Source: Schmidtea nova (lineage: Eukaryota). Taken from it: 64,000 nt of DNA. The position numbers and the translations under genes were made by a program. Positions within the stretch are counted from its first letter, which is position 1. Each line of letters starts with the position of its first letter. This document shows, in pieces, positions 1-64,000 of the stretch. The stretch lies in NCBI GenBank assembly GCA_044892505.1, contig CM097882.1:380432001-380496000 (forward strand), read 5' to 3'. The notes under the pieces were generated by a model. The model had not been told where the DNA came from, did not search any database, and saw nothing but the letters and a program-made list of their open reading frames with translations.

Positions 1-819
1 CTTGGCCATAATTAAGTGGGGTAGAAACAATATAAGTTGGATTAGAAAATATAAGCTGTGGAAGTTTCTAAGCGAATAATTAGAGACAGAAAGGTTTTGA
101 CTCAAATCAATGAATAAAGGTGGAACACTACCAAATTTTCGAAGGCTGGTTAGGTGTAAGGTGAAATCTTGTGTGATTTGAAATAGAATAAATGTATGTA
201 GATGCTAGATACAAATAACAATATTATAGAAAGTTATGTGTCGATAAATTTGGAGGACATTTGAAAGATAAAGACATTCTATTAGCAGCAATAAATTTGA
301 TGGAAAAAATGCAATGATGAATAGCTTAAAATAATTCTTGCACCGCCGTGCAAATTGGCAACATATCTTCCAAGGAGTAACTGTAAATGTACAGATCAGA
401 TAAATATGCATTTTATGAATGTGTATGGGTTACGATAATTCTAATGACAATACTTTTTAACAAATCATACACCAATATTTTATAGCTTTTACAATCATTC
501 GTTTACATCTTGCACTCATCAATCTTTCAAATCATTTAATAAGATTTCGCTTGTAATTTTTGATTCGACTTGAATTTTTCGATCTATATTTACTATTTAC
601 CTTTACTTCTTATTAAAAATCTCTATTGTTTTATTTTATGTTTTATTTTAATTTTCCCACCCAATTAGGCACGTAAATAACTCCACCAGACCTACATTTT
701 GGAGATCCTTATTCTAGTTTCTTTCTCCGACCTGACAATCGACATGATCAAACTCAAGCCGTAAAGCCAGTCGATGCAAATTTTAAAATACTTCCAAAAG
801 CTATGAAAGATTTAACCAT

Positions 820-1125
820 TGAAAGGGTAGAATTCACGTTTAAATTAAAATTGCTAATAAACATTGAAATTGTATTTTTCATATTTCAGTAATTTTTATA
901 TAAACATTTAAAATTAATAAATTAAATTAAGCTTAAAATATATGTTATTAATTATTTAAAAATTAGCCAGCATTTAAATCAACATCAGAATGAAAGAAGA
1001 ATAGCCTTCAAGTTTTTGTTTAAATATTACGAGAAAAAGAGTAGTTTTGAATATGATAAATTTTGTAGATAATTTAATCTTTTTGATGGATACAGAAAAT
1101 GAATTCAATATGGTTGCTGCTAATA
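820..1125 (+). repeat. 5' LTR of element 1
   Basis: TGAAAGGGTAGAATTCACG...GCTGCTAATA; aligns with 5506-5819 with many substitutions and small indels. Confidence 0.9.
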
Positions 1126-2150
1126 TGGCGACCACGTCAACAAACCTATTGATTAGCAGGATGTTACCAGAAAGATTTCACAGAGACGATGAATTCATTA
1201 AAGAATGTCAAATTTCTTTTAATATTATGAAAATATCTGTCAAGATGCAGATGATTCTGGTTACCATACTGTTGGATAAACCATTATATGACGAATATTA
1301 AAAAGCAGAAGGAAAAACATTCGAGGAAAAACTGAGGACAGCATTTTCGAGGCCAAAATCATTATTAGAAGACTTAAAAGAAGCTCTAAATTATGAACAA
1401 GGATCCGATTCTGCAGACCGCTTCATCGAAACAGTAGAGAAATTAACCAAAAAGTTATTATGACATGAGTGAAACGAAGAAGAATTTAAAAAATTCCTAC
1501 TCATGAATGGGACTTGACAGAAAAAAGTTTAAAAAGAAATAGAAATGCAAGAACTAAAGACGTCAGAAGAAATTAAAAGCACAATTAGAAAAGTTGAGGA
1601 AGTGAATAAAACTATAAGACATGTTAACACCATTCGACCTGTAGCATATTCGAAACCTGTCAAAAGCTACAGAGATGCCGTTCAAAGACCTGCACAGACA
1701 AATGTGATGCCGATGTCAAAACCATTGACTAAAAACGTCGTATGCTGGACATGCCAAAAACCAGGCCATATAAGTCGGGAATGTACCATGAAGATGAAGA
1801 TTCACTGTTTTGGATGTGGATTATATGGACACGTACGCCTAGAATATCCAAACATCCAGTGTAGGAGAAGTCATCTACGAGGTCACAAAGAAACTGAATG
1901 CTATGCAAACCTAGAAAGATTTAAACCGAAAATGAGCCAACATGGAAGAAATAATGCAGCATATCAAAAAAAGGTTCCCTATTTCAACCAAACAATCAGT
2001 ATAACAGAGAAGAGGTAGCAGCTATTGGAAATCAAGATACAAAATATCAGGTAAATTATTCAAGTGAAGCCAAAGAGAAATACGAAGAAATGCAATACCC
2101 AAACGAGGACGCTTCATCACAGGACGCAATGATCGGAGCCATTTATTAAG
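1125..2150 (+). pseudogene. gag: gag of element 1, disrupted, three CCHC-type knuckles
   Basis: Starts MATTSTNLL; CWTCQKPGHISREC, CFGCGLYGHVRLEY, CRRSHLRGHKETEC; stops and frameshifts. Confidence 0.85.
1126..1137 (+). promoter_or_regulatory. Primer binding site (possibly tRNA-Arg type)
   Basis: TGGCGACCACGT directly after the LTR; tRNA identity from recall, not verified. Confidence 0.7.
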
Positions 2151-2348
2151 TAATTTTGATTTTGATGAATATGCTGGTTATAATAATGTAAATAATTTGA
2201 ATAATGTAAATAATTTTATTTTGTTAGTAAAGATTTATGTAATAATATTGATAATAAAACTAATTTTAATGTTTATAAAAGTGGCAGTAAAGATCATAAA
2301 AATAAAAACCGAAAAATAACGTGTAGCGATGAAAGAACAGGAGAAAAA

Positions 2349-2821
2349 GTGTTTAGTTTCCTAAAAAAGACATTTGATATGAATGAAGTTAGGATTATGC
2401 GAATTAATGAAATTTCCGATAGTATAAAGAACAAAGTGGAACAAAATATAGTTACGAAAGACGAATGGAAAAGACCTCATTTGACTTATCATAAAATGCA
2501 AGGTAGACCAAGTATAACACTTGAAATTCTGGGCCGCCGAATTGAGTGTCTGTTAGATACAGGAGCAGGAATTAATGTAATGTCTAAAGCAGTACTGGAT
2601 AAACTGGACAAAGTCGAGATAGTAAAAACAGACGAAATGCTAAGTTGTGCAAATGACAGTAAATTGGAGACTATTGGTAAAAGTCAATTAGATGTAAAGA
2701 TAGGGAAGCTAACAAAAATAGTTACCTTTACTGTAGTACAAAACATTCTCCCAGATGTTATTAAAAGTGTAGAATTACAGAAAAATTTTGATATTGAAGC
2801 TAAGATAGATTCAAGAGAATG

Positions 2822-2887
<66 letters not shown>

Positions 2888-5508
2888 TATTACAAATGAA
2901 GAAAAATTCCAATATGCGATAGAGAAGTTGAAAATAAAAGAAGATAAATTACTTTTAGAAATTATCAAGAGAAATAAAATGTGTTTTCATGGCTGACAAG
3001 TGGGATATTGAATGCACTGATTTAATTGAACATATAATTGAAAAAACTAGTGGACCAATAATGATAGAGCCGAGAATACAGCCTTTAAACTTGGAAGAGA
3101 AAATAAACACGTCCATTAAAATTCTGGAGGATAATAATATTATAAGAAAGTATAATTCACCTTGGAACACCCCATAAGTGTGCGTTTGGAAAAAAGAAAA
3201 GAAGGATATCAGACTCTGTACATTAGACAACTTAACAAAATTACTGAAAAGTAAGCTTTCCCGATGCCTAATGTTTACGAGATATTAGATGCTTTGCATG
3301 GAACTAGATATTTTAGTTCTATTGACCTTGGAAACGCATACTATCAGGTAAAATTGGATGAAGAATCACAGGAGAAAACAGTTTTTTCAACGAAAGAGGG
3401 ACAATTCTGTTTTAATTGAATGCCATTTGGCATCACAGCAGCACCAGGCACTTTTCAAGAGCTAATGACGAAGATATTAAAGGATTCATTGAAAGACGGA
3501 GTAATGGTTTATTTAGACGATATATTAACTTTTACGAATACAATGGAAGAACATTATAAACTGCTGGAACAAGTATTGCAAAAAATTGCGGTTAATAAAC
3601 TAAGAATTAACTCAGAAAAATGTCAAATACTAAAAAGTGAAGTGAAATTCTTAGGCCATATTATAAATAAAGGCGGCATCAAAACTGATCAAAGCAAAAT
3701 CGAAGCTAATCAATCATTCAAAAGGCCAAAATGTGTGAAAAATCTAAGAAGTTTATTGGGCATTTGCAACTATTATCGAAGATTTATTAAAGACTACGCA
3801 AAGAAGAAAAGAGCTTTAGAGAGTATATGTGGTAAAAATAGCGCAAAATAATATGGAATGAAAGAAGGCTTTTGAGAATATGAAGTTGGCATTGTAAGCC
3901 ACACCGACCTTGGTATTTCCGGATTTTAAGAAAGAATTCATATTGGATACGGACGAAAGTTTTGATACGATTGGCGCAGTATTATCACATAAGAATGACA
4001 TAGGATATGAGCAAGTTATCGCATATGGATCACATGTGATGAATGACCACGAAAGGGGTTATTGTATTACGAGGAAAGAATTTCTGACTATATATTATTT
4101 TTGTCGACATTTCAATCGTTATTTATATAAAAAATATACACTACGTACATATCATAAAGCAATAACGTTTATGCTAACAACAAAGAATCTAATTACAACT
4201 CAATTCCAGACCTGGATAAACTATTTAAGCAGCCTTGATATAAAAATAAAATTTAGAAAAGGTACATTACATACATACGCAGACATGTTATCGAGGAAAA
4301 CGTGTGGCACATGTGTACAATGCCTTATGGATCACGATAATACTAAAAAGAGAAGAATGAAAACCAGATGAAAAGAATGAAAACCAAATATAATGACTAA
4401 AGGGAAAGGAGAAGAATGGCAAAGAAATAGTGAAGAAATAGATTACATTAAAAATAAAATAACAACACAAACAAGTAAAAGGTTTATAATAGAAGATAAC
4501 ATTATTTACACCAAAGAAAGAAGAATATGGATACCAAAAAGCAAAAGAAGAGAAATTATTAGGAAAACACATTTACTATTATGTCATGCTGGAGTTGGTA
4601 AAGTAATCAAATACATACAAAACAATTTTGGTATCAGAGATTTAATAAATAAGGTAAAAAACAATATCAAATTGCAAATCGTGCCAAAAAGTTAAAGTTG
4701 TAACTACAAAGATGAAAGAGAAACCTAAAGTACTTAAAGCATCAGAACCTTCCGAGAAAATATACATGGACATCTGTGGCCCAATCAAAGAATCATTTAG
4801 CAGGAAAAGATACATTTGCACAATAATCGACCATTACAGCAAATACATTTCGCTAACAGCAATAAATAAACAAAATGAAGAAACGATTGGGAAGATATTG
4901 TTAAACAACTGGATTCTAAAATTTGGGACTGTTAAGGAACTACATGTAAATTGCGAGGAAACATTCGAAACGAATAGTATAAAAAATGTAATCAAGAAAG
5001 CAGGGATCGAAATAGTGTTTTCGAACCTATATCATAAAAATAAGAATGATATAATCGAAAGACTATTCCGGACAATAAGAGATTTTAGTATTGCGTCGCT
5101 GAAAGACAGAAATACAAAAGACTGGGCAGATCTTATTCCAGAAATAGAATATACACTCAACGCGACAATCCAAAAAACAACGGGAGTAAGTCCAGTTGAA
5201 ATTATTTTTTGTAGGAGAATCGATAGATCGAAATGGTAAAGTGATAGCAGAATCAACAGAAAAGTAATCGCATTGAAATTTGAAAGTAAAAAAAATTAAA
5301 TGACGAAACCACAACTGCAAGGAAGTTGGAAGTGGGAGACAAAGTGTTAATCAAAAGAGAAATACGATACAAGGATCAAAATAGGTATGAAGGACCATAC
5401 ACGGTAACAAGACGAATACACGATCGTAGTTATATGCTGAAAGATAAATGTGGAAAGTCTTTAATCAGGAATATTGAAAAGATTAGAGAATTTAAAGAAA
5501 TGGGATGA
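2349..5508 (+). pseudogene. pol: pol of element 1 (PR, RT, RNase H, integrase), fragmented
   Basis: LLDTGA; MPFG...YLDD; ILDTDES; integrase YMDICGP core; C-terminal EGPY; many frameshifts. Confidence 0.93.
2826..2884. repeat. (TA)n microsatellite inside pol
   Basis: About 30 perfect TA units between PR and RT. Confidence 0.95.
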
Positions 5509-5819
5509 AATGGCAGAATTCACGTTTAAATAAAAATTGCTAATAAACATTTAAATTGCATTTATCAGATTTCATTAATTTTTATATAAACATTTTAAAT
5601 TAATAAATTAATAAATTAAATTAAGCTTAAATTATATGTTATTACTTATTTAAAAATAAGCCAGCATTTAAATCAACATCAGAATTAATGAAGAATAATC
5701 TTCAAGTTTTAGTTTAAATATTTCGAGAAAAAGCGTAGTTTTGAATATAATAAATTTTGTAGATAATTTAATCTTTTTGATGGATACAGAAAATGAATTC
5801 GATATCGTTGCTGCTAATA
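5506..5819 (+). repeat. 3' LTR of element 1
   Basis: Follows AAAGAAATGGGA and is followed by TSD ACCAT. Confidence 0.9.
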
Positions 5820-6292
5820 ACCATAATAAATTTTAATCAAATTTGAAAACACTTGAAAAGTTGTTGCAAACTTAAAATTCAAGCCTTCAAAATATGGATA
5901 TTACCATCTTCATCAACATATTTTAAATTATGTAATAAAAAATATATTGAAAAATCCCATTAATTAATGTTGATAATGTATACAAATATCTAGGAATTGA
6001 CAAAGAAATCAATGGAAAACATAATATTGAGGAGAAGCTAAACAAAGCCTTGGATTATACTGGAAAAATTAAGTTTAACAGACTAATTTTACCGAAGGTT
6101 AAAAAGGTAAATAATATAAAACTAGTGGAGTATTTGTGAGGATATTTAGACATGGTTATAAGCGAGCATTAAAATTAAATAATTACTTGGAGATAGTTAA
6201 AATAAGTTTTAAATATTTTATTAAAAATTTTATATTTAATATAATAATATTTTAAGTAAATTTTATGAAATAATTTTATATTAAAATAGTTT

Positions 6293-6807
6293 ATATCGTG
6301 ACTGAACGAATAAAGATAAACCAAAAATATTTATTAAATATAAAATGAATTGTTGCTGGATGCGTTTTCTTTTCATCAAAATCAGGCATGATGAATGGAG
6401 AGCTGCAATATTTCAATTCCATATCGTTTGGTAAATTGCCAACACATTTGCATCGATAATCCTTATATGCTGCAGAAACTGTAGTGATAACAATGATTAG
6501 AAATAAGAAGAAAATTGCGTTCATTTTGTAATAAGTGCTCATATCTTGTGATTTGAATTTCTTCTTACTTTTTGTTTTTTTAAACAACCTTTATATAATN
6601 NNNNNNNNNNNNNNNNNNNNNNNNNNNNNNNNNNNNNNNNNNNNNNNNNNNNNNNNNNNNNNNNNNNNNNNNNNNNNNNNNNNNNNNNNNNNNNNNNNNN
6701 NNNNNNNNNNNNNNNNNNNNNNNNNNNNNNNNNNNNNNNNNNNNNNNNTAATTTAATTTACTTTATATATATAAATATTTATAATATGAATATGACGGAG
6801 GCACTCC
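6293..6807 (-). other. Unclassified insertion in the 5' LTR, spanning the gap; holds an ORF fragment with a signal-peptide-like N-terminus
   Basis: Absent from the 3' LTR; AGTTT on both sides; minus-strand MNAIFFLFLIIVITTVSAAYKDYRCKCV. Confidence 0.45.
6600..6749. other. Assembly gap (N run)
   Basis: 150 N. Confidence 1.
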
Positions 6808-7002
6808 AGTTTAATTTAATTTAAAAAGTTTAATCTTTAAAAAAATAATAAATATGAATAAAATTTTATAAGTGTTTTAAATAAAAATGCTCGTTTTTAA
6901 ATTTGTTTAAATGTCCTCAAATAGGCAAACATTTTCTTGAAATAAATATTTTGGATGACTTTAGAATTTGAACTAACCGCAGATGTTTTAATAACATCTA
7001 AC

Positions 7003-8215
7003 AAGGCGACCACGTCAATCAAGCTATTATTGCGAAAATTAACGCCGGATGAATTAACGATAGATGGTGATGTTGAAATATTTATCCAACAATGCGAGAA
7101 ATATTTTAAGATTGTCAAATTAACTGGCTTCCGACAATATATGCCGGTAGGACTTTGGATCCACAAGGAGATCAAAGAAAAATATTTCCAAGTTGATTTG
7201 TCTATTAAAAATTATAGAGAAAGACTTCAGATAGCTTATAAAAAAGAACACGATAGTGCAGGATATTAAAGCCGCGTTTGAATATAGGCAAACGAATGAA
7301 GAACCAGAGGTTTATTTTGGAAAAATAAAGAGTCTGGTGGACAAACTTATGAGTCATGATTGGACAGCAGAAAAATTAGAAGAACAGCTATTGGTACATT
7401 GTTCCGCGGAAAAGTAGCTGAGAATGAAATAATGGGCCGATGAAATCGCATGTACAGAAGAAATAAAAAAGAAGATCAAGAAATTACACGAAGTTAGGAG
7501 AATGAGCGAAGAGATTTACGCGGTAAAGGAAAGAATACCCGAAGGAGAGATAAAAAGAAGCTATAAAGAGGTCACCATGAAAAATAATAGATATGATGAA
7601 CCAGAAAATAGAACCAGACGATAAAGAGAGAACGTATTTCACGATAATAATATTACAAAATGCTTTTGTTGCGGTGGTCAAGGCCATGTAGAAAGGGAAT
7701 GTTTAAACAGACAACGAAGAAATATCCAGTGTGATGGATGTTGTCAACAGGGACATACCCAGAGAGAATGTCCAAATAGGCAGCGAAGAATTATTTCATG
7801 TTATTCATGTGGAAGACAAGGCCATATCCAGAGAGATTGCCCGAATAGACAAAAAAGAGTCGTTACATGCTATACATTTGGAGTAGAAGGACACGTAAGG
7901 AGAGATTGTAAAAAAGTCAGATGTCAAAGATGTGGATTAGGAGGTTACAGGGCAGAAGAATGTTACACAAATCTGAATAGGTTGAAACAAAACATGACAA
8001 ATAGAGATAACGGACAACAAAGAGTAAATTACGAAATGGAAACAACGAAAGGAAGAATAAATTACAATGGAACAAGGACCTATCAGGGTACACACAATGG
8101 ACAAGTTGCATATATATGAAGTGAAAGTTATGAAGACGATGAAGAGAGGTTCTCTAGTGCTCCAAACGCGATGGCCCCGACAAGAGAGGACGTTGTCGGG
8201 GCGGTTTTTTAAATG
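7003..8215 (+). pseudogene. gag: gag of element 2, five CCHC-type knuckles
   Basis: (K)ATTSIKLLL...FIQQCEKYF; knuckles at about 7661-7965; internal stops (e.g. TAA at 7622). Confidence 0.82.
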
Positions 8216-8331
8216 ATGTCGGAGACTCCCACAAGGACAAAACAAGAGAGGAAATAGACTTGTGGTAGAATAGAGAGGATAAGGAGAAGAAGCAGGAAGA
8301 CGAGGACAAACGAGTAGTAGAAAAAGTTAAT

Positions 8332-8720
8332 ATGTTTTTTAAGAAGAAATTTGAAGAAACTGAGATATCTGAAGATGAAGAGCAGATAAGTACGGAAATC
8401 TTGACAATAGATAAAATGAGACCAAGTATTATCAGGTATGACATAATGAAAGGTAGACCTAGTGTGGTAATCAAAATCCAAAATCAAGAAATGGATTGTT
8501 TACTTGATTCACGGGCAATGGTTAACGTCATGAGTTTGAACCAGTAAAAAAATTTAATAATATTGAATTGATGAAAACGGCAAGTGTTCTAAGATGTGCA
8601 AATGATAACGAATTGGAAACAAAAAGTAAAGTAATGATGAATGTTGAAATAATGGGAATATGCAAAGTGGTAAGGTTCACGATTGTGAACCACATAACAC
8701 CAGAAGTGATTGGGGGTATA
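8332..8720 (+). pseudogene. pol: Aspartic protease part of element 2 pol
   Basis: GRPSVVIKIQNQEMDCLLDSRA, then LRCAND...VIGGI; cut by the hAT. Confidence 0.82.
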
Positions 8721-8859
8721 CAGTCCCGGATTACTCATTAGGCAAAGTAGGCAACTGCCTATGGGCCCCGCGACTTTTAGGGGCCCCATGAGACCGTGAC
8801 GAAAGAATTTTTTACTTACTTACTTATTTTTAAGAATAGAGGCGACTGACGACGCTGAC

Positions 8860-9116
8860 TGTAAGTAACTCTTCTAGTTACTGTATTTTTTTATTATGTT
8901 TTTTTTGTTGTTCGATTGTTTAAATGTGATAAAAAGAAATAAGCAATAGCTAATTACAAAATTAAAATAAATTATTATTAAATCAATATTTGAGCTTAGT
9001 TAAATTATATTATATATAAATTACCAATTACAATTATATCAAGCAATAATCAAATCCGATTCCTTTGCAATTGTAATATTTTATCAATTATATTCATCTA
9101 CCGAAGATCGGTTAAA
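8860..9116 (+). repeat. 5' LTR of element 3
   Basis: TGTAAGTAAC...GATCGGTTAAA. Confidence 0.92.
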
Positions 9117-9424
9117 ATGGTGTCAGAAGAAAACGATGAACATATTAATTCTGTCACATGCAGCTACTCTACTGAAAATATCACTGGGAAACTCCTTGCA
9201 AATAATTATATACCAGTTAGAAATGATAAAATAGTTTCTTCTTTTCGTGACGAAATATTTTGCAAATCTAATGTTTCAAATTATCAGAACTCCTCAAAGA
9301 ATCATGTGATGCGAGATAAAACAGTGAAAATTATTGATAGTGATTACAAATCGTGTCTTTCATCCGACATTAAACCTGAAAGACATGATAGTCATGTTCA
9401 TTACAATGATTGTGATAATGTTAA

Positions 9425-10279
9425 AAAAGCTCTCAAATTTCTGTTCAAGGAGAAGGCTTATTAAAAGCTTTTGTAAATATACCTGCAGAAATCCTCATAG
9501 TTACCAATGGACAAAAAACAAGAGGATCATCATTAACTATTGAAAGTCCATCCAAAACCGAAACAGAAATGACTAATGTAGCTGATGGAAACTGTAGATA
9601 TGTATACGTTCATCAATCTCCTGGAGATTATGTGCTTGCCATTCAGCAATTTGATCAGCATATCAATGGTTCTCCTTTTAGAATTACAGTAAAATCGAAT
9701 GATATTGATAAAACCATTGTCACCACAATCTCAACTAGTAAAAAGACAGAAGGTCATGGAATAACTGATGCAATTATTGATTTCCCTAATCAATTTAACG
9801 TCTTTACAAAAGAAGCGGGTCCAGGTGGTGTATTATTATCTATAGAAGGTCCAAGTAAAGCCATAATTGAGTTTAAAGACGCGAAAAATGGCGTATGCAG
9901 TGTCACTTACAGAGTTACTGAATCTGGATTATATACATGCATTGTAAAATTTAACAGAAATTATACAATGGGTTCTCCGTTTGCTATAAATGTAAACCAA
10001 AAGCAAATAATAGGAAACAGGTCAAATGAAATTCTCACTAAAGCGGAGCCGTTTAGACAAATGTATCAGATTGAAAAGAAGTCAATTTTTAAGACAAAAT
10101 TTAATAAAATAAACCTTGATCTCAAAATTGCGTGGTTGGCGTTGTTTCAATCTTCATCCGCTGATAAGAAAGAAGTTTATATCAACTACGATTACAAAAA
10201 CGAGTTAAATTTGCACCCAGTGAAATTGGAATTCACTGGCTCTCATTTATGTACGAATCCGACAAGCACTTGCCCATAA
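9425..10279 (+). CDS. Filamin-type Ig repeat fragment (about two repeats plus an unassigned tail) inside element 3
   Basis: GEGLLKAFVNIPAE...PGDYVLAIQQFDQHINGSPFRITV and GHGITDA...TKEAGPGGVLLSIEGPSKAIIEFKDAKNGVCSVTY...GSPFAINV; frame open from 9425, first ATG at 9569. Confidence 0.85.
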   Translation, partial: KSSQISVQGEGLLKAFVNIPAEILIVTNGQKTRGSSLTIESPSKTETEMTNVADGNCRYVYVHQSPGDYVLAIQQFDQHINGSPFRITVKSNDIDKTIVTTISTSKKTEGHGITDAIIDFPNQFNVFTKEAGPGGVLLSIEGPSKAIIEFKDAKNGVCSVTYRVTESGLYTCIVKFNRNYTMGSPFAINVNQKQIIGNRSNEILTKAEPFRQMYQIEKKSIFKTKFNKINLDLKIAWLALFQSSSADKKEVYINYDYKNELNLHPVKLEFTGSHLCTNPTSTCP

Positions 10280-11150
10280 ATATTAACACCTCTTTTCAAA
10301 AAATTGTACAAGAAATCGATAATTTTGACTTGACTAAATTTCACAGATTGACTCTTATCGATTTCATTCATCATTTAATCTTATTAAAACAGAACTGAAT
10401 ATATTATGAAATTATAAATAATGACATTATCTCTACTCTACTTAAATTATTCTTTGAATTTCATTTTAATACATTCCTTCATTGCTTCGTTACAGAAATA
10501 ATAAATAAACTCATTTCTTATTCGTCAATAACTTTCAACACAAATGACTCTACAAATCCATTTAGTAATATTCCAGTAAAAAGTCTTGAAGAAATTATTG
10601 TGAAACAAGACATTTTAAATAAAATTGTTATTACTTGGAACAAGACTTTGACATCCATAAATAGTCCTACTGTGTTGACTAGAAACACACATTGGCCATT
10701 TTTAAATGAAATTATTAATACTATTGAGAAACATATTAATGTTTTTATTTCCATAATAGATCAAGACACACTAAACATTTGGAAAACATTCTCCGAGACT
10801 AGAAGAAAATAATTGTCGAAATTCAAACAACAAATCACTGACGAACAGCAATCAATGCGCTACAATGACGAAACTGAATTCCAACTGTTTGGTAAATAGT
10901 AAGAGTTCTTGCATTGCTTTATGGATAAATGCTGGGTTTGTGGGCACCATTCCCAATCGAGCACTTAAATATCGAATAAACATTAAGAACAAATTTTCTA
11001 TTTTATATAATCAAATAAACAAAAAATTTAACGTCAATACATGCGAGTATGCCCTCATTTACAACACCGCAACAATTCTAACAAAAGACACCCCAGAAAC
11101 TTTAGGAATGGGCAGCAATTCATTCCTCGACATTTATTACCTTTTAAAGG

Positions 11151-12100
11151 GTGGCGCTGACAATAATGATGAGGGAAAGGCGACAACAGTCACCTGAACA
11201 CATACATCAATTTAACAAACCATGTCATTTTTTCCTCAACAAACAAGGATCTCCCACGGCGTGGTTTATAATCATGGAAACTTATTTCCAAAGCTATAAC
11301 ATAACAACACAAAAGCAACAATACAATTACTTATTGCAAAACTTGCCCCATGATATCCTTTCACATATTAGTGACGCAATAGTGTTAGCTGCATCACATC
11401 CAACTCCATACACCATCTTAAAAAACTCTGTACTCCATTACTATTCCGAGTCTCAGTCAAACGTTTTTCATCGTTATTTCAAACGCTTGAACATTGACGA
11501 TCAAAAACCATCCACGTTTCTCAACAAAGCGATCTCTGACCTTGAAACCTTACAGAAAGGAATCACTGCAGACGAAACAGTTTTAAAACGTTTTTCTTAT
11601 CAGCCCTCCCAGATACTACACAAACCGTACTAGCATCACTGCCATCTGCAAATGTGAAAGAACTTGTAGATGTAGCAGATAGAATCGCCGACATAACGCA
11701 AACAAATAACCCAACCGTCAACGCGATTAGTAAAAGAACCGAAATTATTAATGAAAATCTAATAGTAAACGCCATCGAGAAATTATCTCAGAAATTAGAC
11801 AATCTACAAATAGATAGGCACAGTAGAAAACACACACAAAACAACTCTAACGGTTCCAGCCGGAACAACTCATTCAACAGAAATAAACGACTTTGACGTT
11901 TTCACAACACTTTTAGAAAAGAGGCAAGAATCTGTAACATAGGTTGCGAATGGCAAAATAAACTACCGACATGCAAAACACTTGACGTTTGCATTTACCA
12001 TGCCCGATACAAAAATCAAGCAAAAAAATGTCTCGAAGGTTGTAAATATTCAAACAATAACTCCAGACATTTCGAAAAAGAGCAATCAAAAAACTTGTAG
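11151..12100 (+). pseudogene. gag: gag of element 3
   Basis: PTAWFIIMETYF...LLQNLP...PYTILK...DDQKPSTFL, typical of metazoan Gypsy gag; frameshifted. Confidence 0.8.
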
Positions 12101-15050
12101 TGCCCTCACTTCAAGCGACAGAAGTCGACGGTGACCAAATTTCCTCTATATCTTCGTCTTTCCAACTTCCTGTTTTTTCTTATTTTTTCAATAAGCTTTC
12201 TCTAAATCAAAACCCAATAAATTTCCTTATAGATACCGGTTCAAGCGTATCCTTACTACCCAACATTTTCAGCTCAGACCAAAACACGAAAATCCAACTG
12301 AGCGCAGCTAACGGTTCACCAGTATATACCACTGGAACCAAACACATTAAATTTAGTATAGACGAAATGCCCGATTTATTTGAATGGACTTTCTACATTG
12401 CGAATGTCACTTGTCCAATATTAGGTTCTGATTTCTTAGCTACCAACAACCTTTTAGTCAATTGCAAAAACCCCAAAGTTTTAAAATCAAACAGTCAAAC
12501 CGTCAAAGCAATAACCGAAAATCAATCATTTTCAAACAAAAATACGCACCCATATATACAGACTATCCAAGAGCGTTACAATAAAACAAATACCAAGACG
12601 AATAATTTGGTAAATAACACTGGGGTGTACCAACATTCTATAGTCACAACCTCAACATTACCACTTCGAGAAAAGTTACGTCCTCTCACCAATGAAAAAT
12701 TAAAATATGTTCGGAAAGAATTTTCGGAACTAGAGGAACATGGAATTGTCAGGAAATTTCAGTCACCATGGGCATCACCAATACATTTGGTACTCAAGAA
12801 AGATGGTACCTACCGACCATGTGGCGACTACAGGAGACTCAACAATATAACCGTTCATGATTCCTATCCAATGCCATTAATAAATGAAGTTTTGCGCCGT
12901 TTAACGAACGCCAAAATCTTTTCAACAATTGACTTACAGAAAGAATATCACCAAATCCAACAAATCCCATGGATGTATGCAAAACAGCAGTAATTACACC
13001 AATAGGTTTATACTAATATCTCTACATGCCTTTTGGACTACGGAACGCAGCACAAACTTTCCAGAGACACATCGACAATATACTTGGAAAATTCAACTTT
13101 GTTGTCGCATACGTAGACGATATCTTAATAGGGTCCGAAAATGACAGTGAACTGGAAAAGCACATTAATTTATTTTTTAACGCACTGCATTCCAATAATC
13201 TAAAAATGAACCATAAAAAATGTTCGTTCTTTCAAGAAGAAGCCCGTCTTTTAGGACACTTGATTAGAAGCGATGGAATTAGACCTTTTCAAGAAAGGCT
13301 AGATTGCATCAAAAATTTTGAACTACCCAAAACGGTGACACAACTCCGAAGTTTTCTTGGTACAATAAATTACTGCCACAAATTCATACCTAAGATCTCA
13401 GAAATCCTAGCACCGATGACAAATTTGTCGAATGGAAAGAAAAATGAACTAGTTAAATGGAACAACGAAGCTCTACACTCTTTTACTAGAGCTAAAGAGT
13501 CATTATTAAAAATACAAACACTGGCATACATAAAACCAGATCTTCCGATCACTTTAACGACGGACGCGTCGAACACAACAATCGGAGCTGTTTTACACCA
13601 AATCAATCAAGGAATTCCTGAATCTTTAGAATTCCATTCACAAAAACTGAACGCGGCACAACAGAAGTACTCAACTTTCGACCGCGAACTCTTAGCTGTT
13701 TACCTTTCCATTAAACATTTTCCACATATTTTGGAAGGACGAAACTTCACTATATTCACAAACCATAAACCTTTGGTACATGCCATAACAATGAGAGACC
13801 CATCTCCTAGACAACAGAGAAAAATTTCATATATTGCTGAATACAGTTGAACGATCAGATATATAGCTGGCAGAGAAAACGTTGTTGCAGATTGTTTTTC
13901 TAGAAGTTCCTGCGCAATAACTCACCAGCCACTCCTTTCAGTCGACGAACTCAAGAGACACAAGCCAACAGAAGAAGACATATCCGTTTTCTTATCTGGG
14001 CACCTCAACCTCGATGACGTCGATTATGACATTTCAATTCCAGGCTGCATGAGACTTATACTCGCAGTTCCATTACGCAAACTAGCTTTTTCAGCAATCC
14101 ACGACTTACACCACCCAGGTTCTTCATCAACATATGAATTCCTGAAAACCAGAGTGGTATGGCCTTCCATGAGAAAAGATATAAAAGATTGGGTATCACA
14201 ATGTTTGTTTTGTCAACAAAACAAAATAAACAAAAACACTAAACCACCAATAATGAATTTTCCAACTGGAAATCGATTTGATGTTGTACACATCGATCTA
14301 GTAGGCCCATTACCAATGGATAACCGATATAGTCACATACTGACTATGATTGACAGAAAAACACGCTGGTTTGAAGCAATCCCATTAAAAACAATTACAG
14401 CTGAAAACGTTGCAACCAAAATCGTTCAAAATTGGATTTCACGTTATGGTGTTCCTAGAAACATCATAACAGATTGCGGAGCACAATTTGAATCCCAAAT
14501 CTTTAAGCACCTCACTGAAAGATTAGGAATCAAACATTGAAGCTCTACAGCATATCACCCGCAGACAAATGGTCTATTAGAACGGTTTCACATGACTTTG
14601 AAAACCTCTCTGAGAATACTCTCTATCTCGAAAGGTTCGACCAAGTAATTACCTTTCGTTTTAATGCCATGGAGAAACACTCCATCGACAACTACAGGAT
14701 CAACTCCTCAACTTTTATTTGGAACACAAACTTCACTACCTTCCGAGATCATAGATTTTGGAAATAATCCAACCTTAGAGGAATTAGAGACAGTAAGAGC
14801 ACACTTCTTCACTATCAACTCAGACCCTCAATTCACAACAAGTACCACACCGTATATTCCACGAAGTTTTGAAAAAGCAACTCACGTTTAGATCAGAACA
14901 ACATCTGATTCTGGTTTAAAACCGAGATACCTAGGCCTACACAAACTTGTAAAGATCACTGATAATCACGCACATGTGATCATCAATGGACAAAATCAGA
15001 CAATAAACCTAAGTCGATTAAAACCAGCATTAGATATCATCGAACAAACA
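12100..15050 (+). pseudogene. pol: pol of element 3 (PR, RT, RNase H, integrase)
   Basis: FLIDTGS; RPCGDYRRLN; MPFGL...YVDD; TTDAS; HHPG, VHIDLVGP, ITDCG; frameshifts and stops. Confidence 0.93.
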
Positions 15051-15587
15051 AATTCACAAGACCATGAAGTTGAACACTTCATAGAAAGAAACAACGATTT
15101 CATGGACAATCAAGATTTTAGTTCAAGCCCAAATGATGGTTACATTCACTAAAACAATGTCCAAAGTCAAAATCAAACGAATGATTTTGAGACAATGACA
15201 GCAATACCAAACAACACCGAACAAACATACAAACCAAACACATCAATTGAAACCCAAGACTTAAAGAACAAACAATCAAACAAAAAATCGATTCTAAAAA
15301 ACAACCAACAAGACAGACCTTCATCAAATACAAGATCCAAAAAGACATCTTTCGCATATTGGGTACGCGAAAGAACAATAGGACAACCGATAAATACTCC
15401 TACACGGTCGATACGCATCATAAAATAACCAAAAAACACTTATAACTTCTTTTCTTCTTCTCCTTTTTCCCTACCTCCCCAAAATTGTCGCAAGTTTGTA
15501 CAAATCTGTAAATAAACATGTAAATAGAAAGAGTGCTAGTTTCGGACAATGGTTCCTACATGCTCCGCACTTTTTCGGAGGGCTATA

Positions 15588-15844
15588 TGTAAGTAACTCT
15601 TCTAGTTACTGTATTTTTTTATTATGTTTTTTTTGTTGTTCGATTGTTTAAATGTGATAAAAATAAATAAGCGATAGCTAATTACAAAATTAAAATAAAT
15701 TATTATTAAATCAATATTTGAGCTTAGTTAAATTATATTATATATAAATTACAAATTACAATTATATCAAGCAATAATCAAATCCGATTACTTTGCAATT
15801 GTAATATTTTATCAATTATATTCATCTACCGAAGATCGGTTAAA
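15588..15844 (+). repeat. 3' LTR of element 3
   Basis: Near-identical to 8860-9116. Confidence 0.92.
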
Positions 15845-15937
15845 CTGACGTCATACAATAATGTTTTCAAGTTGGTCTAGTAGTTAAGTTAAATTAAATT
15901 CAATAATTATAAATAAAATTTATAGATCTTAGATAAA

Positions 15938-17047
15938 ATGTCGATGAAAGAGAGAAGGCACGAAAACGGAGCCGAGAAGAGAAGAAAGAAAAAGGAAGCC
16001 ACAGTGAAGCTTCAAGAAGAAATTAAAATGACTCCGTCACTTTTCCAACTTGGCTTCACTCGTTCGTCTGCAGAAGATCAAGCCTGTGGTAGTACTGCCA
16101 CTGGCAGTGCCAGCGATGTTATGGCGACAGACTTGCCTTCCGAAGTGACTGCTGTACAAATGGCTGAGCCTCAGAACACCATAGATGAGACTGCCAAAAC
16201 CGATCAGGATTTTAGTGTGATTGCTCCGAAGAGGCAAATTCAGGGACCGGAATTTCAAAAAGACGTCGGATTATGGGAAAACATTACTAACGCAGTGAAA
16301 GAACATTGGTGTAGTAAAGCTCCTGTTGAATGCCAGCACTTTGATTGTGATTTTTCGGCTTCGCGTAGGTAGTACGATGATGGTACTGCACGATATTTTA
16401 CTCGTTCCTTGATGTTTCAGAAGCATATGAATGGAGAACAAATTAAACGGGAATGGTTGATGTACTCGCGAACTTCTGGCAATGTATACTGTTTTCCCTG
16501 CGTCTTATTTCGTGATGCAGGTAAAGGAATTCAAACACAATTTTGTGATGGATTTTCTGACTGGAAAAATGTTTCTCAGTGCATCCAGATGTACGAGAAC
16601 AGTGAGATGCACCGAGCATGTATGCAGGCGCTTATTACTAGGCGACGTGCAGTATGTCGCTTAGACTGCTGTTTACAAATTCAATTCGACAAAGAGAAAG
16701 AATGCTGGATAAAGGTTCTACAACAAGTAGTGTCGGTTGCCAAGTTTCTGTCGTCACGTGGATTAGCCTTTCGCGGTAAAAATGAAAATATAGGATCCAA
16801 ACACAACGGAAATTACTTGGGCGTTTTAGAGTTGATTGAGCAATACGATCCTTTCGTGGGTTCTCATTTAGTCAAATATGGTAACCAAGGCCGAGGAAGA
16901 CCGCCCTACCTATCATCTACTTCTTGCCAAGAACGATTGAATACACTTGCCGTTATGGCCACTGAAAACGAAATTTTTCAGAATATTGACTTTCAGGATA
17001 TTTTAAACGACTTCACTACTGTGAAATTAAGACAGAAGACTTTTTGA
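15938..17047 (+). pseudogene. hAT transposase (TTF zinc finger/DUF4371 type) lacking the catalytic core
   Basis: WLMYS...VYCFPCVLF...GFSDWKN; RGLAFRG; GNYLGVLELI; YLS joins directly to C-terminal QERLNTLA...IDFQDILNDF. Confidence 0.85.
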
Positions 17048-17461
17048 AGGTTCGTTAGTCGTTACTTAAAAGGAGATTGGTAATTGTAAGTTAGGTTGAC
17101 TCGTATTTTACGGTATGGAACGGTAGCTATCTATCGTAGATCGTAATTTAAGTTTCATATTATTTCTTTCTGGATAAATAATTAAATACGTAAATATACA
17201 GACTACAGTGATTGTTTTCTTAAATTATTAATCTAATAATTATAATGTCGTATTGGAATTACGGTATTGCTACATATAATATTTTATACTTATAAAAGGA
17301 CATTTTATGTCTTGGCACTGATAGGCTAATTTAAACGAGTGAAATCGACTGGTCACTGGCGTTCTACTTCTAGTAGGCACCAGGCCGACTAGGGGCATGG
17401 GGCCCCAAAAGTTTGACTGCCTATGGGCCTCCACGGTGCTTAATCCGGCGCTGGTGGTAAA

Positions 17462-20171
17462 GAGTTGTGGAAACAATTTGGAATTCAAATACAATGGCCT
17501 CAGAAAGATATAAAAACAATCAGTCATGAACACGTGTAATATCGAAGCAAAGTTTGGGAAACTGATAACAGGAATGGAAAGATTTAACAGAGCAATAAAA
17601 GCATTAAAAGTAAACGATGCGGTATTAACAGAAATCATAAGGAATAACCAGGATGTTTTTATGCCAAACAAATGGGACATCGGATGCACAACTTTGTTAA
17701 AACATAATATAGATACACACGGGAATCCAATAAATATCAAGCCACGAAGACAACCAGTTCATTTAGAACCAAAGATTGAGGAGGCAATACATAATCTATT
17801 TGAAAATGGAATTATTAAGAAATGCAATTCATCGTGGAATACACCAATGGTTTGTGTCTGGAAAAAAGATAAACAATACATCAAATTATGTCTAGATTCA
17901 GACAGTTAAATCTAGTTACAAATAGACAAGCGTATCCAATGCCAAATATAGCGGAGATATTGTATAGATTGGAAGGAGCAAAACATTTTACATTAGTAGA
18001 CCTGGGAAATGCATATTATCAGGTTGAACTTGAAGAAAATTCAAAAGAAAAGGCGGCATTTCCAACCACGACGGGCCAATATTGTTTCAACAGAATGCCA
18101 TTTGGAATAGCGGCGGGGCCAGGAACATTTTAGGAGTTAATGGGAAAAGTACTAGGCAACATAAAAGGTACAGTTGTTTATTTGGATGACATTTTAGTAT
18201 TCACAGAGACAAAAGAGCAACATTATGCGGTTCTGAAAGAGGTACTAGGAAGAGTTAGACTAGCAGGATTGAGAATAAACCCAGAAAAATGTCATATACT
18301 GGTTACAGAACTAAAGTTCCTAGGGCACATTATAAACAAGGATGGTATACAAAAAGACCCTTCGAAATTAGAAGCAATAAAATTATTCCAGAAGCCGAAA
18401 TGTATAATGAATCTAAGGAGTTTTTTTAGGGATATGTAACTATTATAGATGGTTTATCAAAGACTATGCCAAGAAAGCTAGAACGCTGGATGAATTATGT
18501 GGAAAAAACAATGTAAAATTAATCTGGACAGAAAACTGCGAAAAAGCCTTCGAAGAAATGAAAAATGCACTAACAGAATCCTTTGTTTTAGGATACCCAG
18601 ATTTTACAAGAGAGTTCATTCTAGATACAGACGCCAGTTTTGATACAATTGGGGCTGTACTATCACAAAGAGATGATAATGGTTACGAAAAGGTTATAGT
18701 ATATAGGCCACACACGATGAGTAGTTATGAAAAAGGGTATTGTATTACGAGAAAAGAGCTACTTGCAATTTACTACTTTTGTCATCATTTTAACCACTAC
18801 CTGTACGGCAAAAGATTTACGTTGAGAACGGATCACAAAGCAATCACGTTCATACTATCCACAAAAAAGCCAATAACTGCGCAATTTCAGACATGGATCA
18901 GCCATCTCAGTAGTCTAGACATTAAAATGGAATACAGAAAGGGAGTGAATCACACAAATGCCGATGCATTGTCAAGAAGTACTTTCGGAACTTGTACACA
19001 ATGTCTCTTGAATCACGAGAATGCAAAGTCCGAGAAAATGAAAACAAGGCGTATAAACATGATAAAGAAAACGGAAAGTTGTAAATGGCAACAAGATGAT
19101 GAAGAAATAAGACAAATAAAGGAAGATATAGAACAAGGGTTATGTTGGAAATACATATTGAAAGAAGGGGTAGTAACGACTAAGGAAGGAAAAATATGGA
19201 TTCCGAAGAATAAGAAACGGGAAATGATAAAAGAAATGCACGGAGTACTATCACACTTAGGAGCTGAAAAAGTGACAAAATATATAGCTGATCATTATGA
19301 TATGAAGGATATAAAAGAATCGATGAAAGAAACAATTAGAGCTTGTGAACCATGTCAAAGGACAAAGGTGGTTACGACAAAAACGAAGGAAGAGACAATT
19401 AAACTTAGCGCTGATGAACCATGGGAGAAAGTATACATAGACATATGCGGGCCATTTCCAGAGACATTTAGAAAGAAAAAATATATTATTGCAATAATTG
19501 ATCATTTTAGTAGATACATATCATTGACAGCCGTAAATAAGCAGGATGAGAACACGATAAAGGAAACGATGAATAACAAATGGATTCTGAAATTTGGAGC
19601 ACCAAAAAAAATGCATGTAGATTGTGGAAAAACGTTTGAATCGAAGGTAATAAAAGATTTCACAGAATCAATGGGAATCACACTGTGTTTTTCGAGTCCG
19701 TATCATCATAATACAAATGGGAGTGTTGAAAGGCAATTTAGGACAATAAGAGATTATGTAAACGCATCATTAAAAGAAGTTAATCGAACAAGTTGGTCAG
19801 ATATATTGTCAGAAATTGAATTTACATTAAACGCAAAATTTTAAAAGACAATTGGGAAGAGTCCTGCTGAAGTGGTATTTGAGAGGAAAATATTCAGAGA
19901 ACGATGGTACAGTAAGAAACCGGGAGAGAATGCCATAGAAAAACCACAGGAGGAAATTGTCACTGGGAGAGAGTTTAAAATTGGAGATTCGGTACAAGTA
20001 AAAGTCGAAACTAGATCCAAAGACAAAGACAGATACGAAGGCCCATACGAAGTGATTCAAAAAATACATGATGGACGATATGCGTTACATGACGAAAATG
20101 GAAGATTGATTCAAAGGAATGTAGAGAAGATGAAAGAATTTCTTAAAGAAGGGGGATGTGGGGATATTTAG
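17462..20171 (+). pseudogene. pol: Remainder of element 2 pol (RT, RNase H, integrase)
   Basis: MPFG, YLDD, LDTDAS, YIDICGP, VDCG, VERQF, EGPY. Confidence 0.93.
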
Positions 20172-21403
20172 ACATGGTTATTAGCGAGCATTATAGGGTT
20201 TACAAAAAGGTTTCATCCTTTTCCAAAAAAGTTTCATCCTCTTCCAAAAAAGTTTCATCCTTTTACAGAAAAGTTTCATCTTTTAATAACAATTTTTCTG
20301 GATGAATGTGGAATCAGATGCAGCATGAGTCGATCCTATGGGCGAAGTTTAAGCCTCACCGATAAAATCCGTTAGAGCCATCAGAAGCCAGAATATTTCA
20401 ATATCCGCGGCAATCACTCGTAATAGTATTTACTTTTTCGAATACAGCTTGACAGCTTATAACGGGGAGAAATATGATCTGTTCTTTACAAATTTGTTGG
20501 CTAAGCTGAGATCTGAAGGAATAAGAAAAACCATCATATTAGAAAAATAGCCTTCACAATCGTTTCCAGTTATTTGACTACTGGCCGTTCGCATCACCTT
20601 TAAAAGCTATTCCAGAGTATCGCAGTTTGCATCTTTGATCAAACCGTTCCACTGTGAGAATAAATTCTCAATTGGATTGAGCTGTGGGCTATAAGGTGGA
20701 AAGAATAATACTCTATGTCATTCACTATGAATAAGATCCGTTATGTGTGCCATTTTGTGAAAAGCCACATTATCCATCACAAAACATCGGTTTGTAATTA
20801 TTTCAGATCTCAACTTAGTCAACAAATTTGTAAAGAACAGATCATATTTCTCCCTGTTATAAGCTGTCAAGCTGTATTCGAAAAAGTAAATACTATTACG
20901 AGTGATTGCCGCGGATATTGAAATATTCTGGCTTCTGATGGCTCTAACGGCTTTTCTCGGTGAGGTTCCCCTCAAACGTCGCATATAGAATCGTCTCATG
21001 CTGCAGCTGATTCCACATTCATCCAGAAAAATTGTTAATAAAAGATGAAACTTTTCTGTAAAAGGATGAAACTTTTTTGGAAGAGGATGAAACTTTTTTA
21101 GAAAAGGATGAAACTTTTTTGGAAACTCTATAAAATTAAAATTAAATAATTATTTGGAGATAGTTAAAATAAGTTTTAAATGTTTTATTAAAAATTTTAT
21201 ATTAAAATAGTTTAATTTAATTTAAAAAGTTTAATCTTATAAAATTTTTTCATATTTATTATTTTTTTTAAGTGTTTTAAATAAAAATGCTCGTTTTTAA
21301 AGTTGTTTAAATGTCCTCAAATAGACGAACATTTTCTCGAAATAAATATTTTGGATGACTTTAGAATTTGAACTAACCGAAGATGTTTTAACAACATCTA
21401 ACA
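20157..21403 (+). repeat. 3' LTR of element 2, interrupted by a Tc1-like insertion
   Basis: Aligns with the 5' LTR on both sides of 20194-21130. Confidence 0.85.
20194..21130 (-). mobile_element. Non-autonomous Tc1/IS630-like element with about 325-bp inverted arms
   Basis: TA duplication (20192-93, 21131-32); four subterminal AAAAGTTTCATC repeats per end; minus-strand VMDNVAFHK and PPYSPQLNPIENLFSQW. Confidence 0.88.
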
Positions 21404-22693
21404 ATATTAATAGGGTATTAAATAATTATTTCTTGTTCAAGCTCTCAACATTCAACGGCAGTCAAATCCAAACTTTTGTATTTGGAAATGAATAATTTGT
21501 ACAAAGTTGTAATAATCAATATACATTGGGATTTATTATTTCTTTCTTAAAGAACACATTAAGAGTAAGAGATATCGGTTGTTTCTTAAATCAAACTTGT
21601 TAAGTGACATAAACAATGATTTGTCATGAAATATTTAAAGTAGCACAAAATGGATAAAATCTAAGATAATTATAATTAAAAAGAAATTGGGAATACACAC
21701 ACACTAATTATATCATTTGAATTCAATTTTGAAAAATTGTGTTCAATATTTTAATGTTTTACATGTCGCTATAGTTTCATATTCAATTTCGCATAGAATG
21801 ATGGTTCAAATTATAGTTATGGTTCTTTCTAAAACCTTTTTAAAACGAAAAATAACAGACATAATAAAAACAATAACCGAAAATATTAAAGAATTATTCA
21901 AATAGTTTTTCAAAATCTAATAAATTTCAAAATATTTTAGTATCAAAACTCTCCGTTGGAAAATCAAAACAGCAAAATTTTCCACTGTGGTGACTTTGTT
22001 TCAAAGGGCTTATAATTCTATACTAAACTGATCCTTAACCGGCACAACTTAAGTTTGCAGGTTGAGTCCCACCTTTTTAATTAAGTATAATATTATATGT
22101 CTAAGTTTTAAATTTAAGAAATGATCTCTTAAGTTCTAATACTAATTTAAGCAGTACATTATATTTTTCTTTTCTGAGTTCATTTACTTTTTGAAACATT
22201 GTTTTGTAATGCTGCAAAAAAATTACATTAATAAACTTAATAAATTCCTATTTTATGGAATTTGATTCTTTTTTGACACAATGTTTAATTTGTCACGACT
22301 AGAGAGAAGTTTATTCATGTATAATCACGTGTTTTTAATGTGAATTTATATTTATAAATATATATAATCAAAAAATTATATTATAGTATTAAAGTATATC
22401 TCTTTTGGATGACATGCAAAAATCAGTTTTTCTATCTTAAAGATATGCAAAGTCGATAAAGATGCTAATATTTTAAAACAAATTAATTCATTAGCCTTAT
22501 GAAATTTAATTCCAAATTGGAGAAAACGATATAAAGATCATTGAAATATTTGTTTAAAATTTACTAATAGAACGGGAAATAATTGCGAAGTTTTTCATTA
22601 TGTCGTGATTTTTTGTTCTACAGTTTAATTAACTAAAAGAAAATAAAATGTAAAAGATGTTATTTATTTGCAATGGCGAGTTTGTAAAATGCA

Positions 22694-23283
22694 CTATTCA
22701 TAAGACTTTATGAGATTTCTCAACTTGTTTGTAGTAATTCCAGTAGAAATATTAGACCTTTTCTCCTCTATATATCTTTTTGAAGTTGATAGTCGACTGT
22801 TTAAATTCGGATCTTGAAGTGGATAAATTGACACTGCGTCATTGTTAGGTTCAAGCTTATTTACTAAATTTTTAAAATCTCCTGATAAATCTTTACTATT
22901 CTTGAGTTGTCGTAAAATTGTTTCCGTTGAAGTGCCTGTTTTATTTTTAAAATTTGGCATAGATTTCCGTTGGATTTCATAGCTATCTTGCCATCGTTCT
23001 CGCCATTTTTCAGCAATACCCATTGAATATGGCATAGAAAGTCTTGAATGCACTGGTATTGTTCTTTTACCAGTCCATGTCGATTCGGAGATACTCTTTG
23101 AATCAGAAAAGTTGTTTGAGTACCTCGGGGCACTCCACACTTTGAAGGCATTATGCACTGTCTTTCTAGAACGAGCAAGTTCATAATTTTCTGAGTATAT
23201 AATTTGAAAGTGTTTAATGTTTTCCAATGGTAAAAGATCTTTATTAAGTCGTGCGTTCTTTTCAAAGCATTCCAGCGCGATCA
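22694..23283 (-). CDS. Probable host exon of unknown product
   Basis: 222-aa ORF (22694-23362) in AT-rich DNA; TTAG acceptor-like site near 23284; no motif recognised. Confidence 0.35.
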
Positions 23284-24279
23284 CTAAGATATAGATATCA
23301 ATAAAAATTACATGAATGTTTAAATTTTTAATGATTTTATCAGTTAATATCAAAAATTCCATTTATTGTAGTAGAGGAATGCTAGCCAAATGAAGCCAAA
23401 CATCGCAGAGACCATCACGAATTTATTTGCATATCCGTCTAAATTTTTTTTTAAAATGACGTTATTTAAATATAAAAATTTCGTAATTTTATAATTTTTT
23501 TCAAAATTATCCATTATAATTGAATAATTTTTGCGTAAAAATACAAAAATTACAAGATTTTTAAATTTAATATATTTATATTAATATTAAAATATCTTTA
23601 TTACATAATATCATATGCTGGGTTCATGGAGGGGTTAGATGAAAAATGCTCTAACAATGACTAGGGATCCCTCATCCATGATCATGCATAAAATTGCAAT
23701 TTTACACTCAAGCGCCCTTGATTAGTCCCCTATATAATCAAGTTGGTGATGCGCAGGGTGGTTAAACAATGATGGGCAGGTGAGCACTATCGCTAGTACT
23801 ACTCCCCATTTATGTTTACGGGTCCATTGCTGCCGTTAGAAGGACTTATGCTTTAATTATTTGCTTAGGTATTCCGCAAACATCTTTTTAGAAAACTTTA
23901 TGTTTAACATTGCGTATTCTGCGAGAAGTGTTCAAATCGAAATGCTCGCCTAATTATTTGTTATCTTGTGATATGATTTTATACTTTTATACTCCATTTA
24001 TCTAATTATTTGTCAAGTTACAGAATCCATTTAAAAGAACAATAACAATTAAATTATCCCGAAAATTTTATTTAAGTTTTAATTAATTCCGTAAAAACTC
24101 CAGCCGGAGGAAAAATCTCCGTCAATAATTCTTCTTCGGTCATCCGATGTAGACCATCTATTTGACTCTGTAATCGCTGAGCGAATAATTTCCTCTGTCT
24201 TCGCCGTTTCTGCCCAATGCGCTTGCGTTTCTGGTGCGCATTTGCCGTTGAGGTGGTTGAATTTGCTGCAGGAGCCGTC

Positions 24280-24654
24280 TCATTCCGACTTTCGATTAGA
24301 TCGGCGACATCCGTACCAATGGAATTTACAGTCTTCTTTTCTGATGTCCAAGCTTGATACGTAACCGGACGGATTTGCTCTAATATATGAGGCAGTTACG
24401 GAATGGAGGCATTTTCGGAGTTCTATCTTCGTAGCCTCCCATTCCATTTGGTAATCGGCTGCAGTCTGCTGGGCGCGTTCGGTTTTACTGATTTGCTCTT
24501 TCATCCTGGCCGGAGCAAACCAGCTTTTGCGCAAGTATGCAATCTGTGCCTCGGCTTTGATCAATTGTGCCTTGAGGAGACCCAATTCCTTGTCCTGGGC
24601 TCTCCGGATCCGCCACATCTTTTCCAATTCTCTCTGTATCAAATCGGTGGTCAT
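24280..24654 (-). pseudogene. 3' LTR copy of LTR-ORF B, frameshifted
   Basis: Matches 48764-49360 up to ...TASYI, then shifts frame at the 14-nt deletion. Confidence 0.7.
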
Positions 24655-24838
24655 TCTATAATTTATTTAGGATATTTACTTTATGATTAAATTATGTGAA
24701 AAATGAAAATCTGATTATAGGGTTATTAGGTTACGAATACGAACTATTAAAAACACAAAACAAAACTCAAAACAACAAAATAAAAACACCACTGAACATT
24801 AATATTTGAACACAATTTAAACATTTGTCAATCAGTTT

Positions 24839-25318
24839 TTATCTCCGAAACAAGCTATGTAATTCGCTGTTAATCGGCCTCCGACGAAGACGAGTCCAAG
24901 AGAATGAGGGTTGTCCTTTCTGGCACTCCTTGCCGAACGGTTTTCGTGGTAGAAATTCGTGTAGGCCTAGTTGACACAGTTCCCGACGAGGGATGTGCCC
25001 CCAATAAATTATACGGCTTGTCCGTCCCTCGGTGTTTTTGACCAATACGATCAATCGGCCAAACTTATTCGAGTACGGCCTTTGGGAAATCGGCCAGTTC
25101 GGTCCTCCTCGATAGGGTATTTGGTCGTTCCCTCCTGTCCATATCGAGAACGGGCATTTTCGGCCAAACCCATGTCGCCACTTATACATCTGGCAGTTGA
25201 GGGTTCGCAACACCGGTGCCGGTAGATCCTTGAGCTGCGAGATCTTTCCATTCTGGGTATCCCCTTGTTCCACATTCCGTAGTTGAGTTAATTGATTCAT
25301 AAATTCGGCTGTCGACAT
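24839..25318 (-). CDS. 3' LTR copy of LTR-ORF A (159 aa, unknown)
   Basis: One amino acid differs from the 49545-50024 copy. Confidence 0.55.
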   Translation of the reverse strand: MSTAEFMNQLTQLRNVEQGDTQNGKISQLKDLPAPVLRTLNCQMYKWRHGFGRKCPFSIWTGGNDQIPYRGGPNWPISQRPYSNKFGRLIVLVKNTEGRTSRIIYWGHIPRRELCQLGLHEFLPRKPFGKECQKGQPSFSWTRLRRRPINSELHSLFRR

Positions 25319-26661
25319 CTATATTACATTCATTGGATATAAAATATATGAGTTAACGGAGGGAATTTGTTGATAAATCATTTATACTGCATATAATCAC
25401 AAAAGTTACTTAAAAATAAGATTAATTTTATTTCTCTCCGCCGTGATCTACCACGGTAGGAATAAAGAGTTCATAATTAGTTCTGTGCTATATACAGCAT
25501 TCAGGAATATAGAATTTAATACAGATTTCCGCGCTATATACAGCGATCGGACTATAACTTGGGAACCGCGCCATATACGACGATCGGCCTATTTTTAGTA
25601 ACTAATTTAATTTGGATTTTCCGACGCATTCCAACGCGATCGGAATTTATCGATATTAAAATTTTGTAGGCGAGATGCTGATTCCGAATGAAATCGGACT
25701 TTGGACTGCGTTGGATTTTCTCATTTCAGCGAAATTATTCAAATTTATTTTATTTGTTGCTCACTGTTTTTCCATGCGGGAGGTTCCATTTCGATTCAAT
25801 TGACTAAAAATTTAAATGATGAGCATGCCATACCATGGGGTGTCCCTCCTTATCAATCCGCCCCCCCCCCGCATTCTCCCTATTTGGCCCTCGACTCTCG
25901 TCCGTTGTGCAACCCAGAATTAAATAATTAGTAAATGGTCTGTACTAGATTAAAAATTCAATCAAATTTTCTAAATAAAATTCTACATCTAACTAAATAT
26001 TAAAAAGGTTGAACCGCCATGTGAGACCGTGAGGCCCCACAACGACGACTCGGACTCCCTCGCCGCGTGAGCAGCATAGGAAGTATAGCTATATGCATTA
26101 AAATGTCAATATCAAAAATAAAATAACGTTTACATATAAAATTTTTAATTGAACAAAAATCATGGGTACATCATATAAAACAAAATAAAGAAATTACTTC
26201 CGTACTTGAATGTGTGGTTCCTTGTATGAAATTCTGTTTTTTTCAAAAAATCTCGTTGGGTTCAATGAAATATTACTTAAATCAAAGTTTAGTCTTGATT
26301 GTAAGTTAAAAGTAAAACGTCTGTTGTTGTGATTTTTGGATCGGTATTTATACTGATCCGTCTGGTTGGATTGACCAATCAGGATCAGGCGTCCATCAAA
26401 GTATTTTTATTATTTTATTCTAATCTAAACATTATTTTGTTTCCTTTTCCGGTTTCTCGCTGGGTGGTCCTGATTTTCCAAGTAATTAATTAATTATTTG
26501 CACTATTATTTTATTTAATTCTATCTTTTCTTATTTCAGGCCCCCTTTTGCTGTTGTTTACCGGTTTATTTTCAAAATTTCCTTTTACTGAAAATTTATC
26601 AAATATTATTTGTCGTTTTATTGTTATTTTTAATTTGTTTTTCTTGTTATTTTTATGTTTA

Positions 26662-26862
26662 TTATTTTCTTATTGTTTTGTGTTTTTGCTCTTTTATTGT
26701 GTTTTTGGGTGATTTGGCGGGCCCAACTTGGGTTTGTCTTTCCAATTCCTCCTGTTTTCGGTAATAGGCATGAATCCATATCCCAATCCGCTCCATGTGA
26801 TTTCTGATCATTTCGTCTTGATGTACGGTTACTTCTTGTAAGGTTACTTCTATATTTCCCAT
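26662..26862 (-). CDS. 66-aa ORF crossing the internal/3' LTR boundary
   Basis: Element-sense strand; TAG-AA-ATG start context shared with other accessory ORFs. Confidence 0.4.
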   Translation of the reverse strand: MGNIEVTLQEVTVHQDEMIRNHMERIGIWIHAYYRKQEELERQTQVGPAKSPKNTIKEQKHKTIRK

Positions 26863-26992
26863 TTCTATAATTACAGATAAAAAGAATATTTAGTCAGGTT
26901 TTATTTTTATTGTTTTTGATTATTTGTTTTTCATATTGTTTTATACAGTTTATTTACATGGTCACTTCCTTTATTACGCCAACCATCCTTTT

Positions 26993-28348
26993 CTATCCGT
27001 TTTTCTCATGCCTCTCCATCTCTATGTATAGCGTGTCTGCATATAGTCGCTCCCATAGGTTTTCTTTCCTTATAAACATTGGTTCTCCTGCTGCTAGTCC
27101 GCATTCTGTTGTTGGTTTTTCGCTCGTACTCGTATGTTTGCCTGTTTCAAAGAACTTTTCCACTGGTTTTCCTATACTTTTGATTCTTATAATGACTCCT
27201 ACTTTCAAGGGCCATTCTATTAGGTCATCGTATTCTCCTTTACATAACGAGAAAAATATTGACACGTGTGTTCCTTGTCCTCTTCCGTCTCCATTTGGGT
27301 ATACTTTCAATCTTATTTTAACCCCGTTTTTCCATAAATAAAATGGTGGGCTTATTACTGCTGTTTTCGTCATATTTCTGGCTTCTGCTAGTTTGTCTCT
27401 GAAATCTGTCACTTTCCATAGGTAAGGTGCGATTGGTAAATCCCTTCTTTCGTCAATTTCTCGTATTAGTTGATTATATTGTATTTTCATTCCTTTTCCT
27501 AATTCTTCTATGGCTATTATTTTCTTTTCCATTCTTTCGCGAGTTAGTTCAAACTGCTCTCTTGTTTCTAGTAGTAAACTCATCATTATCTTATGTGATT
27601 CTACTTCTTTTTCTAATTTCTGGATTGTCTGTTTCGTTTCTTTTGTCGTTTCGTTTGTCATTTCCACATGCGTTAGTGCTGCTTCTTCTAGGTGTTGTTT
27701 CATTGATTGCCGCGTCCGCTTTTCTTTGCATCCCTGTTTGTTATATGGACATTCTCTTGGTCTTTCGGTACATACTTTCCAATGTTCATGTAACTTTACT
27801 TCTGTTATTTCGCAATTGTTTGGATATTTACTTACATATTGTCTGCATACTTTCTCCTCTGTTATATTCAAGTGTTCCTCTTCGATTTTTCTCCTCGTTT
27901 CTCGAGTTTCACAATACTCGCATGCGATTTCTTCTTCTTTACATTCTTCCTTGTGTTGTTCTCTCTTCTTTAGAGTTATTGTCTGTTGGCATTTCTCGCA
28001 TTCGGCTCTCTTTTCCTCGCATTTTTCCATATGGTTTTCCAGATTACTTATTTGTCCTTGCCATGTACAAGGTGTATTTACGCACTCCGTTGTGGTGCTC
28101 ATAATTTCTCTTTGGGTTGCTTTGTCCGTTCTGGTTTCGTCCAACACTATTCTTCCTTCCTTACATTCTGGGCATGTTGTTATTCCGGTTGCGTCTAATT
28201 CTTGTATACATTTTGTACATATTCTACATCCACATATCGTTTGTCTGGGTTCTCGTAATAAATTGTTACACTTCCCGCATGTGAGCCTCTTGCTCCATTT
28301 TCTGTTTTCTAGTCTCAAAATTTTGATTATTCGTTCTTCTCTGTCCAT
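26993..28348 (-). CDS. TRAF: TRAF-family protein: RING, TRAF zinc fingers, coiled coil, MATH domain; intronless
   Basis: CGKCNNLLREPRQTICGCRICTKC...CPEC; YLWKVTDF...SPPFY...KVYPNGDGRGQGTHVSIFF...GEYDDLIEWP. Confidence 0.93.
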   Translation of the reverse strand: MDREERIIKILRLENRKWSKRLTCGKCNNLLREPRQTICGCRICTKCIQELDATGITTCPECKEGRIVLDETRTDKATQREIMSTTTECVNTPCTWQGQISNLENHMEKCEEKRAECEKCQQTITLKKREQHKEECKEEEIACEYCETRETRRKIEEEHLNITEEKVCRQYVSKYPNNCEITEVKLHEHWKVCTERPRECPYNKQGCKEKRTRQSMKQHLEEAALTHVEMTNETTKETKQTIQKLEKEVESHKIMMSLLLETREQFELTRERMEKKIIAIEELGKGMKIQYNQLIREIDERRDLPIAPYLWKVTDFRDKLAEARNMTKTAVISPPFYLWKNGVKIRLKVYPNGDGRGQGTHVSIFFSLCKGEYDDLIEWPLKVGVIIRIKSIGKPVEKFFETGKHTSTSEKPTTECGLAAGEPMFIRKENLWERLYADTLYIEMERHEKNG

Positions 28349-28440
28349 TTTCTACAATAATATATACATTCGACCTGTCATTTATTTTTGGTTTTTCTTG
28401 TTTTTATTTTTACATATTTACAATTTTCCGCTTTATTTAT

Positions 28441-28797
28441 CTATGGCTCATTCGTTGAATCTGGTTCCGCTTCGTTGTTTAGTCTATTTATTACCCAACT
28501 CATCCATCCTTCTTCGGATTCTTCTCTTTCTCCTCGTGTTAAATGGTTTATTTCTATTGCTTGTCTTTGATTGATATTGCTTATATTTTGATTTTCTCTG
28601 GTGAGCTCGGTTATCACTCTTTGTTGTTCTTCTATTCTGTGTAATTGTTCGAAACAGTTGTTATAACTTTCTGATAATAACATTTGTCTTTCCGCTAATT
28701 GGTTCTGTAATGAGTTGACTGTTCGTACTAATAAATCACATTGTGCTTTCCATCTCATAGCCATAGTTATTTCAGTTGTTTCGTCCTGTTCGGTCAT
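28441..28797 (-). CDS. 118-aa coiled-coil-like accessory protein, unknown
   Basis: Intact ORF between two element ORFs; heptad-like LQNQLAERQ...ITELTRENQ. Confidence 0.65.
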   Translation of the reverse strand: MTEQDETTEITMAMRWKAQCDLLVRTVNSLQNQLAERQMLLSESYNNCFEQLHRIEEQQRVITELTRENQNISNINQRQAIEINHLTRGEREESEEGWMSWVINRLNNEAEPDSTNEP

Positions 28798-28922
28798 TTT
28801 CTAAATTATATACATCATTTACTTTGCTTTTCTAGCTTTTTACAATTTTTATAATATCGATACCCATACTATTACGGTAATGCTTTGTTATTTACACTAT
28901 TATTTACAGTCATAATCCGCCC

Positions 28923-31900
28923 CTATACCATCATTATCGTCTTTTCCTCGTATCGTTCTTCATCTTCTATTTGTTTCCAGAATTCTTTACCTTTCGTTCT
29001 TCTTTGAAATTCTTTCTGTATCTCTTCTGGTATTTCTATTCTTTGCTTCATAATTTTAATATCTGGCCATTGTATGGCTGTCGCTTTGTTTCTCTTTCTG
29101 TATCTCCAATATATTATCATGCTTGTCGTCATTATCCCATATGCTATTAATATTCCTATACTGATTAATCCTATTACTGTTTTTCCACGGTTTGTTGCTT
29201 TGATTTTATTCTGATTCACTTTTATCTCATTTTGCGTTTGAGCCTCTGGCCTCTTCTCCTTCTGCACTTGACTCTTGACTTGGTTCATTACTTCTTGTGT
29301 AGACCAATGGCGGTTTATTAGTTGTTTGACGTTATTTTCTTTTGTTCGGTTTTCCATGTTTCCTGGTTCGATCTGTTGTTGTAGTTTCTCTGAGATCTGA
29401 TATAATCCGCATTCTGGTTTTTCTGAACCTTTTCTGGTGAAGGTACATATCGCGTATGTCCTATTTACTTCCATTTTCTTTAATTCGACTTTTTCTTTAT
29501 TCTTTATTTCTTTACGGTGGGTTAGGTTGTCTTCTTCCCCTTCTGGGTTATGCTTTGTCCAACATATTCCTTTAACTGTTTGATCGAGTCCTGTTATTGT
29601 CAGAGTTCTTTCTGTCTTTGTTAATTTTTCTTCATCGAATTTCAGTATCTCTCCTTTTTGGAATGTCTTGCAATGCTCTATTCCCTCTTGGATTCCTCTC
29701 TCCCAGATACATATACTTCCTTCTTCATTCATTTGTATTTCTTGTATTTCGATTTCCTTGTTTGTTTGTGATTCGTCGCTTGTCTGAACTTGGTATTCCT
29801 TCCTTGGTTCGTTGTATGTTCCCCAGCATAGTTTGTTGCTGCTTGTTTTTCTTATTGTTATGGCCATTTGTTCTATTATTATTCCTTTGTCAATACGTTT
29901 GGACATTGCTATTATTAACGCTATGCATATGACATCTTGTTGGGGTGATGCTCCTTCTCTCGTGTTATTTATGCTTCTCTCCCCTTCTCCTGGTTTATCC
30001 GTTGTGTTTCTTATCTGAGTTGCTGGTTGATCTATTGTGTTTTTGATTTCTTTCTTTGTTGGTTTTACTCTATACCATTCAAGTCTAGGCGTTTCATATT
30101 TTTGACATACGACTGTCTTAGGTAGCCCCGACTTCTTTTCCTTTTCTATTATGCATATCCGATGCATGATTCCTCTATCCATCCCTTCTATTCGTACTAT
30201 ATCCTGGTCGGATTTTCTGATTATGCATTTTAGTGGGTTATCTTTCCCAATTGGTTCATCCTCTCTATTCCAGCATATTTTCTCGACCTCCTGGACATTT
30301 ACTATTTTTATCCCTGCTTGTAGGTTTGTTGCTTCTTCCCTATTGATTAATGTCAATATTATTGTTAGACCCAACCATTTTGAACTCTGCGGTAGGCTTC
30401 TGGTTCGCCTTTCATATTTTTTCTCTTCTCCTTTAATCTCTTTTATTTCCTTGTCTTTGTTGTTCATTCCTAGTTTTGCGATTTTTGCTTCTTTCTTACT
30501 CCTGGTCGGTTTTGGTTCTTCTCGTACTTCTAGTATTTCGACTCCATGGCTTGTATTATCTATATTTAGCCATTGGGTTGTTGATTTTCTTGGGCTTATC
30601 TTGCGTATCCATATAGTTGATAATGCGATTATTACCGGTATGGTCGCTGTTAATATTCCTAAACCAATTAGTTCTTTAATTTCTTTATTCTCGTCTGTTT
30701 GTATAGATTCGCTTTGGTTGAACATTATTCCGTATTGTCCCTTTAGTTTTCTCATTAATTGTTCTCGTTCCTCTTGCTTTCTTTCGACTTCTTTGATAAC
30801 TTCTTCAGGTGTCCATTTTGCCTGAGGGTCGGTTATTATTTTCTCTGCGTCCATTTGTTCGTTCGTTTGGCTTAGTTCCTTGAATTCAAGTTTCCTTGTT
30901 ATTCCTTTTGATGTTGCGTTTGCTGGTGTATAGTAGGTTTCGCATCTTTCTTGTTGGTTTCCCAGTGCGTCCATTTTTTCTATTGCACATACTTCATACT
31001 CGCTATTAAATTGTAGTTTTTCGATCTTGATTTCTTTATTTGTTTTTCTGCACTCTCTTGATTGTCTTCTTATATGTTTCTGGACTATTATCCAACATAT
31101 TTCTGATGTTTTATTCTCTATTTTCCATAATGTCAGAGTTGCTGATGTCTTTTTCTCGGGTTTTGTCGTAACTTCTTGGCTTATCGGTTGTTTATTGTTT
31201 TTAAAGGTAGTGGTGTACTTCGGTTTTCCTTTGTTTCGTTGTCTTCTTTTATTTTTTCGTGTTAACGTCTTAGTTCTTGTTCCGGTTGAAGTTGTATATA
31301 TTCCGCATTCTAGGTCGTTTATCGTTATCTGATCATTTTTCTTTACCAAACATATTTCGTAGGTTTGTTTACCTTCTAAACCTTTTATTTGAATCGTCGT
31401 TGTTCCTGTGTTTGTTTGACATTGTGGTGTCGTTCTTTTATTTACTTCTTTTTCGTACTTCCTCCAGCATACTCCTTTCACATTTGGTTCTATCTCTTTT
31501 ATTTCTAATGTTATGTTTACTTTCTGCTTGATTTGTTTATTTCTCTTCCTCGTTCTCCTCCTGAACTTTATTACTTCTCCAGGTTGGAATGTTTTACATT
31601 TTGTGGTACCTTTCTTGTTTGTCTCTTTTTCTAGTAGGCATAGTTTGTATGTCTTATCTGCTTTTACTTCGGATACTTTAATTACTTTATTCGTTGTTGG
31701 TTTTCGACTTTTCCTTATTTCATTTACGCCGATTTCCTCGTCATTCCTCGCCCAACATTTTATGTTAGTGTTCTGTGTATCTTCCACTTCTGTTATTGTC
31801 ATAGTTTCAATTTCTATTCCTTCCTCTAATCGTTTTATTATTATTAGTATGAGTGCTAAGCATAATACTTCCATTTGGTAAGACACTCTTTCGGTTTCGT

Positions 31901-32015
31901 TTGTGGCAACTCTTGCTTCGGGCCTCTTTATTGTAATTCGTATAGTTGGTGTTGTTTGCTTATCTATTGCCTGGGGTTTTTGTTTTCTGTTCCCTGTGTC
32001 TCTGTTCTTCCACAT
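28923..32015 (-). CDS. 1030-aa membrane protein with six FN3-like repeats and several hydrophobic segments
   Basis: Repeated about 90-aa unit (I.I...[IV]CW...I.I..L....Y.[IV]C...C..[YF].T); TM-like LIGLGILTATIPVIIAL and VIGLISIGILIAYGIM; continues a unit that starts at the end of pol. Confidence 0.75.
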   Translation of the reverse strand: MWKNRDTGNRKQKPQAIDKQTTPTIRITIKRPEARVATNETERVSYQMEVLCLALILIIIKRLEEGIEIETMTITEVEDTQNTNIKCWARNDEEIGVNEIRKSRKPTTNKVIKVSEVKADKTYKLCLLEKETNKKGTTKCKTFQPGEVIKFRRRTRKRNKQIKQKVNITLEIKEIEPNVKGVCWRKYEKEVNKRTTPQCQTNTGTTTIQIKGLEGKQTYEICLVKKNDQITINDLECGIYTTSTGTRTKTLTRKNKRRQRNKGKPKYTTTFKNNKQPISQEVTTKPEKKTSATLTLWKIENKTSEICWIIVQKHIRRQSRECRKTNKEIKIEKLQFNSEYEVCAIEKMDALGNQQERCETYYTPANATSKGITRKLEFKELSQTNEQMDAEKIITDPQAKWTPEEVIKEVERKQEEREQLMRKLKGQYGIMFNQSESIQTDENKEIKELIGLGILTATIPVIIALSTIWIRKISPRKSTTQWLNIDNTSHGVEILEVREEPKPTRSKKEAKIAKLGMNNKDKEIKEIKGEEKKYERRTRSLPQSSKWLGLTIILTLINREEATNLQAGIKIVNVQEVEKICWNREDEPIGKDNPLKCIIRKSDQDIVRIEGMDRGIMHRICIIEKEKKSGLPKTVVCQKYETPRLEWYRVKPTKKEIKNTIDQPATQIRNTTDKPGEGERSINNTREGASPQQDVICIALIIAMSKRIDKGIIIEQMAITIRKTSSNKLCWGTYNEPRKEYQVQTSDESQTNKEIEIQEIQMNEEGSICIWERGIQEGIEHCKTFQKGEILKFDEEKLTKTERTLTITGLDQTVKGICWTKHNPEGEEDNLTHRKEIKNKEKVELKKMEVNRTYAICTFTRKGSEKPECGLYQISEKLQQQIEPGNMENRTKENNVKQLINRHWSTQEVMNQVKSQVQKEKRPEAQTQNEIKVNQNKIKATNRGKTVIGLISIGILIAYGIMTTSMIIYWRYRKRNKATAIQWPDIKIMKQRIEIPEEIQKEFQRRTKGKEFWKQIEDEERYEEKTIMMV

Positions 32016-35000
32016 TTTCCGAGGATGTAATCTCCTTTGGGTGACTGTTGTATTGTCATGGCTGCTTTAGGTGTTTGGTATTTTGCACATGCGATTGTGT
32101 TGTGTGATCTTGGATGCTTTTGTTTTCTAACGGTGCATATTTTGTACCAGGTATTTAGATCTAGGTCGTTGATCTCTATGATTTCTTGCTCGTGTTCTGA
32201 GATTCTGCAATCCATCGGACTATTTTGTTCCGTGATTTTGTCCTTTTTTGACCAACATACTCGTTCGATTCCTTTTGCGTTTTTTATTTGTATTATTGCC
32301 CTTTCTTCACATGTCATTCCTTGACTTGGGTTAATTAACGTTAAAATCACTGTAAATAATAGTAATTCTGGTTTGAAGAATGGTTTTATGGTTGATTTAT
32401 AACCTGTTCTTTGGGTGTCATTTTTATCTCCTTGGTCGTTTTTTCCTTGTTCTCCATCTTCATCTTTTTGTTTTTCGTCTTCATTTTTCTTTTCTTCCTT
32501 GTCTCGTTTCTTGTCTTTTCCCTCGTGTTCCTCTTTATCTGGTGGCTCGTGATCGTTTGACTTTTCTGAGTTGTTACCGTCGTCACTATCTGTATTGTCA
32601 TCTCCCCCTGGCTCGTCGAAAATGTCGTCCTCGACATTGATTTCTTCTATTAATTTTGCATATGCTAATGTCGTTAGATTACTTGCCTCAAATTCTTGTG
32701 TTTCTACCTGCTCCGGTATTACTTTGTTAGTGGATTTATATTCCCAGATTTCCTTTTTGGCCTTGATCCAATTGTTGATATATGTCTTCATCAATTCTTT
32801 CCATTTGCCTGTGTATTTTTCTTCTTTCGGGCTGGTTGTGATTCTTAGATCCTTTCTTTCCATAAACATTTTCAATATTTCTGGCCATTTATACGTTATT
32901 AAGGCACTTCTTATACACCAGTTTTGGTTATGTTCTGTAAACTTGTTAATCCTGAATGCTGGTTCGTTAGTATTCGGATTTATCCACGTAAGTATTGCTT
33001 CTGTTAGTTCGACGTTATGCATCATTGTTAGTACACTGGGTTTCCTGACCGTATCAGTTAGGTAATCTATTTCTTCCTGATTTGAGATTGTTTTAATGAA
33101 GTTGACCATTTCCCAATTATGTGTTAGTAATGCTACATCCAAAATTGAATTATCTTTATCTGTCTTTCCAGTAAGTCCTGCACCTGCTTTATATAGTTCT
33201 TCTAATACCTTTGTTTTCGTTTTAGCTCTTGCTGCAAATACCATAAGTGTATCTCCTTTCTCGTCTATCATATTCATGTTGCTTCCGCAATTTAACATTA
33301 CTCTTGCAATTTCCATTACTTTTCTATCTTTGCCACTTCGTAGAGCTCTATGTATGGGCATTATTCCGTCCTTTGGTAGTAAAAATGTTACTGGCATCTC
33401 CTTTTTTATAGTCGTTATGTCGTTACCATTGTATGTTCCTTTTGCGTATGCGTGTACTTTTTCAACTAATGCGCCGAGTATTTCCAGTGCATGTTTACTA
33501 TTCTCGAATTCCGGTAACAATTCTTTTGCTTTTTCTTGTATCGCATCTAGTCTAGCTTGGTATGGTGCTTCTGCTTTGAAGAGTGGTGTGAGTTTCTTGT
33601 TACTTTCTCTTTCTTTTTTCTCTAAAACCTGTTTGCATTTTTCAGGATGGTTTAAGATTTTTACTAATTCCTCATATTCGCTTACTATCGTCTGGTATTT
33701 CTCGTTAAAATTGTTTATGTCTTTGTATGTTATTAGTTTATCAAGTGGTTTCGCGCACCATTTCCTAATCTTGTTGAATAAGGCATTCTTTTCTTTATCG
33801 AATTGATGTTCTTCTTCATTCTTTGTGATGTTTATGTTTCCTCTGTCTAATAAGGTTAGTAATGTCTTCTGATCACAAGTAAATTTCAAAAGGTATCTTA
33901 ACAGTGCGTTTTGTCCTTCGCTGTATACTTCGTTTATGTCTAAGACCCATGTATCATCTTCTGGTCGTTTCCATTTGATTAACTTACGGATCGTGTTGCA
34001 TTTACCAATTTTGATTGCCTCTTTGATAATGTCTCCTTTAACTAGTTCGTCTATCTCCCAAGTGGAGTTAGCTATTATGTATTTCAGCATTGGTTGGTGA
34101 GAACTCCATATTACGTGATTTAGCACTGTTTTGTCTTCTCTATCTCGTTCTGTCCAACTGAAATGAGCTTTTATCAATAGATCTATCATTTCTTTATCTG
34201 CTTGGTGGATTGCGGCTGTCATTAATGGAGTTTCTTGTTCCCGATTCCCTACGTCCAAGTTTTGGTTTGTTTCTTTTGCGATTTTTAGGAATTCTTTTGC
34301 TCTTTCAATGTTTTTACACTCTATCGCATTGTGTAAGGCTGGTTGTCCTCCTACATCTTTCAATAAGAGTATTTCTGGGATTTTTATCAATAATTCAGAA
34401 ATAATTGGTTCGGTTGGTAATCCTTGTGCGTAACGGCTAATTATATGTCTAATGTCCCTTGATATGCCTACTTCGTCTTTAACATGCCATCTTCCCATTA
34501 TCTCTCTCGCCTTCAATATGATTTCTTTATTTCTGATTTCCTTTTGCCTTATTTCCGCTTTGTCGTCTTCAGTTGCATTAGCTCTGAGCATATTTATCCT
34601 GGCTGTTTGTGATCTGGTTATTATTCGATTTTCTGGTGTTGTAGTTATCGTTTTAGGCACCTTCTTACATCTGCAGGTGTTTACATATATGGGTCGTATT
34701 AACGGTCGATTTATTAGCTTAACTTTGACATTATTGTCCTTTTTGTATATAATTTCGTAAGGTCCTCTTCCAGGTCTTTGGAGTTTCTTAACAGTTCCTG
34801 GTATTATTTCGGGAGTTTCTATTATCACCCAATCTCCTGGTTTTAGGTTGTTCGCTTTAACATTTTTCTTCTGGTCGTGTAAATCCTTATAACTTTCTTG
34901 ATAAAATTTAATGTTGAGTTCTGCCGTTTTCCATATTTCCTGCATCCTTTCTTTGAATTTGGTTACGTAGTCGTCGTCTTCCATATATTGCGATAATGGT

Positions 35001-38000
35001 GGTTGATACTCTAAATCTATGGGCATGTTGCATTCTCTTCCATACATGAGTTGAAATGGGCTTAGTTTTGTTGCTGCATGTATCGACATTCGGTATGCCA
35101 TTAAACATAATTTTATGTATTCGTCCCAATCAGTTTGATGTCTGCTGACGTAATTTGATAACATTCTGATCAATGTACCATTGAATCGCTCCGTTTGTCC
35201 ATTCGTTTGCGGGTGATATGGTGAAGTTCTCAATTTTGCTATTCTGAAATAGTTTGTCACCTCGTTCAATAACTCACTCATAAAATTAGTTCCTTGGTCT
35301 GTGAGTATTTGTTTTGGAGTTCCGTATCTGCAACATATTTCTTCCACTAGAATTTTTGCTACGGTTTTTGCTTTTTGGTCTTGTATGGCAAATGCTTCCG
35401 GGAATTTCGTCAGATAATCCGTTATTACCAATATATAAATATTTCCGTTTAAACTTTCTGGTAATGGTCCTATTAAGTCCATTGCTATAGTTGTCATTGG
35501 CTCTGCTGGTATCGGCATTGGTTGTAGCGGGTTCTTCCATTTCTTCCCACTATCCTTTCTGGTTGCGCAAGTTAGACAATTTTTAATCCATTCCTTTATA
35601 TCTTCTTCCATTGTTCGCCAATAATATTTTTGTCTCATACGATTTATTGTCTTTTTCTCGGACATATGACCTCCTAATTTCCCATCATGGTATTGGATCA
35701 TTATCTCTTTCCTTCTGTTTTCCGGTAAGCACATCAATCTCTTTTCCCCGTCTTGTATTAACAACCATCCTTTATTTATTATGTAGCGATGTTGATATTT
35801 TCCTATATGTTCCTTTAATTCCTTATTATCCTTGAATACCTCCATATTTCGAGACGTTAGGAACTCTATGATCTGTCCCAATTCTTTGTCTTCCTGTTGA
35901 TCTTTCTTTAACTCACTAAAATCTAAATCCTCCGCTATTAATACACAAATTCGTTGTACATCAGGATCGGTTAGTTCTGGAAATGTCAGTCTTGACATAC
36001 AGTCTGCATTCGCATTCGCTCTTCCTGATTTAAATTTTATGTCTGGTGAGTACTCCTGTAACTGCATTGCCCATCGCATTAATCTACTGGATGTTTCCTT
36101 GTGCTGTCCTAACCATACAAGCGGTTGGTGATCTGTTGTTATGCAGATGATGTGTCCCCATAATAAATTTTTAAAGTGTTTAATAGCTAATATAATCGCT
36201 AGTGCTTCCCGTTCTGTCACTGAGTAATTTTTCTCATGCTTTTTGAATGTTCGACTATAATATCCGATTACCCGTTCTTTTCCTTCGTCGTCGTATTGTC
36301 CTAATACGGCTCCTGCTGCATATCCGCTTGCATCTGTTGCAAGTAGGAATGGCTTCTTGAAGTCTGGGTGTACCAATATGGGTGCGGTTATCAGTTTATC
36401 TCTCAATGTTTCAAAGGCTGTTTGCTGTTCGTCTCCCCATATGAATGATACGTCTTTCTTTACTAGCTCCTGTATAGGCTTTGCGATTCCGGCGTAATCT
36501 TTTATAAACTTTCTATAATATCCACATAGTCCGAGAAATTCTTGTATTTGGGTTATTGTTTTTGGTACTGGGCATTCTTTTACCTTGTCGATATTTCTAG
36601 GATCCGGTTCTTTTCCTTTTGCTGACACTATATGTCCTAAAAATGTAACCTTTTCTTTTGCCCAATCGCATTTTGATGGCTTGAGTTTTAACTTCCATTG
36701 TCTAAGCCTAACGAATACATCTCGAATATCCTGTATGTGTTGTTCGAATGTACTAGAGTAAATCAATAAGTCGTCGATGTAGACCATGCACTGCTTTATT
36801 CCGTGGGTGACGAAATTCATGCATCTCTGGAATGATGCTGGTGCGTTTGTTAGTCCAAATGGCATCTTTCGAAATTGATATAGGTCTCTACCGATGGTAA
36901 AGGCAGTTTTCTCTTTATCTTCTTCTTTCATTTTTATTTGCCAATATCCGCTTTTCAGATCTAACGACGTAAAATATGCTGCTCCTTGTAGTGTTAGTAG
37001 CATTTCGTTGATGTCTGGTAATGGGTAAGTATCTCGTTTGGTCACTGTATTCAACCTTCGATAGTCGATGCAGAATCTCTGTGTTCCGTCTTTCTTCTTT
37101 ACCATTACCACTGGGAATTGCCAGGGTGAACAACTGGGTTCAATTACTTCTGCATCTAACATTTTCTTCACTTCTGCTTCCGCTACTGCTTTCTGTGCTT
37201 CCGCTAATTTGTACGGCCTTAATGCAATTGGTGTTTCATCTGTTAATGGTATTGTATGTAGTGTGACATCACATGTTCCTAGATCCAAATCGGATGCTGC
37301 AAATATGTCCTTATACTCCATCAGCAGTTTTTCTAACTGTTTCTTTTGGTCCTCATTTAATAATTCACTATCAATATTCCAGGTTGGTTCTTTATCTTTC
37401 TCTGCCCCTTCTATTGGCAGTTCGATATCCATCATTGGGGTTAGTTTGCCTAATCTTTCGTTTTCGTAGATTATTTTGTCCTCTTCGTCGAAGTTTACTA
37501 TGTTTATTGGGATTTCTCCATTGTCATTTATGTTGACTAGTCCTCTTGCCATTGGCAACGCTTTTCTTTTCTCGAATCTTTTACTTGGTTCGAAAATCAT
37601 ATCGCCTTGGATTGTCGGATCTATTTTTACGTAACATATTTTCTCCTTTCTTGCGGGTATTATCATTTGCTTTGAACTTGTCACTTTAGCTTCTATTGCG
37701 CATATTTGTCCTGTGCGATCCTTTAGTCTCATTGTTCCGAGATCTATTACAATCTCTTTAAATAATGCTGGCATCAAATCTGTTCCGATAATGCAAGGTA
37801 CGCTTAATGCTGGTATAACTGCTACGTACGTATCGATTTCCGTGTTTAAGTGGCGTATTTTTACCCACCATCTTCCTGCTACTTCTACAACTTCTTTGCT
37901 ACATGCAATTACATGGACGTTTGTCCTTTCTATTTCCCGTCTTTGCTCTTGTGGTATCCATTTGATGTCGATGGCGGAAATGTTTGCTCCAGTGTCGATC

Positions 38001-41000
38001 ATTGCTTCGATTTCTCTTCCGTTAATCTCTATTGTCGTGGTTAATACTGGACCTGTGTTTGATGACATCACTGCGATCGTGTGTGTATCTCCTTGTGGAT
38101 CCACACTTCTACATCTTCTCATTTTATAATCTTCTGGTATCATGGGGTATACATTTGTCATTGGCATCATTTGCATCGTGCTATTTTTTCCTCCTTGTAG
38201 TGGTTCTTGATACATTGTTGGTGGGGGTGCGTAACATTTCCATGCGTCGGCTGGATTTTTTTCGATGTATTGTGGTGCTTGGTTCTTATACACTTGTCCT
38301 CCCTTATAGTCGTCATCGTCATCGTCGTCGTCACTCGAATCATTTTGGGTTTTATATCCTTTCATCCTCTCCCATAAACCTTTTCTTTCTCTCTTGAGCT
38401 GTTGTCTTGCTTGTTCGTCATTCATTATCTTTTTAAATTTTCGTCCCACTTCTTCATCTGTTCCCTTCATTTTTGCTAATATCTTTAGGAGTCTTTTTAT
38501 TCGGTGGATATCTTTTGAGTGACCGTGTAACACCATTGTTTTCGCAAGGAATGGTAAAAACCCTACTACCATTTTCCAATTCACTTTCTTTTCTCTCTTG
38601 TAAATATCGAAACACGCTAACATTTGCGTTATTATCACTCTGACGATTTGTATTATTAATATAACCCCCAGTATTCCAGCCATCATTTGTCCGAATATCA
38701 GGAATCTTCCCCACATTGCTTTCATCATATTTTCTGTGGCTTTCTTGAAATGTGCTGGTGACAACAACAGTTCATAATTCGGTCCTTCTCGATAATCCGT
38801 TCCTCCCGTTATCGTTACGATATTTGACAGTAATGCTTCTCTTCTTGCCGGGAATAATATATTCTGCCTTGCTGCTTCTAAATCCTTTGGACTATATATT
38901 CCGTTGTTTGAGACATCTACGTCGCTGAATTGCCTATCCTTTGACAACTGCATTAGCTCGAATTCTCTTGGTGCTATCACTTCGGATCTTCCTGGGAACA
39001 TAACCCATTTACCATCTGGTTTTTGATAAAGCGGTCCGTACGCATTACTACAGTTGAATGGATTTGGTTCAAACCCTGGTGGGTTGATGATTCTCGTCAC
39101 CGGTTGAACGTATCGTACTTTTCCTTTGTAATCGATTTCTAACTCATTTGTACAGGTTCCAGGTTTCAACTGTGTTGTTGCTGCTAGCGACGCGTGTGTC
39201 TTTTCGCAAATGTATACGTACATTGCTTCTCCAACCACTCTTCCGAAATGTCCTTCTCTCAGTGGTAATAATGGCATCGCGCTATCTGGATTCGTAATCG
39301 CTACGGCCAACTTTGTCTTTAATATTTCTCGATTCAGTATACAATCATTATTTATCAGATCGTAATACACTTTTTGTAATGAGGCTTGTCCTCTATGGAA
39401 TAGGAAATCCATTTTATTATTCACATATAGGTGTAGTTTGATATCTATTGTGTCGATTTTGGGTTTCGCATTTGGCACTTCTTGTTTTGACACATATATT
39501 CCTGGGTAATTCGTTTCGTATACCGTTGTACTACACTTAAGGGTTGCTTTCCCTTTTATGAACCTCATTCCCACATCCTGATTTGTGGTTATCAACACTG
39601 TTGGTGTGGCTCTCATCTCTATTCGTTTTTCTCTATGATCTGGTTTCAGTTGTCTTTTATTCTCTAAAGCTTCCTTGAGATGCTTTGCTCTAGCTTTGTC
39701 GTCCTCGTCTTCTTCCTGGAACGTTTTTCCTTGAATTTCGTCGAACTGTGCTCCTTGTAGTAGTTGTAATTGACATTCGTTCACCTTTGGTTTGTATACT
39801 AATGTTGACATTCCCGTTTGACACATGCTCCTGTCGATTTTACACATGGATAACGTTTTCATTTCTCCCGTTGTTGGTTCGAAGAATGCTTCATAGCTTT
39901 TCAATTCGACTATGTACGTATCCATCACTACTAAGTTGGTTGCGGGTACTCCGAATATCGGGTAGGTTTCTCCTTGACAATATCCTTCTCCTCCCGTAAT
40001 CCGTCCTGCTACATAGTAGGTTTGTTGCAGCATCATCCCTGGCTTTCCTCTTATCTTGATTTTATCCCTTGTTGTTACTTCTCCGTGTTTAAACAGTGCT
40101 TCGCAGTCCTCTCCTTGTAACACGATTGGTTCTCTTTCCGTTCCTGGCATGACAATTGCTGAATAATGTCCTCTCCCGCAGTAGAATGCGAATCTCGTTT
40201 TCTGCACCTTACATTCATTCACCATTGTCTTTATGAGTTCTGCTTCTTGATACACGTGGTACCATTGTTCTTTTTTAATCTTTTGCAACTCTACTGGAGT
40301 TGCATCTTTGCATTGCTCCGTACCCCTCAATGAATACTTTTCTCCTAACTTCATTTGGTCGCAATCAAACACTTCGAATGCCGTTGCGCTATCGGTGCTA
40401 ATCATCCATATCAACATCATCATTATTATAGAACTCAGATTCATTGATGACTTTGCGTTTCCTGTTCCTGTTTGTTCCTTTTCTAACTCTTCCAATATTT
40501 TTTCGAATTTCTTTTTCATATTCTTGGCTTGCGTTTTCTTCTGGTTAGTTTTTATAAATGTTTCCCATCCTCCTTTGTTAATGACGTAGGGTTCTATTTC
40601 TCTAGCTATAATCTTTGCGGTATTTTTTATATGTCTTTCTAATGCGGTGGGTTTTGGTCTACCTCTACTCAGTGTCAACAGATTGTAGATCGTGTATGCA
40701 ATGGCTATTACATATTTGTTATCAGTTTCCGCTCCTTCTGTCAATTTCTTTATTAACGTAGTGGTTCCTTGCCAGTCTAAATGATTTGACTTCGTCTTTT
40801 CTTTTATGAATTCTGGTAGGATGGGTGCAATTGCGCTGTGTAATGACTTCGCCTTTTCGCTTATCTCAGTTATACGCCAGTATTTTCTCAATTCCGGATC
40901 AATTATTGCCAATATTTCCATTATTGTTTTCGATATCCATTCCTCCCCTTGACATATTGGTGTTGTTTCTTTTTCTTTTATCTCCGCGATCTTAATTAAT

Positions 41001-41428
41001 TTCTTTAAACATAATTCCCATTGATCTTGTCTCTTTTCATCCTTATTTCTGATGACTACATTCGCTGGATCTGTCTTGGGTCTACCTCGAGGTCGCCTAT
41101 CCATTCCTGTACCTGTTTCCACAAACCTTGTTGCCCGTCCTGTTTCTTCCGTGACATCTCTTGGTTCGTTAGCTCTTTCTTCTAACCATCTTTCCATTTC
41201 CTGTGTTAATTGTGCATTTTCGACATTCGCTCCTCTCGTTTCGTCTTCTGTTAGATCGTTTACTTCTTCTATTATTATTTCTTCTTCGACTTCTGCTTCT
41301 CCGGTGTTGGTTACTTGTATTGTCGTAGGTAATTCTTGTATCCTTTCGAAAATATTATCGTCTTTTTCCTTTGTTAATTCGGTTAATTCTTCTATCATAT
41401 CGTCACTGTCTGTCAATATTTCGTCCAC
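31964..41428 (-). CDS. pol: 3154-aa polyprotein: Bcl-2-like, signal peptide, envelope glycoprotein, TM, PR, RT, RNase H, IN, ankyrin repeats, acidic linker, FN3-like unit
   Basis: MIDTGA (about 37990), YIDD (about 36775), ATDASG (about 36330), HH-CC plus MDLIGP/TDQG/TERFN, GRGPY (about 34760); uninterrupted frame. Confidence 0.95.
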   Translation of the reverse strand: MDEILTDSDDMIEELTELTKEKDDNIFERIQELPTTIQVTNTGEAEVEEEIIIEEVNDLTEDETRGANVENAQLTQEMERWLEERANEPRDVTEETGRATRFVETGTGMDRRPRGRPKTDPANVVIRNKDEKRQDQWELCLKKLIKIAEIKEKETTPICQGEEWISKTIMEILAIIDPELRKYWRITEISEKAKSLHSAIAPILPEFIKEKTKSNHLDWQGTTTLIKKLTEGAETDNKYVIAIAYTIYNLLTLSRGRPKPTALERHIKNTAKIIAREIEPYVINKGGWETFIKTNQKKTQAKNMKKKFEKILEELEKEQTGTGNAKSSMNLSSIIMMMLIWMISTDSATAFEVFDCDQMKLGEKYSLRGTEQCKDATPVELQKIKKEQWYHVYQEAELIKTMVNECKVQKTRFAFYCGRGHYSAIVMPGTEREPIVLQGEDCEALFKHGEVTTRDKIKIRGKPGMMLQQTYYVAGRITGGEGYCQGETYPIFGVPATNLVVMDTYIVELKSYEAFFEPTTGEMKTLSMCKIDRSMCQTGMSTLVYKPKVNECQLQLLQGAQFDEIQGKTFQEEDEDDKARAKHLKEALENKRQLKPDHREKRIEMRATPTVLITTNQDVGMRFIKGKATLKCSTTVYETNYPGIYVSKQEVPNAKPKIDTIDIKLHLYVNNKMDFLFHRGQASLQKVYYDLINNDCILNREILKTKLAVAITNPDSAMPLLPLREGHFGRVVGEAMYVYICEKTHASLAATTQLKPGTCTNELEIDYKGKVRYVQPVTRIINPPGFEPNPFNCSNAYGPLYQKPDGKWVMFPGRSEVIAPREFELMQLSKDRQFSDVDVSNNGIYSPKDLEAARQNILFPARREALLSNIVTITGGTDYREGPNYELLLSPAHFKKATENMMKAMWGRFLIFGQMMAGILGVILIIQIVRVIITQMLACFDIYKREKKVNWKMVVGFLPFLAKTMVLHGHSKDIHRIKRLLKILAKMKGTDEEVGRKFKKIMNDEQARQQLKRERKGLWERMKGYKTQNDSSDDDDDDDDYKGGQVYKNQAPQYIEKNPADAWKCYAPPPTMYQEPLQGGKNSTMQMMPMTNVYPMIPEDYKMRRCRSVDPQGDTHTIAVMSSNTGPVLTTTIEINGREIEAMIDTGANISAIDIKWIPQEQRREIERTNVHVIACSKEVVEVAGRWWVKIRHLNTEIDTYVAVIPALSVPCIIGTDLMPALFKEIVIDLGTMRLKDRTGQICAIEAKVTSSKQMIIPARKEKICYVKIDPTIQGDMIFEPSKRFEKRKALPMARGLVNINDNGEIPINIVNFDEEDKIIYENERLGKLTPMMDIELPIEGAEKDKEPTWNIDSELLNEDQKKQLEKLLMEYKDIFAASDLDLGTCDVTLHTIPLTDETPIALRPYKLAEAQKAVAEAEVKKMLDAEVIEPSCSPWQFPVVMVKKKDGTQRFCIDYRRLNTVTKRDTYPLPDINEMLLTLQGAAYFTSLDLKSGYWQIKMKEEDKEKTAFTIGRDLYQFRKMPFGLTNAPASFQRCMNFVTHGIKQCMVYIDDLLIYSSTFEQHIQDIRDVFVRLRQWKLKLKPSKCDWAKEKVTFLGHIVSAKGKEPDPRNIDKVKECPVPKTITQIQEFLGLCGYYRKFIKDYAGIAKPIQELVKKDVSFIWGDEQQTAFETLRDKLITAPILVHPDFKKPFLLATDASGYAAGAVLGQYDDEGKERVIGYYSRTFKKHEKNYSVTEREALAIILAIKHFKNLLWGHIICITTDHQPLVWLGQHKETSSRLMRWAMQLQEYSPDIKFKSGRANANADCMSRLTFPELTDPDVQRICVLIAEDLDFSELKKDQQEDKELGQIIEFLTSRNMEVFKDNKELKEHIGKYQHRYIINKGWLLIQDGEKRLMCLPENRRKEIMIQYHDGKLGGHMSEKKTINRMRQKYYWRTMEEDIKEWIKNCLTCATRKDSGKKWKNPLQPMPIPAEPMTTIAMDLIGPLPESLNGNIYILVITDYLTKFPEAFAIQDQKAKTVAKILVEEICCRYGTPKQILTDQGTNFMSELLNEVTNYFRIAKLRTSPYHPQTNGQTERFNGTLIRMLSNYVSRHQTDWDEYIKLCLMAYRMSIHAATKLSPFQLMYGRECNMPIDLEYQPPLSQYMEDDDYVTKFKERMQEIWKTAELNIKFYQESYKDLHDQKKNVKANNLKPGDWVIIETPEIIPGTVKKLQRPGRGPYEIIYKKDNNVKVKLINRPLIRPIYVNTCRCKKVPKTITTTPENRIITRSQTARINMLRANATEDDKAEIRQKEIRNKEIILKAREIMGRWHVKDEVGISRDIRHIISRYAQGLPTEPIISELLIKIPEILLLKDVGGQPALHNAIECKNIERAKEFLKIAKETNQNLDVGNREQETPLMTAAIHQADKEMIDLLIKAHFSWTERDREDKTVLNHVIWSSHQPMLKYIIANSTWEIDELVKGDIIKEAIKIGKCNTIRKLIKWKRPEDDTWVLDINEVYSEGQNALLRYLLKFTCDQKTLLTLLDRGNINITKNEEEHQFDKEKNALFNKIRKWCAKPLDKLITYKDINNFNEKYQTIVSEYEELVKILNHPEKCKQVLEKKERESNKKLTPLFKAEAPYQARLDAIQEKAKELLPEFENSKHALEILGALVEKVHAYAKGTYNGNDITTIKKEMPVTFLLPKDGIMPIHRALRSGKDRKVMEIARVMLNCGSNMNMIDEKGDTLMVFAARAKTKTKVLEELYKAGAGLTGKTDKDNSILDVALLTHNWEMVNFIKTISNQEEIDYLTDTVRKPSVLTMMHNVELTEAILTWINPNTNEPAFRINKFTEHNQNWCIRSALITYKWPEILKMFMERKDLRITTSPKEEKYTGKWKELMKTYINNWIKAKKEIWEYKSTNKVIPEQVETQEFEASNLTTLAYAKLIEEINVEDDIFDEPGGDDNTDSDDGNNSEKSNDHEPPDKEEHEGKDKKRDKEEKKNEDEKQKDEDGEQGKNDQGDKNDTQRTGYKSTIKPFFKPELLLFTVILTLINPSQGMTCEERAIIQIKNAKGIERVCWSKKDKITEQNSPMDCRISEHEQEIIEINDLDLNTWYKICTVRKQKHPRSHNTIACAKYQTPKAAMTIQQSPKGDYILGKCGRTETQGTENKNPRQ
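33110..34370 (-). other. Two ankyrin-repeat clusters C-terminal to integrase (domain of pol)
   Basis: GQPALHNAI, QETPLMTAA, DKTVLNHVI; GIMPIHRAL, GDTLMVFAA, DNSILDVAL at ankyrin-like spacing. Confidence 0.85.
38620..40445 (-). other. env: Chuvirus-like (class III, gB-related) envelope glycoprotein (domain of pol)
   Basis: Signal SSIIMMMLIWMISTDSATA; FDC; ECKVQKTRFAFYCGRGH; CTNELEI..KG..YVQPVTRII; NGIYSPKDL..ARQNILFP.RR; TM WGRFLIFGQMMAGILGVILII. Confidence 0.82.
40550..40950 (-). other. Bcl-2-like domain (domain of pol)
   Basis: BH2-like YVINKGGWETFI; BH1-position LDWQGTTTLI; helical character. Confidence 0.6.
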
Positions 41429-41452
41429 GTCGTATGGTTGTGGTGGAGTCCT

Positions 41453-44400
41453 TTATTTGGTTTCTCTGGGTGTTGTCTCAGATCGTCTCGAACTTGTCCC
41501 TGGCGTTGGTACTGATTTCATCGGGCTCGGCGTACTTATACTTCCGTGTGGTTTATGGTTTTCTTCTTTACGTTTTAATGGTTGACCCGCTATTGCTTCT
41601 ACTGTCAAGGTATTCATGAGGTCTAGTTGTGCTGGCGTTATTCCAATTTCTAAACTGTTATCTAATGATCGTCCTTGGTGTTGTAGATGGAATGGTGGTT
41701 CGTATCTCAATTTCTTTTTGATATCTCGAATTTTTTCTGCTATTCCTACCCACAATTCCTCCTTATCCTTGTTTGGGTATATTATTCTTAAATGTACTTT
41801 CTGTGGAATTTCCTGCGAGAATTCTTGGTTTCTCCATTTCCTAATTACGTGGTCTAGTTGTTCCGGGCACCACTCGTTAACTCTTTTATATTCCGCGATT
41901 GCTTTTGCTACTTTACGTAAACATGTTATATCTTCTCCATTAACCACGAAAAAATCTGCGAGACCTTTTATTAATTTTCTCTTACCGTGCGCATTAGTTT
42001 TCAATATTTCGACAAATTCTTCCGTTTTTTGCTTTTCCCTTTCTAACCACATGGCCGCTGTTTCTGGTCCATCTAGGTCTATTGGCGTAGCTTTCCTTGT
42101 TACCATGCAAACTCTTCCTATCTCTGGTTCGCAGTCATCTTCTATTCCTCTTTTATATTCTTCTTCATATTCCCCTTCTTTTGGTTCCCAACATTTTCCT
42201 TTCTCGTTCCATTGTTTTTCTACGGGTGTTCGTATTCGTCTGTTGAGATTGAGTTCTTCTAATACATTTTCCCACTCTGGCCAAATTCGCCAATTTCGAT
42301 AAATTTCTACTATTTGTTGTAATTTGCGCACGACTTCTTTCCGTCGTTCCCGTTCTCTTTTCTCATCTTTAGCAGTTTCCCTTGGTGTATCGTCCATTCT
42401 GCTAACGTGGATTGTTTGGTGATTATCCCATATACCGATTTTATATAATCGTCTCTCATCGTGATCCCATAATACATGTTCGTTGTATTGTATGATTATG
42501 TCGTCTTCCCATTCGTCTTCTGGTTCTCTTTGCACTAGTGTCTCGTTAATGACATTTATTAATTCTTTAATGGTGCAATCCGCTACCACTTCAATTTCTT
42601 TGGTGTCCTCATTAGGTAATTCTACTGAAATTTTTAGATCTGTTATTTTCCCTTGTCTAAACATTGTTTTTCCCATTTTTGCGATTAATTTGTCGTGTGA
42701 GATCTGTGACCATCTCGTGTGGCTTGTGTCACGTATGCACTCAATGCATCGTTTCAATTTCTCGTATTCGCTTCTCATTAACTCTTTTCTATGTTTTTTG
42801 ACTTGTGGTATGATTTGTTCTATCAGGGAATTTAGATTCTTTCGTAAGACTCGTTCTTTCTCGTATTCTAACCGAGGTTTTATTCTCCTTTCGAAGCACG
42901 TGTTTGCCTCCCTTGCAACTTCTTGTAGGTTCTCTTCTTCCTTTTCATCGCATATTGATAATAGGGTTATTTCTCCTGGCCATATACCTGTTTCTACTAA
43001 GTGCGTTCTTTTCTTTACGAGTCTATTCTGCGAATAGATGAATTTGTTTTTGTATGAGCTCCCTAGTCTATCCTCTACCCATCTGTAGATATCGTCTGTA
43101 AATGGAGTTTTAATCCAGATTCTTGGTGTAGATGTGTTTATTATTATTGAGATGGTGTAATTGAGGAGTGGTTCCTCTATTAATTTCCCTACGTATCGAT
43201 TTAACATGTCTACTTCCCGGTCTTGTAACCATTCTTTGTAGTTCATTTGTAATAATGCTTTCATGAATTTCCGATATTGTTTCTTGTCCATGAACTCTTC
43301 GTTATATATTACTTCTAGCGAGTTATCTAGTAATTTCTGGATTTCGTCTACTTTCATCTGTGTAGGTTCTGAGGTCTTTATTACTTCTCTCTCTTTATTT
43401 TCGTCTTCGGATTCATTTAATATGTCTCCTGCTAGGCTACTGATATCACTATCTTCTTCTTCATCGGAGAACTCTCTGGTGGTATTTCTTAGCATATTAA
43501 TATGTGCTGTTTGGTTCGTTTCCCCTTGTGTATTCTCCGTTGGTTTTGTTTTGTTTTTGCTGATTTCTGGTGTTAGTTCATTTTTGTCCTCCATTAATTC
43601 GACTTTTCCCATTTTCTTTCCCAACTCGTCTATTTCTTTTAAACGTCTTCTTATCATTTTTCCTTCAAATATTCGCCTGATTCGGGTTTCGTGACGTATT
43701 GGTGGTGGAATTTCTTCTGGTTCTATTTCTTTAATAATCATCACGTTTCTTTTTGTTTCTACTACTCCCAAGTTTTCCCATATGTCCGTTAATTCCAACT
43801 TTACTTTTGGCGCACCTTCTATTTGTAAGAACGCTTCTCTGGGCAGTTTCGTTACTCCCGGAACCATCTGGTTTACTTTGTTGAATAATATTCCCACTTC
43901 TTCTTTTACGTTATACTGGAATCTAAACACGGATTTGCTGGGCATGATTACCATCATTCCTCTTTTCCAACTCTCTTTCCTCTCTTCCTGGTTTATCTCA
44001 GTTTCCACTTCCTTTTTTATTTCTTTTTCTACTTCCTCATCTTTTTGTGTTATTTCTTTTCGACTTTCGTTGTCGGTTGGATTCGGGTTTATCGAATTTA
44101 TTTCCGGTGTGGTTTCTTTCTCGTAGTTATCTGTTTGCTTTGTTGCTCTTAGCATGTTAATTCTTAGAGGTTGTCGTTCTCTTTCTTGTTGTTTTTGTTC
44201 ATCCTCTCTTTGTATTCTTGCCCATTCCTGAGCGTGTCGTGCCTGACTTTCTCGATTTAATCGTTCGTTTTCGCTTTCTATCTTTCTCATCATGCTAATT
44301 TGTTGTGGATTGATTTGCGGATTTCCTCTCGCCGTGTTGTTTATCAGTTCCGTCAGCCTTTGAACTTCTTGCATCAAATGAATTTCTTTGGTGGTAGTTT

Positions 44401-45952
44401 TGTTCTGATTATTGTTATTGTTGTTTTGTTGGTTTCCATAATCTGGTCGGTTTACGGTATTTACTTGATTTCCGTAATTTGGTCGGTTCCCATTGCTCTG
44501 CCAGTTTCCTCGCTGATTACTTTTTTGTCCGCAATTTCTTGAATAGTGACCAGGTCGTCCGCAATTAAAACAGATTATTGTAGAACATCTGCTTTCCGAG
44601 TGTCCTTTAACTCCACATTTTCCGCAATTCGAATTTTGATAGCATTCTTGCTGCCAGTGTCCCAACTTCCCGCATGTTTTACATTGTTTTGTTTGTCTTT
44701 GAGGGTTGTAATTGTTTTGGTTTTCAAAGTTCTGCACTTTATTTCCTTCATTTCTTCGTTGAGGGGGTGGTCGGTTTAATTGTTGCGAATTTGGAATGTG
44801 ATTGTTGAGATTTACCTCTGGTTCGGTTTGCGCTGTGTCCATGGCTAAGTAAATTCTGCCCTCACTTCCTATCATGTGTAATTCGAATCGGTTAGCTGTT
44901 TCTAACGCTTGATCAATGGTCTTGCATCCTTGGCATCCAACTTGCGCTCTTATGTCAGGTCTTCTTAATCCTCCTATGAAGATGGCTGCCATTAACTCCT
45001 CGTTTATTGGACCTCCATCCTTGAATACTGATTTTGCTAATTTTTTCAGTTCGCTCGCGTATACCGCGTTAGATTCATTCATCTTTTGTTTCCTCATTGA
45101 AAATTCTATGAATGCCTCGCTTAGCACTTTATTTATTCCAAATGTTTGTTGGAAAAAATCCTTTATCGCTGTCCAGCTTGTAGGTGGATTGGTACCATTT
45201 TTCGCTTCCAAATATAGGTCCAATGCACTATCTTTCAAATATAACTGAATTCTGCTTACTGTTGTTTCCGCTTTCCACTTGCATACTTCTACGAATATGC
45301 CAAATTCTTTTAAAAAGGTTTCTAATTTACTCGCATCTCCGTTAAACGGTTCTCCTGAAAATTTATCCTTTATTTCTTCTCTTGGTTCACCCATTTCAAT
45401 TCCGCTGTCTTGAGTTATTTTACTTTCGTTTCCCCTTGTTTCTAGTTTGTTGTTATGTTCGTCTTCTGTTTCACTCGAGCTTGAATCGCTTTCTGTTTCT
45501 CTTATTACTTCGTTATCTGATATTATACTTTCGTTATCACTCTCGTTGATTTCTACCTCTGGTTCTACCTCGTTTTCTACTTCTCCGATATTATCGTTGT
45601 TAGTTTCGTCGGTTTCTCCTTCTTGTTCTATCTCGTGTTCTATTTCTTCGATATTCTCGTTGTTAGTTTCGTCGCTTTCTATTTCACTTGCTTGGTTCTC
45701 CTTGGATTCGGCTTGGTTTTCTTTGTTACTTGAGCTGTTGCTTACTATTGACAATTTATCGTTTTCGATAATCGATTTATCTCTTATTATTTTCCTCGCT
45801 TTACTCCCTTGTGGGTTCTTGTTGTTATCCTTGCCGGCTTTCTGCTTTTTTGTTGATTTTGTTGTAGTACTAGTTTTGTCTTTTTTGTTAATATTGCTGC
45901 CGACTTTCTTTTCCGTTGGCTTTATTACGACACTCTTTGCTCCTTTTCTCAA
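41453..45952 (-). CDS. gag: 1499-aa extended Gag: charged N-terminus, capsid, three CCHC knuckles, about 1000-aa extension with ubiquitin-like repeats
   Basis: FNGDASKLETFL...W...LYLKDSALDLY; CKTCGKLGHWQQEC, CGKCGVKGHSESRC, CFNCGRPGHYSRNC (about 44530-44685); first ATG at 45394. Confidence 0.9.
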   Translation of the reverse strand: MRKGAKSVVIKPTEKKVGSNINKKDKTSTTTKSTKKQKAGKDNNKNPQGSKARKIIRDKSIIENDKLSIVSNSSSNKENQAESKENQASEIESDETNNENIEEIEHEIEQEGETDETNNDNIGEVENEVEPEVEINESDNESIISDNEVIRETESDSSSSETEDEHNNKLETRGNESKITQDSGIEMGEPREEIKDKFSGEPFNGDASKLETFLKEFGIFVEVCKWKAETTVSRIQLYLKDSALDLYLEAKNGTNPPTSWTAIKDFFQQTFGINKVLSEAFIEFSMRKQKMNESNAVYASELKKLAKSVFKDGGPINEELMAAIFIGGLRRPDIRAQVGCQGCKTIDQALETANRFELHMIGSEGRIYLAMDTAQTEPEVNLNNHIPNSQQLNRPPPQRRNEGNKVQNFENQNNYNPQRQTKQCKTCGKLGHWQQECYQNSNCGKCGVKGHSESRCSTIICFNCGRPGHYSRNCGQKSNQRGNWQSNGNRPNYGNQVNTVNRPDYGNQQNNNNNNQNKTTTKEIHLMQEVQRLTELINNTARGNPQINPQQISMMRKIESENERLNRESQARHAQEWARIQREDEQKQQERERQPLRINMLRATKQTDNYEKETTPEINSINPNPTDNESRKEITQKDEEVEKEIKKEVETEINQEERKESWKRGMMVIMPSKSVFRFQYNVKEEVGILFNKVNQMVPGVTKLPREAFLQIEGAPKVKLELTDIWENLGVVETKRNVMIIKEIEPEEIPPPIRHETRIRRIFEGKMIRRRLKEIDELGKKMGKVELMEDKNELTPEISKNKTKPTENTQGETNQTAHINMLRNTTREFSDEEEDSDISSLAGDILNESEDENKEREVIKTSEPTQMKVDEIQKLLDNSLEVIYNEEFMDKKQYRKFMKALLQMNYKEWLQDREVDMLNRYVGKLIEEPLLNYTISIIINTSTPRIWIKTPFTDDIYRWVEDRLGSSYKNKFIYSQNRLVKKRTHLVETGIWPGEITLLSICDEKEEENLQEVAREANTCFERRIKPRLEYEKERVLRKNLNSLIEQIIPQVKKHRKELMRSEYEKLKRCIECIRDTSHTRWSQISHDKLIAKMGKTMFRQGKITDLKISVELPNEDTKEIEVVADCTIKELINVINETLVQREPEDEWEDDIIIQYNEHVLWDHDERRLYKIGIWDNHQTIHVSRMDDTPRETAKDEKRERERRKEVVRKLQQIVEIYRNWRIWPEWENVLEELNLNRRIRTPVEKQWNEKGKCWEPKEGEYEEEYKRGIEDDCEPEIGRVCMVTRKATPIDLDGPETAAMWLEREKQKTEEFVEILKTNAHGKRKLIKGLADFFVVNGEDITCLRKVAKAIAEYKRVNEWCPEQLDHVIRKWRNQEFSQEIPQKVHLRIIYPNKDKEELWVGIAEKIRDIKKKLRYEPPFHLQHQGRSLDNSLEIGITPAQLDLMNTLTVEAIAGQPLKRKEENHKPHGSISTPSPMKSVPTPGTSSRRSETTPRETK

Positions 45953-46564
45953 CGGGATTACTTTTGTATACTCAATTTTCCTGTCCTATCTCTTATCGTT
46001 TTCTGATTCTTCTTGCTTGATTGATTGATTTGATTGATTTGTATGTCTAAAATACAAAGGTCCTCAACGATACATTATTGTTATCGTCGCGCTTTTATTC
46101 CCTTTCTTTCGGGATTACTTATTACCGGGTTTTCATTATTTCCCAATTCCCAGATTCCCCTTTATTTTTAGTCTATTTAAATTATCTATAGACTGGTCAC
46201 AATTATCTATTTATGTCGTAATAATTATCTATGTTTTATCAAATCAATTACTTTTCCCACAGTTTCCCAATTGTTTTGGTCGCTCGAGCGCTCTAATTCC
46301 CTGAGTCTTTCTGACTCGTTTATCATTATTTTATCATCTCTATTCATTGTTCCCTGCTAGCAATCGTTTTACTCATTCTGCCGGTTGCTCCGGTCAGCTC
46401 AAATCTCCACTATTCTCCTTGCATGCTTTACTTAAGGTTGCATAATCAGCTTTACTCGCATTCTCTTAACTACTGGTGCGCACTACTCTAAATCTCGTCG
46501 ACGATTACACTATGGGTCTATATTCCCCCTGTTACTATTTATCCGGATATCTCTATAATTCACT

Positions 46565-46821
46565 ATGGCTCTTTTGGCCTCAATTTTATATCTCCCATGG
46601 CTCTATTGGCCTCAATTTAATCTCTTACATGGCTCTATTGGCCTCAATTTAATCTCTTACATGGCTCTATTGGCCTCAATTTAATCTCTCAAATGGCTCT
46701 CTTGGCCTCAATTTAATCTCTCAAACGGCTCTATTGGCCTCAATTTTAATCTCTCAAATGGCTCTATTGGCCTCAATTTAATCTCTCAAATGGCTCTATT
46801 GGCCTCAATTTAATATCTCCA
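46565..46821. repeat. Tandem array, 8 x 32 bp
   Basis: ATGGCTCTATTGGCCTCAATTTAATCTCTCAA-like units start at 46565, 46597, 46629, 46661, 46693, 46725, 46758, 46790. Confidence 0.95.
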
Positions 46822-46861
46822 TAACGCCTAGCTAGGTCATTCAATAAGGCTCGTTGGCCTC

Positions 46862-47037
46862 AACCCTTTTTTTCAAGGGACAAACCGCTAATAACCCTTT
46901 GTTTCAAGGGACAAATCTCCTAACCCTTTGTTTCAAGGGACAAATCTCCTAACCCTTTGTTTCAAGGGACAAATCTCCTAACCCTTTGTTTCAAGGGACA
47001 AATCTCATAACCCTTTGTTTCAAGGGACAAATCTCCT
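46862..47037. repeat. Tandem array, 6 x 29 bp
   Basis: AACCCTTTGTTTCAAGGGACAAATCTCCT units start at 46862, 46893, 46922, 46951, 46980, 47009. Confidence 0.95.
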
Positions 47038-47516
47038 AATTTTACTTAACCGGTTAATCACAATTCCCTACTTCGCTAGCGATTAATACTTCTCAGCTGA
47101 GTTATAACTACTTCTATGCGAGCTGACTATGCACCTTTTATTCTTTCAAAAATTGTCATTTATCTCTTTATTCTATCATAACTAATTCCTGATCAGTCTG
47201 CTTCAACTTTTTATTTATTTTTCTTATGCGCGCTTTACTCCATCAAGATTTCCCTATCTCTCTCCCCAACCAAAATATACAAAAAGATCGCGTTGGTCCA
47301 TTAATGCAGGATGTGGTGATCAATCACATCACAAAAACTTTTCAACATTTGCGATGGGCCCCTTTCTATACACCTTGAATAAGTTGATCAATCGGTACCT
47401 CCCAATGGATTCTTATCGGACTACTTTGTAGTAGCTCAAAAATTATTTAAATACAACGATTGTACCCATGATTTCATCATTAATAAACCAATAAAACTCC
47501 ACTTAAACATTATTTA

Positions 47517-47978
47517 TTATAAATATACAATAATTTTATCATCAATCATCAGGTTGCACATAGGACATAGGTCGCGCTTGCTGGCACATATTTTACAAAA
47601 ACGAAAATGTCCGCAAGGTAAAAACATAATTTGTATCTCCCTATCCTCACATATATAGCACTGTCGGTATTTTTTCGCTGCTTCTACCCCTTGCGCCCTC
47701 CATCGATTGTATGTTGAGGTTAATCGTTGTTCTATTTGCCTGCACTTAAGGTTTAATTCTGCATTTTCTAATCGTGCTCTGTACCATTTGTAGCGGGTCT
47801 CTATGTCGATTTTTCTTGTTCTTTCCGTTATCTTTATTAATTCATCCGTTTCCTCGGTCTGTGTTGTGGGTTCCTGAAATTCAATCTCTCTAAATCGGTT
47901 TATCTTCTTGCCAATCGTTCCTAATGTTTCGCTTTCTGTGTTGAGGAATTCTTCGATTTCTTTCAGTTTTTCCTCCAT
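47517..47978 (-). CDS. 153-aa protein with a C-terminal IAP-type RING finger, no BIR
   Basis: CYICEDREIQIMFLPCGHFRFCKICASKRDLCPMC...IIVYL-stop. Confidence 0.85.
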   Translation of the reverse strand: MEEKLKEIEEFLNTESETLGTIGKKINRFREIEFQEPTTQTEETDELIKITERTRKIDIETRYKWYRARLENAELNLKCRQIEQRLTSTYNRWRAQGVEAAKKYRQCYICEDREIQIMFLPCGHFRFCKICASKRDLCPMCNLMIDDKIIVYL

Positions 47979-48283
47979 TTACTGAATAAATAATTGTTTT
48001 TAACTTTGTTATTTTTATCATTTCTAAAGTAGTAATATGTTTCGCTTTGTATCTTTTGATATTTATCAATCCTCCCCGTGTTTCCGACAATTGTCGTCCC
48101 GACAAATTATCTATGCATGCATTTAATTTTTAACTTCACTTTTGTTCACTGCCATGTTGTTATTTTAATTTTTATACAATAATTTAATTATAACCTTTCT
48201 GTTTTTTATTAAATTAATTGACACGAGCATTTTAAACTTCTCTGCAGATTTTACATTTACATTTTTCCGATAAAACGAAGTTG

Positions 48284-48301
48284 ATCCCGACTGAGCCCCC
48301 A
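48284..48301 (-). promoter_or_regulatory. Primer binding site, tRNA-Pro-like
   Basis: Minus-strand TGGGGGCTCAGTCGGGAT, 6 nt after the LTR CA; 15/18 match to the MLV-type Pro PBS TGGGGGCTCGTCCGGGAT. Confidence 0.8.
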
Positions 48302-48763
48302 AATTTATGCTGGGTTCATGGAGGGGTTAGATGAAAAATGCTCTAACAATGACTAGGGATCCCTCATCCATGATCATGCATAAAATTGCAATTTTACACT
48401 CAAGCGCCCTTGATTAGTCCCCTATATAATCAAGTTGGTGATGCGCAGGGTGGTTAAACAATGATGGGCAGGTGAGCACTATCGCTAGTACTACTCCCCA
48501 TTTATGTTTACGGGTCCATTGCTGCCGTTAGAAGGACTTATGCTTTAATTATTTGCTTAGGTATTCCGCAAACATCTTTTTAGAAAACTTTATGTTTAAC
48601 ATTGCGTATTCTGCGAGAAGTGTTCAAATCGAAATGCTCGCCTAATTATTTGTTATCTTGTGATATGATTTTATACTTTTATACTCCATTTATCTAATTA
48701 TTTGTCAAGTTACAGAATCCATTTAAAAGAACAATAACAATTAAATTATCCCGAAAATTTTAT

Positions 48764-49360
48764 TTAAGTTTTAATTAATTCCGTAAAAACTCCAGCCGGA
48801 GGAAAAATCTCCGTCAATAATTCTTCTTCGGTCATCCGATGTAGACCATCTACTTGACTCTGTAATCGCTGAGCGAATAATTTCCTCTGTCTTCGCCGTT
48901 TCTGCCCAATGCGCTTGCGTTTCTGGTGCGCATTTGCCGTAGAGGTGGTTGAATTTGCTGCAGGAGCCGTCTCATTCCGACTTTCGATTAGATCGGCGAC
49001 ATCCGTACCAATGGAATTTACAGTCTTCTTTTCTGATGTCCAAGCTTGATACGTAACCGGACGGATTTGCTCTCTGAGCTCTTTCTCAATATATGAGGCA
49101 GTTACGGAATGGAGGCATTTTCGGAGTTCTATCTTCGTAGCCTCCCATTCCATTTGGTAATCGGCTGCAGTCTGCTGGGCGCGTTCGGTTTTACTGATTT
49201 GCTCTTTCATCCTGGCCGGAGCAAACCAGCTTTTGCGCAAGTATGCAATCTGTGCCTCGGCTTTGATCAATTGTGCCTTGAGGAGACCCAATTCCTTGTC
49301 CTGGGCTCTCCGGATCCGCCACATCTTTTCCAATTCTCTCTGTATCAAATCGGTGGTCAT
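48764..49360 (-). CDS. LTR-ORF B, 198 aa, coiled coil with a basic patch
   Basis: Intact; KRKRIGQKRRRQRKLF; minus-strand AATAAA next to the stop. Confidence 0.6.
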   Translation of the reverse strand: MTTDLIQRELEKMWRIRRAQDKELGLLKAQLIKAEAQIAYLRKSWFAPARMKEQISKTERAQQTAADYQMEWEATKIELRKCLHSVTASYIEKELREQIRPVTYQAWTSEKKTVNSIGTDVADLIESRNETAPAANSTTSTANAHQKRKRIGQKRRRQRKLFAQRLQSQVDGLHRMTEEELLTEIFPPAGVFTELIKT

Positions 49361-49544
49361 TCTATAATTTATTTAGGATATTTACTTTATGATTAAATTA
49401 TGTGAAAAATGAAAATCTGATTATAGGGTTATTAGGTTACGAATACGAACTATTAAAAACACAAAACAAAACTCAAAACAACAAAATAAAAACACCACTG
49501 AACATTAATATTTGAACACAATTTAAACATTTGTCAATCAGTTT

Positions 49545-50024
49545 TTATCTCCGAAACAAGCTATGTAATTCGCTGTTAATCGGCCTCCGACGAAGACGAG
49601 TCCAAGAGAATGAGGGTTGTCCTTTCTGGCACTCCTTGCCGAACGGTTTTCGTGGTAGAAATTCGTGTAGGCCTAGTTGACACAGTTCCCGACGAGGGAT
49701 GTGCCCCCAATAAATTATACGGCTTGTCCGTCCCTCGGTGTTTTTGACCAATACGATCAATCGGCCAAACTTATTCGAGTACGGCCTTTGGGAAATCGGC
49801 CAGTTCGGTCCTCCTCGATAGGGTATTTGGTCGTTCCCTCCTGTCCATATCAAGAACGGGCATTTTCGGCCAAACCCATGTCGCCACTTATACATCTGGC
49901 AGTTGAGGGTTCGCAACACCGGTGCCGGTAGATCCTTGAGCTGCGAGATCTTTCCATTCTGGGTATCCCCTTGTTCCACATTCCGTAGTTGAGTTAATTG
50001 ATTCATAAATTCGGCTGTCGACAT
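49545..50024 (-). CDS. LTR-ORF A, 159 aa, unknown
   Basis: Intact in both LTRs; TAG-ATG start context. Confidence 0.55.
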   Translation of the reverse strand: MSTAEFMNQLTQLRNVEQGDTQNGKISQLKDLPAPVLRTLNCQMYKWRHGFGRKCPFLIWTGGNDQIPYRGGPNWPISQRPYSNKFGRLIVLVKNTEGRTSRIIYWGHIPRRELCQLGLHEFLPRKPFGKECQKGQPSFSWTRLRRRPINSELHSLFRR

Positions 50025-51480
50025 CTATATTACATTCATTGGATATAAAATATATGAGTTAACGGAGGGAATTTGTTGATAAATCATTTATACTGCATAT
50101 AATCACAAAAGTTACTTAAAAATAAGATTAATTTTATTTCTCTCCGCCGTGATCTACCACGGTAGGAATAAAGAGTTCATAATTAGTTCTGTGCTATATA
50201 CAGCATTCAGGAATATAGAATTTAATACAGATTTCCGCGCTATATACAGCGATCGGACTATAACTTGGGAACCGCGCCATATACGACGATCGGCCTATTT
50301 TTAGTAACTAATTTAATTTGGATTTTCCGACGCATTCCAACGCGATCGGAATTTATCGATATTAAAATTTTGTAGGCGAGATGCTGATTCCGAATGAAAT
50401 CGGACTTTGGACTGCGTTGGATTTTCTCATTTCAGCGAAATTATTCAAATTTATTTTATTTGTTGCTCACTGTTTTTCCATGCGGGAGGTTCCATTTCGA
50501 TTCAATTGACTAAAAATTTAAATGATGAGCATGCCATACCATGGGGTGTCACTCCTTATCAATCCGCCCCCCCCGCATTCTCCCTATTTGGCCCTCGACT
50601 CTCGTCCGTTGTGCAACCCAGAATTAAATAATTAGTAAATGGTCTGTACTAGATTAAAAATTCAATCAAATTTTCTAAATAAAATTCTACATCTAACTAA
50701 ATATTAAAAAGGTTGAACCGCCATGTGAGACCGTGAGGCCCCACAACGACGACTCGGACTCCCTCGCCGCGTGAGCAGCATAGGAAGTATAGCTATATGC
50801 ATTAAAATGTCAATATCAAAAATAAAATAACGTTTACATATAAAATTTTTAATTGAACAAAAATCATGGGTACATCATATAAAACAAAATAAAGAAATTA
50901 CTTCCGTACTTGAATGTGTGGTTCCTTGTATGAAATTCTGTTTTTTTCAAAAAATCTCGTTGGGTTCAATGAAATATTACTTAAATCAAAGTTTAGTCTT
51001 GATTGTAAGTTAAAAGTAAAACGTCTGTTGTTGTGATTTTTGGATCGGTATTTATACTGATCCGTCTGGTTGGATTGACCAATCAGGATCAGGCCGTCCA
51101 TCAAAGTATTTTTATTATTTTATTCTAATCTAAACATTATTTTGTTTCCTTTTCCGGTTTCTCGCTGGGTGGTCCTGATTTTCCAAGTAATTAATTAATT
51201 ATTTGCACTATTATTTTATTTAATTCTATCTTTTCTTATTTCAGGCCCCCTTTTGCTGTTGTTTACCGGTTTATTTTCAAAATTTCCTTTTACTGAAAAT
51301 TTATCAAATATTATTTGTCGTTTTATTGTTATTTTTAATTTGTTTTTCTTGTTATTTTTATGTTTATTATTTTCTTATTGTTTTGTGTTTTTGCTCTTTT
51401 ATTGTGTTTTTGGGTGATTTGGCGGGCCCAACACATATATTGATTCATACAATTATTACACAATACCAATTAATTAATTA

Positions 51481-51483
<3 letters not shown>

Positions 51484-51516
<33 letters not shown>
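51484..51516. repeat. (TA)n microsatellite
   Basis: Visible TA run. Confidence 0.9.
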
Positions 51517-51528
<12 letters not shown>

Positions 51529-51544
51529 CATTTATTTATTTTAT

Positions 51545-51775
51545 AGTAAGGAATCATTTCCATCAAATCTATCTGCCATAAATCACTGATACCAATTGTT
51601 TTATATCTTCTTGTAGGAAATCTTTTCAACATTGGTTTATTTAAACTGTATAATAATTGACCAGACAACCATTTTTTAGTTTCTTCCTTTGAATTAGTCA
51701 CTCTTTGAAATTTTTTCTAAACCACCAAATCCATCTGAATCTTTTGGATTTGTCCATATCAATTTGAGATTTTTC
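51545..51775 (-). pseudogene. Polinton/Maverick-type integrase N-terminal relic
   Basis: NPKDSDGFGGL...KKWLSGQLLYSLNKPMLKRFPTRRYKTIGISDLWQIDLMEMIPY; ends near the TA run. Confidence 0.65.
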
Positions 51776-51899
51776 TCTAATATTTTCTTTTTGGATAATT
51801 TTCATATATTGCCCGATTCACTCTTGTGACTTACTTTTTCTGACAGAATTTTGTTTAATAATTTTATCAAAATTAACATACTTAAAAAAATTTTCAATA

Positions 51900-52450
51900 A
51901 GTTATGAAAATTAAAATACAACTTCAAATGCAATACTACTGTCAGACAAAGTTGAAACAAATTTATTGATATCTATCTCATTGTTGATTAGAAATTCTAT
52001 CATTTAACGACAAATATCTTCGCATTAAGTTTGCCCATTCACAGATAACTAAACTAATAACTTGTCACGAATACCCATGGTTGTTACATACCAACCTTAA
52101 TGTCACATGACTCATCACGTGCCAGGGAAAATGCCGATGCTAGAAAGTCTTCAGTTTGTTGATTTGTTACACCTGCAGCTATTTTAATGGTTCTGTGATA
52201 GACTAGTTTTATAGATAGTGAAGTGTCCTTAATTTTTTTCATTTGTATTTTTAATGTCACCGAAGAGATATTATAACATAACCAGAAAGCACTTTTTTAT
52301 TTAAATCCACCATCTGTATATGGTCTTCGATTCTTAACAATCTCTCCAGAAACAGCAAATCTAGCTGTAGTTTTATTATTCGAAGACTGCATCTAACTAC
52401 CAAGCCCAGACGTTGATTGTCGTATTCTTCGTTTTAGTTTCATCAGAGCT
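51900..52450 (-). pseudogene. hAT (SPIN/GTF2IRD2-like) transposase relic
   Basis: FAVSGEIVKNRRPYTDG...FSLARDESCDI; many stops. Confidence 0.6.
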
Positions 52451-52930
52451 TTTTTTAATCTGCAGAAGGTAGTATCTTCAAAAATGAAACATTTTGTTAA
52501 AAGATGTTGTATTATCATACAACTTGTCAAACGACACATGTGAGAAGTTCCATCGGATTTGATTTAAATACACAAGTTTCAGCCAATTTGTTTTCAAATT
52601 CTCTGTACTTCCTTAATTTTTCATTCTTCTTTCTTAATTGATATCTTATTGTAGTGCCTTCGTCATATATATAAATATAAAATAAAATATAAAATAAAAT
52701 ATAAAGCATATATAAAAGTAGAGTTGTTTGAATAACCAAACGCACTGGCACAAATTCGAAAAACAAAATACAAATCAAGATAGAATTCAATCAGCACAAG
52801 AGGATCGCAGCATGGATACATTTCTTAATAAATAAAATTTATATTATTATTAACTCCAGTTTTGTTATTTCAGTTATGAAATCAGATAATGTTTCGTCGA
52901 TATTTTTTCTCAATTTATTAGCCTCTATAC

Positions 52931-55250
52931 CAGTGATTCTCAAACGGGGTGCCGCGAATTATTTTTAGGGGTGCAGTAAAAAATCACATTTTATAATTTT
53001 TTAAGCAGAAATTTGCAGAAATTTTTAGTTGTCTCTAGTAAAAATTTAGAATAATATTGGTTTGGATCGTCTTCTGTACGTTGTCATCCGTTTTATACCC
53101 AGAAATATTATGCTATTGTTTGGCACGTAGACACGTACGTACCTTTCTCAGAAATCATAAAACCGGATATAGTTCGTGTTACTGTTTGTTTTAGTTGTTA
53201 GTCGAGCTCATTTCTACTGAAATAATGAGCCTGTGACAAGTTTATCAATATATTAATATCAATAAAATTTTGTTCATAGAATATTTTCAATATTTGGTAA
53301 GCATAACATTAAAATAAGCATTTTTACATACTGAAATATTTTCTTTTTTTTTGGTAGTCTAAAAAATGGACAAATTTATTGGAAGAAAGAGGAGTATAGA
53401 CGAGAATTCATATTTGCAACCCAGTACGATTGACACAAATGCTGGTGATAAAAATGAGGATAAAGCTTTAACTAAGAAAAAAGCATGTAAGAGTAAGACC
53501 CGTCCATACCAAGAAAACTATTTGGAATACGGGTTTACTTGGTGTGGTGACAAAATATCTCCTAATCCGAAATGTGTTGTATATGGCGAAGTACTGGCTA
53601 ATGAAGCTATGGTGCCTAGTAAACTATTGCGCCATTTTTCGACGAAACATGCTCATCTTTCTCAAAAAAATGTGGAATATTTTAAAAGACTGCTTTTTTC
53701 ACAACAAAAATAAAGCAGTAATTTTACAAAACAATACAAAATTTCTGATCGTGTTAAAGAGGCCAGCTACATAGTCGCAGAGATAATATCACAGCAAATG
53801 AAACCACACACAATTGGAGAGACATTAATTTTACCGTCATGTTTAGCAATTGTAAAGGTAGTGCTCGAAGAAGCAAGTGAAGCTGAAATCAAGAAAATTC
53901 CATTACCAGATGACACAGTACGAAGACGTATTAATGAAATGTCTGATAACATAGAAGAAAATGTTGTTTTGAAAATGAAAGAAGCTAATATGTATGCTTT
54001 GCAAGTTGATGAAAGTACTGACATTGGAGGAAAAGATCAGTTATTAGTGTACACGCGATTTATTGATAGCGATGAAAAAATAATTGAACAATTTTTATGT
54101 TGCAAAGAATTTGAAAGAACAACTACTGGGGCAGATGTTTTTAATATTTTAGATCAGTATTTATCATCAGTTGGCATATCTTGGGAAACATGTGTTGGCA
54201 TATGTACAAATGGTGCACCATCTATGATCGGTTCCATAAAGGGCTTTCTGTCTCTTGCTAAAAAAAAGAACATGAATATCGTATCAACACATTGTTTTAT
54301 ACACCGTGAAGCTTTAGTAGCAAAATCCATAAATATAGACTTAGAATGTGTCTTGAACATGGTAGTCAAGATGGTCAATTACGTTAAAAGTAAACCCCTG
54401 AAGTCACGTTTATTTAATAAACTTTGCGAAGAAATGGGATCTCAATTTAAAAATCTTATTCTTCACACAGAAGTAAGATGGCTTCTAAAGAGCGTGTTTT
54501 GAGTCGTTTTTATGATTTGAAAGCAGAATTAATCATATTTTTTGAAGAAGAAAAGCAAAACGAATATTGCGAATTATTGCAGGACGTTGCGTGGCTTTCA
54601 AGGTTGGCTTATTTGGCAGATAATTTTGAACAACTGAGTAAATTAAACTCCAGTATGCAGGGAAGAAATGAAAATATTTTAACTTCTTCAGACAAAACAA
54701 TGGCTTTCAAAGACAAATTGAAGTTGTGGATAAAGAAAGTAAGCCAGGGTAATATGGGAATGTTTTCAAGAATCGAGGAAATGGAGAATAACCAAATTCG
54801 AGAACTCATTATTGAGCATTTAACAACTTTAGTGACTAAAGTTGATAATTTTTTTTCCATATTCAATATACAACATTATGATTGGATAAGAAATCCATCT
54901 GTGGCATCAGTGATGGAAAAAATGATTTGGAACTTATAGAAGAGGAGGAATTGATGAATATTCGAAATGATCGAATACTGAAACTAAGATATGAAGAATT
55001 AGACCTCAACTGCTTCTGAATTGAGATTAAAAAAGAATATCCGAATATAGGACTACGAGCGCTCAAAATTCTCCTACAATTCTCAACTTCATATTTGTGC
55101 GAGCTTGGCTTTTCTGCTTTGGTAAACATCAAAACTAAAAAAAGAGAAAGACTCAAGGCAGTCGAAGATGAAATAAGAGTATGCCTATCTCAAATTCACC
55201 CTGGCATTAAAAAAATATGCGCATCACACCAGTCGCATGTTTCCCATTGA
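52931..55250 (+). mobile_element. hAT Buster/Charlie-type transposon with decayed transposase; right TIR not found
   Basis: 5' TIR CAGTGATTCTCAAAC after CTCTATAC; YLEYGF, MVPSKLLRH, KPHTIGETLILP, LQVDESTD, HCFIHREAL, HTEVRWL, FSTSYLCELGFS. Confidence 0.9.
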
Positions 55251-55439
55251 ATTGATAAGGTGTATTATAAGTAAATTTGCAATAATTGGTCGTATGTTTA
55301 TCTAAATGTGGTGATATATCTCTGGTATACATATTTATTAAAAAATGTTGTTACGAAAATATAAAACTCGCTTGTGTATAAATGTTGTTTTAATATATAA
55401 GTACATATCTTTACTTATACATGGGAGATGAGAGGATGC

Positions 55440-56400
55440 AGGAGTAGGTAGTTAATGGCTCACCAACCCACTGGCTCCCCAACCCACCCACCCCCCTAGA
55501 AAAAAAAGTGGGTTGGGGAGCCACTATGTTTTTTCGTCGATATTTTGTATAGGAAAATTTTTGTCGGTCTTTTGTACAGGTGGGTTGGGGAGCCACTATG
55601 TTTTTGGGTCGATCTTTTGTATAGGAAAATTTTTGTCGGTCTTTCGTACAGGTGGCTTAGAAAGCCACTATGTTTTTTCGTCGGTCTTTTGTATAGGATT
55701 TTCTACTCCCAGATTTTTCTCGGGCAAAAAGGGACTCTGAAATTTTGTACAGGGATTTTGAACAGGGATTTTTGGTCTGGTATTTTTGAATAGGATTTTT
55801 GGTCTGGTTATTTTGAATAGAGAATTTTGTGTCGATCTTTTGTATAGGAAATTTTCGTCGGTGTTTTGAATAGGATTTTCTACTCCCAGATTTTTCTCGG
55901 GCAAAAAGGGACACTGAAATTTTGTACAGTGATTTTAAACAGGGATTTTTGGTCTGGTATTTTTGAATAGGATTTTTGGTCTAGTTATTTTGAATAGAGA
56001 ATTTTGGGTAGATCTTTTGTATAGGAAATTTTTATCGGTCTTTTGAATAGGATTTTCTACTCCCAGATTTTTCTCGGGCAAAAAGGGACTCTGATAATTG
56101 GAATTAAAATTTAAATGGTAAATAAAAAACACGTGTAAATTTTTTAAACTAGTAAAATGCATTGAAATTATTTTGAATAGGATTTTCAATTCCCAGATTT
56201 TTCTTCAGGAAAAAATAGACTCTGATAATTTTGAATTAAAATTTAAATGGTAAATAAAAAACACGTGTAAATTTTTTAAACTAGTAAAATAGATTGAAAT
56301 TATAGTAGAGTAGGGGGAGCGCCCAAGAACAGGAACAGACCCCCCACCCCCCTAAAAAAAAATTTTTTTAACCCCCCCTAAAAATTTTTTTATTTTGTTT
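55440..56400. repeat. Composite tandem array (72-bp x3, about 177-bp and about 131-bp units) with C-rich ends
   Basis: 72-bp units at 55508, 55580, 55652; CTACTCCCAGATTTTTCTCGGGCAAAAAGGGAC recurs near 55700, 55880, 56055, with a variant near 56190. Confidence 0.85.
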
Positions 56401-57328
56401 AAATGAAGTCAATTTAATTTTATTATTTTGTTTAAATGAAGTCTTTATTTTATTTTTATTTATTTTTATTAATTTTAATTTAAGTCTTTTTTAATCTTCC
56501 ATCAGTATTGCATTTGCTTTGAACTCAGATTGCATTAATTGCAACAAAATACAATAACTCATTATTCTTGAACTAGTACAAAGTGACAAAAATAATTTTG
56601 CAAGATCCATATTGGTGAATATATATTATTTGCATCAAACTTAAATTCTCGGATGCTAATGGTTAAATACCCTGATTTATTTTCTTTGAACTTTATCTAT
56701 AGGAATATATCACAGTTTGTTGCATAGCGTTTATTGAAAAGTGCTATGAGAATCAACTGCTTATTTAAATTGATTTTGTTTAATGATTCTTTCAATATAT
56801 TGTAATTTCTATTTCGAATGAATGTCATGATTAGAAGGTATTTAGCTTTGGTGAGTTTTGGACATACAAATTGAATTTCTACAGGATCACTTAAATAATA
56901 TAATTTATATGGTTTTGAAGTGTTTTCATTACAAGTTTTAATATTATGATTATTTTCGAAAGTCTTCTGGTATTTATAATAAAGCCATCCAATCCGATTT
57001 AAACACATACACAATATCTTTGTTAGTCATCCACATACACACTTGAAACATATTATTAGTTTATTATTATTTGATATTATTACTTGAAATTGATGTGGAT
57101 GTTAGTATTGCACTCGGATTGCATTTGTATTGTACATTTGTAATTGTATTATTATTTTAAAAATATTATAATTTGTAATTATGTGGGTGTATGCCTTTGT
57201 TAGTCATGAACATGTACTGCGTTTGGATTGCACTTTTAATATTTTATTATTATTATTTCGACTTAATGCCGGTGTATGTCTTTGTTTGTCTTGCACTTGT
57301 ATTACACTCGAATTGCACATTATTAATA

Positions 57329-57359
<31 letters not shown>

Positions 57360-58093
57360 TGAATTAATTATCTTTTGGTTTCACCTTTGATCTCTTTTTA
57401 TTTAAATCAATAATTTTCATATAAATAATTTTGAGACTACAAAGATTAGTTTCCGAAACTTCAGCAAAATTTCTTTGTTAAACGAACTTAAAATAATTTT
57501 GAAATTGTCATTGTTCTAACTTTGGAAATTTTTTTATAAAATTTCTTTGTTTAAATTTACAAAACTATAAATATATAGCGTCAAAGCGAGTACTTTAAAA
57601 CAAATACCTATGAAAAGTTTTTTTCTGCGATAAGTCTTAAATTTCTTTCCTGATTCCAAAACATTATAGATCCTTTTCGTAGGACTTTTGGATAGTGATC
57701 TAGGTGGTCTTTGTTTCAATAATAATGAGTTATAGAAATATTTAAAATGACCACTTTGAACTTCTGCAGAACAAAGACCATGAGTCAAACCAAGGAGAGG
57801 CATGATTCACCCGCTTTCGGATCAATGACTAACCATGATGACTCACAGCTTCAGGAATGAGTATTTCCTTTGTGAGTCACAGAGCACACATAAATGTTCA
57901 CTAGCCATAGAATATTGTAAAACCAATTTATTTGAATCAAATTCAACAAACATTCATGAACAACTAGCCTAAGTTATTTATCAAAATTGTAATAGATTTC
58001 TGAAATTACGTTTGATAATTGATTGTTATTCGTTTTAAATTATAGATCATATTATTATATACTATATCATTTAGAAATAAATTCAAATTTTAC

Positions 58094-58349
58094 GTATAGT
58101 TTCTTCAAGTATCGCTGGAACTAATTCTTTTAAGACAGTACAACTGAGACTCATCGAAGGATTACTGTTTGCTTCAATCAACCAAACCTATTTTAACAAA
58201 ATAAACATAATAAATGAACTATTTGCTGCTACTTTAAGATTGTCATCCACCAAAAAATCGAAACCATAAATTTCAAAATAACTTGTACTATTCGCAAGTC
58301 TTTGTTTAACAGATTTAAACACATGAAGAAGTATAGCTTTTAATGTTTC
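58094..58349 (-). CDS. Two exons of a host tubulin-tyrosine-ligase-like gene (resembles TTLL10)
   Basis: 58349-58233 encodes ...YFEIYGFDFLVDDNLK; 45-nt GT-AG intron; 58187-58094 encodes VWLIEANSNPSMSLSCTVLKELVPAILEETI. The 57534-57803 ORF may be a later exon. Confidence 0.8.
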
Positions 58350-59129
58350 CTAAAAAAGAATGCCATAAATGTAATTTTAGATTTAACAATACCATTGTTT
58401 ATATTGCTGACAATTAAGCTGCCAAAGGTGCAAGAGAAAAATAAAATGACGTCCAAATATCGATTTATATGGCAAGTAATGTGTTAATTAAAATATATAT
58501 ATACACACACATATATATACACACATATATATTTTGAATATAAATGTATAATATATATTCAAAAGTTTTAAAAAATAGCGCTTTCTAACTCGACTCGGCT
58601 ATATCTTTTAAGGAAGATCTGACATCTCCCACAAGAAGTTGTTTACTTTCTCCGTATTTTCGTCAGTTGTTTCCGTCGGTGGTCTCCAGATCATTTCCTT
58701 CTTTTTGGACTTTAATGTTCACCATTATTGAATTCCATCGCAATATATTGAATTTTTCTTACACTTTTCACTTATCCATTTGTTAGAATACAATAATTTC
58801 TGTTCCAGAGAAATTATTTTGATAGTACACCGACGAAGAAATTGATGTTATCATTTGTGACTTTCATTTTGTTTTTAAATAACGTAAATCATTGTTTTGT
58901 CACTCTTGAAATTTCATACATTTTAAAATTATATTAGCACAATATTTTGCTCAAAAATGCTTTATTTAAATTATTTTTTACTCAGGCCTATAAATCGTGT
59001 CCTCAACATATTTAAAACTATAGACTCTGATTTTTGAAACTCTCTAAATAACTTTTAGATTTCTTTGAAAACTTTAATGATGGACTACTAACAAATTTTA
59101 TCAATTCCAAAAATGATAAAGCATATTTG

Positions 59130-59560
59130 ACATAGTTTAATAAATACAATGAAATAAACTTAAAGTTACAATGCGTTGACCTGAATCTAATCAAAATAAA
59201 GACTGTTATTTTCTTATTTGCGAGAAAACTTTTTTTATATAAACAAACTTTTGGATGTTGCGAATTTATACAATTTCCTAGTTTATCAATAATAAAACCA
59301 CAAGAAGAAGAGTTGTTTAACTATTGTATCTAGCTATTGATACAGACTTCAATCGACGATTTGAAGATATTCATTATATGAACATACCAGATTGGATTAA
59401 TGATCCTTTTTGTAATACTTTTACAGAAGATTCTTCACTATTACAAGAAAAGTGATAAGAAATAGCAATAATTGAAAAATTTAAATTTAAATTTAAAATA
59501 GGCTATCAACAATTTTAGCTACAAAACCAGATAAGGACACTATCATGGAGGGGTTTTATT
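59130..59560 (+). pseudogene. hAT (Buster/SCAND3-like) transposase C-terminal relic
   Basis: YNEINLKLQ...LNLIK...QFPSL...RRFEDIHYMNIPDWINDPF. Confidence 0.65.
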
Positions 59561-60129
59561 CACAGTAATGATATTTCTGATGAATTGCGCACCATGTTCA
59601 TAAAAATTAGAAGGTTTATCTGATAGATTTTCACATATCTAAGAGAAAAGAAAACGTGGACGAACCTGAATGTCAATTTTCTAATGCCAGATTCATTCAG
59701 GATGGCGTACACTCCCTGGTACCCACATTCCACCGCTGCGAAATATCTACGATATTGATTCTTTCAGTATCACTATTGTGAAATCTGCAAGAAGAATTGT
59801 AAGAATTTTGGTGACCGTTTCTCGGACAACATAATAACCATAAATGAAACTCCATTATCAATCTATGTGCCAGAGCCAAAGTGAGAATCTCAAGAATAGA
59901 AATTCCCAAAAGAGCCAAGTTCAAAGAAAATGAGGTTATCAACCAGTCACAGAAATTCTTTTATTCTGTCTTTTTGGATGCGAATTATTTTATCTGATTT
60001 TGCCGAGAATAGTGTTAGGATTGACAATTACTACAACTTGAACTTTGTGAAAAATGAAAGGAAGCTCACTAAAAAGGGTCGGTTCTCTAAACTGTATTAT
60101 TTGTATGATAATGTTTTTTGATAATGGTT

Positions 60130-60340
60130 TCTACATTGAAAAATTGAGGGCTGTGAACTTGAATTGCTCCAAAGTCCTTCCCACAGTCCTGATCTAGCTT
60201 TATCTGACTTTCATGTTTAACTACCTTAAGAAAATCTTGAGAAATCAAAACTTTGCTTCCTAAGAGGATTTAAGAAATGCAGTGATCAAATCTTTCACCG
60301 AAAAATCTTCGGATTTCTTTGACCGCTTGAAAAATATTTC
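60130..60340 (+). pseudogene. mariner transposase C-terminal relic
   Basis: HSPDLALSDFH...YLKKILRNQNF. Confidence 0.7.
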
Positions 60341-61302
60341 GATGTAAAAGTAGATTATTTTTGAGAAATAAAACCTATTTACTTGGTTGTTAGGAAAAAA
60401 TAAAATTCGTTGTTTTTGATCATTCCTTTCTTTGCGAGTGACACTACTTATTGTAACTAAGTCAAACCCGTGATAGTTAAATTCCTGACACCTACTTCGA
60501 TATGCTCAAAACTTTCCTTCGTAGAAGATTCGTGCAATCGACTGAAAAGGTTGAATTCAGAATTACACCAGACGGACATGGGTCGATCTGTATCTAGCTA
60601 ATGATTTCCCTTTTTAGATTTAGATAAGTAAATACATTTTTATTACAGATGATTAATTGTCGACTAAAACACTAGTCATGAGGATTTTGGATCAGGTATT
60701 GTGTTAGACCTTTTCAGGGATATGTTTGAGAAGCTCTTCTCGACATCATTTGTTGACCTAAAAAGGAAATAGTTTCCCGAAATTTGTTCCGGATTTTTAT
60801 CATCTGTTACGGTGTCCGTAAAAGGTTTGAAAGAAGCAAGTAATTTTGATAAGTTCTACTTGAAATCAGCTTATTGAGTAGTGGAATTTGACTCCTTTGT
60901 AGTCAAATAATCAGTTTAGAAAAGCAGAATTCTTTTTATATGACGTCACTTACTACAAGAAGCTTAAGACTAGCTTAAGACAATATCTTGCTATGGTTTC
61001 ATAATGAAACCATAGGCAATATATAACTTAGTTTAGAAATAAATCTAAAAAAGAGATTTGCTTAGTAATTTTACTTACAATGATTTTTTAAATAAATAGT
61101 TTTCAATTTGGGTAATAAAGAGGATTCATTTTATCTTAGAACATACGAAAAAAAAATTTAGAATTCTAGATTCAAAACTCTATTTTAACTTATCGAAATG
61201 GGTGATAATTATACTTCCGACGCCATATAAAATGGTCAAAAAGGAAATAACTTAAAAGACTTTTGCTAATTTGTTCAACACAAGAAACAAAATCGACCAT
61301 AT

Positions 61303-62270
61303 TCCCCGGCCGACCCAATGTATCCAGTCAGGCAGTTATTTACATATTGCAGTTTATAATGAACAGCAATGGGAACAAATGTCACAAACACACACGAATA
61401 CTGAATGTCTGTAGTGCTGAGAGATTTAGTATTTCGTTATATTACCTTTCATCTGGATAACAAGGCGCACTCGTTTAGGCATTGTATCGACCCCTTTTGC
61501 CAGGAAATCAGGGGAAATGTGTGACCATTCCTCATGCAGACGCGTTTCCAGTTCGGAGGCGTTACGAGCAATGGGAATCCTTTTGCGAACTCGTCTACCA
61601 AGGACGTCCCACAGAAACTTAATATGATTCAGATCAGGGCTTTGTGGAACCCAATCTAAAACGTTGATGCTATGCTGCAAAAAGGCTTCCTAGTGCAGTA
61701 TCTGTTATAGAAGCCATGAAAATGTAATGCGAGACGAATGGTGGACATGCTGGCATGAACAGGGCCAGTGTTAAATGTGGACACTAACTTGGACAGGGGG
61801 AACCGACAATGAGCCACCACAAGTCGTTTCAGCTGCGTTGTGTACGGATGCTCAGAAGTTTAGGGGGGCCTGGACGTTGCTTGTTGACATGTGTCTGATC
61901 CTGGCGGTACTTCCTCAGGAAGCAGTTAATAGTTCCTTTGGGATGGCCAGTCAAAGCAGCAGTTTCACTCTGACTTTTCCACAAAGGTAACATCCGTAAA
62001 TAATGCCTTTCTGAAAGTCTGTAAGCTCTCTCCGAGTAGCCCTATTCTAAGAAAATGACAATCCTTCATTAACATGACTCTCTGTTATCACTGTTGTGTG
62101 TCTGGTATGAGTAGTCATATTCTGTGTGTGTGCGTGGTGTGTGTACATGTGCGCATGTTGAAGGTGTTGGTGACCTTTGTTCCCATTGCTGCTCATATTT
62201 GCACTGCAGACGTTCATTATAAACTGCAATATGTAAATAACTGCCTGACTGGAGACTTTTGATAGGCCGG
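61303..62270 (-). mobile_element. Deleted Tc1 element with inverted terminal repeats
   Basis: CCAGTCAGGCAGTTATTTACATATTGCAGTTTATAATGAAC at about 61323-61365 and inverted at about 62210-62252; minus-strand LDWVPQSPDLNHIKFLW...VIQMKGNITKY. Confidence 0.8.
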
Positions 62271-64000
62271 CCCATATTATTCTGAAAATAAGAAATATTT
62301 GTTCAAAATCAAAAGTTAATGATGTCCTACGACAAAAAACTTACTGTGAAAAAATGACTCTCTTTAATTCATCCAGTTAATTTTTTCCGACAAGTTCTCA
62401 ATAGTTAGTTACGCAGCTATGGTCAGGTTATATGGGTACTGTATTTGTAATCATATGATGACGCTAGTAGAAAATGGGTTAAAGCTACGGATATTGACTT
62501 GGTTCCTGATTTATGAAATTTCATCAAGTAACTTTAGAAAATAATTAAAGAACATTTGAAATTTATCTGCTTATAGTGTCACAATTATTAATCAGTAAAC
62601 TTACGCTACACACTATGCAAGTTACAATAACAAATTTAAAAGTTATTTTGTGAAAAATTACCATCAAATCCGTGTTCACCCAATCGACTTTGAAATTTTT
62701 TAAATTTTTATAATAATGATTGAAGTAGTCATTAAAATTTTGAATAGTCCAAATCGTGGAATCTCTAACTTCATTGTATTTCGGCGATTGTTTTTGAATA
62801 AACTAAAATATAAATTTCTGGAAATTTTACATAAAAATTTTATCAAAATTAAAATTTATCGGATCAAATATTAGTACAGATATTTTTTCGATTTAAAGTT
62901 TTTTAAAACTCATAATAGTTTAAACTAGTGGTTCTTAATCGAGGTGCTGTGGTAGCACTGTATGTCACAGATAAAGGTGAGACAATGCAAACTGGTGCCA
63001 TAGACAAAGAACAAAATTTGAGCCTTTTCAAAGAAAATTGTATACACATATGTCCCAGCAGAAGTTTAAAAACAGCTGAATTTAAAAGTTTAGATAAAAT
63101 ATGAAATATATGTCACCCAAATCGTCTTCTGAAATCTTATCTAACGGTATTTAACTTAGTAGGCGTCTCTTTAAAGTCATTTATGATTAGTCTTGCCTTT
63201 GAATTGGTGAATCGCAGTTGTAATTTGTGATAAATAATTGTTTCACCAAAATAAATATTATATTTTTTAAATAGAGGTGTTTTATAGTACAATTAGTGAA
63301 AAACGTATTTATTTGGATTATTTTTTTATAAGCTAAGTACTATATTTATTTATATTTTATAATTTTTTAAAGGTTTTTACCTACGGGACATATTTGTACC
63401 ACAAGTACTTTGTGATGCGGGACATATTTGTCCCAACAGTCTTGTAAAGTTTTTAATTTTTAATTTTGTTTTTTATATATAGTAATAAAAAATGAATGCA
63501 AAAGAAATTGAAGAACATTTGTTGAACTTACAGATAGCTCAGCCAGTAATAATCCTTAACATAATACATTTAAAAAAATCGTTTTAAAACCTAAAGCGAA
63601 AGTCGCTGCGAAAGTGTTAAGGAACCAATAAATTTGTTATAGTGAAATAATAAATGATTGATTTTGTAACAATATATTTTTTATAAAAAACAACACTACT
63701 CTTACAGTTATTACAAATGTACTGTTACTTATTCGATTATTCTATATTATTTCGATTTAAATATTATATATTTAACATACTATATCGATTTTTATAAATT
63801 TTGTTTTGTTTTCATTATATTAATCACTTAACTTTTTTGTGGCCAAATTAAATAATTGAATATTGAAATGGATCTAACAAAAAACAAAATACCATAACAT
63901 AATTGACTGAAACAAAAATTTTAATTCCTACTAATTTTAGTTTAAATACAGAAAACTTTTATCTTGATATGATAGGATAAATATACATTTTTCGAATATT

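What the first reader, a model, noticed from the sequence alone, without database searches (positions are those of the whole stretch)
23616..51433. 27.8-kb enveloped LTR element with a cell-death and immune-signalling gene kit
Seen: one LTR-bounded unit (TG...CA, TSD CATA, Pro-like PBS). Sense order: IAP-type RING, extended gag, Bcl-2-like/Env/PR/RT/RH/IN/ankyrin polyprotein, FN3-like membrane protein, coiled-coil ORF, TRAF, small ORF, plus two LTR ORFs. Known: Bcl-2, IAP, TRAF and ankyrin (IkB-like) proteins are what large DNA viruses use against apoptosis and NF-kB signalling; giant LTR elements ('Burro') are reported from planarians. Inference: a complex, possibly infectious retrovirus-like element that manipulates host cell survival. 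I cannot tell whether this full cargo set has been described.
Basis: partly seen in the sequence, partly recalled or inferred. Interest (0 to 1): 0.96.

Follow-up and report, generated by a model that had tools for sequence, protein, structure and literature searches.

The report
Burro-type giant flatworm endogenous retrovirus copy
This is a real, young, almost intact 27.8-kb retrovirus-like element that carries an envelope gene plus Bcl-2-like, RING, TRAF and ankyrin genes, but this kind of element, with this cargo, is already published as the 'Burro' giant Gypsy elements of planarian flatworms.

Summary
It is one minus-strand LTR element at 23616-51433. Its two 3.1-kb LTRs are 99.3% identical and it has a CATA target-site duplication, a PBS and a PPT.

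Sense order:
- a RING-only ORF with an IAP-type RING;
- one 4,673-codon frame: capsid, 3 CCHC, long extension, Bcl-2-like, Env, PR, RT, RNase H, IN, two ankyrin blocks;
- a 1,030-aa membrane protein with six beta-sandwich repeats;
- a small helical ORF;
- a complete TRAF.

Strong support: Env (Pfam 1.6e-70), TRAF and the IAP-type RING. Moderate support: Bcl-2-like (four-sequence profile, E 5e-4, top hits all Bcl-xL/Bcl-2). Not supported: an IAP proper (no BIR), 'IkB-like' (generic ankyrin only), FN3 specifically, and the LTR ORFs as genes.

The long frame carries one in-frame TAA stop with no readthrough signal, so this copy is probably defective.

The architecture, the cargo and the idea of 'meddling with apoptosis and ubiquitination' were published for Burro/GYPSM1 in 2007, 2018 and 2019. 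GAG-ENV-POL errantiviruses of flatworms were described in 2026.

This copy differs from the two members described in text I could read. TRAF is a separate downstream gene, the RING lies in the leader, and no BIR, dUTPase or SUMO-like domain was detected. Identity to Burro-1 to -4 was not tested.

The parts
23616..51433 (-). Whole LTR element, 27,818 bp
   Evidence: LTR pair, TSD, PBS and PPT
23612..23615 (.). Target-site duplication CATA, left copy
51434..51437 (.). Target-site duplication CATA, right copy
48308..51433 (-). 5' LTR, 3,126 bp
   Evidence: 99.33% identical to the other LTR; sense ends TG...CA
23616..26728 (-). 3' LTR, 3,113 bp
   Evidence: its first sense base differs from that of the 5' LTR
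48283..48301 (-). Primer-binding site, complementary to a tRNA 3' end with CCA; the tRNA identity was not tested
   Evidence: no tRNA gene in the window
47517..47978 (-). Leader ORF, 153 aa: helical N-terminal part plus a C-terminal IAP-type RING; no BIR
   Evidence: zf-C3HC4_3 5.2e-12; XIAP, cIAP and ML-IAP RINGs 1.4e-10 to 2.7e-8; no BIR
46565..47039 (.). Two tandem-repeat arrays in the leader (32 bp x 7.9 and 29 bp x 6.1)
31964..45394 (-). Long gag-to-pol frame, first ATG to final stop. The frame is open from 45985, 4,673 codons in all. It is interrupted by one in-frame TAA and by no frameshift.
44831..45343 (-). Capsid-like part of Gag
   Evidence: A three-sequence profile hits the dArc1 capsid (E 0.0022) and PNMA2 (E 0.017-0.019)
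44531..44683 (-). Three CCHC zinc knuckles
40523..41020 (-). Bcl-2-like helical domain, just upstream of Env
   Evidence: Alone it matches nothing. A 2-sequence profile gives E 0.003 and a 4-sequence profile E 5e-4; the 2-sequence profile's 54 hits are all Bcl-xL and the 60 listed of the 4-sequence profile's 91 are all Bcl-xL/Bcl-2. The AF2 model is weak (pLDDT 50), yet nearly all its top fold matches are Bcl-2 family at non-significant E.
38483..40438 (-). Env: internal signal-like segment (40379-40438), ectodomain with 14 Cys, TM anchor (38630-38686), short tail
   Evidence: PF24664 Monjiviricetes_fusion 1.6e-70 / 1.4e-72; hydrophobicity
37766..38038 (-). Aspartic protease (DTG present)
   Evidence: RVP 2.6e-7
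36626..37102 (-). Reverse transcriptase (YIDD present)
   Evidence: RVT_1 5.8e-37
36050..36439 (-). RNase H of the Ty3/Gypsy type
   Evidence: RT_RNaseH 5.2e-38 and RT_RNaseH_2 7.7e-37
35156..35725 (-). Integrase (H2C2 zinc domain plus catalytic core)
   Evidence: Integrase_H2C2 4.3e-20 and rve 2e-10
34067..34393 (-). Ankyrin block 1
   Evidence: Ank_2 1.2e-11; generic ankyrin and DARPin hits
33092..33457 (-). Ankyrin block 2
   Evidence: Ank_2 2.4e-4; PDB hits to ankyrin and DARPins
28923..32015 (-). Accessory ORF, 1,030 aa: six Cys/Trp-marked repeats of about 95 aa, two strong TM segments, internal duplication
   Evidence: No Pfam family and no homologue. The halves are 30% identical, E 2.7e-25. 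The repeat model has pLDDT 75 and is a beta-sandwich; fold matches are mixed and include FN3, best E 3.7e-3. TM segments.
28441..28797 (-). Small accessory ORF, 118 aa, helical or coiled-coil-like
   Evidence: Only weak Pfam matches to coiled-coil families, E 0.02-0.07
26993..28348 (-). Complete TRAF gene, 451 aa: RING, TRAF zinc fingers, coiled coil, MATH/TRAF-C
   Evidence: MATH_2 1.8e-20 and zf-TRAF 7.4e-6. TRAF3/5/2 TRAF-C at 4e-22 and TRAF6 RING-ZnF at 2e-13. Nearest proteins are only 24-29% identical over most of the ORF's length.
26729..26759 (-). Purine-rich tract (PPT) abutting the 3' LTR
49545..50024 (-). LTR ORF of 159 aa. It is also open in the 3' LTR at 24839-25318, with 1 aa difference. 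Doubtful as a gene.
   Evidence: No family; composition and codon usage unlike the internal genes
48764..49360 (-). LTR ORF of 198 aa with a basic stretch. It is open in the 5' LTR only; in the 3' LTR the frame is broken once by an indel. Doubtful as a gene.

Best explanation
This is a recently inserted, nearly intact copy of a Burro-type giant Ty3/Gypsy endogenous retrovirus (an errantivirus-like element with GAG-ENV-POL order). It sits in an AT-rich, transposon-crowded genome of planarian type.

Shown by sequence:
- LTRs, TSD, PBS and PPT.
- A capsid/nucleocapsid Gag.
- An Env homologous to fusion glycoproteins of mononegavirus/chuvirus type, embedded in frame between Gag and PR.
- PR, RT, RNase H and IN with their catalytic motifs present.
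- Two ankyrin blocks after IN.
- A RING-only ORF in the leader.
- Three tightly packed downstream genes: a beta-sandwich membrane protein, a small helical protein and a complete TRAF.

Inferred mechanism:
- The 5' LTR drives a genomic RNA, which is reverse-transcribed from a tRNA primer and integrated with a 4-bp duplication.
- The giant polyprotein is threaded through the ER membrane by the internal signal-like segment in front of Env and by the Env TM anchor.
- This would put Gag, the extension and the Bcl-2-like domain, and also PR, RT, IN and ankyrin, on the cytosolic side, with the Env ectodomain in the lumen.
- After signal-peptidase cleavage, the signal segment would remain as a C-terminal membrane anchor of the Bcl-2-like domain, like the tail anchor of cellular Bcl-2 proteins.
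- The RING, Bcl-2-like, TRAF and ankyrin products most likely act on host ubiquitin, cell-death and TRAF-type signalling, to keep expressing cells alive.

This particular copy carries one premature TAA in the long frame. It probably cannot make Env-Pol by itself.
For: - Structure.
- Domains.
- Topology features.
- Cargo belongs to the element. All internal ORFs from RING to TRAF share the A-rich sense strand (A 40-49%; third-position A 43-57%). Their codon usage correlates with PR-IN at r 0.63-0.93. Flanking ORFs are not T-poor in this way and the LTR ORFs are not A-rich. The genes are tightly packed on one strand.
- Backbone shared with relatives. Five loci from ENA and JGI metagenome assemblies show gag, Env, PR, RT, RNase H, IN and the start of the C-terminal region in the same order. 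Identity is 35-37% in Env and 44-47% in PR-IN. Three of them have the Bcl-2-like segment in the same place.
- Literature. Burro/GYPSM1 has the same domain set, in-frame Env and three CCHC knuckles in S. mediterranea (PMC6431247). BURRO1 is transcribed and under piRNA control (PMC8532177). Platyhelminth errantiviruses have GAG-ENV-POL order and a gB-type Env (PMC13524379).
- Stop: one TAA, with downstream folding no better than shuffles (z -0.06 to -0.58).
Against: - The source organism is not given, and no sequence of Burro-1 to -4 was compared, so family identity rests on architecture.
- BIR, dUTPase-like and SUMO-like motifs reported for Burro were not detected.
- The length is 27.8 kb, against the '>30 kb' stated for Burro.
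- The Bcl-2-like call fails with the single sequence, and the structural model is of low confidence.
- TRAF, RING, the membrane ORF and the small ORF have no counterpart in the five distant relatives. Their age in the lineage is therefore unknown.
- All functional statements about the cargo, the polyprotein topology and the tail-anchor idea are inference.
Confidence: 0.85

Rival explanations
1. An intact retrovirus, currently able to spread, that manipulates host cell survival, taken for this copy.
For: LTRs 99.3% identical. The PR and RT catalytic motifs checked (DTG, YIDD) are present. Env has a signal-like segment and a TM anchor. The accessory ORFs are open.
Against: There is one TAA inside the 4,673-codon frame, upstream of Env and Pol, with no readthrough context or structure. 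The described Burro ORF1 is continuous (PMC6431247), and two relatives are continuous from gag into Env. Sequence cannot show particles or transmission.
Confidence: 0.12
2. The cargo genes are passengers without function for the element: captured host cDNAs that are drifting.
For: TRAF is only 24-29% identical to any protein found. The membrane ORF has no homologue. TRAF, RING and the membrane ORF are absent from the five distant relatives.
Against: Long intact ORFs of 451 and 1,030 aa. Composition is fully assimilated to the element. TRAF keeps all four of its modules. The Bcl-2-like segment is kept in the same place in relatives only about 20% identical there. The same domain classes recur in Burro elements of two planarian genera.
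Confidence: 0.15
3. An assembly or nesting artefact: two separate LTRs or elements enclosing unrelated genes.
For: Repeat-dense region with an assembly gap at 6600-6748. The LTRs are 3.1 kb long and nearly identical, which invites collapse.
Against: Matching 4-bp TSD. PBS and PPT sit exactly inside the LTRs. There is one strand and one composition from end to end. No N run lies inside the element. No other fragment of the element is in the window.
Confidence: 0.03

Closest known systems
[quoted passage not shown] 2018; Arkhipova & Yushenova 2019, PMC6431247)
   Same: A giant Gypsy-type LTR element. Gag has three CCHC knuckles. Env lies in frame between gag and PR, with a BCL2-like motif upstream of it. 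Ankyrin follows IN. TRAF/MATH and RING motifs are present, as are tandem repeats. The host genome is AT-rich.
   Different: Here TRAF is a complete, separate gene at the 3' end, whereas in Burro-1 it is a MATH domain inside ORF1. The RING is a separate leader ORF. BIR, dUTPase-like and SUMO-like motifs were not detected. The length is 27.8 kb rather than more than 30 kb. There is a 1,030-aa repeat-bearing membrane ORF that the text I could read does not mention. No sequence comparison was made.
Burro-like element of Dugesia (Girardia) tigrina (PMC6431247)
   Same: The giant polyprotein with Gag, BCL2 and Env; TRAF encoded by an accessory ORF rather than within the polyprotein.
   Different: There the TRAF ORF is upstream, Gag has two CCHC knuckles, and a midasin-like region is reported. 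Here TRAF is downstream, there are three CCHC knuckles, and no AAA or midasin match was found.
GAG-ENV-POL errantiviruses of Platyhelminthes, Nematoda and Bryozoa (PMC13524379)
   Same: A Ty3/Gypsy backbone with Env placed before Pol. The Env is of the type related to chuvirus/gB-like glycoproteins.
   Different: That survey capped the distance between LTRs at 14 kb and does not describe accessory cell-death genes. The fold class of Env was not determined here.
Anti-apoptotic and signalling kits of large DNA viruses (baculovirus IAP, herpesvirus and poxvirus Bcl-2 homologues, poxvirus ankyrin proteins)
   Same: The same classes of host-derived domains: RING of IAP type, Bcl-2 fold and ankyrin.
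   Different: Here they are carried by a reverse-transcribing LTR element. The RING ORF lacks BIR. A complete TRAF adaptor is encoded. This is a likeness of function only, from general knowledge, and was not tested.
Complex retroviruses and foamy-like fish endogenous retroviruses with accessory ORFs (cited in PMC6431247)
   Same: Accessory genes packed between pol and the 3' LTR.
   Different: A different RT lineage (Ty3/Gypsy). Env lies inside the polyprotein. The element is much larger.

Membership tests
Ty3/Gypsy (Metaviridae) LTR retroelement | Direct LTRs with TG...CA ends and a short target-site duplication | tested here: met
Ty3/Gypsy (Metaviridae) LTR retroelement | Domain order PR-RT-RNase H-IN, with Gypsy-type RNase H and an H2C2 integrase | tested here: met
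Ty3/Gypsy (Metaviridae) LTR retroelement | Gag with a capsid fold and CCHC nucleocapsid | tested here: met
   dArc1 and PNMA2 capsid hits; three knuckles
Ty3/Gypsy (Metaviridae) LTR retroelement | PBS complementary to a tRNA 3' end; PPT next to the 3' LTR | tested here: inconclusive
   The motifs are present in the right places. The cognate tRNA ('Pro-like') could not be checked.
Errantivirus-like (Env-bearing) Gypsy with GAG-ENV-POL order | Env homologue with signal and TM anchor, placed between gag and pol | tested here: met
Burro giant planarian Gypsy family | Env in frame within the gag-pol polyprotein, with a BCL2-like motif upstream of it | tested here: met
   described in PMC6431247
Burro giant planarian Gypsy family | Gigantic size (internal region up to 25 kb, total above 30 kb) | tested here: inconclusive
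   The internal region is 21.6 kb and the total 27.8 kb: giant, but below the stated maximum.
Burro giant planarian Gypsy family | Cargo motifs: RING/AIR1, MATH_TRAF_C, ankyrin | tested here: met
   Here RING and TRAF are separate ORFs.
Burro giant planarian Gypsy family | Cargo motifs: BIR, dUTPase-like, Ubi2/SUMO-like | tested here: not met
   No Pfam match at E<=5 in the relevant pieces. No BIR zinc pattern in any sense frame. These motifs are reported for some members, not stated as universal.
Burro giant planarian Gypsy family | Sequence identity to, or RT-tree clustering with, Burro-1 to -4 / GYPSM1 | not testable with these tools
The nearest proteins found are 32-46% identical sequences from metagenome assemblies.
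Burro giant planarian Gypsy family | Host is a dugesiid planarian | not testable with these tools
   The origin is not given. About 70% A+T outside the element and a transposon-dense context are compatible.
IAP (inhibitor of apoptosis) proteins | At least one BIR domain | tested here: not met
   Only the C-terminal RING is of IAP type.
Bcl-2 family | Helical bundle with a BH1-BH2 region | tested here: met
   Profile hits only Bcl-xL/Bcl-2 over BH1-BH2, best E 5e-4. The fold model is weak.
Bcl-2 family | BH3/BH4 motifs and a C-terminal tail anchor | tested here: inconclusive
   Not resolved by the alignments. A hydrophobic segment follows within about 30 residues, but it is the Env signal.
TRAF adaptors | N-terminal RING, TRAF zinc fingers, coiled coil, C-terminal MATH/TRAF-C | tested here: met
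IkB proteins | Ankyrin domain specifically related to IkB, with signal-response and degradation motifs | tested here: not met
   The best PDB matches are DARPins, ankyrin-1/2 and KIDINS220. No IkB is among the 60 listed.
Fibronectin type III domain proteins | FN3 fold or sequence family | tested here: inconclusive
   No Pfam or PDB profile hit. The model is a beta-sandwich whose matches mix FN3, pilins, Ole e 1, VHL and Ig, all E >= 3.7e-3.

The most novel reading that the evidence does not exclude
The block that is not mentioned in the Burro descriptions I could read may form a lineage-specific signalling cassette encoded by the element itself. The block comprises the leader RING-only ORF, the duplicated six-repeat membrane protein, the small helical ORF and a complete four-module TRAF. 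In this reading a membrane protein is coupled to its own TRAF adaptor and E3 ligase. In addition, the Env signal segment would double as the tail anchor of the Bcl-2-like protein. Together these would make this a retroelement with a receptor-to-adaptor survival pathway of its own.
Probability: 0.15. Interest if true: 0.6.

Novelty: new member of a known kind. Interest (0 to 1): 0.3.

Why it matters
It matters mainly as confirmation. A reverse-transcribing element can carry an envelope gene inside its polyprotein together with a set of host-derived genes for cell death and ubiquitin signalling, and it can keep them open in a very young copy.

That picture is already in the literature for planarian Burro elements, so the finding opens no new question. 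The modest added value has four parts:
- A clean, fully delimited copy with exact part coordinates.
- Evidence that the cargo has the element's own composition.
- Evidence that the Bcl-2-like module sits in the same place in distant relatives from metagenome assemblies.
- A description of the downstream membrane-protein, helical-ORF and TRAF block, and of the possible polyprotein topology.

If the source genome is S. mediterranea or a close relative, this is probably a copy of an annotated family, and the novelty drops to none.

Tried and rejected
Searches that found nothing:
- Exact look-ups of eight window ORFs in the 15-billion-protein collection: none present. The organism could not be named.
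- The Bcl-2-like piece alone: no Pfam hit, no PDB hit, and no hit among 1.84 billion representatives. Only profiles built with relatives worked.
- The membrane ORF: no homologue. The repeat profile found nothing in the PDB.
- The roughly 1,000-residue Gag extension: nothing in Pfam or the PDB.
- Env against PDB sequences: nothing, so the fold class is unresolved.
- BIR search in the leader and in all sense frames: negative.
- dUTPase and SUMO-like motifs: not detected.
- Viral-contig scan with PR-IN: nothing.
- Rfam: nothing. tRNA genes: none.

Env class from the literature: the 2019 review calls the Burro Env gypsy-Env/F-like, while the 2026 survey calls flatworm GAG-ENV-POL Envs gB-type. The lack of a hydrophobic peptide after the only dibasic site in the ectodomain leans to the latter.

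Other points:
- Programmed readthrough of the in-frame stop: not supported.
- Grohme et al. 2018 is not held in the paper library. The supplements of PMC13524379 are not held.
- One call failed on a frame error and was corrected.

Slips, stated as required:
1. Early script output and notes give open-frame bounds and frame-relative numbering. These were written before I recognised the in-frame stop as a possible break, and its place can be worked out from them. While handling locus L005 I also met a stop in a relative. This report gives neither place.
2. Once, in my reasoning, I recalled a short motif of a human Bcl-2-family protein from memory.

Full report
**1. Is it there?**

Yes. Positions 23614-26727 and 48306-51432 align at 99.33% over 3129 columns, with 4 mismatches and 3 gap openings. 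With TG...CA termini the unit is 23616-51433, or 27,818 bp. It comprises a 3,113-bp LTR, a 21,579-bp interior and a 3,126-bp LTR. CATA flanks it on both sides.

All long ORFs lie on the minus strand. The right LTR is therefore the 5' LTR.

Six bases inside the 5' LTR lies a 19-nt PBS (sense TGGGGGCTCAGTCGGGATC, 48283-48301). Its complement ends in CCA. A purine-rich tract abuts the 3' LTR. The tRNA identity could not be tested, because the window holds no tRNA gene.

No N run lies inside the element; the only one is at 6600-6748. No other fragment of the element occurs in the window.

**2. What it encodes, in sense order**

(a) *Leader ORF, 153 aa.* Its C-terminus is a RING closest to XIAP, cIAP and ML-IAP RINGs (E 1.4e-10 to 2.7e-8). 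No BIR exists in the leader or anywhere in the sense frames. It is therefore a RING-only protein, not an IAP.

(b) *Spacer.* Two tandem-repeat arrays.

(c) *One frame of 4,673 codons, 31967-45985.* It contains exactly one in-frame stop and no frameshift. Along this frame lie:
- A capsid-like region. A profile of it with two relatives hits the dArc1 capsid at E 0.0022 and PNMA2 at 0.017-0.019.
- Three CCHC knuckles.
- About 1,000 residues with no detectable family.
- A Bcl-2-like domain (see section 3).
- An Env. It has a hydrophobic signal-like segment, an ectodomain with 14 Cys and a strong TM anchor. It matches PF24664, the viral fusion glycoprotein family of Monjiviricetes, at 1.6e-70.
- PR with DTG, RT with YIDD, Gypsy-type RNase H, and IN.
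- Two ankyrin blocks.

(d) *A 1,030-aa ORF* that overlaps the end of the long frame by about 50 nt (see section 4).

(e) *A 118-aa helical ORF.*

(f) *A 451-aa complete TRAF.* It has a RING and zinc fingers like TRAF6 (E 2e-13) and a TRAF-C like TRAF3/5/2 (about 4e-22). Its nearest proteins are only 24-29% identical over most of its length.

The gaps between the downstream genes are about 90-125 nt.

**3. Bcl-2-like domain**

The single sequence finds nothing in Pfam, in the PDB, or among 1.84 billion representative proteins.

A profile of the window plus the equivalent stretch of one relative returns 54 PDB chains, all Bcl-xL, with best E 0.003. A profile with three relatives returns 91 chains with best E 5e-4. 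The 60 listed are all Bcl-xL or Bcl-2, aligned over BH1-BH2.

The AF2 model is poor (pLDDT 50). Even so, almost all of its top 50 fold matches are Bcl-2 family, at non-significant E.

I accept 'Bcl-2-like' at moderate confidence. The module sits directly in front of Env in relatives that are only about 20% identical there.

**4. The membrane ORF**

- No Pfam family and no homologue.
- It is internally duplicated. The halves are 30% identical, E 2.7e-25.
- It holds six repeats of about 95 residues, each with an invariant C-W and two further Cys.
- It has two strong TM segments.
- A model of one repeat (pLDDT 75) is a beta-sandwich. Its fold matches mix FN3 domains with pilins, Ole e 1, the VHL beta-domain and Ig, with best E 3.7e-3.

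'FN3-like' is thus possible, but it is not distinguished from other sandwiches.

**5. Does the cargo belong to the element?**

Every internal ORF, from RING to TRAF, has the same A-rich, T-poor sense strand. A is 40-49%, and third-position A is 43-57%. Codon usage correlates with PR-IN at r 0.63-0.93.

Flanking ORFs are not T-poor in this way (third-position T 27-39% against 12-18%). The two LTR ORFs are not A-rich (A 29-33%) and correlate at only r 0.32-0.50.

Together with the matching TSD and the tight packing, this argues that the whole interior transposed as one unit. It also argues that the cargo is long resident.

The LTR ORFs are doubtful as genes. They match no family. One differs by a residue between the LTRs. 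The other is open in one LTR only.

**6. State of this copy**

The LTRs differ by 0.13% in substitutions, so the insertion is recent. I give no date, because no rate is known for this genome.

The breaks, counted:
- Long frame: one stop, no frameshift.
- Second LTR ORF: one frameshift in the 3' LTR copy.
- All other genes are open.

The stop is TAA. The 60-150 nt downstream fold no better than shuffles (z -0.06 to -0.58). The described Burro ORF1 is continuous, and two relatives are continuous from gag into Env. A copy-specific nonsense change is therefore the simplest reading, at about 60% on my estimate. A true gag terminator is not excluded.

**7. Relatives**

Five polyproteins from ENA metagenome assemblies, and two contigs of a JGI metagenome, share this order: gag, (Bcl-2-like), Env, PR, RT, RNase H, IN, start of the C-terminal region. 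Identity is 35-37% in Env and 44-47% in PR-IN.

None of them shows TRAF, RING, the membrane ORF or the small ORF.

The backbone with Env in front of PR is therefore a family trait. The downstream block and the leader RING are specific to the lineage at this depth of sampling.

**8. What is known**

Arkhipova & Yushenova 2019 (PMC6431247) summarise Jurka 2007 and Grohme et al. 2018. Their main points are:
- Burro/GYPSM1 elements of Schmidtea mediterranea are giant Gypsy-type elements present in thousands of copies.
- They have a 4,873-aa ORF1 with Gag, three CCHC knuckles, AIR1/RING, Smc, MATH_TRAF_C, SUMO-like, BCL2-like, an in-frame Env with hits to mononegavirus fusion glycoproteins, dUTPase-like, PR-RT-RH-IN, ankyrin and BIR.
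- A D. tigrina relative encodes TRAF in an upstream accessory ORF.
- The authors already propose that these are integrated proviruses 'meddling' with apoptosis and ubiquitination.

BURRO1 is transcribed, enriched in intestine and held down by SMEDWI-2 (PMC8532177).

A 2026 survey finds GAG-ENV-POL errantiviruses with a gB-type Env in Platyhelminthes (PMC13524379).

**9. How this copy differs from the two members whose architecture I could read**

- TRAF is a complete gene at the 3' end.
- The RING is a leader ORF.
- No BIR, dUTPase-like, SUMO-like or midasin-like match was found.
- The total length is 27.8 kb.
- There is a repeat-bearing membrane ORF.

I could not compare it with Burro-2 to -4. 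I estimate the chance that it is a copy of an already annotated family at about 50-60%.

**10. Mechanism (inferred)**

The replication cycle is that of an LTR element.

The polyprotein would be anchored in the ER membrane by the signal-like segment and by the Env TM anchor. Gag with the Bcl-2-like domain, and PR to ankyrin, would then be cytosolic, and Env luminal. After signal-peptidase cleavage, the signal segment would stay on the Bcl-2-like product as a tail anchor.

The RING, Bcl-2-like, TRAF and ankyrin products would modulate host ubiquitin, cell-death and TRAF signalling. None of this is shown here.

**11. Surroundings**

The flanks are a transposon graveyard; see the items noticed in passing.

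**12. Slips**

As required, I state two slips.
- Early script output and notes contain open-frame bounds from which the place of the in-frame stop can be derived. They were written before I saw that it may be a break.
- Once, in my reasoning, I recalled a short motif of a human Bcl-2-family protein from memory.

Consensus lines printed by the alignment tool were not used.

Noticed in passing
window 3177-5077, 12643-14624, 17625-19733 (+); CCHC stretches at 1545-2018 and 7658-7963: There are three other Gypsy-type pol remnants, broken into short ORFs, on the plus strand. They are 25-40% identical to this element's PR-IN and have no Env or cargo homologues. The region is a pile-up of LTR elements.
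   Followed up: partly
window 9569-10279 (+): A 236-aa ORF with two filamin/ABP280 repeats (Pfam E 1.2e-18) lies between transposon remnants. Whether it is a host exon or transposon cargo is unknown.
   Followed up: no
window 16409-17047 and 53798-54502 (+): ORFs with DUF4371, the hAT-transposase-associated domain (E 0.0039 and 4.3e-7). They are remnants of DNA transposons on both sides of the element.
   Followed up: no
window 48764-49360 (-), inside the 5' LTR: This 198-aa LTR ORF reads as a helical protein with a long basic stretch, in the style of a small nuclear regulator. By my rough arithmetic, an ORF this long is unlikely by chance at this composition. However, it is open in one LTR only and its codon usage is unlike that of the internal genes.
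   Followed up: partly
window 45395-45985 (-), with a 63-bp tandem repeat at 45543-45681: The gag frame stays open for 197 codons upstream of its first ATG, through an acidic, Ser/Asn-rich stretch that holds a 63-bp repeat (2.2 copies). The cause could be a non-AUG start, an upstream exon or chance.
   Followed up: no
L002, L003, L004 (relatives from metagenome assemblies): The relatives show two protease-like matches each, one after Env and one before RT. L002 has a third after the C-terminal region. The window's element has one protease.
   Followed up: no
L003:17034-24564: The distal part of this ENA contig carries bacterial-type genes (luciferase-like monooxygenase, NAD-binding, Mnh antiporter subunits) next to the retroelement. 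The contig is probably a chimeric metagenome assembly.
   Followed up: no
window 22694-23362 (-): A 222-aa ORF with no Pfam family lies immediately beside the element's 3' end.
   Followed up: no
window 6600-6748: The only N run in the window (149 bases). It lies far from the element and was left as it is.
   Followed up: no

Follow-up and report, generated by a model that had tools for sequence, protein, structure and literature searches.

The locus raises the question of how scanning ribosomes gain access to at least seven genes carried by a single 28-kb unit, for which no explanation was found in the literature searched. The stretch analyzed, here called the window, comprised 64,000 nt of Schmidtea nova (GCA_044892505.1, contig CM097882.1, positions 380,432,001–380,496,000) and contained a Burro-type giant gypsy LTR element at 23614–51432 on the minus strand; all features below lie on that strand. 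PMC numbers refer to the portions of those papers that were available.

Element structure and classification

The element was 27.8 kb long, with LTRs of 3.1 kb, and lacked approximately 1.8 kb relative to a sister copy. The 5′ LTR (48306–51432; TG...CA ends, 4-nt target duplication TATG) and the 3′ LTR (23614–26727) were 99.3% identical, and the latter carried a second set of promoter motifs, putative donor (26197), LTR-A (25318), and LTR-B in a frameshifted form (24654). The primer-binding site (48283–48301), presumably tRNA-Pro-like, had an identical motif in family G; a tRNA search of the 64-kb window found none. Families A (that of the window element), F, E, G, B, C, and D were compared, and six elements were taken into the enrichment test.

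The polyprotein (gag-env-PR-RT-RH-IN-ankyrin-C-terminal repeats, 28923–45985) was recognized with Pfam: a mononegavirus-like fusion protein in env (PF24664, E = 1.5e-70) preceded RVP, RVT_1, RT_RNaseH, rve, and Ank_2. It was broken in the window copy by a stop (41455–41453) and a frameshift near 31,980, and formed a single unbroken frame of 5,491 aa in one of six sister copies. An ORF labeled FN3 in the initial annotation had been read there as a frameshifted continuation of pol. Gag, env-pol, and "FN3" together make up a single polyprotein, and Pfam and PDB gave no match for the FN3 label. The ATG of this ORF (32015) indeed lacked a YAG and, given the unbroken sister frame, is not a start.

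TRAF and RING domains were found in the window element, and BIR-RING in the related family E only. For a BCL2-like domain before env, Pfam and PDB yielded nothing in the window copy, and Pfam gave a weak match in family B (PF00452, E = 0.011). The protein homologue search with the TRAF ORF as query returned four distant TRAFs only. By size and domain features, the window element belongs to the Burro giant LTR retrotransposons, Burro1–4 having been compared by description only.

YAG sites before the accessory ORFs

A splice-acceptor-like YAG had been claimed 0–3 nt before the ATG of every accessory ORF, and the six contexts were present exactly as given. In the LTR, the LTR-A ORF (159 aa, 49545–50027) began with TAG-ATG (TAG at 50027–50025, ATG at 50024; 3′ LTR copy at 25318), and the LTR-B ORF (198 aa, 48764–49364, AATAAA overlapping its stop) with TAG-A-ATG (TAG at 49364–49362, ATG at 49360). 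The RING ORF (153 aa, 47517–47984; PF13920, E = 5e-12; AATAAA at its stop) had CAG-TAA-ATG (CAG at 47984–47982, ATG at 47978). Behind the polyprotein, TAG-AAA-ATG preceded both the 118-aa coiled-coil-like ORF (28441–28803; TAG at 28803–28801, ATG at 28797; AG kept in 25/25) and the TRAF ORF (26993–28354; TAG at 28354–28352, ATG at 28348; PF22486 and PF21355; AG kept in 26/26), the latter having 451 aa here and 458 aa in the five sister copies shown. The sixth context, TAG-AA-ATG (TAG at 26867–26865, ATG at 26862; AG kept in 26/26), stood before a 66-aa ORF (26662–26867). This is not an ORF of its own: comparison with sister copies identified it as the truncated start of a 353-aa ORF, cut in this copy by the ~1.8-kb deletion, which extends into the 3′ LTR. 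The same deletion removes a 189-aa accessory ORF, which in 20 sister copies had AAG-NN-ATG in 12 and TAG-N2-3-ATG in eight. Once it is counted, strict YAG no longer holds throughout (6/7), whereas NAG does (7/7).

The sites were far more frequent than expected. YAG stood 0–3 nt before 6/6 accessory ATGs, as against approximately 8–13% elsewhere: 62/466 other ATGs in coding and 9/118 in non-coding parts of the element, and 117/1277 in the window flanks. First ATGs of flank ORFs had it in 4/24 and 2/36 cases, and those of antisense ORFs in 0/39. When the 40 nt ahead of each of these six sites were shuffled, matches averaged 0.49, and five or six were reached in none of 100,000 shuffles. Among the rule-defined accessory ORFs of the six elements, YAG was found at 0–3 nt in 18/25 (12/18 without family A) and at 0–7 nt in 21/25. 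The null rates were 8% and 15%, respectively, which makes the enrichment approximately ninefold, and none of 20,000 shuffles attained the observed counts.

The sites were also conserved. AG was kept in 139/140 aligned copy-sites in family A, 85/85 in F, and 87/87 in E (six sites), in total 311/312, a count that leaves out the last ORF of family E (TAG kept in 7/13). YAG directly abutted the LTR-A ATG in 19/20 A copies, including subfamilies with approximately 40% protein identity and new N-termini, and was separated by 1 nt from the conserved LTR-B Met in 20/20. In family F, it was kept before the conserved Met of the second LTR ORF in 13/13 copies. At LTR-B and this F ORF, it was retained although upstream in-frame ATGs come and go. 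RING orthologues of families F and E had YAG 0–3 nt ahead of the ATG too. Within families, AG compared with conserved spacers (1/34 vs. 146/1723 columns variable, p = 0.21) was not significant alone. The enrichment, the retention of AG, and the conservation across diverged families make a reading of the YAGs as 3′ splice acceptors well supported at the sequence level.

The YAG could instead reflect the context of the start codon or an in-frame stop ahead of it; no splicing would then be involved, and ribosomes would find the ORFs by scanning, re-initiation, or internal entry. An in-frame stop does lie ≤3 nt from the ATG at four of the six window sites, but CAG accounts for six of the 18 positive sites, nine of the 18 are not in frame with the ATG, and AG stays while the linkers to the ATG vary across copies. 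Such a reading, which we regard as highly improbable, would also leave unexplained the donor, the ATG-free leader, and the polyprotein acceptor described below.

Putative polyprotein acceptor and start

One acceptor-like site, TTTGTATTTTAG (46047–46058), lay upstream of the polyprotein and was absent from the initial list. It was present in 5/5 A copies with the region kept and at the matching place in families F and G. Behind it, an ATG-free run extended for 460–650 nt, equaled in 0–1 of 2000 shuffles. The polyprotein is predicted to start at a non-AUG codon (AUU), in an in-frame AAA-ATT-G (45971–45979) located 582 nt before the first ATG; an in-frame A-n-n-ATT-G was found near the frame start in families A, F, G, B, and C. 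The possibility that a spliced leader (SL) provides the AUG of the polyprotein was rejected, as copies and families differ in the frame.

Promoter-like motifs and predicted leader and donor

The 5′ LTR contained a promoter-like region (51049–51083) consisting of an ATTGG box (51083–51079) and TATAAATA (51056–51049); the ATTGG and TATA pair was found at LTR position ~350–400 in families A and F. A leader exon of approximately 120 nt, hypervariable among copies, is predicted at 50902–51025, its start being placed from the TATA. It was ATG-free in 19/20 A copies (chance 0.14 each; four leader types), as opposed to 23 ATGs in the 877 nt downstream of the donor. The predicted major splice donor, GGAA|GTAATT (50896–50901), was conserved among LTRs: GTAA[T/A]T occurred at TATA+131..157 in 20/20 A LTRs (null 0.10 per copy), and AAG|GTA or CAA|GTATGG at TATA+99..117 in 15/15 F LTRs found among 20 copies, 13 being AAG|GTA (null 0.078), where windows were chosen after inspection and copies are not independent (four leader types in A, eight in F). 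The surrounding donor region had shared variants in 43–48% of columns. Two host donors were seen, CAG|GTAATC and CAA|GTAATC. In family E and G LTRs no single donor was established, and F leaders had an ATG near the 5′ end in 11/15. The idea that the leader mimics an SL RNA (GTACGG together with an Sm-like tract) was discarded: GTACGG was missing in two A subfamilies, the fold was unremarkable (z = 0.23), and Rfam gave no match.

In the smaller B, C, and D elements, an internal promoter showed this arrangement again, with ATTGG, TATA, GTAAT at +90/+100, TTTTAG, and ATG in succession. Each 3′ accessory ORF might have its own promoter in its spacer, as the lone extra ORF of B and C seems to have, and the YAG would be a 5′-UTR feature. 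The B/C/D spacers (~400 nt) contain ATTGG, TATA, donor, and acceptor, and TGTAAATA, discussed below, resembles a forkhead site. In A, F, and E, however, most spacers measure 73–135 nt and none of these has an ATTGG-TATA pair; the TGTA pair is spaced constantly relative to the upstream stop and not to the downstream ATG; and the acceptor would still require a donor. We consider separate promoters very improbable.

The 3′ array and possible trans-splicing

The 3′ array holds four to seven captured apoptosis and signaling genes (coiled-coil, TRAF, 353-aa, and 189-aa ORFs; seven genes in family E). A paired TGTA motif followed 14/15 internal stops; in the window, it lay behind the stops of the polyprotein (TGTAAATA, 28889–28908), the 118-aa ORF (28407–28422), and the TRAF ORF (26943–26958). 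The pair, which presumably fits a Pumilio-like consensus, is likely a 3′-UTR protein-binding element. A CFIm/UGUA reading was weakened, since planarian poly(A) signals reportedly have no UGUA ahead of them (PMC5068929).

Because T|GTAAAT in this motif fits a donor hexamer and the implied size of 50–250 nt is plausible, the spacers might be short introns, ending at the YAG, whose removal would put the stop and the next start within ~20 nt for re-initiation. We give this very little credence: GT is invariably preceded by T, reverse transcription should eliminate introns of this kind, yet in the TGTA columns a mere 0.4% of cells differ (counting gaps; 55 copies plus others), and the LTR, RING, and polyprotein acceptors would be left unexplained.

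An operon is possible, if doubtful. The leader donor would serve only the 5′ genes and the AUU-initiated polyprotein, while the 3′ array would be cleaved after each stop and SL trans-spliced at the next AG, the TGTAAATA pair coupling both steps. The host does trans-splice: the Schmidtea SL1 tail (query from the PMC10899757 supplement) had 968 exact genomic matches, and the control none, in keeping with a dugesiid planarian host. Genomic fossils showed SL joined precisely at an AT-rich AG in two source genes, one being TAG|AAA-ATG, as at the coiled-coil and TRAF ORFs, and ATG lay at 0–3 nt in 5/25 distinct fossils. The spacers of 15 same-strand array junctions (73–268 nt, median 113, all <300 nt) fit flatworm operon spacing, for which a median of 99 bp is given in Schistosoma mansoni (PMC12582326) and a peak at ~100 bp in M. 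lignano (PMC8629364). TGTAHATA occurred 14–18 nt past 12/15 array stops (shuffle mean 0.7, maximum 4), was missing after 5/6 stops without a next ORF, was found at 1/18 host TRAF stops, and was conserved (1/132 columns variable, p = 1.6e-4). Caenorhabditis elegans Cer1 also carries an SL1-spliced subgenomic RNA (PMC3315495).

Against the operon, no SL-Burro junction fossils were found in genome pattern searches or in 99 junctions (60 distinct), a weak point as it concerns SL1 only and needs capture. The patterns gave 0, 0, 65, and 1 matches: the 65 contained no Burro start by eye (six look-alikes compared), the one was unrelated, and the variable-gap pattern was controlled. The array spacers are A-rich (T 17–39%), unlike U-rich planarian poly(A) sites; AATAAA lay, by raw count, within 80 nt in 10/15, without a U-rich flank. 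The reported lack of UGUA ahead of planarian poly(A) signals also counts here, and the conserved donor-like site upstream of all acceptors would compete with the SL; an upstream donor is reported to out-compete it, "donor-first" (PMC4558846, PMC8629364).

Proposed splicing of one leader to eight putative acceptors

On balance, we lean towards one message per gene, which would be made by cis-splicing the single short LTR leader onto alternative acceptors, the unspliced RNA serving as genome. Transcription would start near 51025, and the ~120-nt leader would join, in each molecule, one of eight acceptors: LTR-A, LTR-B, RING, polyprotein, coiled-coil, TRAF, 353-aa ORF, and the 189-aa ORF deleted in the window copy. 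Splicing would remove up to 22–24 kb, and at least 23 ATGs between the donor and the first acceptor. The ribosome would then translate from the first AUG past the junction, or from AUU on the polyprotein mRNA. Messages of the 5′ genes would terminate at local AATAAA sites; a GU/U-rich tract between LTR-A and LTR-B (49452–49502) resembles a poly(A) downstream element, and in family F an AATAAA and a tract of this type stand at the matching place. The A-rich acceptors may be weak enough that unspliced RNA remains. Messages spliced past the primer-binding site would lose it and therefore could not be reverse-transcribed.

Cis-splicing is backed by the YAG enrichment, the AG conservation, the conserved donor, the ATG-free leader, and the B/C/D order, and is favored over SL operons because of the donor-like GTA site, the polyprotein acceptor with its AUU, and the TGTA pair. 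At the polyprotein, the SL, which ends in AUG, would place an AUG before an ATG-purged AUU-type start, an argument weakened by the host SL mRNAs, of which 9/24 are in frame with the SL AUG, without frame adaptation. Other points weigh against cis-splicing: the donor could serve LTR-A alone, the last acceptors require introns of 22–24 kb that bypass several acceptors, and the missing E/G donor, the ATG-containing F leaders, the E last ORF, and the operon-like spacing of the array also count here. Low-level SL trans-splicing at the same acceptors would be compatible with the cis route and is expected in a flatworm. Of the original proposal, shared-leader cis-splicing or SL trans-splicing, the acceptors thus stood on sequence grounds, and the cis route gained a donor-like site and an ATG-free leader; the SL route is possible, given that the host trans-splices, but the pattern searches gave no SL-Burro fossils.

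Leader-acceptor junction words in the retrieved DNA gave four chance matches only. Sequencing runs X1–X4 (one study) were DNA-like, in that contigs spanned the flanks and one loose end resembled a Tn5 adapter, and are not informative on expression. Among the joints of these runs (15 shown of 21 and of 20), none had splice-type ends at acceptors, and a frequent joint at 47980–48074 had ends that were not splice-type.

Comparison with known systems

HIV-1, foamy viruses, and the adenovirus major late unit use one leader or major donor with many weak acceptors. The logic predicted here from sequence, a single 5′ donor, an acceptor per gene, and unspliced RNA as genome, would be that of complex retroviruses, and the predicted donor within R together with the internal promoter of B and C recalls foamy viruses. 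Burro differs from complex retroviruses in its gypsy-type RT, mononegavirus-type fusion protein, and flatworm host, and in having eight candidate acceptors over 24 kb, two within the LTR and most 0–7 nt from the start codon. If the reading is true, one of the largest retrotransposons known would have complex-retrovirus-style regulation in the gypsy lineage, or else the first retroelement operon in the literature searched, and each captured anti-apoptotic gene would be expressible alone, even from non-autonomous copies. The predictions (one donor, eight acceptors, and the AUU start) are base-exact.

Burro/GYPSM1 are giant gypsy-like LTR retrotransposons of dugesiid planarians, and share with the window element a size of ~30 kb, multi-kb LTRs, a polyprotein of ~5,000 aa, an env that sits between gag and pol in the same frame, ankyrin and tandem repeats, and RING/TRAF/BIR accessory functions (PMC6431247). 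Unlike in the Burro elements as described there, the TRAF of the window is a separate downstream ORF inside the 3′ array, and each LTR has two ORFs. One Burro accessory gene, BIR-RING, reportedly has a protective role in the stem cells of planarians (cited in PMC13465017). The available text of PMC6431247 describes no splice donors, acceptors, or AUU start; the primary Burro1 paper, Grohme 2018, or supplements may already report spliced transcripts. New here are the donor-like GTA after the LTR TATA, the putative acceptor before the polyprotein with its AUU, and the TGTA pair.

Cer1, also a gypsy element, has a subgenomic RNA that is both cis-spliced and SL1 trans-spliced, while its 8-kb genomic RNA skips the sites, but this is a single spliced product of one ORF, without an array of separate accessory genes (PMC3315495). 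Flatworm SL operons resemble the array in their ~100-nt spacing, YAG acceptors, start codons near the acceptor, and acceptors often common to cis- and trans-splicing. These host operons differ in lying outside retroelements, which need full-length RNA, and in downstream acceptors reported to avoid cis-splicing (PMC12582326, PMC8629364).

The element and its relatives

The window carries a Burro-type LTR element on the minus strand (51432 to 23614). Its 3.1-kb LTRs share 99.3% identity, and its target duplication is TATG. Pfam matches in the long frames were zinc knuckle, Monjiviricetes fusion protein, protease, RT, RNase H, integrase, and ankyrins, and those in the accessory ORFs were RING and TRAF/MATH; the labels FN3 and BCL2 had no database match in the window copy. 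This copy is damaged: a stop separates gag from env-pol, approximately 1.8 kb are missing before the 3' LTR, and the "FN3" part, which to the initial annotation looked like a continuation of pol, is separated by a frameshift. A single 5,491-aa frame was present in one of six sister copies. In three of the six sister copies, the 66-aa ORF described earlier is intact at 353 aa, and a 189-aa ORF (A189) comes after it; in two further copies, the 353-aa ORF is broken or the next ORF is cut. At least 94 TRAF copies scored at 95–100% identity. Tandem arrays of 32-nt and 29-nt units lie at 46533–46843 and 46863–47068, between RING and the polyprotein acceptor. Since the genome matches the Schmidtea SL1 tail exactly at 968 places (query from the PMC10899757 supplement), the host is a planarian of the Schmidtea kind. 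A dense cluster of its own MATH/TRAF genes, with tandem arrays among them, was seen at G000:C2, about 405–455 Mb.

The other families (F, G, E, and B/C/D) were found by HMM searches. Family F shares 67–77% nucleotide identity with family A, to which the window element belongs; E is a non-autonomous derivative of G, and B/C/D is a smaller lineage. L215–L219 (joined 9955–35038) is non-autonomous and derives from a Burro1-like family: most of its polyprotein is lost, and it retains a RING-like ORF on the 5' side and seven ORFs in a 3' array, TRAF and BIR-RING among them. Its 399-codon frame recurs in most of the 150 BIR matches that were scored. A smaller env-bearing lineage (L121–L140; 15–17 kb) has gag, env, and pol in one frame of 3,360 aa; its single downstream ORF, unannotated and ~470 aa long, stands behind what appear to be an internal promoter and a 5'-UTR intron. 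In one family-F copy (L287), family E's last ORF comes after the 3' LTR, which suggests recombination or nesting between families.

Acceptor-like motifs before accessory ORFs

The initial annotation reported a splice-acceptor-like YAG 0–3 nt before six accessory ATGs and none before that of FN3. All six contexts were exactly as written, and the FN3 exception was confirmed. The G of the acceptor-like triplet is at 50025 (LTR-A), 49362 (LTR-B), 47982 (RING), 28801 (coiled-coil), 28352 (TRAF), and 26865 (66-aa ORF). With the 40 nt before each of the six ATGs shuffled, the mean was 0.49 matches, and 0 of 100,000 shuffles reached five. The motif is not equally common before random ATGs: YAG at 0–3 nt preceded 62/466 other ATGs in element coding parts, 9/118 in non-coding parts, 117/1277 in the window flanks, 4/24 and 2/36 first ATGs of flank ORFs (two sets), and 0/39 antisense ORFs.

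For comparison across families, sense ORFs of at least 100 aa were taken from six elements, with one LTR each and the polyprotein excluded; one low-complexity frame was dropped. YAG was found at 0–3 nt in 18 of the 25 ORFs and at 0–7 nt in 21 (null 8% and 15%; neither count was reached in 20,000 shuffles), and without family A in 12/18 and 15/18, respectively; because many of the ORFs are orthologous (26–54% aa identity), they represent conserved sites and cannot count as independent samples. Four ORFs are exceptions. Before A189, the triplet is AAG in 12/20 copies and TAG in 8/20; in the second LTR ORF of F, a conserved Met further on has YAG 2 nt ahead of it in 13/13; the G RING ORF has TAG at the orthologous start, where the ATG is lost; and the last E ORF has TAG at 17 nt, kept in 7/13.

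The AG was kept at 139/140 (A), 85/85 (F), and 87/87 (E, six sites) aligned copy-sites, using 55 newly fetched copies and those obtained earlier. As a column test, its conservation does not reach significance (p = 0.21), since the spacers are conserved as well (8.5% variable columns, compared to 18% at four-fold sites). The divergence of LTR-A and LTR-B is the stronger test: LTR-A variants with ~40% identity and differing N-termini have YAG abutting the ATG in 19/20 copies, and in LTR-B a single nt separates it from the homologous Met in 20/20. The YAG feature is real, conserved, and larger than first reported. The motifs and their conservation suggest splicing at these sites, and expression with no splicing appears very improbable.

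Putative polyprotein acceptor and start

An acceptor-like TTTGTATTTTAG precedes the polyprotein (G at 46047, minus strand), with counterparts in F and G. The last upstream ATG lies 26–73 nt before it, and the following 460–650 nt contain no ATG in any frame (0–1 of 2000 shuffles) and an in-frame A-n-n-ATT-G. The ATT is shared by B/C/D, where no polyprotein acceptor of this type was seen. At 45979–45394 (minus strand; same place in F, G, B, and C), the polyprotein frame is open for 34–197 codons before its first ATG, and A-n-n-ATT-G stands 2–5 codons from the frame start in A, F2, G, B, and C. The purging of ATGs from all frames and the A-n-n-ATT-G point to a likely conserved AUU start, predicted at 45976 in the window.

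Putative donor and leader

Family A LTRs contain ATTGG and TATA, a hypervariable stretch, and then a donor-like GTAA[T/A]T at TATA+131..157 in 20/20 copies (50901 in the window, minus strand), and in family F the stretch ends in AAG|GTA or CAA|GTATGG at +99..117 in 15/15 LTRs found among 20 copies; the donor windows were chosen after inspection, and the copies represent four (A) and eight (F) leader types. The hypervariable predicted leader (50902–51025; homologous LTR region in A, F, and E) sits between the conserved promoter motifs and the donor. It is ATG-free in 19/20 family A copies (chance 0.14), and 23 ATGs occur in the 877 nt between the donor and the first acceptor. Leaders of E and G are variable, with no single donor fixed. 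In B/C/D, the same motif order occurs at an apparent internal promoter. Internal promoters as the source of the 3' accessory messages are considered highly unlikely.

The initial annotation had proposed a shared leader joined in cis or a spliced leader (SL) added in trans. The donor-like site and the ATG-free leader favor the cis route, and pattern searches of the genome found no SL–Burro fossil. We lean slightly towards cis-splicing of a single leader, which would join any one of eight acceptors. Such a scheme would account for the donor and for a leader free of ATGs, and likewise for the acceptor ahead of the polyprotein. It would also explain why spliced DNA copies are absent, since a message spliced beyond the primer site would no longer contain that site. 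The transcription start site (near 51025), splicing, AUU use, poly(A) sites, and a role for TGTA are predicted parts of the model. It agrees with the donor-first rule in the accessible text of PMC4558846 and PMC8629364.

The 3' array and host trans-splicing

In the 3' arrays, TGTAHATA follows 12 of 15 stops at a distance of 14–18 nt (shuffle mean 0.7, max 4), and at least two TGTA followed 14/15 (shuffle mean 3.4, max 8). It is strongly conserved (1/132 columns variable, p = 1.6e-4) and missing after 5/6 stops without a next ORF. Among 18 distinct host TRAF stops it occurred at one; the sole case is an intronless gene (L174, L175) that has the same TGTAAATA...TGTAAAT pair 11–24 nt past the stop. 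Seven of the eight 5'-cluster ORFs examined have AATAAA at the stop or no more than 50 nt from it (a raw count), and a GU-rich tract is present downstream of LTR-A.

Resolution of the 3' array as an SL operon is the main alternative, possible though rather doubtful. The post-stop motif fits it, as does the array spacing (median 113 nt, compared to 99 bp in Schistosoma mansoni in the available portion of PMC12582326), but the spacers are A-rich, and UGUA is reported lacking at planarian poly(A) sites in the part of PMC5068929 available. Introns in the spacers are a very remote explanation of the array.

Host trans-splicing offers a standard for comparison. Most of the 968 SL copies belong to a different LTR family, which appears to have captured 5' ends of host mRNAs. 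In two captures with a source gene, the SL is joined at an AT-rich AG, once as TAG|AAA-ATG, identical to the coiled-coil and TRAF sites. Patterns with an ATG 0–3 nt after the SL gave 389 matches, amplified lineages and double counts included; in an unbiased sample, 5/25 distinct fossils had this spacing. The geometry suits trans-splicing, yet equally any acceptor, because both use the same signal. No SL joined to a Burro start was found in pattern searches of the genome or among 99 aligned SL junctions, which lowers the SL model only modestly. Flatworm acceptors often serve both cis- and trans-splicing (PMC12582326, in the portion available), so a mixture of the two is likely. A low fraction of SL-tagged reads would be expected under the cis and the operon model alike.

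The SL-bearing family itself is gypsy-like and ~7 kb long (L253–L254 joined 4296–11006, L255–L256; 968 places in the genome). Its LTR consists of ~100 nt of its own sequence, a complete planarian SL1 exon, and stitched pieces of spliced host mRNA, with 99.9% identity between the two LTRs. For two pieces the source gene was found, with the SL exactly at the host AG and an intron removed. The arrangement suggests that 5' ends of trans-spliced host mRNAs were captured through the leader, and the family supplies a fossil library of host trans-splice sites. No account of an SL-bearing planarian LTR family was found in the literature searched.

Comparison with known elements

Burro elements are already known, and multi-acceptor splicing is known in complex retroviruses. 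The literature searched held nothing on Burro accessory ORF expression or a retroelement operon; the Burro1 paper (Lee et al. 2026), Grohme 2018, or supplements may cover it. For Cer1, a gypsy subgenomic RNA spliced to SL1 is described in the text available of PMC3315495. The window element has the architecture of planarian Burro elements as given in the accessible part of PMC6431247; there too, env lies between gag and pol in a single frame.

Follow-up and report, generated by a model that had tools for sequence, protein, structure and literature searches.

The closest described relatives of the locus reported here are the Burro elements of planarians. According to the consulted portion of PMC6431247, Burro/GYPSM1 combines a polyprotein of ~5,000 aa with an in-frame mononegavirus-like env and with MATH_TRAF_C, BIR, ankyrin and BCL2-like motifs, a Burro-like element of Dugesia tigrina bears MATH_TRAF_C in an upstream accessory ORF, and the presence of a TRAF/MATH domain in Burro elements is cited as known since 2007. 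For one such cargo gene, the Burro1 B-IAP, a role in keeping stem cells from apoptosis is reported (Lee et al., Dev Cell 2026, as described in part of PMC13465017), and BURRO1 RNA rises on PIWI loss (PMC8532177, a source whose available part does not mention TRAF). Virus-encoded TRAFs are represented by ORF111L of the megalocytivirus ISKNV, a large DNA virus of fish, which the available text of PMC3352826 presents as a 296-aa protein that is pro-apoptotic through TRADD, has a RING, a coiled coil and MATH, and originated in the host lineage. The TRAFs described below resemble it in this origin and these domains, but are carried by an inherited LTR retroelement, are 451-470 aa long and have a full zinc-finger array.

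We analysed a 64-kb stretch of Schmidtea nova DNA (the window), where a first-pass annotation had placed an intronless TRAF gene inside a retroelement. The retroelement was confirmed: the TRAF ORF (26993..28348) lies between 3.1-kb direct repeats that are 99.3% identical, a 5' LTR (48308..51433) and a 3' LTR (23616..26727, its first base removed by a deletion), with TG..CA ends and a target-site duplication, TATG, at 23612..23615 and 51434-51437. Since the two LTRs differ by only four substitutions and three small indels, the insertion is young. The element spans 27.8 kb in the window, including a ~1.78-kb deletion, and all its genes, like the LTRs and the features listed below for it, are on the minus strand. 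After the 5' LTR, a stretch at 48284..48301 resembles a primer-binding site, with a putative likeness to the 3' end of tRNA-Pro. Each LTR also holds two ORFs without a Pfam match (49545-50024 and 48764-49360, repeated at 24839-25318 and 24280-24654).

A 153-aa ORF with a C-terminal IAP/MDM2-type RING (47517..47978; zf-C3HC4_3, E 5e-12) is separated from gag by a leader, in which 46533-47068 consists of tandem arrays of 32-nt and 29-nt units. The polyprotein is split in the window copy by two breaks into a gag part of 1313 aa with CCHC knuckles (41453..45394), a 3144-aa part with env, protease, RT, RNase H, integrase and ankyrins (31964..41398), and a C-terminal part of 1030 aa (28923..32015). 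Within the 3144-aa frame, the mononegavirus-type env (Monjiviricetes_fusion, PF24664, E 1.5e-70) lies in frame upstream of the protease, and Pfam placed protease at residues 1121-1211, RT at 1433-1591, RNase H at 1654-1783 and integrase at 1892-2063. Six other copies were read upstream; the polyprotein was a single frame of 5,494 aa in one of them, spanning gag to the 1030-aa part, a single frame of at least 4,807 aa in another, and broken in four. Thus, the three-ORF appearance in the window reflects damage. A 118-aa accessory ORF (28441..28797), kept in all three families of the element described below, lies directly upstream of the TRAF ORF, and the deletion junction (26727..26728) follows the latter. 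At this point the sequence of all 29 other copies first compared diverges from the window copy, and a match to the LTR begins near base 1,700-2,200 in 14 downstream stretches of other copies, behind ORFs of 353 aa and ~189 aa in those stretches that were translated. The idea that other copies have different LTRs was rejected, as the LTR is shared and it is the window copy that has a deletion; what other copies hold in this region is the remainder of the 353-aa ORF, which encodes a coiled coil, then the ~189-aa ORF for a membrane protein and a G-rich tract before the LTR. As a separate observation, diverged LTR types can accompany the same TRAF: in one locus (L035), identity in the two LTR ORFs is 38% and 58%.

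Paired TG..CA LTRs, the target-site duplication and the order protease-RT-RNase H-integrase are traits of Ty3/Gypsy elements (Metaviridae). With Burro1/GYPSM1 and Burro-2 to -4 of Schmidtea mediterranea and with the D. tigrina element, the window element shares a size near 30 kb, a huge gag-first polyprotein, env before the protease-RT-RNase H-integrase block, ankyrins, MATH_TRAF and accessory ORFs with ubiquitin/apoptosis domains. In Burro1, however, MATH_TRAF_C lies inside the polyprotein, whereas the window element has a whole RING-zinc finger-coiled coil-MATH TRAF as a separate ORF 3' of the polyprotein; moreover, Burro elements carry BIR, whereas the IAP-type RING stands alone here, no element ORF scanned giving a BIR match. 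A helical region before env ends in a GGW motif, which we take to resemble BH2, and a search of this region for a BCL2-like domain by Pfam, PDB sequence search, Atlas and a low-confidence fold was negative. No dUTPase-like domain was found in the element. With no BIR found and the BCL2-like domain not confirmed, we file the element, by published descriptions of layout, as Burro-like and not as Burro1.

The C-terminal polyprotein part (28923-32015) shows FN3-like features in its internal repeats (Atlas 0.88, a lead only), contains hydrophobic, transmembrane-like segments, and is possibly a captured surface-receptor module. In one locus (L032, G000:C1:144341500-144351499), an internal deletion has joined gag and the FN3-like part into one reading frame of 1,911 aa; env and pol are absent and the TRAF is open, so that this copy is possibly a non-autonomous derivative. 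Elsewhere in the window, on the plus strand, we observed an ORF with filamin repeats (9569-10279; Pfam E 1.2e-18) between older Gypsy remnants, other Gypsy fragments with zinc knuckle, RT, RNase H and integrase (1545-5239, 12367-14540 and 17811-19851) and DUF4371 fragments below the Pfam cut-off (16412-17047 and 53798-54502), likely DNA-transposon remnants. A 343-bp inverted repeat, 92% complementary (20191-21133), is likely a small DNA transposon.

The TRAF ORF reads 451 aa without a stop on the minus strand, the plus strand of 26993-28348 being stop-rich, and the domain order proposed for it at first reading was recovered in full. It comprises a RING (residues 24-62; 28163..28279), a zinc-finger region (residues 89-227; 27668..28084), a coiled coil or TRAF-N (predicted helix 224-302; 27443..27679) and a MATH or TRAF-C domain (residues 309-444; 27017..27424). 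Pfam recognized MATH_2 over residues 309-444 (E 1.8e-20) and the zinc fingers (zf-TRAF, E 7.4e-6; Sina_ZnF, E 5.9e-6) and made no RING call at E<=0.01; residues 1-113 matched the RING+ZF1 structures of human TRAF2, TRAF5 and TRAF6 (E 4e-11 to 2e-8, best with TRAF2). The AlphaFold2 model, built on a 27-row alignment, had a mean pLDDT of 88.5 and a pTM of 0.41, with residues 224-302 as a single helix, and its top Foldseek match was TRAF3 (E 1.6e-16), with TRAF5 and TRAF2 also matched. RING, TRAF-type zinc fingers and a coiled coil with a MATH beta-sandwich, i.e. the features of the TRAF family, are therefore found together in the window protein. Its coding strand is 45.6% A, against 41-49% in the other ORFs of the element, in agreement with the A-rich composition noted initially. 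The window copy is itself damaged: its tail is shortened (451 aa, against 458 aa as the family norm), and zinc ligand 175, invariant in the 51 other copies compared, is missing.

Exact short-pattern counts, with controls at 0, gave at least 358 loci with this TRAF, 249 of families A1 and A2 together and 109 of a family B. A protein search of the S. nova genome returned at least 94 matches of family A (95-100% identity), 88 of them without an internal stop, and at least 90 of sister family B (470 aa, 51% identity to the window TRAF), 84 of them without a stop. The third family, A2 (460 aa, ~77% identity to the window TRAF), emerged from a position-picked sample, i.e. the first 40 matches to the A pattern in genome order, whose frames were read directly; 32 of these 40 copies were open over at least 445 aa, with the tail shifted in one. 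In all six of the other element copies read upstream the TRAF occupied the same slot, and for families B and A2, two copies each read upstream had the gene order of the window element. In a further comparison of the families, env (38594-39778, residues 541-935 of the 3144-aa frame) was 98% identical between the window copy and a family B copy (L142), with pS 0.25, against 88% for RT-integrase (pS 0.84) and 52% for the TRAF; this difference suggests that env was recently exchanged between sister families A and B.

Pairwise Nei-Gojobori dN/dS was 0.112 within family A (39 copies) and 0.096 within family B (44 copies). Protein searches favour copies with low dN, and the measurement was therefore repeated on the position-picked sample, where open copies gave 0.122 for A1 (18 copies) and 0.162 for A2 (13 copies), and all 40 copies, broken ones included, gave 0.156. 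Between A1 and A2 the ratio was 0.128 (95% codon bootstrap 0.090-0.179) at a dS of 0.96; between A and B dS is saturated (pS 0.74-0.77) and the ratio was not used. By domain, A1 versus A2 gave 0.24 for the RING, 0.12 for the zinc fingers and 0.13 for MATH, the coil being saturated in dS, and RING and zinc fingers ranged from 0.05 to 0.24 across comparisons. Over 51 copies, 27 of the 28 Cys/His positions checked were invariant and the remaining one varied once. Variants found in a single copy had a higher dN/dS than shared variants (0.39 versus 0.19), as would follow from selection on the lineage that replicates. RT-integrase was much more constrained (0.014-0.020), and two neighbours of the TRAF had ratios close to its own, 0.16 for the 118-aa ORF and 0.12 for the 353-aa ORF. 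The TRAF ratios indicate that it is kept under purifying selection in every domain and that the protein matters to the element; selection as such had been proposed, and is now seen in ratios of 0.10-0.16 among copies of a gene with at least 358 loci; dN/dS shows neither activity nor direction.

The relation to host TRAFs was assessed against at least eight distinct host-like TRAF loci found by protein search of the same genome, with which the element TRAF shares only 26-29% identity; it is thus neither near-identical to a host TRAF nor present in this copy alone. For S. mediterranea, the consulted part of PMC6109357 gives 99 MATH transcripts. At fourfold sites the element TRAF has A 0.68 and T 0.04, alongside A 0.49-0.62 in other ORFs of the element and A 0.29-0.42 and T 0.15-0.41 in host-like TRAFs. 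Two trees were built, a quick one of 56 rows and a careful mixture-model one of 30 rows that omitted the partial rows P0025, P0038, L057 and L083 and most of the distant rows. In the 30-row tree, element and planarian TRAFs, including TRAF-2 (T1DF65) and TRAF-4 (T1DBK6) of Dendrocoelum lacteum, formed one group at 100/100, a grouping that may be inflated by long branches and odd composition. The element clade was there one of three deep branches, each of the other two holding one D. lacteum protein, and support for the host-like rows alone as a group was 51/12. Two traits follow the same division: at RING ligand 4 the window TRAF has Cys in place of His, as do 16 of 18 planarian and element rows, whereas 9 of 9 others have His; and the coiled-coil linker measures 67-100 aa in planarian and element TRAFs versus 157-182 aa in other TRAFs. 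Planarian host TRAFs (T1DF65, T1DBK6, L051, L054, L056, L065 and L082) thus resemble the element TRAF in single-exon coding, Cys at ligand 4, a short linker and membership of one clade, but differ from it in host-type codon use and in being clustered at few loci rather than dispersed inside LTRs.

Grouping with planarian TRAFs at 100/100 while being only 26-29% identical to them, the element TRAF likely came from a planarian host at an early date, and the old capture proposed in the first-pass annotation thus gains support from the tree, from the identity values and from the element-type fourfold sites. Its intronless state stood as an observation, in that the gene is a single frame, but lost its meaning: four host-like TRAFs also read as single frames from RING to MATH, so the absence of introns says nothing on retro-capture. 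Such single-exon coding regions would be easily picked up, which is the point in favour of a mere passenger, a host gene recently transduced and without function for the element. Against this reading stand the dN/dS of 0.13 at a dS near 1, the low host identity, the element-type codon bias and the same slot in three families; fourfold sites and dN/dS refute it unless a near-identical host donor was missed, and we attach next to no probability to it.

Among the ten top library matches looked up, the only named proteins were D. lacteum TRAF-2 and TRAF-4. Four matches (P0007, P0008, P0010 and P0012) were rejected as close relatives, being multi-MATH repeat proteins. Library proteins P0009, P0025 and P0038 group with the element TRAFs and are, judging by this placement, likely element-borne TRAFs of another planarian; P0032 (JGI/IMG contig, 452 aa), a TRAF on a long branch that falls with the element clade at 86/86, may derive from a further planarian element or virus. 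Element-borne TRAFs, with three library proteins joining the element clade, can inflate planarian TRAF gene counts.

An AT-rich motif ending in TTGTAG (28352..28367), putatively splice-acceptor-like, lies 3 nt before the TRAF ATG. In the window copy, YAG stands 0-3 nt before the ATG at 6 of 6 accessory ORF starts versus 46 of 365 internal ATGs, by a rule chosen after the data were seen; under the same rule, family B had it at four of seven accessory starts, and at six of seven within 8 nt. All 39 A copies and all 44 B copies examined have TTGTAG ahead of the TRAF start, and 31 of the 32 position-picked copies have YAG there; the TAG before the TRAF ATG doubles as an in-frame stop in family A1. 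Four runs of assembled contigs, which look like genomic DNA and so are neutral on splicing, had no joint at this AG. Planarians use trans-splicing, and the TRAF would be expressed from a processed sub-genomic RNA, cis-spliced or trans-spliced with a spliced leader, through the AG before its ATG. The host-like TRAFs L051, L054, L056 and L065 have a T-rich stretch ending in AG shortly before their ATG, and from this likeness a single TRAF coding exon may have been captured together with its acceptor.

Residues 245-448 were predicted to form a homotrimer (score 0.76, best of three controls 0.01), a score to which memory of solved TRAF trimers may contribute; runs agreed in at least 93% of contacts with pLDDT of at least 83. 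Among solved self-pairs, 21 of 30 reached the mark for a trimer, and among single chains 0 of 23 did; the corresponding figures were 17 of 29 and 0 of 30 for eukaryotes, and 7 of 16 self-pairs for animals. At the receptor groove, the TRAF2 hot spots R393/Y395 correspond to K/Y, F410/F447/F456/C469 to F/F/S/E and S453-455 to T-S-T in the window TRAF (roles of the triad, F456 and C469 according to the available part of PMC6125299). The full receptor-binding signature of TRAF1, TRAF2, TRAF3 and TRAF5 is hence absent, with Y395, F410 and F447 kept and the equivalents of the triad, F456, S467 and C469 changed; host planarian TRAFs also deviate at receptor-groove residues, and the serine-triad equivalent is H-E-A in family B.

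For the role of the TRAF, the first-pass annotation suggested a decoy or modulator. A dominant-negative decoy, which would join host TRAF trimers or occupy receptor tails and block signalling with no ligase output of its own, is compatible with the trimer surface predicted to be intact, with the altered equivalents of the serine triad, F456, S467 and C469 relative to TRAF2/3 and with a RING that shows a higher dN/dS between A1 and A2 than do the zinc fingers and MATH (0.24 versus 0.12-0.13). However, the similar groove changes in host planarian TRAFs and the retention of the RING and all zinc fingers at dN/dS of 0.05-0.24 speak against a decoy, as does the usual lack of the RING in classic TRAF dominant negatives, and we consider it unlikely. 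Since RING, zinc fingers and MATH are all under selection, a working adaptor or ligase is likelier than a truncated decoy.

The groove residues, which differ between families A and B, would suit family-specific partners, i.e. a TRAF that ubiquitinates or scaffolds gag, env and the membrane ORFs for assembly, budding or trafficking and takes no part in host immune signalling. The element also encodes env, an FN3-like membrane segment and a membrane ORF, and the order of these and the TRAF is fixed in three families. Published Burro cargo, on the other hand, leans to apoptosis and ubiquitin regulators (PMC6431247, as far as consulted), and such a housekeeping role seems to us rather improbable.

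The reading that we favour, and hold to be slightly better than an even bet, is that this full-length TRAF, likely an old planarian capture and now a Burro-type accessory gene, is likely a working trimeric adaptor and ubiquitin ligase that tunes stress, immune and cell-death signalling for cell survival. It would form a trimer, as predicted, would act on host TRAF pathways such as TAK1-p38/JNK and would favour survival of the cells that express the element. The pro-survival direction is drawn from analogy with the Burro1 B-IAP and from the element's own IAP-type RING ORF; as the latter has no BIR, a mammalian-type TRAF2-cIAP contact would not be available. Both B-IAP and the TRAF are host-derived regulators of ubiquitin or cell death on a planarian giant LTR element, but B-IAP is a BIR+RING protein for which the consulted text reports a demonstrated anti-apoptotic role, whereas the window gene is a TRAF with a putative role. 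The only tested viral TRAF that we found points the opposite way: in the available text of PMC3352826, ISKNV ORF111L promotes apoptosis, binding TRADD and inducing caspase-8 apoptosis. By analogy, the element TRAF, encoded together with a fusogen, would set off cell death through caspases, so that particles are released or spread. A death gene inherited in hundreds of open copies would be costly, however, and the related Burro1 cargo is anti-apoptotic (PMC13465017, second-hand), so that we regard this effector role as very unlikely.

Compared with the literature found, the full-length TRAF as a separate 3' ORF, the selection on it and the acceptor-like AG before accessory ORFs are new; no description of such an ORF with selection data was found in the literature searched, although Lee et al. 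2026, Grohme et al. 2018 and the Burro supplements may cover it. On a broader and more speculative view, to which we give a low probability, Burro-like elements would be complex endogenous viruses with captured regulators on spliced or trans-spliced sub-genomic RNAs, and their TRAF, open in ~300 copies and acquired ahead of the split between the main planarian TRAF clades, would be dose-dominant in TRAF signalling, shaping stem-cell survival and immunity and forming part of the reported planarian 'TRAF expansion'. Together with B-IAP, the element TRAF makes two host-derived cargo genes of planarian giant retroelements that are open to testing, and data on selection back the choice of the TRAF. 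The gene is relevant to the question of whether such elements act as parasites, blocking host defence, or as partners in stem-cell support, which RNAi in planarians makes directly testable.

Follow-up and report, generated by a model that had tools for sequence, protein, structure and literature searches.

The locus described here raises the question of whether a retroelement domain resembling Bcl-2 proteins truly belongs to that family, and whether the signal sequence of the Env protein encoded directly after it could serve as its membrane anchor, as a sequence-only reading of the locus had proposed. We analyzed a 64,000-nt window of Schmidtea nova DNA, and all positions are those of this window. 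The domain is enclosed by a giant gypsy LTR retroelement of 27.8 kb whose coding strand is the minus strand, and the order along the element is Gag, Bcl-2-like domain, hydrophobic segment, Env, Pol and ankyrins (Table 1).

A Burro-type element and its polyprotein

Burro elements are giant gypsy-like LTR retroelements of dugesiid planarians, longer than 25 kb, with one polyprotein of about 5,000 aa and a Gag with CCHC knuckles; a SUMO-like domain and a BCL2-like motif stand ahead of an in-frame mononegavirus-like env, between gag and pol, and the cargo (ankyrin, MATH/TRAF and BIR) varies among the published Burros (PMC6431247, describing Grohme 2018). By match to this published layout description the window's element is Burro-type. 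It shares the length, with LTRs of 3.1 kb here, the single huge polyprotein, the CCHC Gag, the in-frame env between gag and pol with a BCL2-like domain directly ahead of it, and the ankyrin and MATH/TRAF cargo; it differs in having the TRAF ORF separate and downstream, and in its polyprotein, which at about 5,650 aa is longer and carries additional membrane segments. Pfam scans found no BIR domain in the window's ORFs that were scanned. In the genome search at least 150 BIR matches were listed, mostly in 399-aa ORFs, and the Bcl-2-like domain was absent from the two BIR neighborhoods inspected. Two sister subfamilies, B and F, give weak matches to the SUMO-like model PF11976 (E 0.017 and 0.006) and the window's sequence gives no significant one; two stretches within the Gag portion, near 42640 and 41800, are weakly ubiquitin-like.

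The domain and its position ahead of env are therefore already published for Burro elements (PMC6431247), where the BCL2-like motif is a domain annotation only; that paper offers no structure, signal-peptide analysis or function for it, and the terms 'signal peptide' and 'anchor' are absent from its text. We found no paper stating the idea of the signal as an anchor, which might nevertheless be present in Grohme 2018 or Lee 2026 or in the supplements to either. Newly added here are a predicted structure, which gives a full fold for a lineage invisible to Pfam, a corrected BH1, the conserved junction with Env, and a checkable model of an ER tether.

There are at least 150 copies of the element in the genome, at 95–100% identity. 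Among 150 scored copies, 139 are stop-free across the 221 aa tested and 33 have stop-free frames of at least 5,640 aa (counted by eye), so that a single polyprotein normally spans Gag, the Bcl-2-like domain, Env and Pol. Two lesions interrupt the copy in the window: an in-frame stop at 41453–41455, which separates the Bcl-2-like domain from Gag, and a frame change near 31964–32066. Programmed read-through at the post-gag stop is unlikely, since many copies continue through it in a single frame. The sequence-only reading had missed that the domain sits inside a polyprotein running from Gag to Pol.

Table 1. Positions of features of the element and of the Bcl-2-like region in the window.
Feature	Position	Strand	Evidence or remark
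5' LTR, about 3.1 kb, TG...CA	48306..51434	-	99.3% identity to 3' LTR over 3,129 nt
Primer-binding-site-like 18-mer, just inside 5' LTR	48283..48300	-	Sequence reading; presumably tRNA-Pro-like
Gag portion of polyprotein, 1,510-aa frame, three CCHC knuckles	41453..45985	-	Pfam; ended by in-frame stop
3,162-aa open frame	31964..41452	-	Acidic linker, Bcl-2-like domain, signal, Env, PR, RT, RH, IN, ankyrins, second internal signal
Extra helix alpha0 ahead of the Bcl-2 fold (model)	40967..41029	-	Present in all subfamilies
Predicted Bcl-2-fold domain, alpha1–alpha8	40538..40960	-	Model residues 25–165 align with whole Bcl-2 chains
BH1-equivalent turn TEGAETDNKYVI	40706..40741	-	Trp and Gly of NWGR missing
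BH2 motif EPYVINKGGWETF	40556..40594	-	GGW invariant in 31/31 rows
Basic/helical linker, BH2 to signal	40445..40555	-	
Predicted internal Env signal sequence	40379..40444	-	Core IIMMMLIWMI; A-T-A at -3/-1
Env, Monjiviricetes-type fusion glycoprotein (class III-type)	38597..40378	-	PF24664, E 1.5e-70
Env C-terminal transmembrane helix	38609–38707	-	
Aspartyl protease	37766..38038	-	PF00077
Reverse transcriptase and RNase H	36050..37102	-	PF00078, PF17917, PF17919
Integrase	35210..35725	-	PF17921, PF00665
Ankyrin repeats	34067..34336	-	PF12796
Second signal-like hydrophobic segment, after ankyrin region	32315..32371	-	
Downstream frame, four further hydrophobic segments and repeated Cys/Trp ectodomain-like units	28923..32066	-	No Pfam match
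Separate TRAF-like ORF (RING, TRAF zinc fingers, MATH)	26993..28351	-	Pfam
3' LTR	23614..26728	-	4-bp word TATG at both element ends, taken as target-site duplication

Ancestry and predicted fold of the domain

No Bcl-2 Pfam model is matched by the domain of the window on its own, which reaches Bcl-xL only at E 1.7, through BH2. Searches of the genome with PF00452, the Env family and single domains found seven sister subfamilies, and these bridge the domain to Bcl-xL and Bax. The subfamilies fall into three lineages (A/D, B/C/E and F/G/H), between which Env is 35–43% identical and the Bcl-2-like domain 16–25%. PF00452 is matched at E 0.1 or better by 21 of the 27 aligned family members, and a family profile reaches Bcl-xL at E 3e-7, with all 60 of the matches listed belonging to the Bcl-2 family. 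Because B and C were discovered via a Bcl-2 model, the profile search was repeated without subfamilies B, C and E; the profile from subfamilies not picked by a Bcl-2 search still places Bax first (E 3e-4), and 57 of the 60 matches listed are Bcl-2 family members. A profile omitting the window's own lineage gives the window 26.6 bits, compared with a best score of 11.5 among 1000 shuffles. Homology of the domain to the Bcl-2 family is supported by these sequence comparisons.

Beyond the genome, protein database searches with the domain returned no matches, the ESM Atlas held nothing at 0.9 or above, and searches of phage and viral contigs gave no relatives; the one match in a representative protein library (P0003) is 37% identical over BH1–BH2 and comes without context. 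A tree of the BH1–BH2 region places the Burro rows on one side, apart from ten host-like rows, with unstarred support of 94/95, and singles out no particular host donor among those ten.

A single-sequence AlphaFold model of the window's domain has a pLDDT of 42 and no meaningful Foldseek match, and the model built from a 31-row alignment, which contained no host Bcl-2, has a pLDDT of 70. When it was compared with 48,161 chains by VIA-align, Bcl-2 folds filled the top 34 rows (Z 14.1–6.6), counting poxviral chains that we have in part taken to be Bcl-2 folds, and the first unrelated chain follows at 5.6. The best structural match is trBcl-2L2 (Z 14.1, rmsd 2.9, 137 residues aligned), and the rmsd is 2.7–2.9 for the top four. 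All 42 PDB rows listed by Foldseek are Bcl-2 family members, the best at E 4.5e-3 and none reaching E 0.001. A complete eight-helix Bcl-2 bundle around a hydrophobic alpha5 is predicted. The Bcl-2-like domain that had been assigned to 40385..40950 is thus borne out, with the fold supported over 40538–40960 by profiles and model, and the structure prediction and Foldseek search suggested as its check gave a predicted Bcl-2 helical bundle, so that the refuting outcome named there, a different fold, did not occur.

The lack of a Pfam match to the window's copy and the low identity between lineages could alternatively indicate a relic in decay, or a helical spacer that arose by chance. However, dN/dS is 0.06–0.08 in the Bcl-2 core versus 0.18–0.22 in the upstream linker (four non-independent pairs, subfamilies A versus D), and the domain is under strong purifying selection; together with the complete predicted fold and the invariant GGW this largely refutes such a reading already, and we consider that explanation highly improbable. 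The core diverges much faster than Env, at 37–47% compared with 71–89% identity within B/C/E, a difference that fits a host-facing surface but would fit relaxed constraint too.

The BH motifs are conserved unevenly. BH2 reads PYVINKGGW in the window, the first Trp of W-x-x-x-x-GGW being Tyr in the window's family, and the motif [WY][VIL]xxxGGW arises in one of 2000 shuffles of ORF 31964–41452. The sequence-only reading had noted this BH2-like GGWETF about 35 aa ahead of the hydrophobic segment, and the spacing measures 37–40 residues. It had also taken DWQG as BH1, which we correct: DWQG (40766–40777) starts model helix alpha4, about 15 residues ahead of the true BH1 position, and the NWGR of Bcl-xL aligns with T-D-N-K at the alpha4/alpha5 turn, so that BH1 is AETDNKY. 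The sister families have GINRDR, GIDKDK, GIDENR or GIDKEV here, and subfamily C retains more of BH1. NWGR is kept in no alignment row and the position of its Gly is D, N or E in 31 of 31, while K or R at the Arg position is kept in subfamilies A–E. Helix alpha2 of the window (EKAKSLHSAI) lacks the BH3 Asp, as does the window's family, and only subfamily F retains L-x-x-I-x-D-E, in a gappy part of the alignment. With the BH1 Gly lost in all rows and alpha2 without the BH3 Asp, the canonical pro-survival motifs (BH1 NWGR and BH3 L-x-x-x-G-D) are both absent, although the fold is kept.

These losses of BH1 and BH3 consensus residues are among the reasons to consider that the domain is a Bcl-2-fold signaling scaffold and not a BH3 trap, acting on innate-immune signaling alongside the TRAF and ankyrin proteins that the element encodes. 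Poxviral A52, B14 and N1L are inhibitors of NF-kB/TLR signaling, and A52 and N1L are among the structural matches; the presence of TRAF and ankyrin cargo and the rapid divergence relative to Env also point this way. Against it, cellular and herpesviral Bcl-2s match far better (Z 11–14) than do A52 and B14 (Z 5–7), and the GGW of BH2 and the basic residue at the BH1 Arg position are both kept in A–E. We regard a scaffold as distinctly unlikely, and note that it is compatible with the anchoring part of the explanation favored below.

We also considered whether alpha0 is a tethered BH3. This was not supported, as its similarity to host BH3 lies outside the top three windows of the ORF and is unremarkable in sister families. 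When the domain was modeled in complex with a Bax/Bak-like BH3 segment of the host, the score was 0.01 with the supplied alignment unused, a value that weighs neither toward nor away from binding.

The junction with Env

In the window the hydrophobic segment is followed by SATA/FEVFDC and the Env ectodomain. We examined this junction in 114 rows drawn from 138 loci, the remainder being host-like, broken or motif-less; the rows represent seven subfamilies in three deep lineages, 106 are stop-free, and some copies are included twice. From BH2 to the Env start, xxx[YF]DC, the distance spans 52–67 residues in these rows. Small residues occupy -3 and -1 in 114 of 114, the site having been positioned by the Env [YF]DC motif independently of the small residues, and subfamily H agrees. 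In four of four proteins the segment aligns to positions 4/5–20 of PF24664, the N-terminal signal slot, although that slot might accept any hydrophobic stretch and elements of this kind may themselves be part of the profile. In view of this alignment with the signal-peptide slot of a viral glycoprotein profile, the segment is likely an internal ER signal that belongs to Env and was acquired together with it, and is predicted to be cleavable; its short core and basic N-side also conform to a cleavable signal sequence. It is the first 15-residue window at KD of at least 1.9 in four of five precursors (two cut at the locus edge), and in the fifth only Bcl-2 helix alpha5 precedes it at that threshold. 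The polyprotein upstream of the segment is predicted to be cytosolic throughout, and the Env C-terminal helix to bring Pol back to the cytosol.

The proposal that the Env signal anchors the Bcl-2-like domain accordingly survives in part. The signal role is consistent with the -3/-1 residues and the PF24664 alignment, and a tail-anchored topology is the predicted end state, but a plain tail-anchored Bcl-2 is not what the junction suggests. Insertion would be co-translational, and at the ER instead of mitochondria, the window's lumenal flank (DSATA) having no basic residue. Some 1,600 residues of Gag and accessory domains are joined to the N-terminal side, with no clear protease site near the domain; the nearest site-like motif, by our own pattern, is about 350 residues upstream. 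Finally, stable anchoring is made doubtful by a short, weak hydrophobic core (KD of 2.25 across 12 residues; summed Hessa value +3.1), and because the core is short the anchor may be clipped off by signal peptide peptidase.

An alternative origin for the segment is capture of a host Bcl-2 complete with tail anchor, the anchor then being reused as the Env signal and still able to target mitochondria. Bcl-2 tails sit at the same post-BH2 position, the host-like loci L056 and L059 have a hydrophobic tail there, and every subfamily carries basic charge on the segment's N-side (+1 to +4). However, the segment aligns with the N-terminal signal of a viral glycoprotein profile, and Env translocation depends on ER insertion. 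On the C-side the charge is only -1 to +1 in nine of nine representatives, whereas Bcl-xL reaches mitochondria only if its transmembrane helix is flanked on each side by two or more basic residues (PMC2172731), and the segment does not have these. Capture of a tail anchor is therefore very unlikely.

It is harder to dismiss the explanation that the Bcl-2-like domain is an incidental neighbor. The segment would then serve Env only, perhaps anchoring the Gag precursor for assembly, with the Bcl-2 either left joined to Gag or set free in soluble form, whether by the viral protease or by signal peptide peptidase. The segment occupies the signal slot of the donor glycoprotein, its core is short with polar flanks, the linker length is variable, with 35 to 50 residues between BH2 and the hydrophobic core compared with 25 in two host-like loci, and internal signals recur along the polyprotein; given a second signal-like segment and four more hydrophobic ones, any cytosolic domain ahead of one would end up tailed, and the association with Bcl-2 may be incidental. 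In HERV-K, moreover, the signal peptide of Env is released to the cytosol (PMC2649029). Set against this, three lineages with no more than 16–25% identity in their Bcl-2 cores, and with different other cargo, all keep the Bcl-2/signal/Env junction, and the last 21 signal residues are 95% identical between A and D (one difference) at a saturated dS of at least 1, albeit in a small sample. We judge an incidental pairing somewhat unlikely. Conservation of the junction across lineages with domain identity below 25% gives a concrete topology for the anchoring model.

A putative ER-tethered Bcl-2

We favor, with modest confidence, the explanation that the segment following the Bcl-2-like domain of the Burro polyprotein is the Env signal, and that cleavage leaves an ER-tethered piece which likely dampens host death or stress signaling. 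The signal would insert at the ER with its N-terminus cytosolic, signal peptidase would cut after A-T-A, and the element's protease would release the piece from Gag somewhere upstream. The Bcl-2-bearing piece would remain on the ER at least for a while, the anchor possibly being transient, and would bind host partners through a non-canonical surface, given the loss of the BH1 Gly and, in the window's family, of the BH3 Asp, as in divergent poxviral Bcl-2-fold proteins. A putative role against cell death or stress is suggested by the predicted fold, the selection on the domain, the TRAF and ankyrin cargo, and the report (PMC13465017, citing Lee 2026) that the Burro1 IAP domain protects stem cells from apoptosis.

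A stronger version, which we put forward as a tentative possibility, is that Burro makes an ER-bound, viral-style Bcl-2 with the Env signal peptide as its tail, such that each Env molecule would deliver one death or stress inhibitor to the membrane on which Env folds. If so, a retroelement supplies a Bcl-2 as large DNA viruses do, coupled one-to-one with Env synthesis. A working Bcl-2 from a reverse-transcribing element with hundreds of copies could then set host stem-cell survival beside the reported Burro1 IAP. This bears on why these giant elements thrive in planarian stem cells, where the Burro IAP cargo is reported to aid regeneration.

The putative product resembles several known systems. 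With the cellular Bcl-2 family (Bcl-xL, Bfl-1, BOK and Bax; PF00452) it shares the predicted eight-helix fold, the hydrophobic alpha5, the GGW of BH2 and a hydrophobic segment after BH2, but it lacks NWGR and the BH3 Asp, has an extra N-terminal helix and is made inside a polyprotein, and its tail is a predicted cleaved, co-translational ER signal on a longer linker. A divergent fold, degenerate BH motifs and residence in a selfish genome are shared with the viral Bcl-2s (BHRF1, KsBcl-2, A179L, E1B-19K, M11L, N1L and A52), which are stand-alone genes of large DNA viruses, whereas the window's is a polyprotein domain of a reverse-transcribing element. Flavivirus capsid and HCV core have polyprotein signal anchors of the same kind. 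Bioactive Env signal peptides (FIV Fsp, HERV-K SP and MMTV Rem-SP) would share a cytosolic domain N-terminal to a glycoprotein signal and freed by signal peptidase, as is predicted here; the extension in the window's element differs in being a host-derived Bcl-2 fold joined upstream to Gag, with putative cleavage and activity. FIV offers a precedent, its Env signal peptide working as an accessory protein (PMC10128041), and long Env signal peptides can more generally take on such a role (PMC10128041 and PMC2649029).

Borders and C-terminal end of the polyprotein

Repeats of a short motif, I-N-M-L-R or [IV]-C-x-x, are found at domain borders of the polyprotein, and we regard these as candidate protease sites. 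The C-terminal region gave no match in a Pfam scan (28923-32371, minus strand), and its repeated units are likely to represent secreted or surface accessory proteins. A TRAF-like gene also sits within the bounds of the element.

Features of the element and of the surrounding window
Feature	Position	Strand	Description
I-N-M-L-R / [IV]-C-x-x motifs	31964-45985	minus	after NC; after PR; RH/IN border; after IN
Polyprotein C-terminal region	28923-32371	minus	five hydrophobic segments between repeated Cys/Trp ectodomain-like units
Helix alpha0	40967-41029	minus	conserved; precedes Bcl-2 fold
RGRP motif	41078-41098	minus	AT-hook-like; upstream of alpha0
TRAF-like gene	26993-28351	minus	full, intronless; RING, zinc fingers, coiled coil, MATH
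Two tandem arrays	46533-47068		32-nt and 29-nt units; long 5' leader of element
Degraded gypsy pol fragments	3139-5180 and 17811-19851		outside element; 65% alike
Inverted repeat	20191-21133		~340 nt, 92% complementary

The inverted repeat is MITE-like.

Sequences ahead of the Bcl-2-like domain

The AT-hook-like motif that precedes alpha0 is present in Burro-type subfamilies A, D and B, and two ubiquitin/SUMO-like units are located ahead of the Bcl-2 domain in subfamilies F, G and H (genomic loci L131-L142).

BIR repeat and host-like Bcl-2 loci elsewhere in the genome

A high-copy BIR repeat (loci L143-L148, source G000 C1) has at least 150 BIR matches, most of them in 399-aa frames, and lies near several other ORFs; no Bcl-2-like domain was seen near it in the two neighbourhoods read. 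Host-like Bcl-2 family loci (L031-L039, L042, L050, L052, L056, L059 and L158) include BOK-like and Bax/Bak-like members together with an expanded divergent group, these labels being assigned by eye, and stops are present in some of them.

Follow-up and report, generated by a model that had tools for sequence, protein, structure and literature searches.

Repeated helical-bundle and ubiquitin-like modules in the giant polyprotein of a Burro-type retrotransposon of Schmidtea nova

What are the small domains that follow Gag in a large retrotransposon of Schmidtea nova, and what might they do for the element that encodes them? The question arises from a stretch of 64,000 nucleotides (the window; GenBank assembly GCA_044892505.1, contig CM097882.1, forward-strand positions 380,432,001 to 380,496,000). 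In this window an earlier note, made from the sequence alone, had recognized a Gag extension with up to four ubiquitin-like domains (Ubls) alternating with helical segments, and had proposed that these Ubls serve as decoys or adaptors together with the RING proteins of the element. All four segments (U1 to U4), including the peptide quoted as the clearest (IIQYNEHVL), lie in one open reading frame (ORF), P0001 (Table 1). The ORF is part of a Burro-type gypsy LTR element, which is 27.8 kb long, occupies the minus strand, and is bounded by 3.1-kb LTRs with a 4-bp CATA, read by eye, at each outer flank.

Table 1. Features of the element, in window coordinates (aa, residue of P0001)
Feature	Position	Strand	Evidence or remark
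5' LTR	48308-51433	-	99.3% identity to 3' LTR
Upstream accessory ORF: coiled coil and C3HC4 RING (IAP-type by eye)	47517-47978	-	
ORF P0001, 1,510 aa, carrying all four segments	41453-45985	-	
Gag capsid and three CCHC knuckles	44528-45373	-	Pfam zf-CCHC; tblastn to sister Gags; Retrotrans_gag in sisters
Putative protease site, aa 562, upstream of U1	44288-44302	-	Motif scan
Putative protease site, aa 608, upstream of U1	44150-44164	-	Motif scan
U1, possible fourth Ubl, aa 682-751; no helical bundle recognized before it	43727-43960	-	
Putative protease site, aa 828, between U1 and H2-U2	43490-43504	-	Motif scan; kept in G, P0008
H2, bundle before U2, three helices	43175-43366	-	Low-confidence model, pLDDT 37-62
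U2, predicted Ubl, aa 941-1011	42941-43165	-	AlphaFold2, VIA, leave-out HMM
Long linker helix and H3 bundle before U3	42656-42928	-	AlphaFold2; pN/pS 0.13-0.18
U3, predicted Ubl with acidic loop (net charge -14), aa 1114-1196	42389-42652	-	AlphaFold2, VIA, HMM
Helix after U3	42284-42373	-	AlphaFold2 model
Putative protease site, aa 1291, between U2/U3 product and H4-U4	42101-42115	-	Kept in G, P0008
H4, four-helix bundle before U4	41819-42058	-	AlphaFold2, pLDDT 73-88
U4, predicted Ubl (lower confidence), aa 1396-1464	41591-41800	-	AlphaFold2, HMM, module comparison
In-frame stop breaking the window copy between U4 and Bcl-2-like domain	41453-41455	-	
Rest of polyprotein: Monjiviricetes-type fusion glycoprotein, protease, RT, RNase H, integrase, ankyrin repeats	31964-41452	-	Pfam (P0002)
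AT-hook-like RPRGRP motif	41072-41098	-	Also in families G, D and P0009
Bcl-2-like domain (approximate limits)	40553-41005	-	Aligned sister regions and GGW motif
Second break of the window copy, a frame change	Near 31964-32066	-	
Accessory ORF downstream of polyprotein, full TRAF: RING, zinc fingers, coiled coil, MATH	26993-28351	-	Pfam
3' LTR	23616-26728	-	LTR pair and flank reading

The description of the region as a Gag extension reflects the state of this one copy, in which an in-frame stop closes P0001 just after U4. A search of the same genome with U3 yielded 815 candidates, and the 150 copies that were scored are all 93-100% identical; open frames of at least 5,640 aa, counted by eye, are present in 32 of these 150. 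In two other copies that were examined, the frame is open across both breaks of the window copy, and other copies encode one polyprotein of about 5,700 aa in the order Gag, Ubl block, Bcl-2-like, Env, Pol, ankyrin. Thus, the Ubl region is the middle of a giant polyprotein and not the tail of Gag. The Bcl-2-like domain is assigned through relatives: aligned sister regions match PF00452 (E 0.0017 and 0.0067), the region of the window copy has no direct Pfam match, and a GGW motif is present in all seven of the element families that have a Bcl-2-like region. The upstream RING ORF is 95% identical in another copy, and a RING-like match is also present upstream in the related family G.

Elements of this class are already known. 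Burro elements, over 30 kb in size and with long LTRs, rank with the largest known retrotransposons, and planarians have thousands of copies of them (PMC6431247). In Burro/GYPSM1 one huge ORF (4,873 and 5,140 aa) carries env in frame between gag and pol, and a Ubi2/SUMO-like motif (PF11976) lies between MATH and BCL-2; it has been suggested that the elements interfere with host ubiquitination and apoptosis (Arkhipova and Yushenova 2019, PMC6431247). As far as the passage on Burro in that paper goes, the window element shares the single-ORF gypsy-type Pol with in-frame env between gag and pol, a Bcl-2-like motif before Env (seen here via the aligned sisters and the GGW motif), MATH/TRAF either in frame or in an accessory ORF, and ankyrin repeats. 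It differs in its ORF length (about 5,700 aa in the window family versus 4,873 and 5,140 aa), in the full RING-bearing TRAF, which is downstream here and upstream in that paper, and in its slightly shorter overall length, although the class is the same. A BIR domain, which is a Burro feature, was not detected by Pfam in the four large ORFs of the window element. Separately, another high-copy element family of this genome has a BIR domain in a 399-aa ORF, with at least 150 matches (L067/L068, L072/L073).

The same passage on Burro describes one SUMO-like motif, whereas the present family contains three supported Ubls, each with a helical bundle, and a possible fourth. Since the order in family G is MATH-U4-Bcl-2, U4 occupies the position of the published motif, with U2 and U3 placed before MATH. 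The class of element and one of the Ubls were thus known before, and the additions made here are the repeat, two Ubls, the possible fourth, a variable copy number, and a putative cleavage map. Multiple Ubls, a bundle plus Ubl repeat, U2/U3, and such a map were not found in the literature searched, although Grohme et al. 2018 and Repbase may describe more; nor did this literature give a match for an LTR retrotransposon polyprotein with a ubiquitin-like domain and Gag. About half of the Burro polyprotein was formerly unannotated, and some 600 residues of it now become a defined repeat.

The first step is whether the segments have the fold proposed for them. An AlphaFold2 model of aa 873-1471, built with a 9-row alignment (mean pLDDT 68), contains three beta-grasp patterns. 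U3, for which only three alignment rows were available, is modeled as a beta-grasp with blocks of pLDDT 79-92 and an acidic loop at 50, and matches the Dsk2 UBL, ISG15, and the plexin RBD (VIA; Z 10.1-10.2, rmsd 2.2-2.4 Å). The U2 model (pLDDT 74-85) has SUMOs as its best structural rows (Z 10.0, rmsd 1.9-2.2 Å), tied with other Ubls; the beta-grasp matches of U2 and U3 span 71-84 residues. U4 shows the same order of strands and helix with less certainty (pLDDT 48-70), and its structural match occurs only inside a tri-ubiquitin row (Z 9.4, model range 71-593). Because sister modules, aligned with MAFFT, were included, the U2 and U4 models lean on the alignment. For the whole model Foldseek ranks ISG15, di- and tetra-ubiquitin, and FAT10 highest, and the viral rows of the structure search are ubiquitin-family proteins. 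One BAG1 row that spans U2 and the helices following it (Z 9.8) was rejected; at an rmsd of 13.4 Å it is not a rigid match. The beta-grasp folds that the earlier note had anticipated are therefore predicted for U2 and U3 and, at lower confidence, for U4.

Relationships among the segments are not apparent by simple comparison. Neither BLAST nor a first HMM detected significant mutual similarity of U1 to U4; Pfam Ubiquitin_4 matches U3 at E 0.057, and Pfam gave no match for U1, U2, or U4. Two-sequence profiles of U2, U3, and U4 alone retrieved no Ubl below E 0.4, and a direct search of PDB sequences with U3 returned 0 rows. The internal repeat that had been expected does emerge for U2 to U4 with profiles that include relatives. 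In a leave-family-out HMM, from which each domain and its positional orthologues were removed, U2, U3, and U4 score 9.8, 14.8, and 13.3 bits, values reached by 0 of 497, 0 of 495, and 0 of 507 background windows, respectively (583 overlapping background windows in all). A profile of eight sister modules matches ISG15 and FAT10 at E about 0.01, and a 14-module profile matches ubiquitin variants (E 3e-7), ISG15 (2.5e-6), and NEDD8 (1e-3). With hhalign, the U2 and U4 modules match the sister modules (E 1.3e-3 and 1.4e-4); module 3 is not significant against either the sister modules or module 2, and module 1 matched nothing. At the level of sequence profiles, then, both the repeat and its homology to ubiquitin are shown. 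U1 is less certain: its leave-family-out score of 2.4 bits is reached by 89 of 505 background windows, and a single-sequence AlphaFold2 model of aa 662-1510, the sole model to cover it, was discarded at pLDDT 33. Matches to ubiquitin and Rad60-SLD clusters of the ESM Atlas (0.88-0.89 for U1, 0.89-0.90 for U3) are leads only, and as a ubiquitin-like domain U1 is itself only a lead.

The helical segments had been described as spacers, perhaps with a death-like fold. H4 is modeled as four helices of 15-21 residues (counted by DSSP) arranged as two helical hairpins, and H2 and H3 as three or four helices at confidence below that of H4. A death fold has six helices, and a bundle profile aligned over only 8 columns, no better than controls, with ten host death domains (DD, as distinct from CARD and DED); on the model, a death fold is not supported. 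No TFIIS N-terminal domain (TND), death fold, or other bundle family occurs in the structure lists, which are taken up by Ubls and so say little about the bundles. Nor are these segments mere spacers, given that they are as constrained as the Ubls. Across 48 loci, drawn from 46 copies other than that of the window, pN/pS is 0.27, 0.17, 0.10, and 0.11 for U1 to U4, and 0.18, 0.18, and 0.09 for H2 to H4, compared with 0.45-0.59 for three linkers and 0.35 for the helix and tryptophan-rich stretch after U3; the values are rough because distinct variants were set against one reference rather than counted as tree events and because copies were picked by their U3 match. Judged from these variants, bundles and Ubls are under purifying selection. 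The low values show each bundle to be a folded part, and U1 to be some kind of constrained domain. Just before H2 (about 43390-43470, minus strand), an acidic motif, a candidate short linear or phosphorylation motif, is conserved in A, G, and P0008 within an otherwise variable linker.

Comparison of the window element (family A) with other families found by searches of the same genome, and with the database proteins P0008 and P0009, defines the repeat unit as a helical bundle plus a Ubl, which occurs 1, 2, or 3 times across seven element families. One module is present in D, F, and P0009 (D and F being about 3,000 aa), two in B, C, and E (about 3,400 aa), and three in A and G. In B to F and P0009 the units sit between the knuckles and, where present, the Bcl-2-like domain. 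Family G, with an ORF of about 5,000 aa, has the order H2-U2, H3-U3, helix, MATH, H4, U4, Bcl-2-like, and P0008 agrees with it through MATH and then H4, where P0008 ends. Family G and P0008 thus carry MATH in frame, with U3 before it and H4 after it, and the window family has MATH in a separate TRAF ORF. U1 was found by tblastn only in family-A copies (17 loci), and family G reads differently there. In protein databases, a full HMMER scan returned only P0008 (32% identity) and a profile search only P0009; word-based homolog searches found none, and no host protein with the bundle plus Ubl architecture was found in the searches run. An accessory ORF of family B (L032:5087-6538) has DEDD-exonuclease-like motifs by eye and no Pfam match.

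Paralogous modules are only 9-15% identical to the U4 module, yet in A, G, and P0008 the U2, U3, and U4 modules each retain their position. In a module tree they group apart from the other families with support of 86/89; since the support is no higher, independent amplification is only suggested. In effect, a repeat has been amplified to differing numbers between lineages and kept under selection. This pattern bears on the possibility that the modules have no host partner at all but stabilize or space their neighbors, or act between Gag and Env as a scaffold for the assembly of particles. Integral Ubl domains do occur in some viral polyproteins, such as coronavirus nsp3, and in all families examined the modules are placed after Gag and before Env; they no longer have the surface residues typical of ubiquitin, and the constraint is compatible with maintenance of the fold alone. 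However, copy number ranges from 1 to 3 or 4, divergent modules that keep their positions suggest distinct partners, and putative cleavage sites would separate the modules from Gag. We consider a purely structural role unlikely.

These sites come from a cleavage-like pattern, [RKHQY][IV][NCS][MAV][LMIV], which was chosen after the sequences had been seen. P0001 contains 4 sites (0.15 expected; aa 562, 608, 828, and 1291) and P0002 contains 3 (0.30 expected; aa 1249, 1834, and 2285), and all of the P0002 sites are at Pol boundaries (one just follows the protease, one separates RNase H from integrase, and one follows integrase). Because the pattern is post hoc and families B, C, D, and F have only 0-1 sites, cleavage has to be inferred, and the element protease likely cuts the block into three separate products. 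Product 1 (aa ~608-828) would carry U1; product 2 (aa ~828-1291) would consist of H2-U2-H3-U3-helix, with MATH added in family G; and product 3 (aa ~1291 onward) would contain H4-U4, the AT-hook-like motif, and the Bcl-2-like domain. If correct, the proposed map resolves the giant ORF into a set of separate proteins that can be expressed, and together with the repeat it allows the published suggestion about ubiquitination and apoptosis to be tested for each domain in turn.

The ends and surfaces of the Ubls limit what they can be. A di-glycine is present in 0 of 18 element Ubls versus 1 of 1 control; three of the 18 are clipped before the last strand, and their ends, read separately, have no GG. 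Among 46 copies, no variant restores GG at the four Ubl ends. In a sequence alignment, the Ile44 column contains Q, Y, Q, and Q in U1 to U4, so the usual surface for proteasome/UBA binding is probably gone. As far as their sequences tell, the element Ubls are integral domains and not conjugatable modifiers, substrates of deubiquitinases (DUBs), or close ubiquitin mimics. Integral UBL domains are known to serve as protein-interaction modules (Rad23/Dsk2, BAG1, Rad60 SLDs). Like the integral UBL/SLD domains of Rad60/Esc2, Dsk2/Rad23, BAG1, OASL, and USP DUSP-UBL, those of the element are embedded beta-grasps, as predicted, with no conjugatable tail (Z 9-10), but they are borne by a retroelement, paired with bundles, have lost Ile44, and are about 8-25% identical.

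This argues against two uses of a ubiquitin fold. Ubls might be processing signals cut by host DUBs, as are the ubiquitin inserts in polyproteins of bovine viral diarrhoea virus, entries of which occur among the viral rows of the structure search; the Ubls are positioned just before polyprotein domain boundaries, and another element family of this genome has a ubiquitin before Gag. That family and the viral inserts also place a ubiquitin fold within a polyprotein, but theirs is a near-canonical ubiquitin with an LRGG end, and the element Ubls are ancient, diverged, and devoid of GG, which no copy variant restores; a processing role is nearly excluded. Decoys, one of the two functions first proposed, would soak up host sensors that bind ubiquitin or SUMO, or DUBs. 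Tandem Ubls do resemble di-ubiquitin and ISG15 in fold, and the element has other host-signaling modules. However, the Ubls share only about 8-25% identity with chains of ubiquitin or SUMO, neither Ile44 nor GG is kept, and about 100 or more helical residues lie between the Ubls, unlike the arrangement in chains. The decoy reading is thus weakened, and we regard it as quite improbable.

The ubiquitin-Gag family is a separate, high-copy LTR family (BEL/Pao-type by eye), in which the ubiquitin is in frame with Gag; examples are L039:5176-9999 and L041:4157-9256, and the family makes up most of the best 150 PF00240 matches in the genome. Before the ubiquitin comes a mosaic of pieces of host genes, which is not the same in the two copies read; we take these pieces to be calmodulin, HECT, Hsp70, and reductase-like. 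As a host DUB could cut such cargo off ubiquitin-Gag, in-frame capture of genes would be harmless. This fusion family is possibly more striking than the Ubl repeat itself.

The other function first proposed, that of adaptors, fits the anatomy of the element: two RING ORFs belong to it, and both family G and P0008 have MATH in frame after U3. We tentatively favor the explanation that the Ubls link the TRAF/MATH, RING, and Bcl-2-like parts to proteins of the host ubiquitin system and so help the expressing cell survive, a reading that we hold as somewhat short of probable. Beta-grasp modules without di-glycine, once freed from the polyprotein, would bridge these parts and the host proteins. Product 2 would be a TRAF-like adaptor in which bundle plus Ubl modules take the place of the RING and zinc fingers of a TRAF, and product 3 would be a Ubl-tagged Bcl-2-like protein. 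The net effect may be a dampening of death or immune signaling in the cell that expresses the element. Domain order, conservation, and the absence of GG and Ile44 are observed and the folds are predicted; from these we infer the adaptor role. The AT-hook-like motif speaks against it, as this points to the nucleus rather than to cytoplasmic signaling.

In a nuclear role, a TND-like bundle, a SUMO-like Ubl, and an AT-hook would tether the integration complex or recruit elongation factors, in the manner of LEDGF. By eye, the bundles recall the TND, a right-handed bundle that binds acidic TND-interacting motifs. The last helices of seven host TNDs line up in register with the bundle profile, which has W/Y/F where a TND carries its tryptophan. 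TNDs are five-helix bundles that have been likened to a pair of HEAT repeats (PMC9987994), and H4 consists of two helical hairpins; judging from the part of that paper on TND proteins and LEDGF/p75, the element similarly has a small two-hairpin bundle near an AT-hook-like motif, but with four helices (DSSP) instead of five. In A, G, D, and P0009 this motif comes after the last Ubl, and the top structural rows of U2 are SUMOs. However, the TND profile score of 14.6 does not exceed controls (the alignment in reverse scored 14.75, and block shuffles scored as high as 18.6), and no TND is among the 21 rows listed in a search of PDB sequences with the bundle profile. The AT-hook-like motif is absent at the corresponding place in B, C, E, and F, the Pfam AT_hook match in family G is weak (E 0.057), and the neighboring modules are of apoptosis and ubiquitin type. 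A complex prediction for an integrase core dimer with H4, run without alignments, gave no answer either way (score 0.00). A nuclear role is, on balance, doubtful. Still less probable is its boldest form, that Burro-type elements encode a LEDGF-like tether of their own, made of a captured TND-like bundle, a SUMO-like domain, and an AT-hook, in three copies released by the protease. If true, integration would be steered or the host elongation machinery co-opted, and a retroelement would bring with it the host cofactor that lentiviruses must hijack. Elsewhere in the genome (C1:216.19-216.25 Mb), about 28 near-identical copies of the TFIIS N domain (PF08711) form a tandem array with a spacing of about 1.2 kb.

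Several other features of the locus were observed. At the end of the polyprotein (the end of P0002 plus P0003; window 28923-33000, minus strand), repeated cysteine-bearing beta domains alternate with hydrophobic segments, and their counterpart in family G matches fn3 (E 3e-4). They look like membrane-anchored, receptor-like ectodomains, which are not named in the passage on Burro (PMC6431247). The leader of the element contains 32-bp and 29-bp tandem repeats (window 46533-46843 and 46863-47068). A primer-binding site beside the 5' LTR (about 48282-48299) resembles tRNA-Pro. Both LTRs contain internal ORFs (48764-49372 and 49545-50024 in the 5' LTR; 24072-24666 and 24839-25318 in the 3' LTR), and a 202-aa LTR ORF is intact in one LTR and split in the other. 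Elsewhere in the window, a second pair of direct repeats (8860-9116 and 15588-15844; 98.4%) surrounds decayed ORFs, and a long inverted-repeat element is present at 20191-21133.
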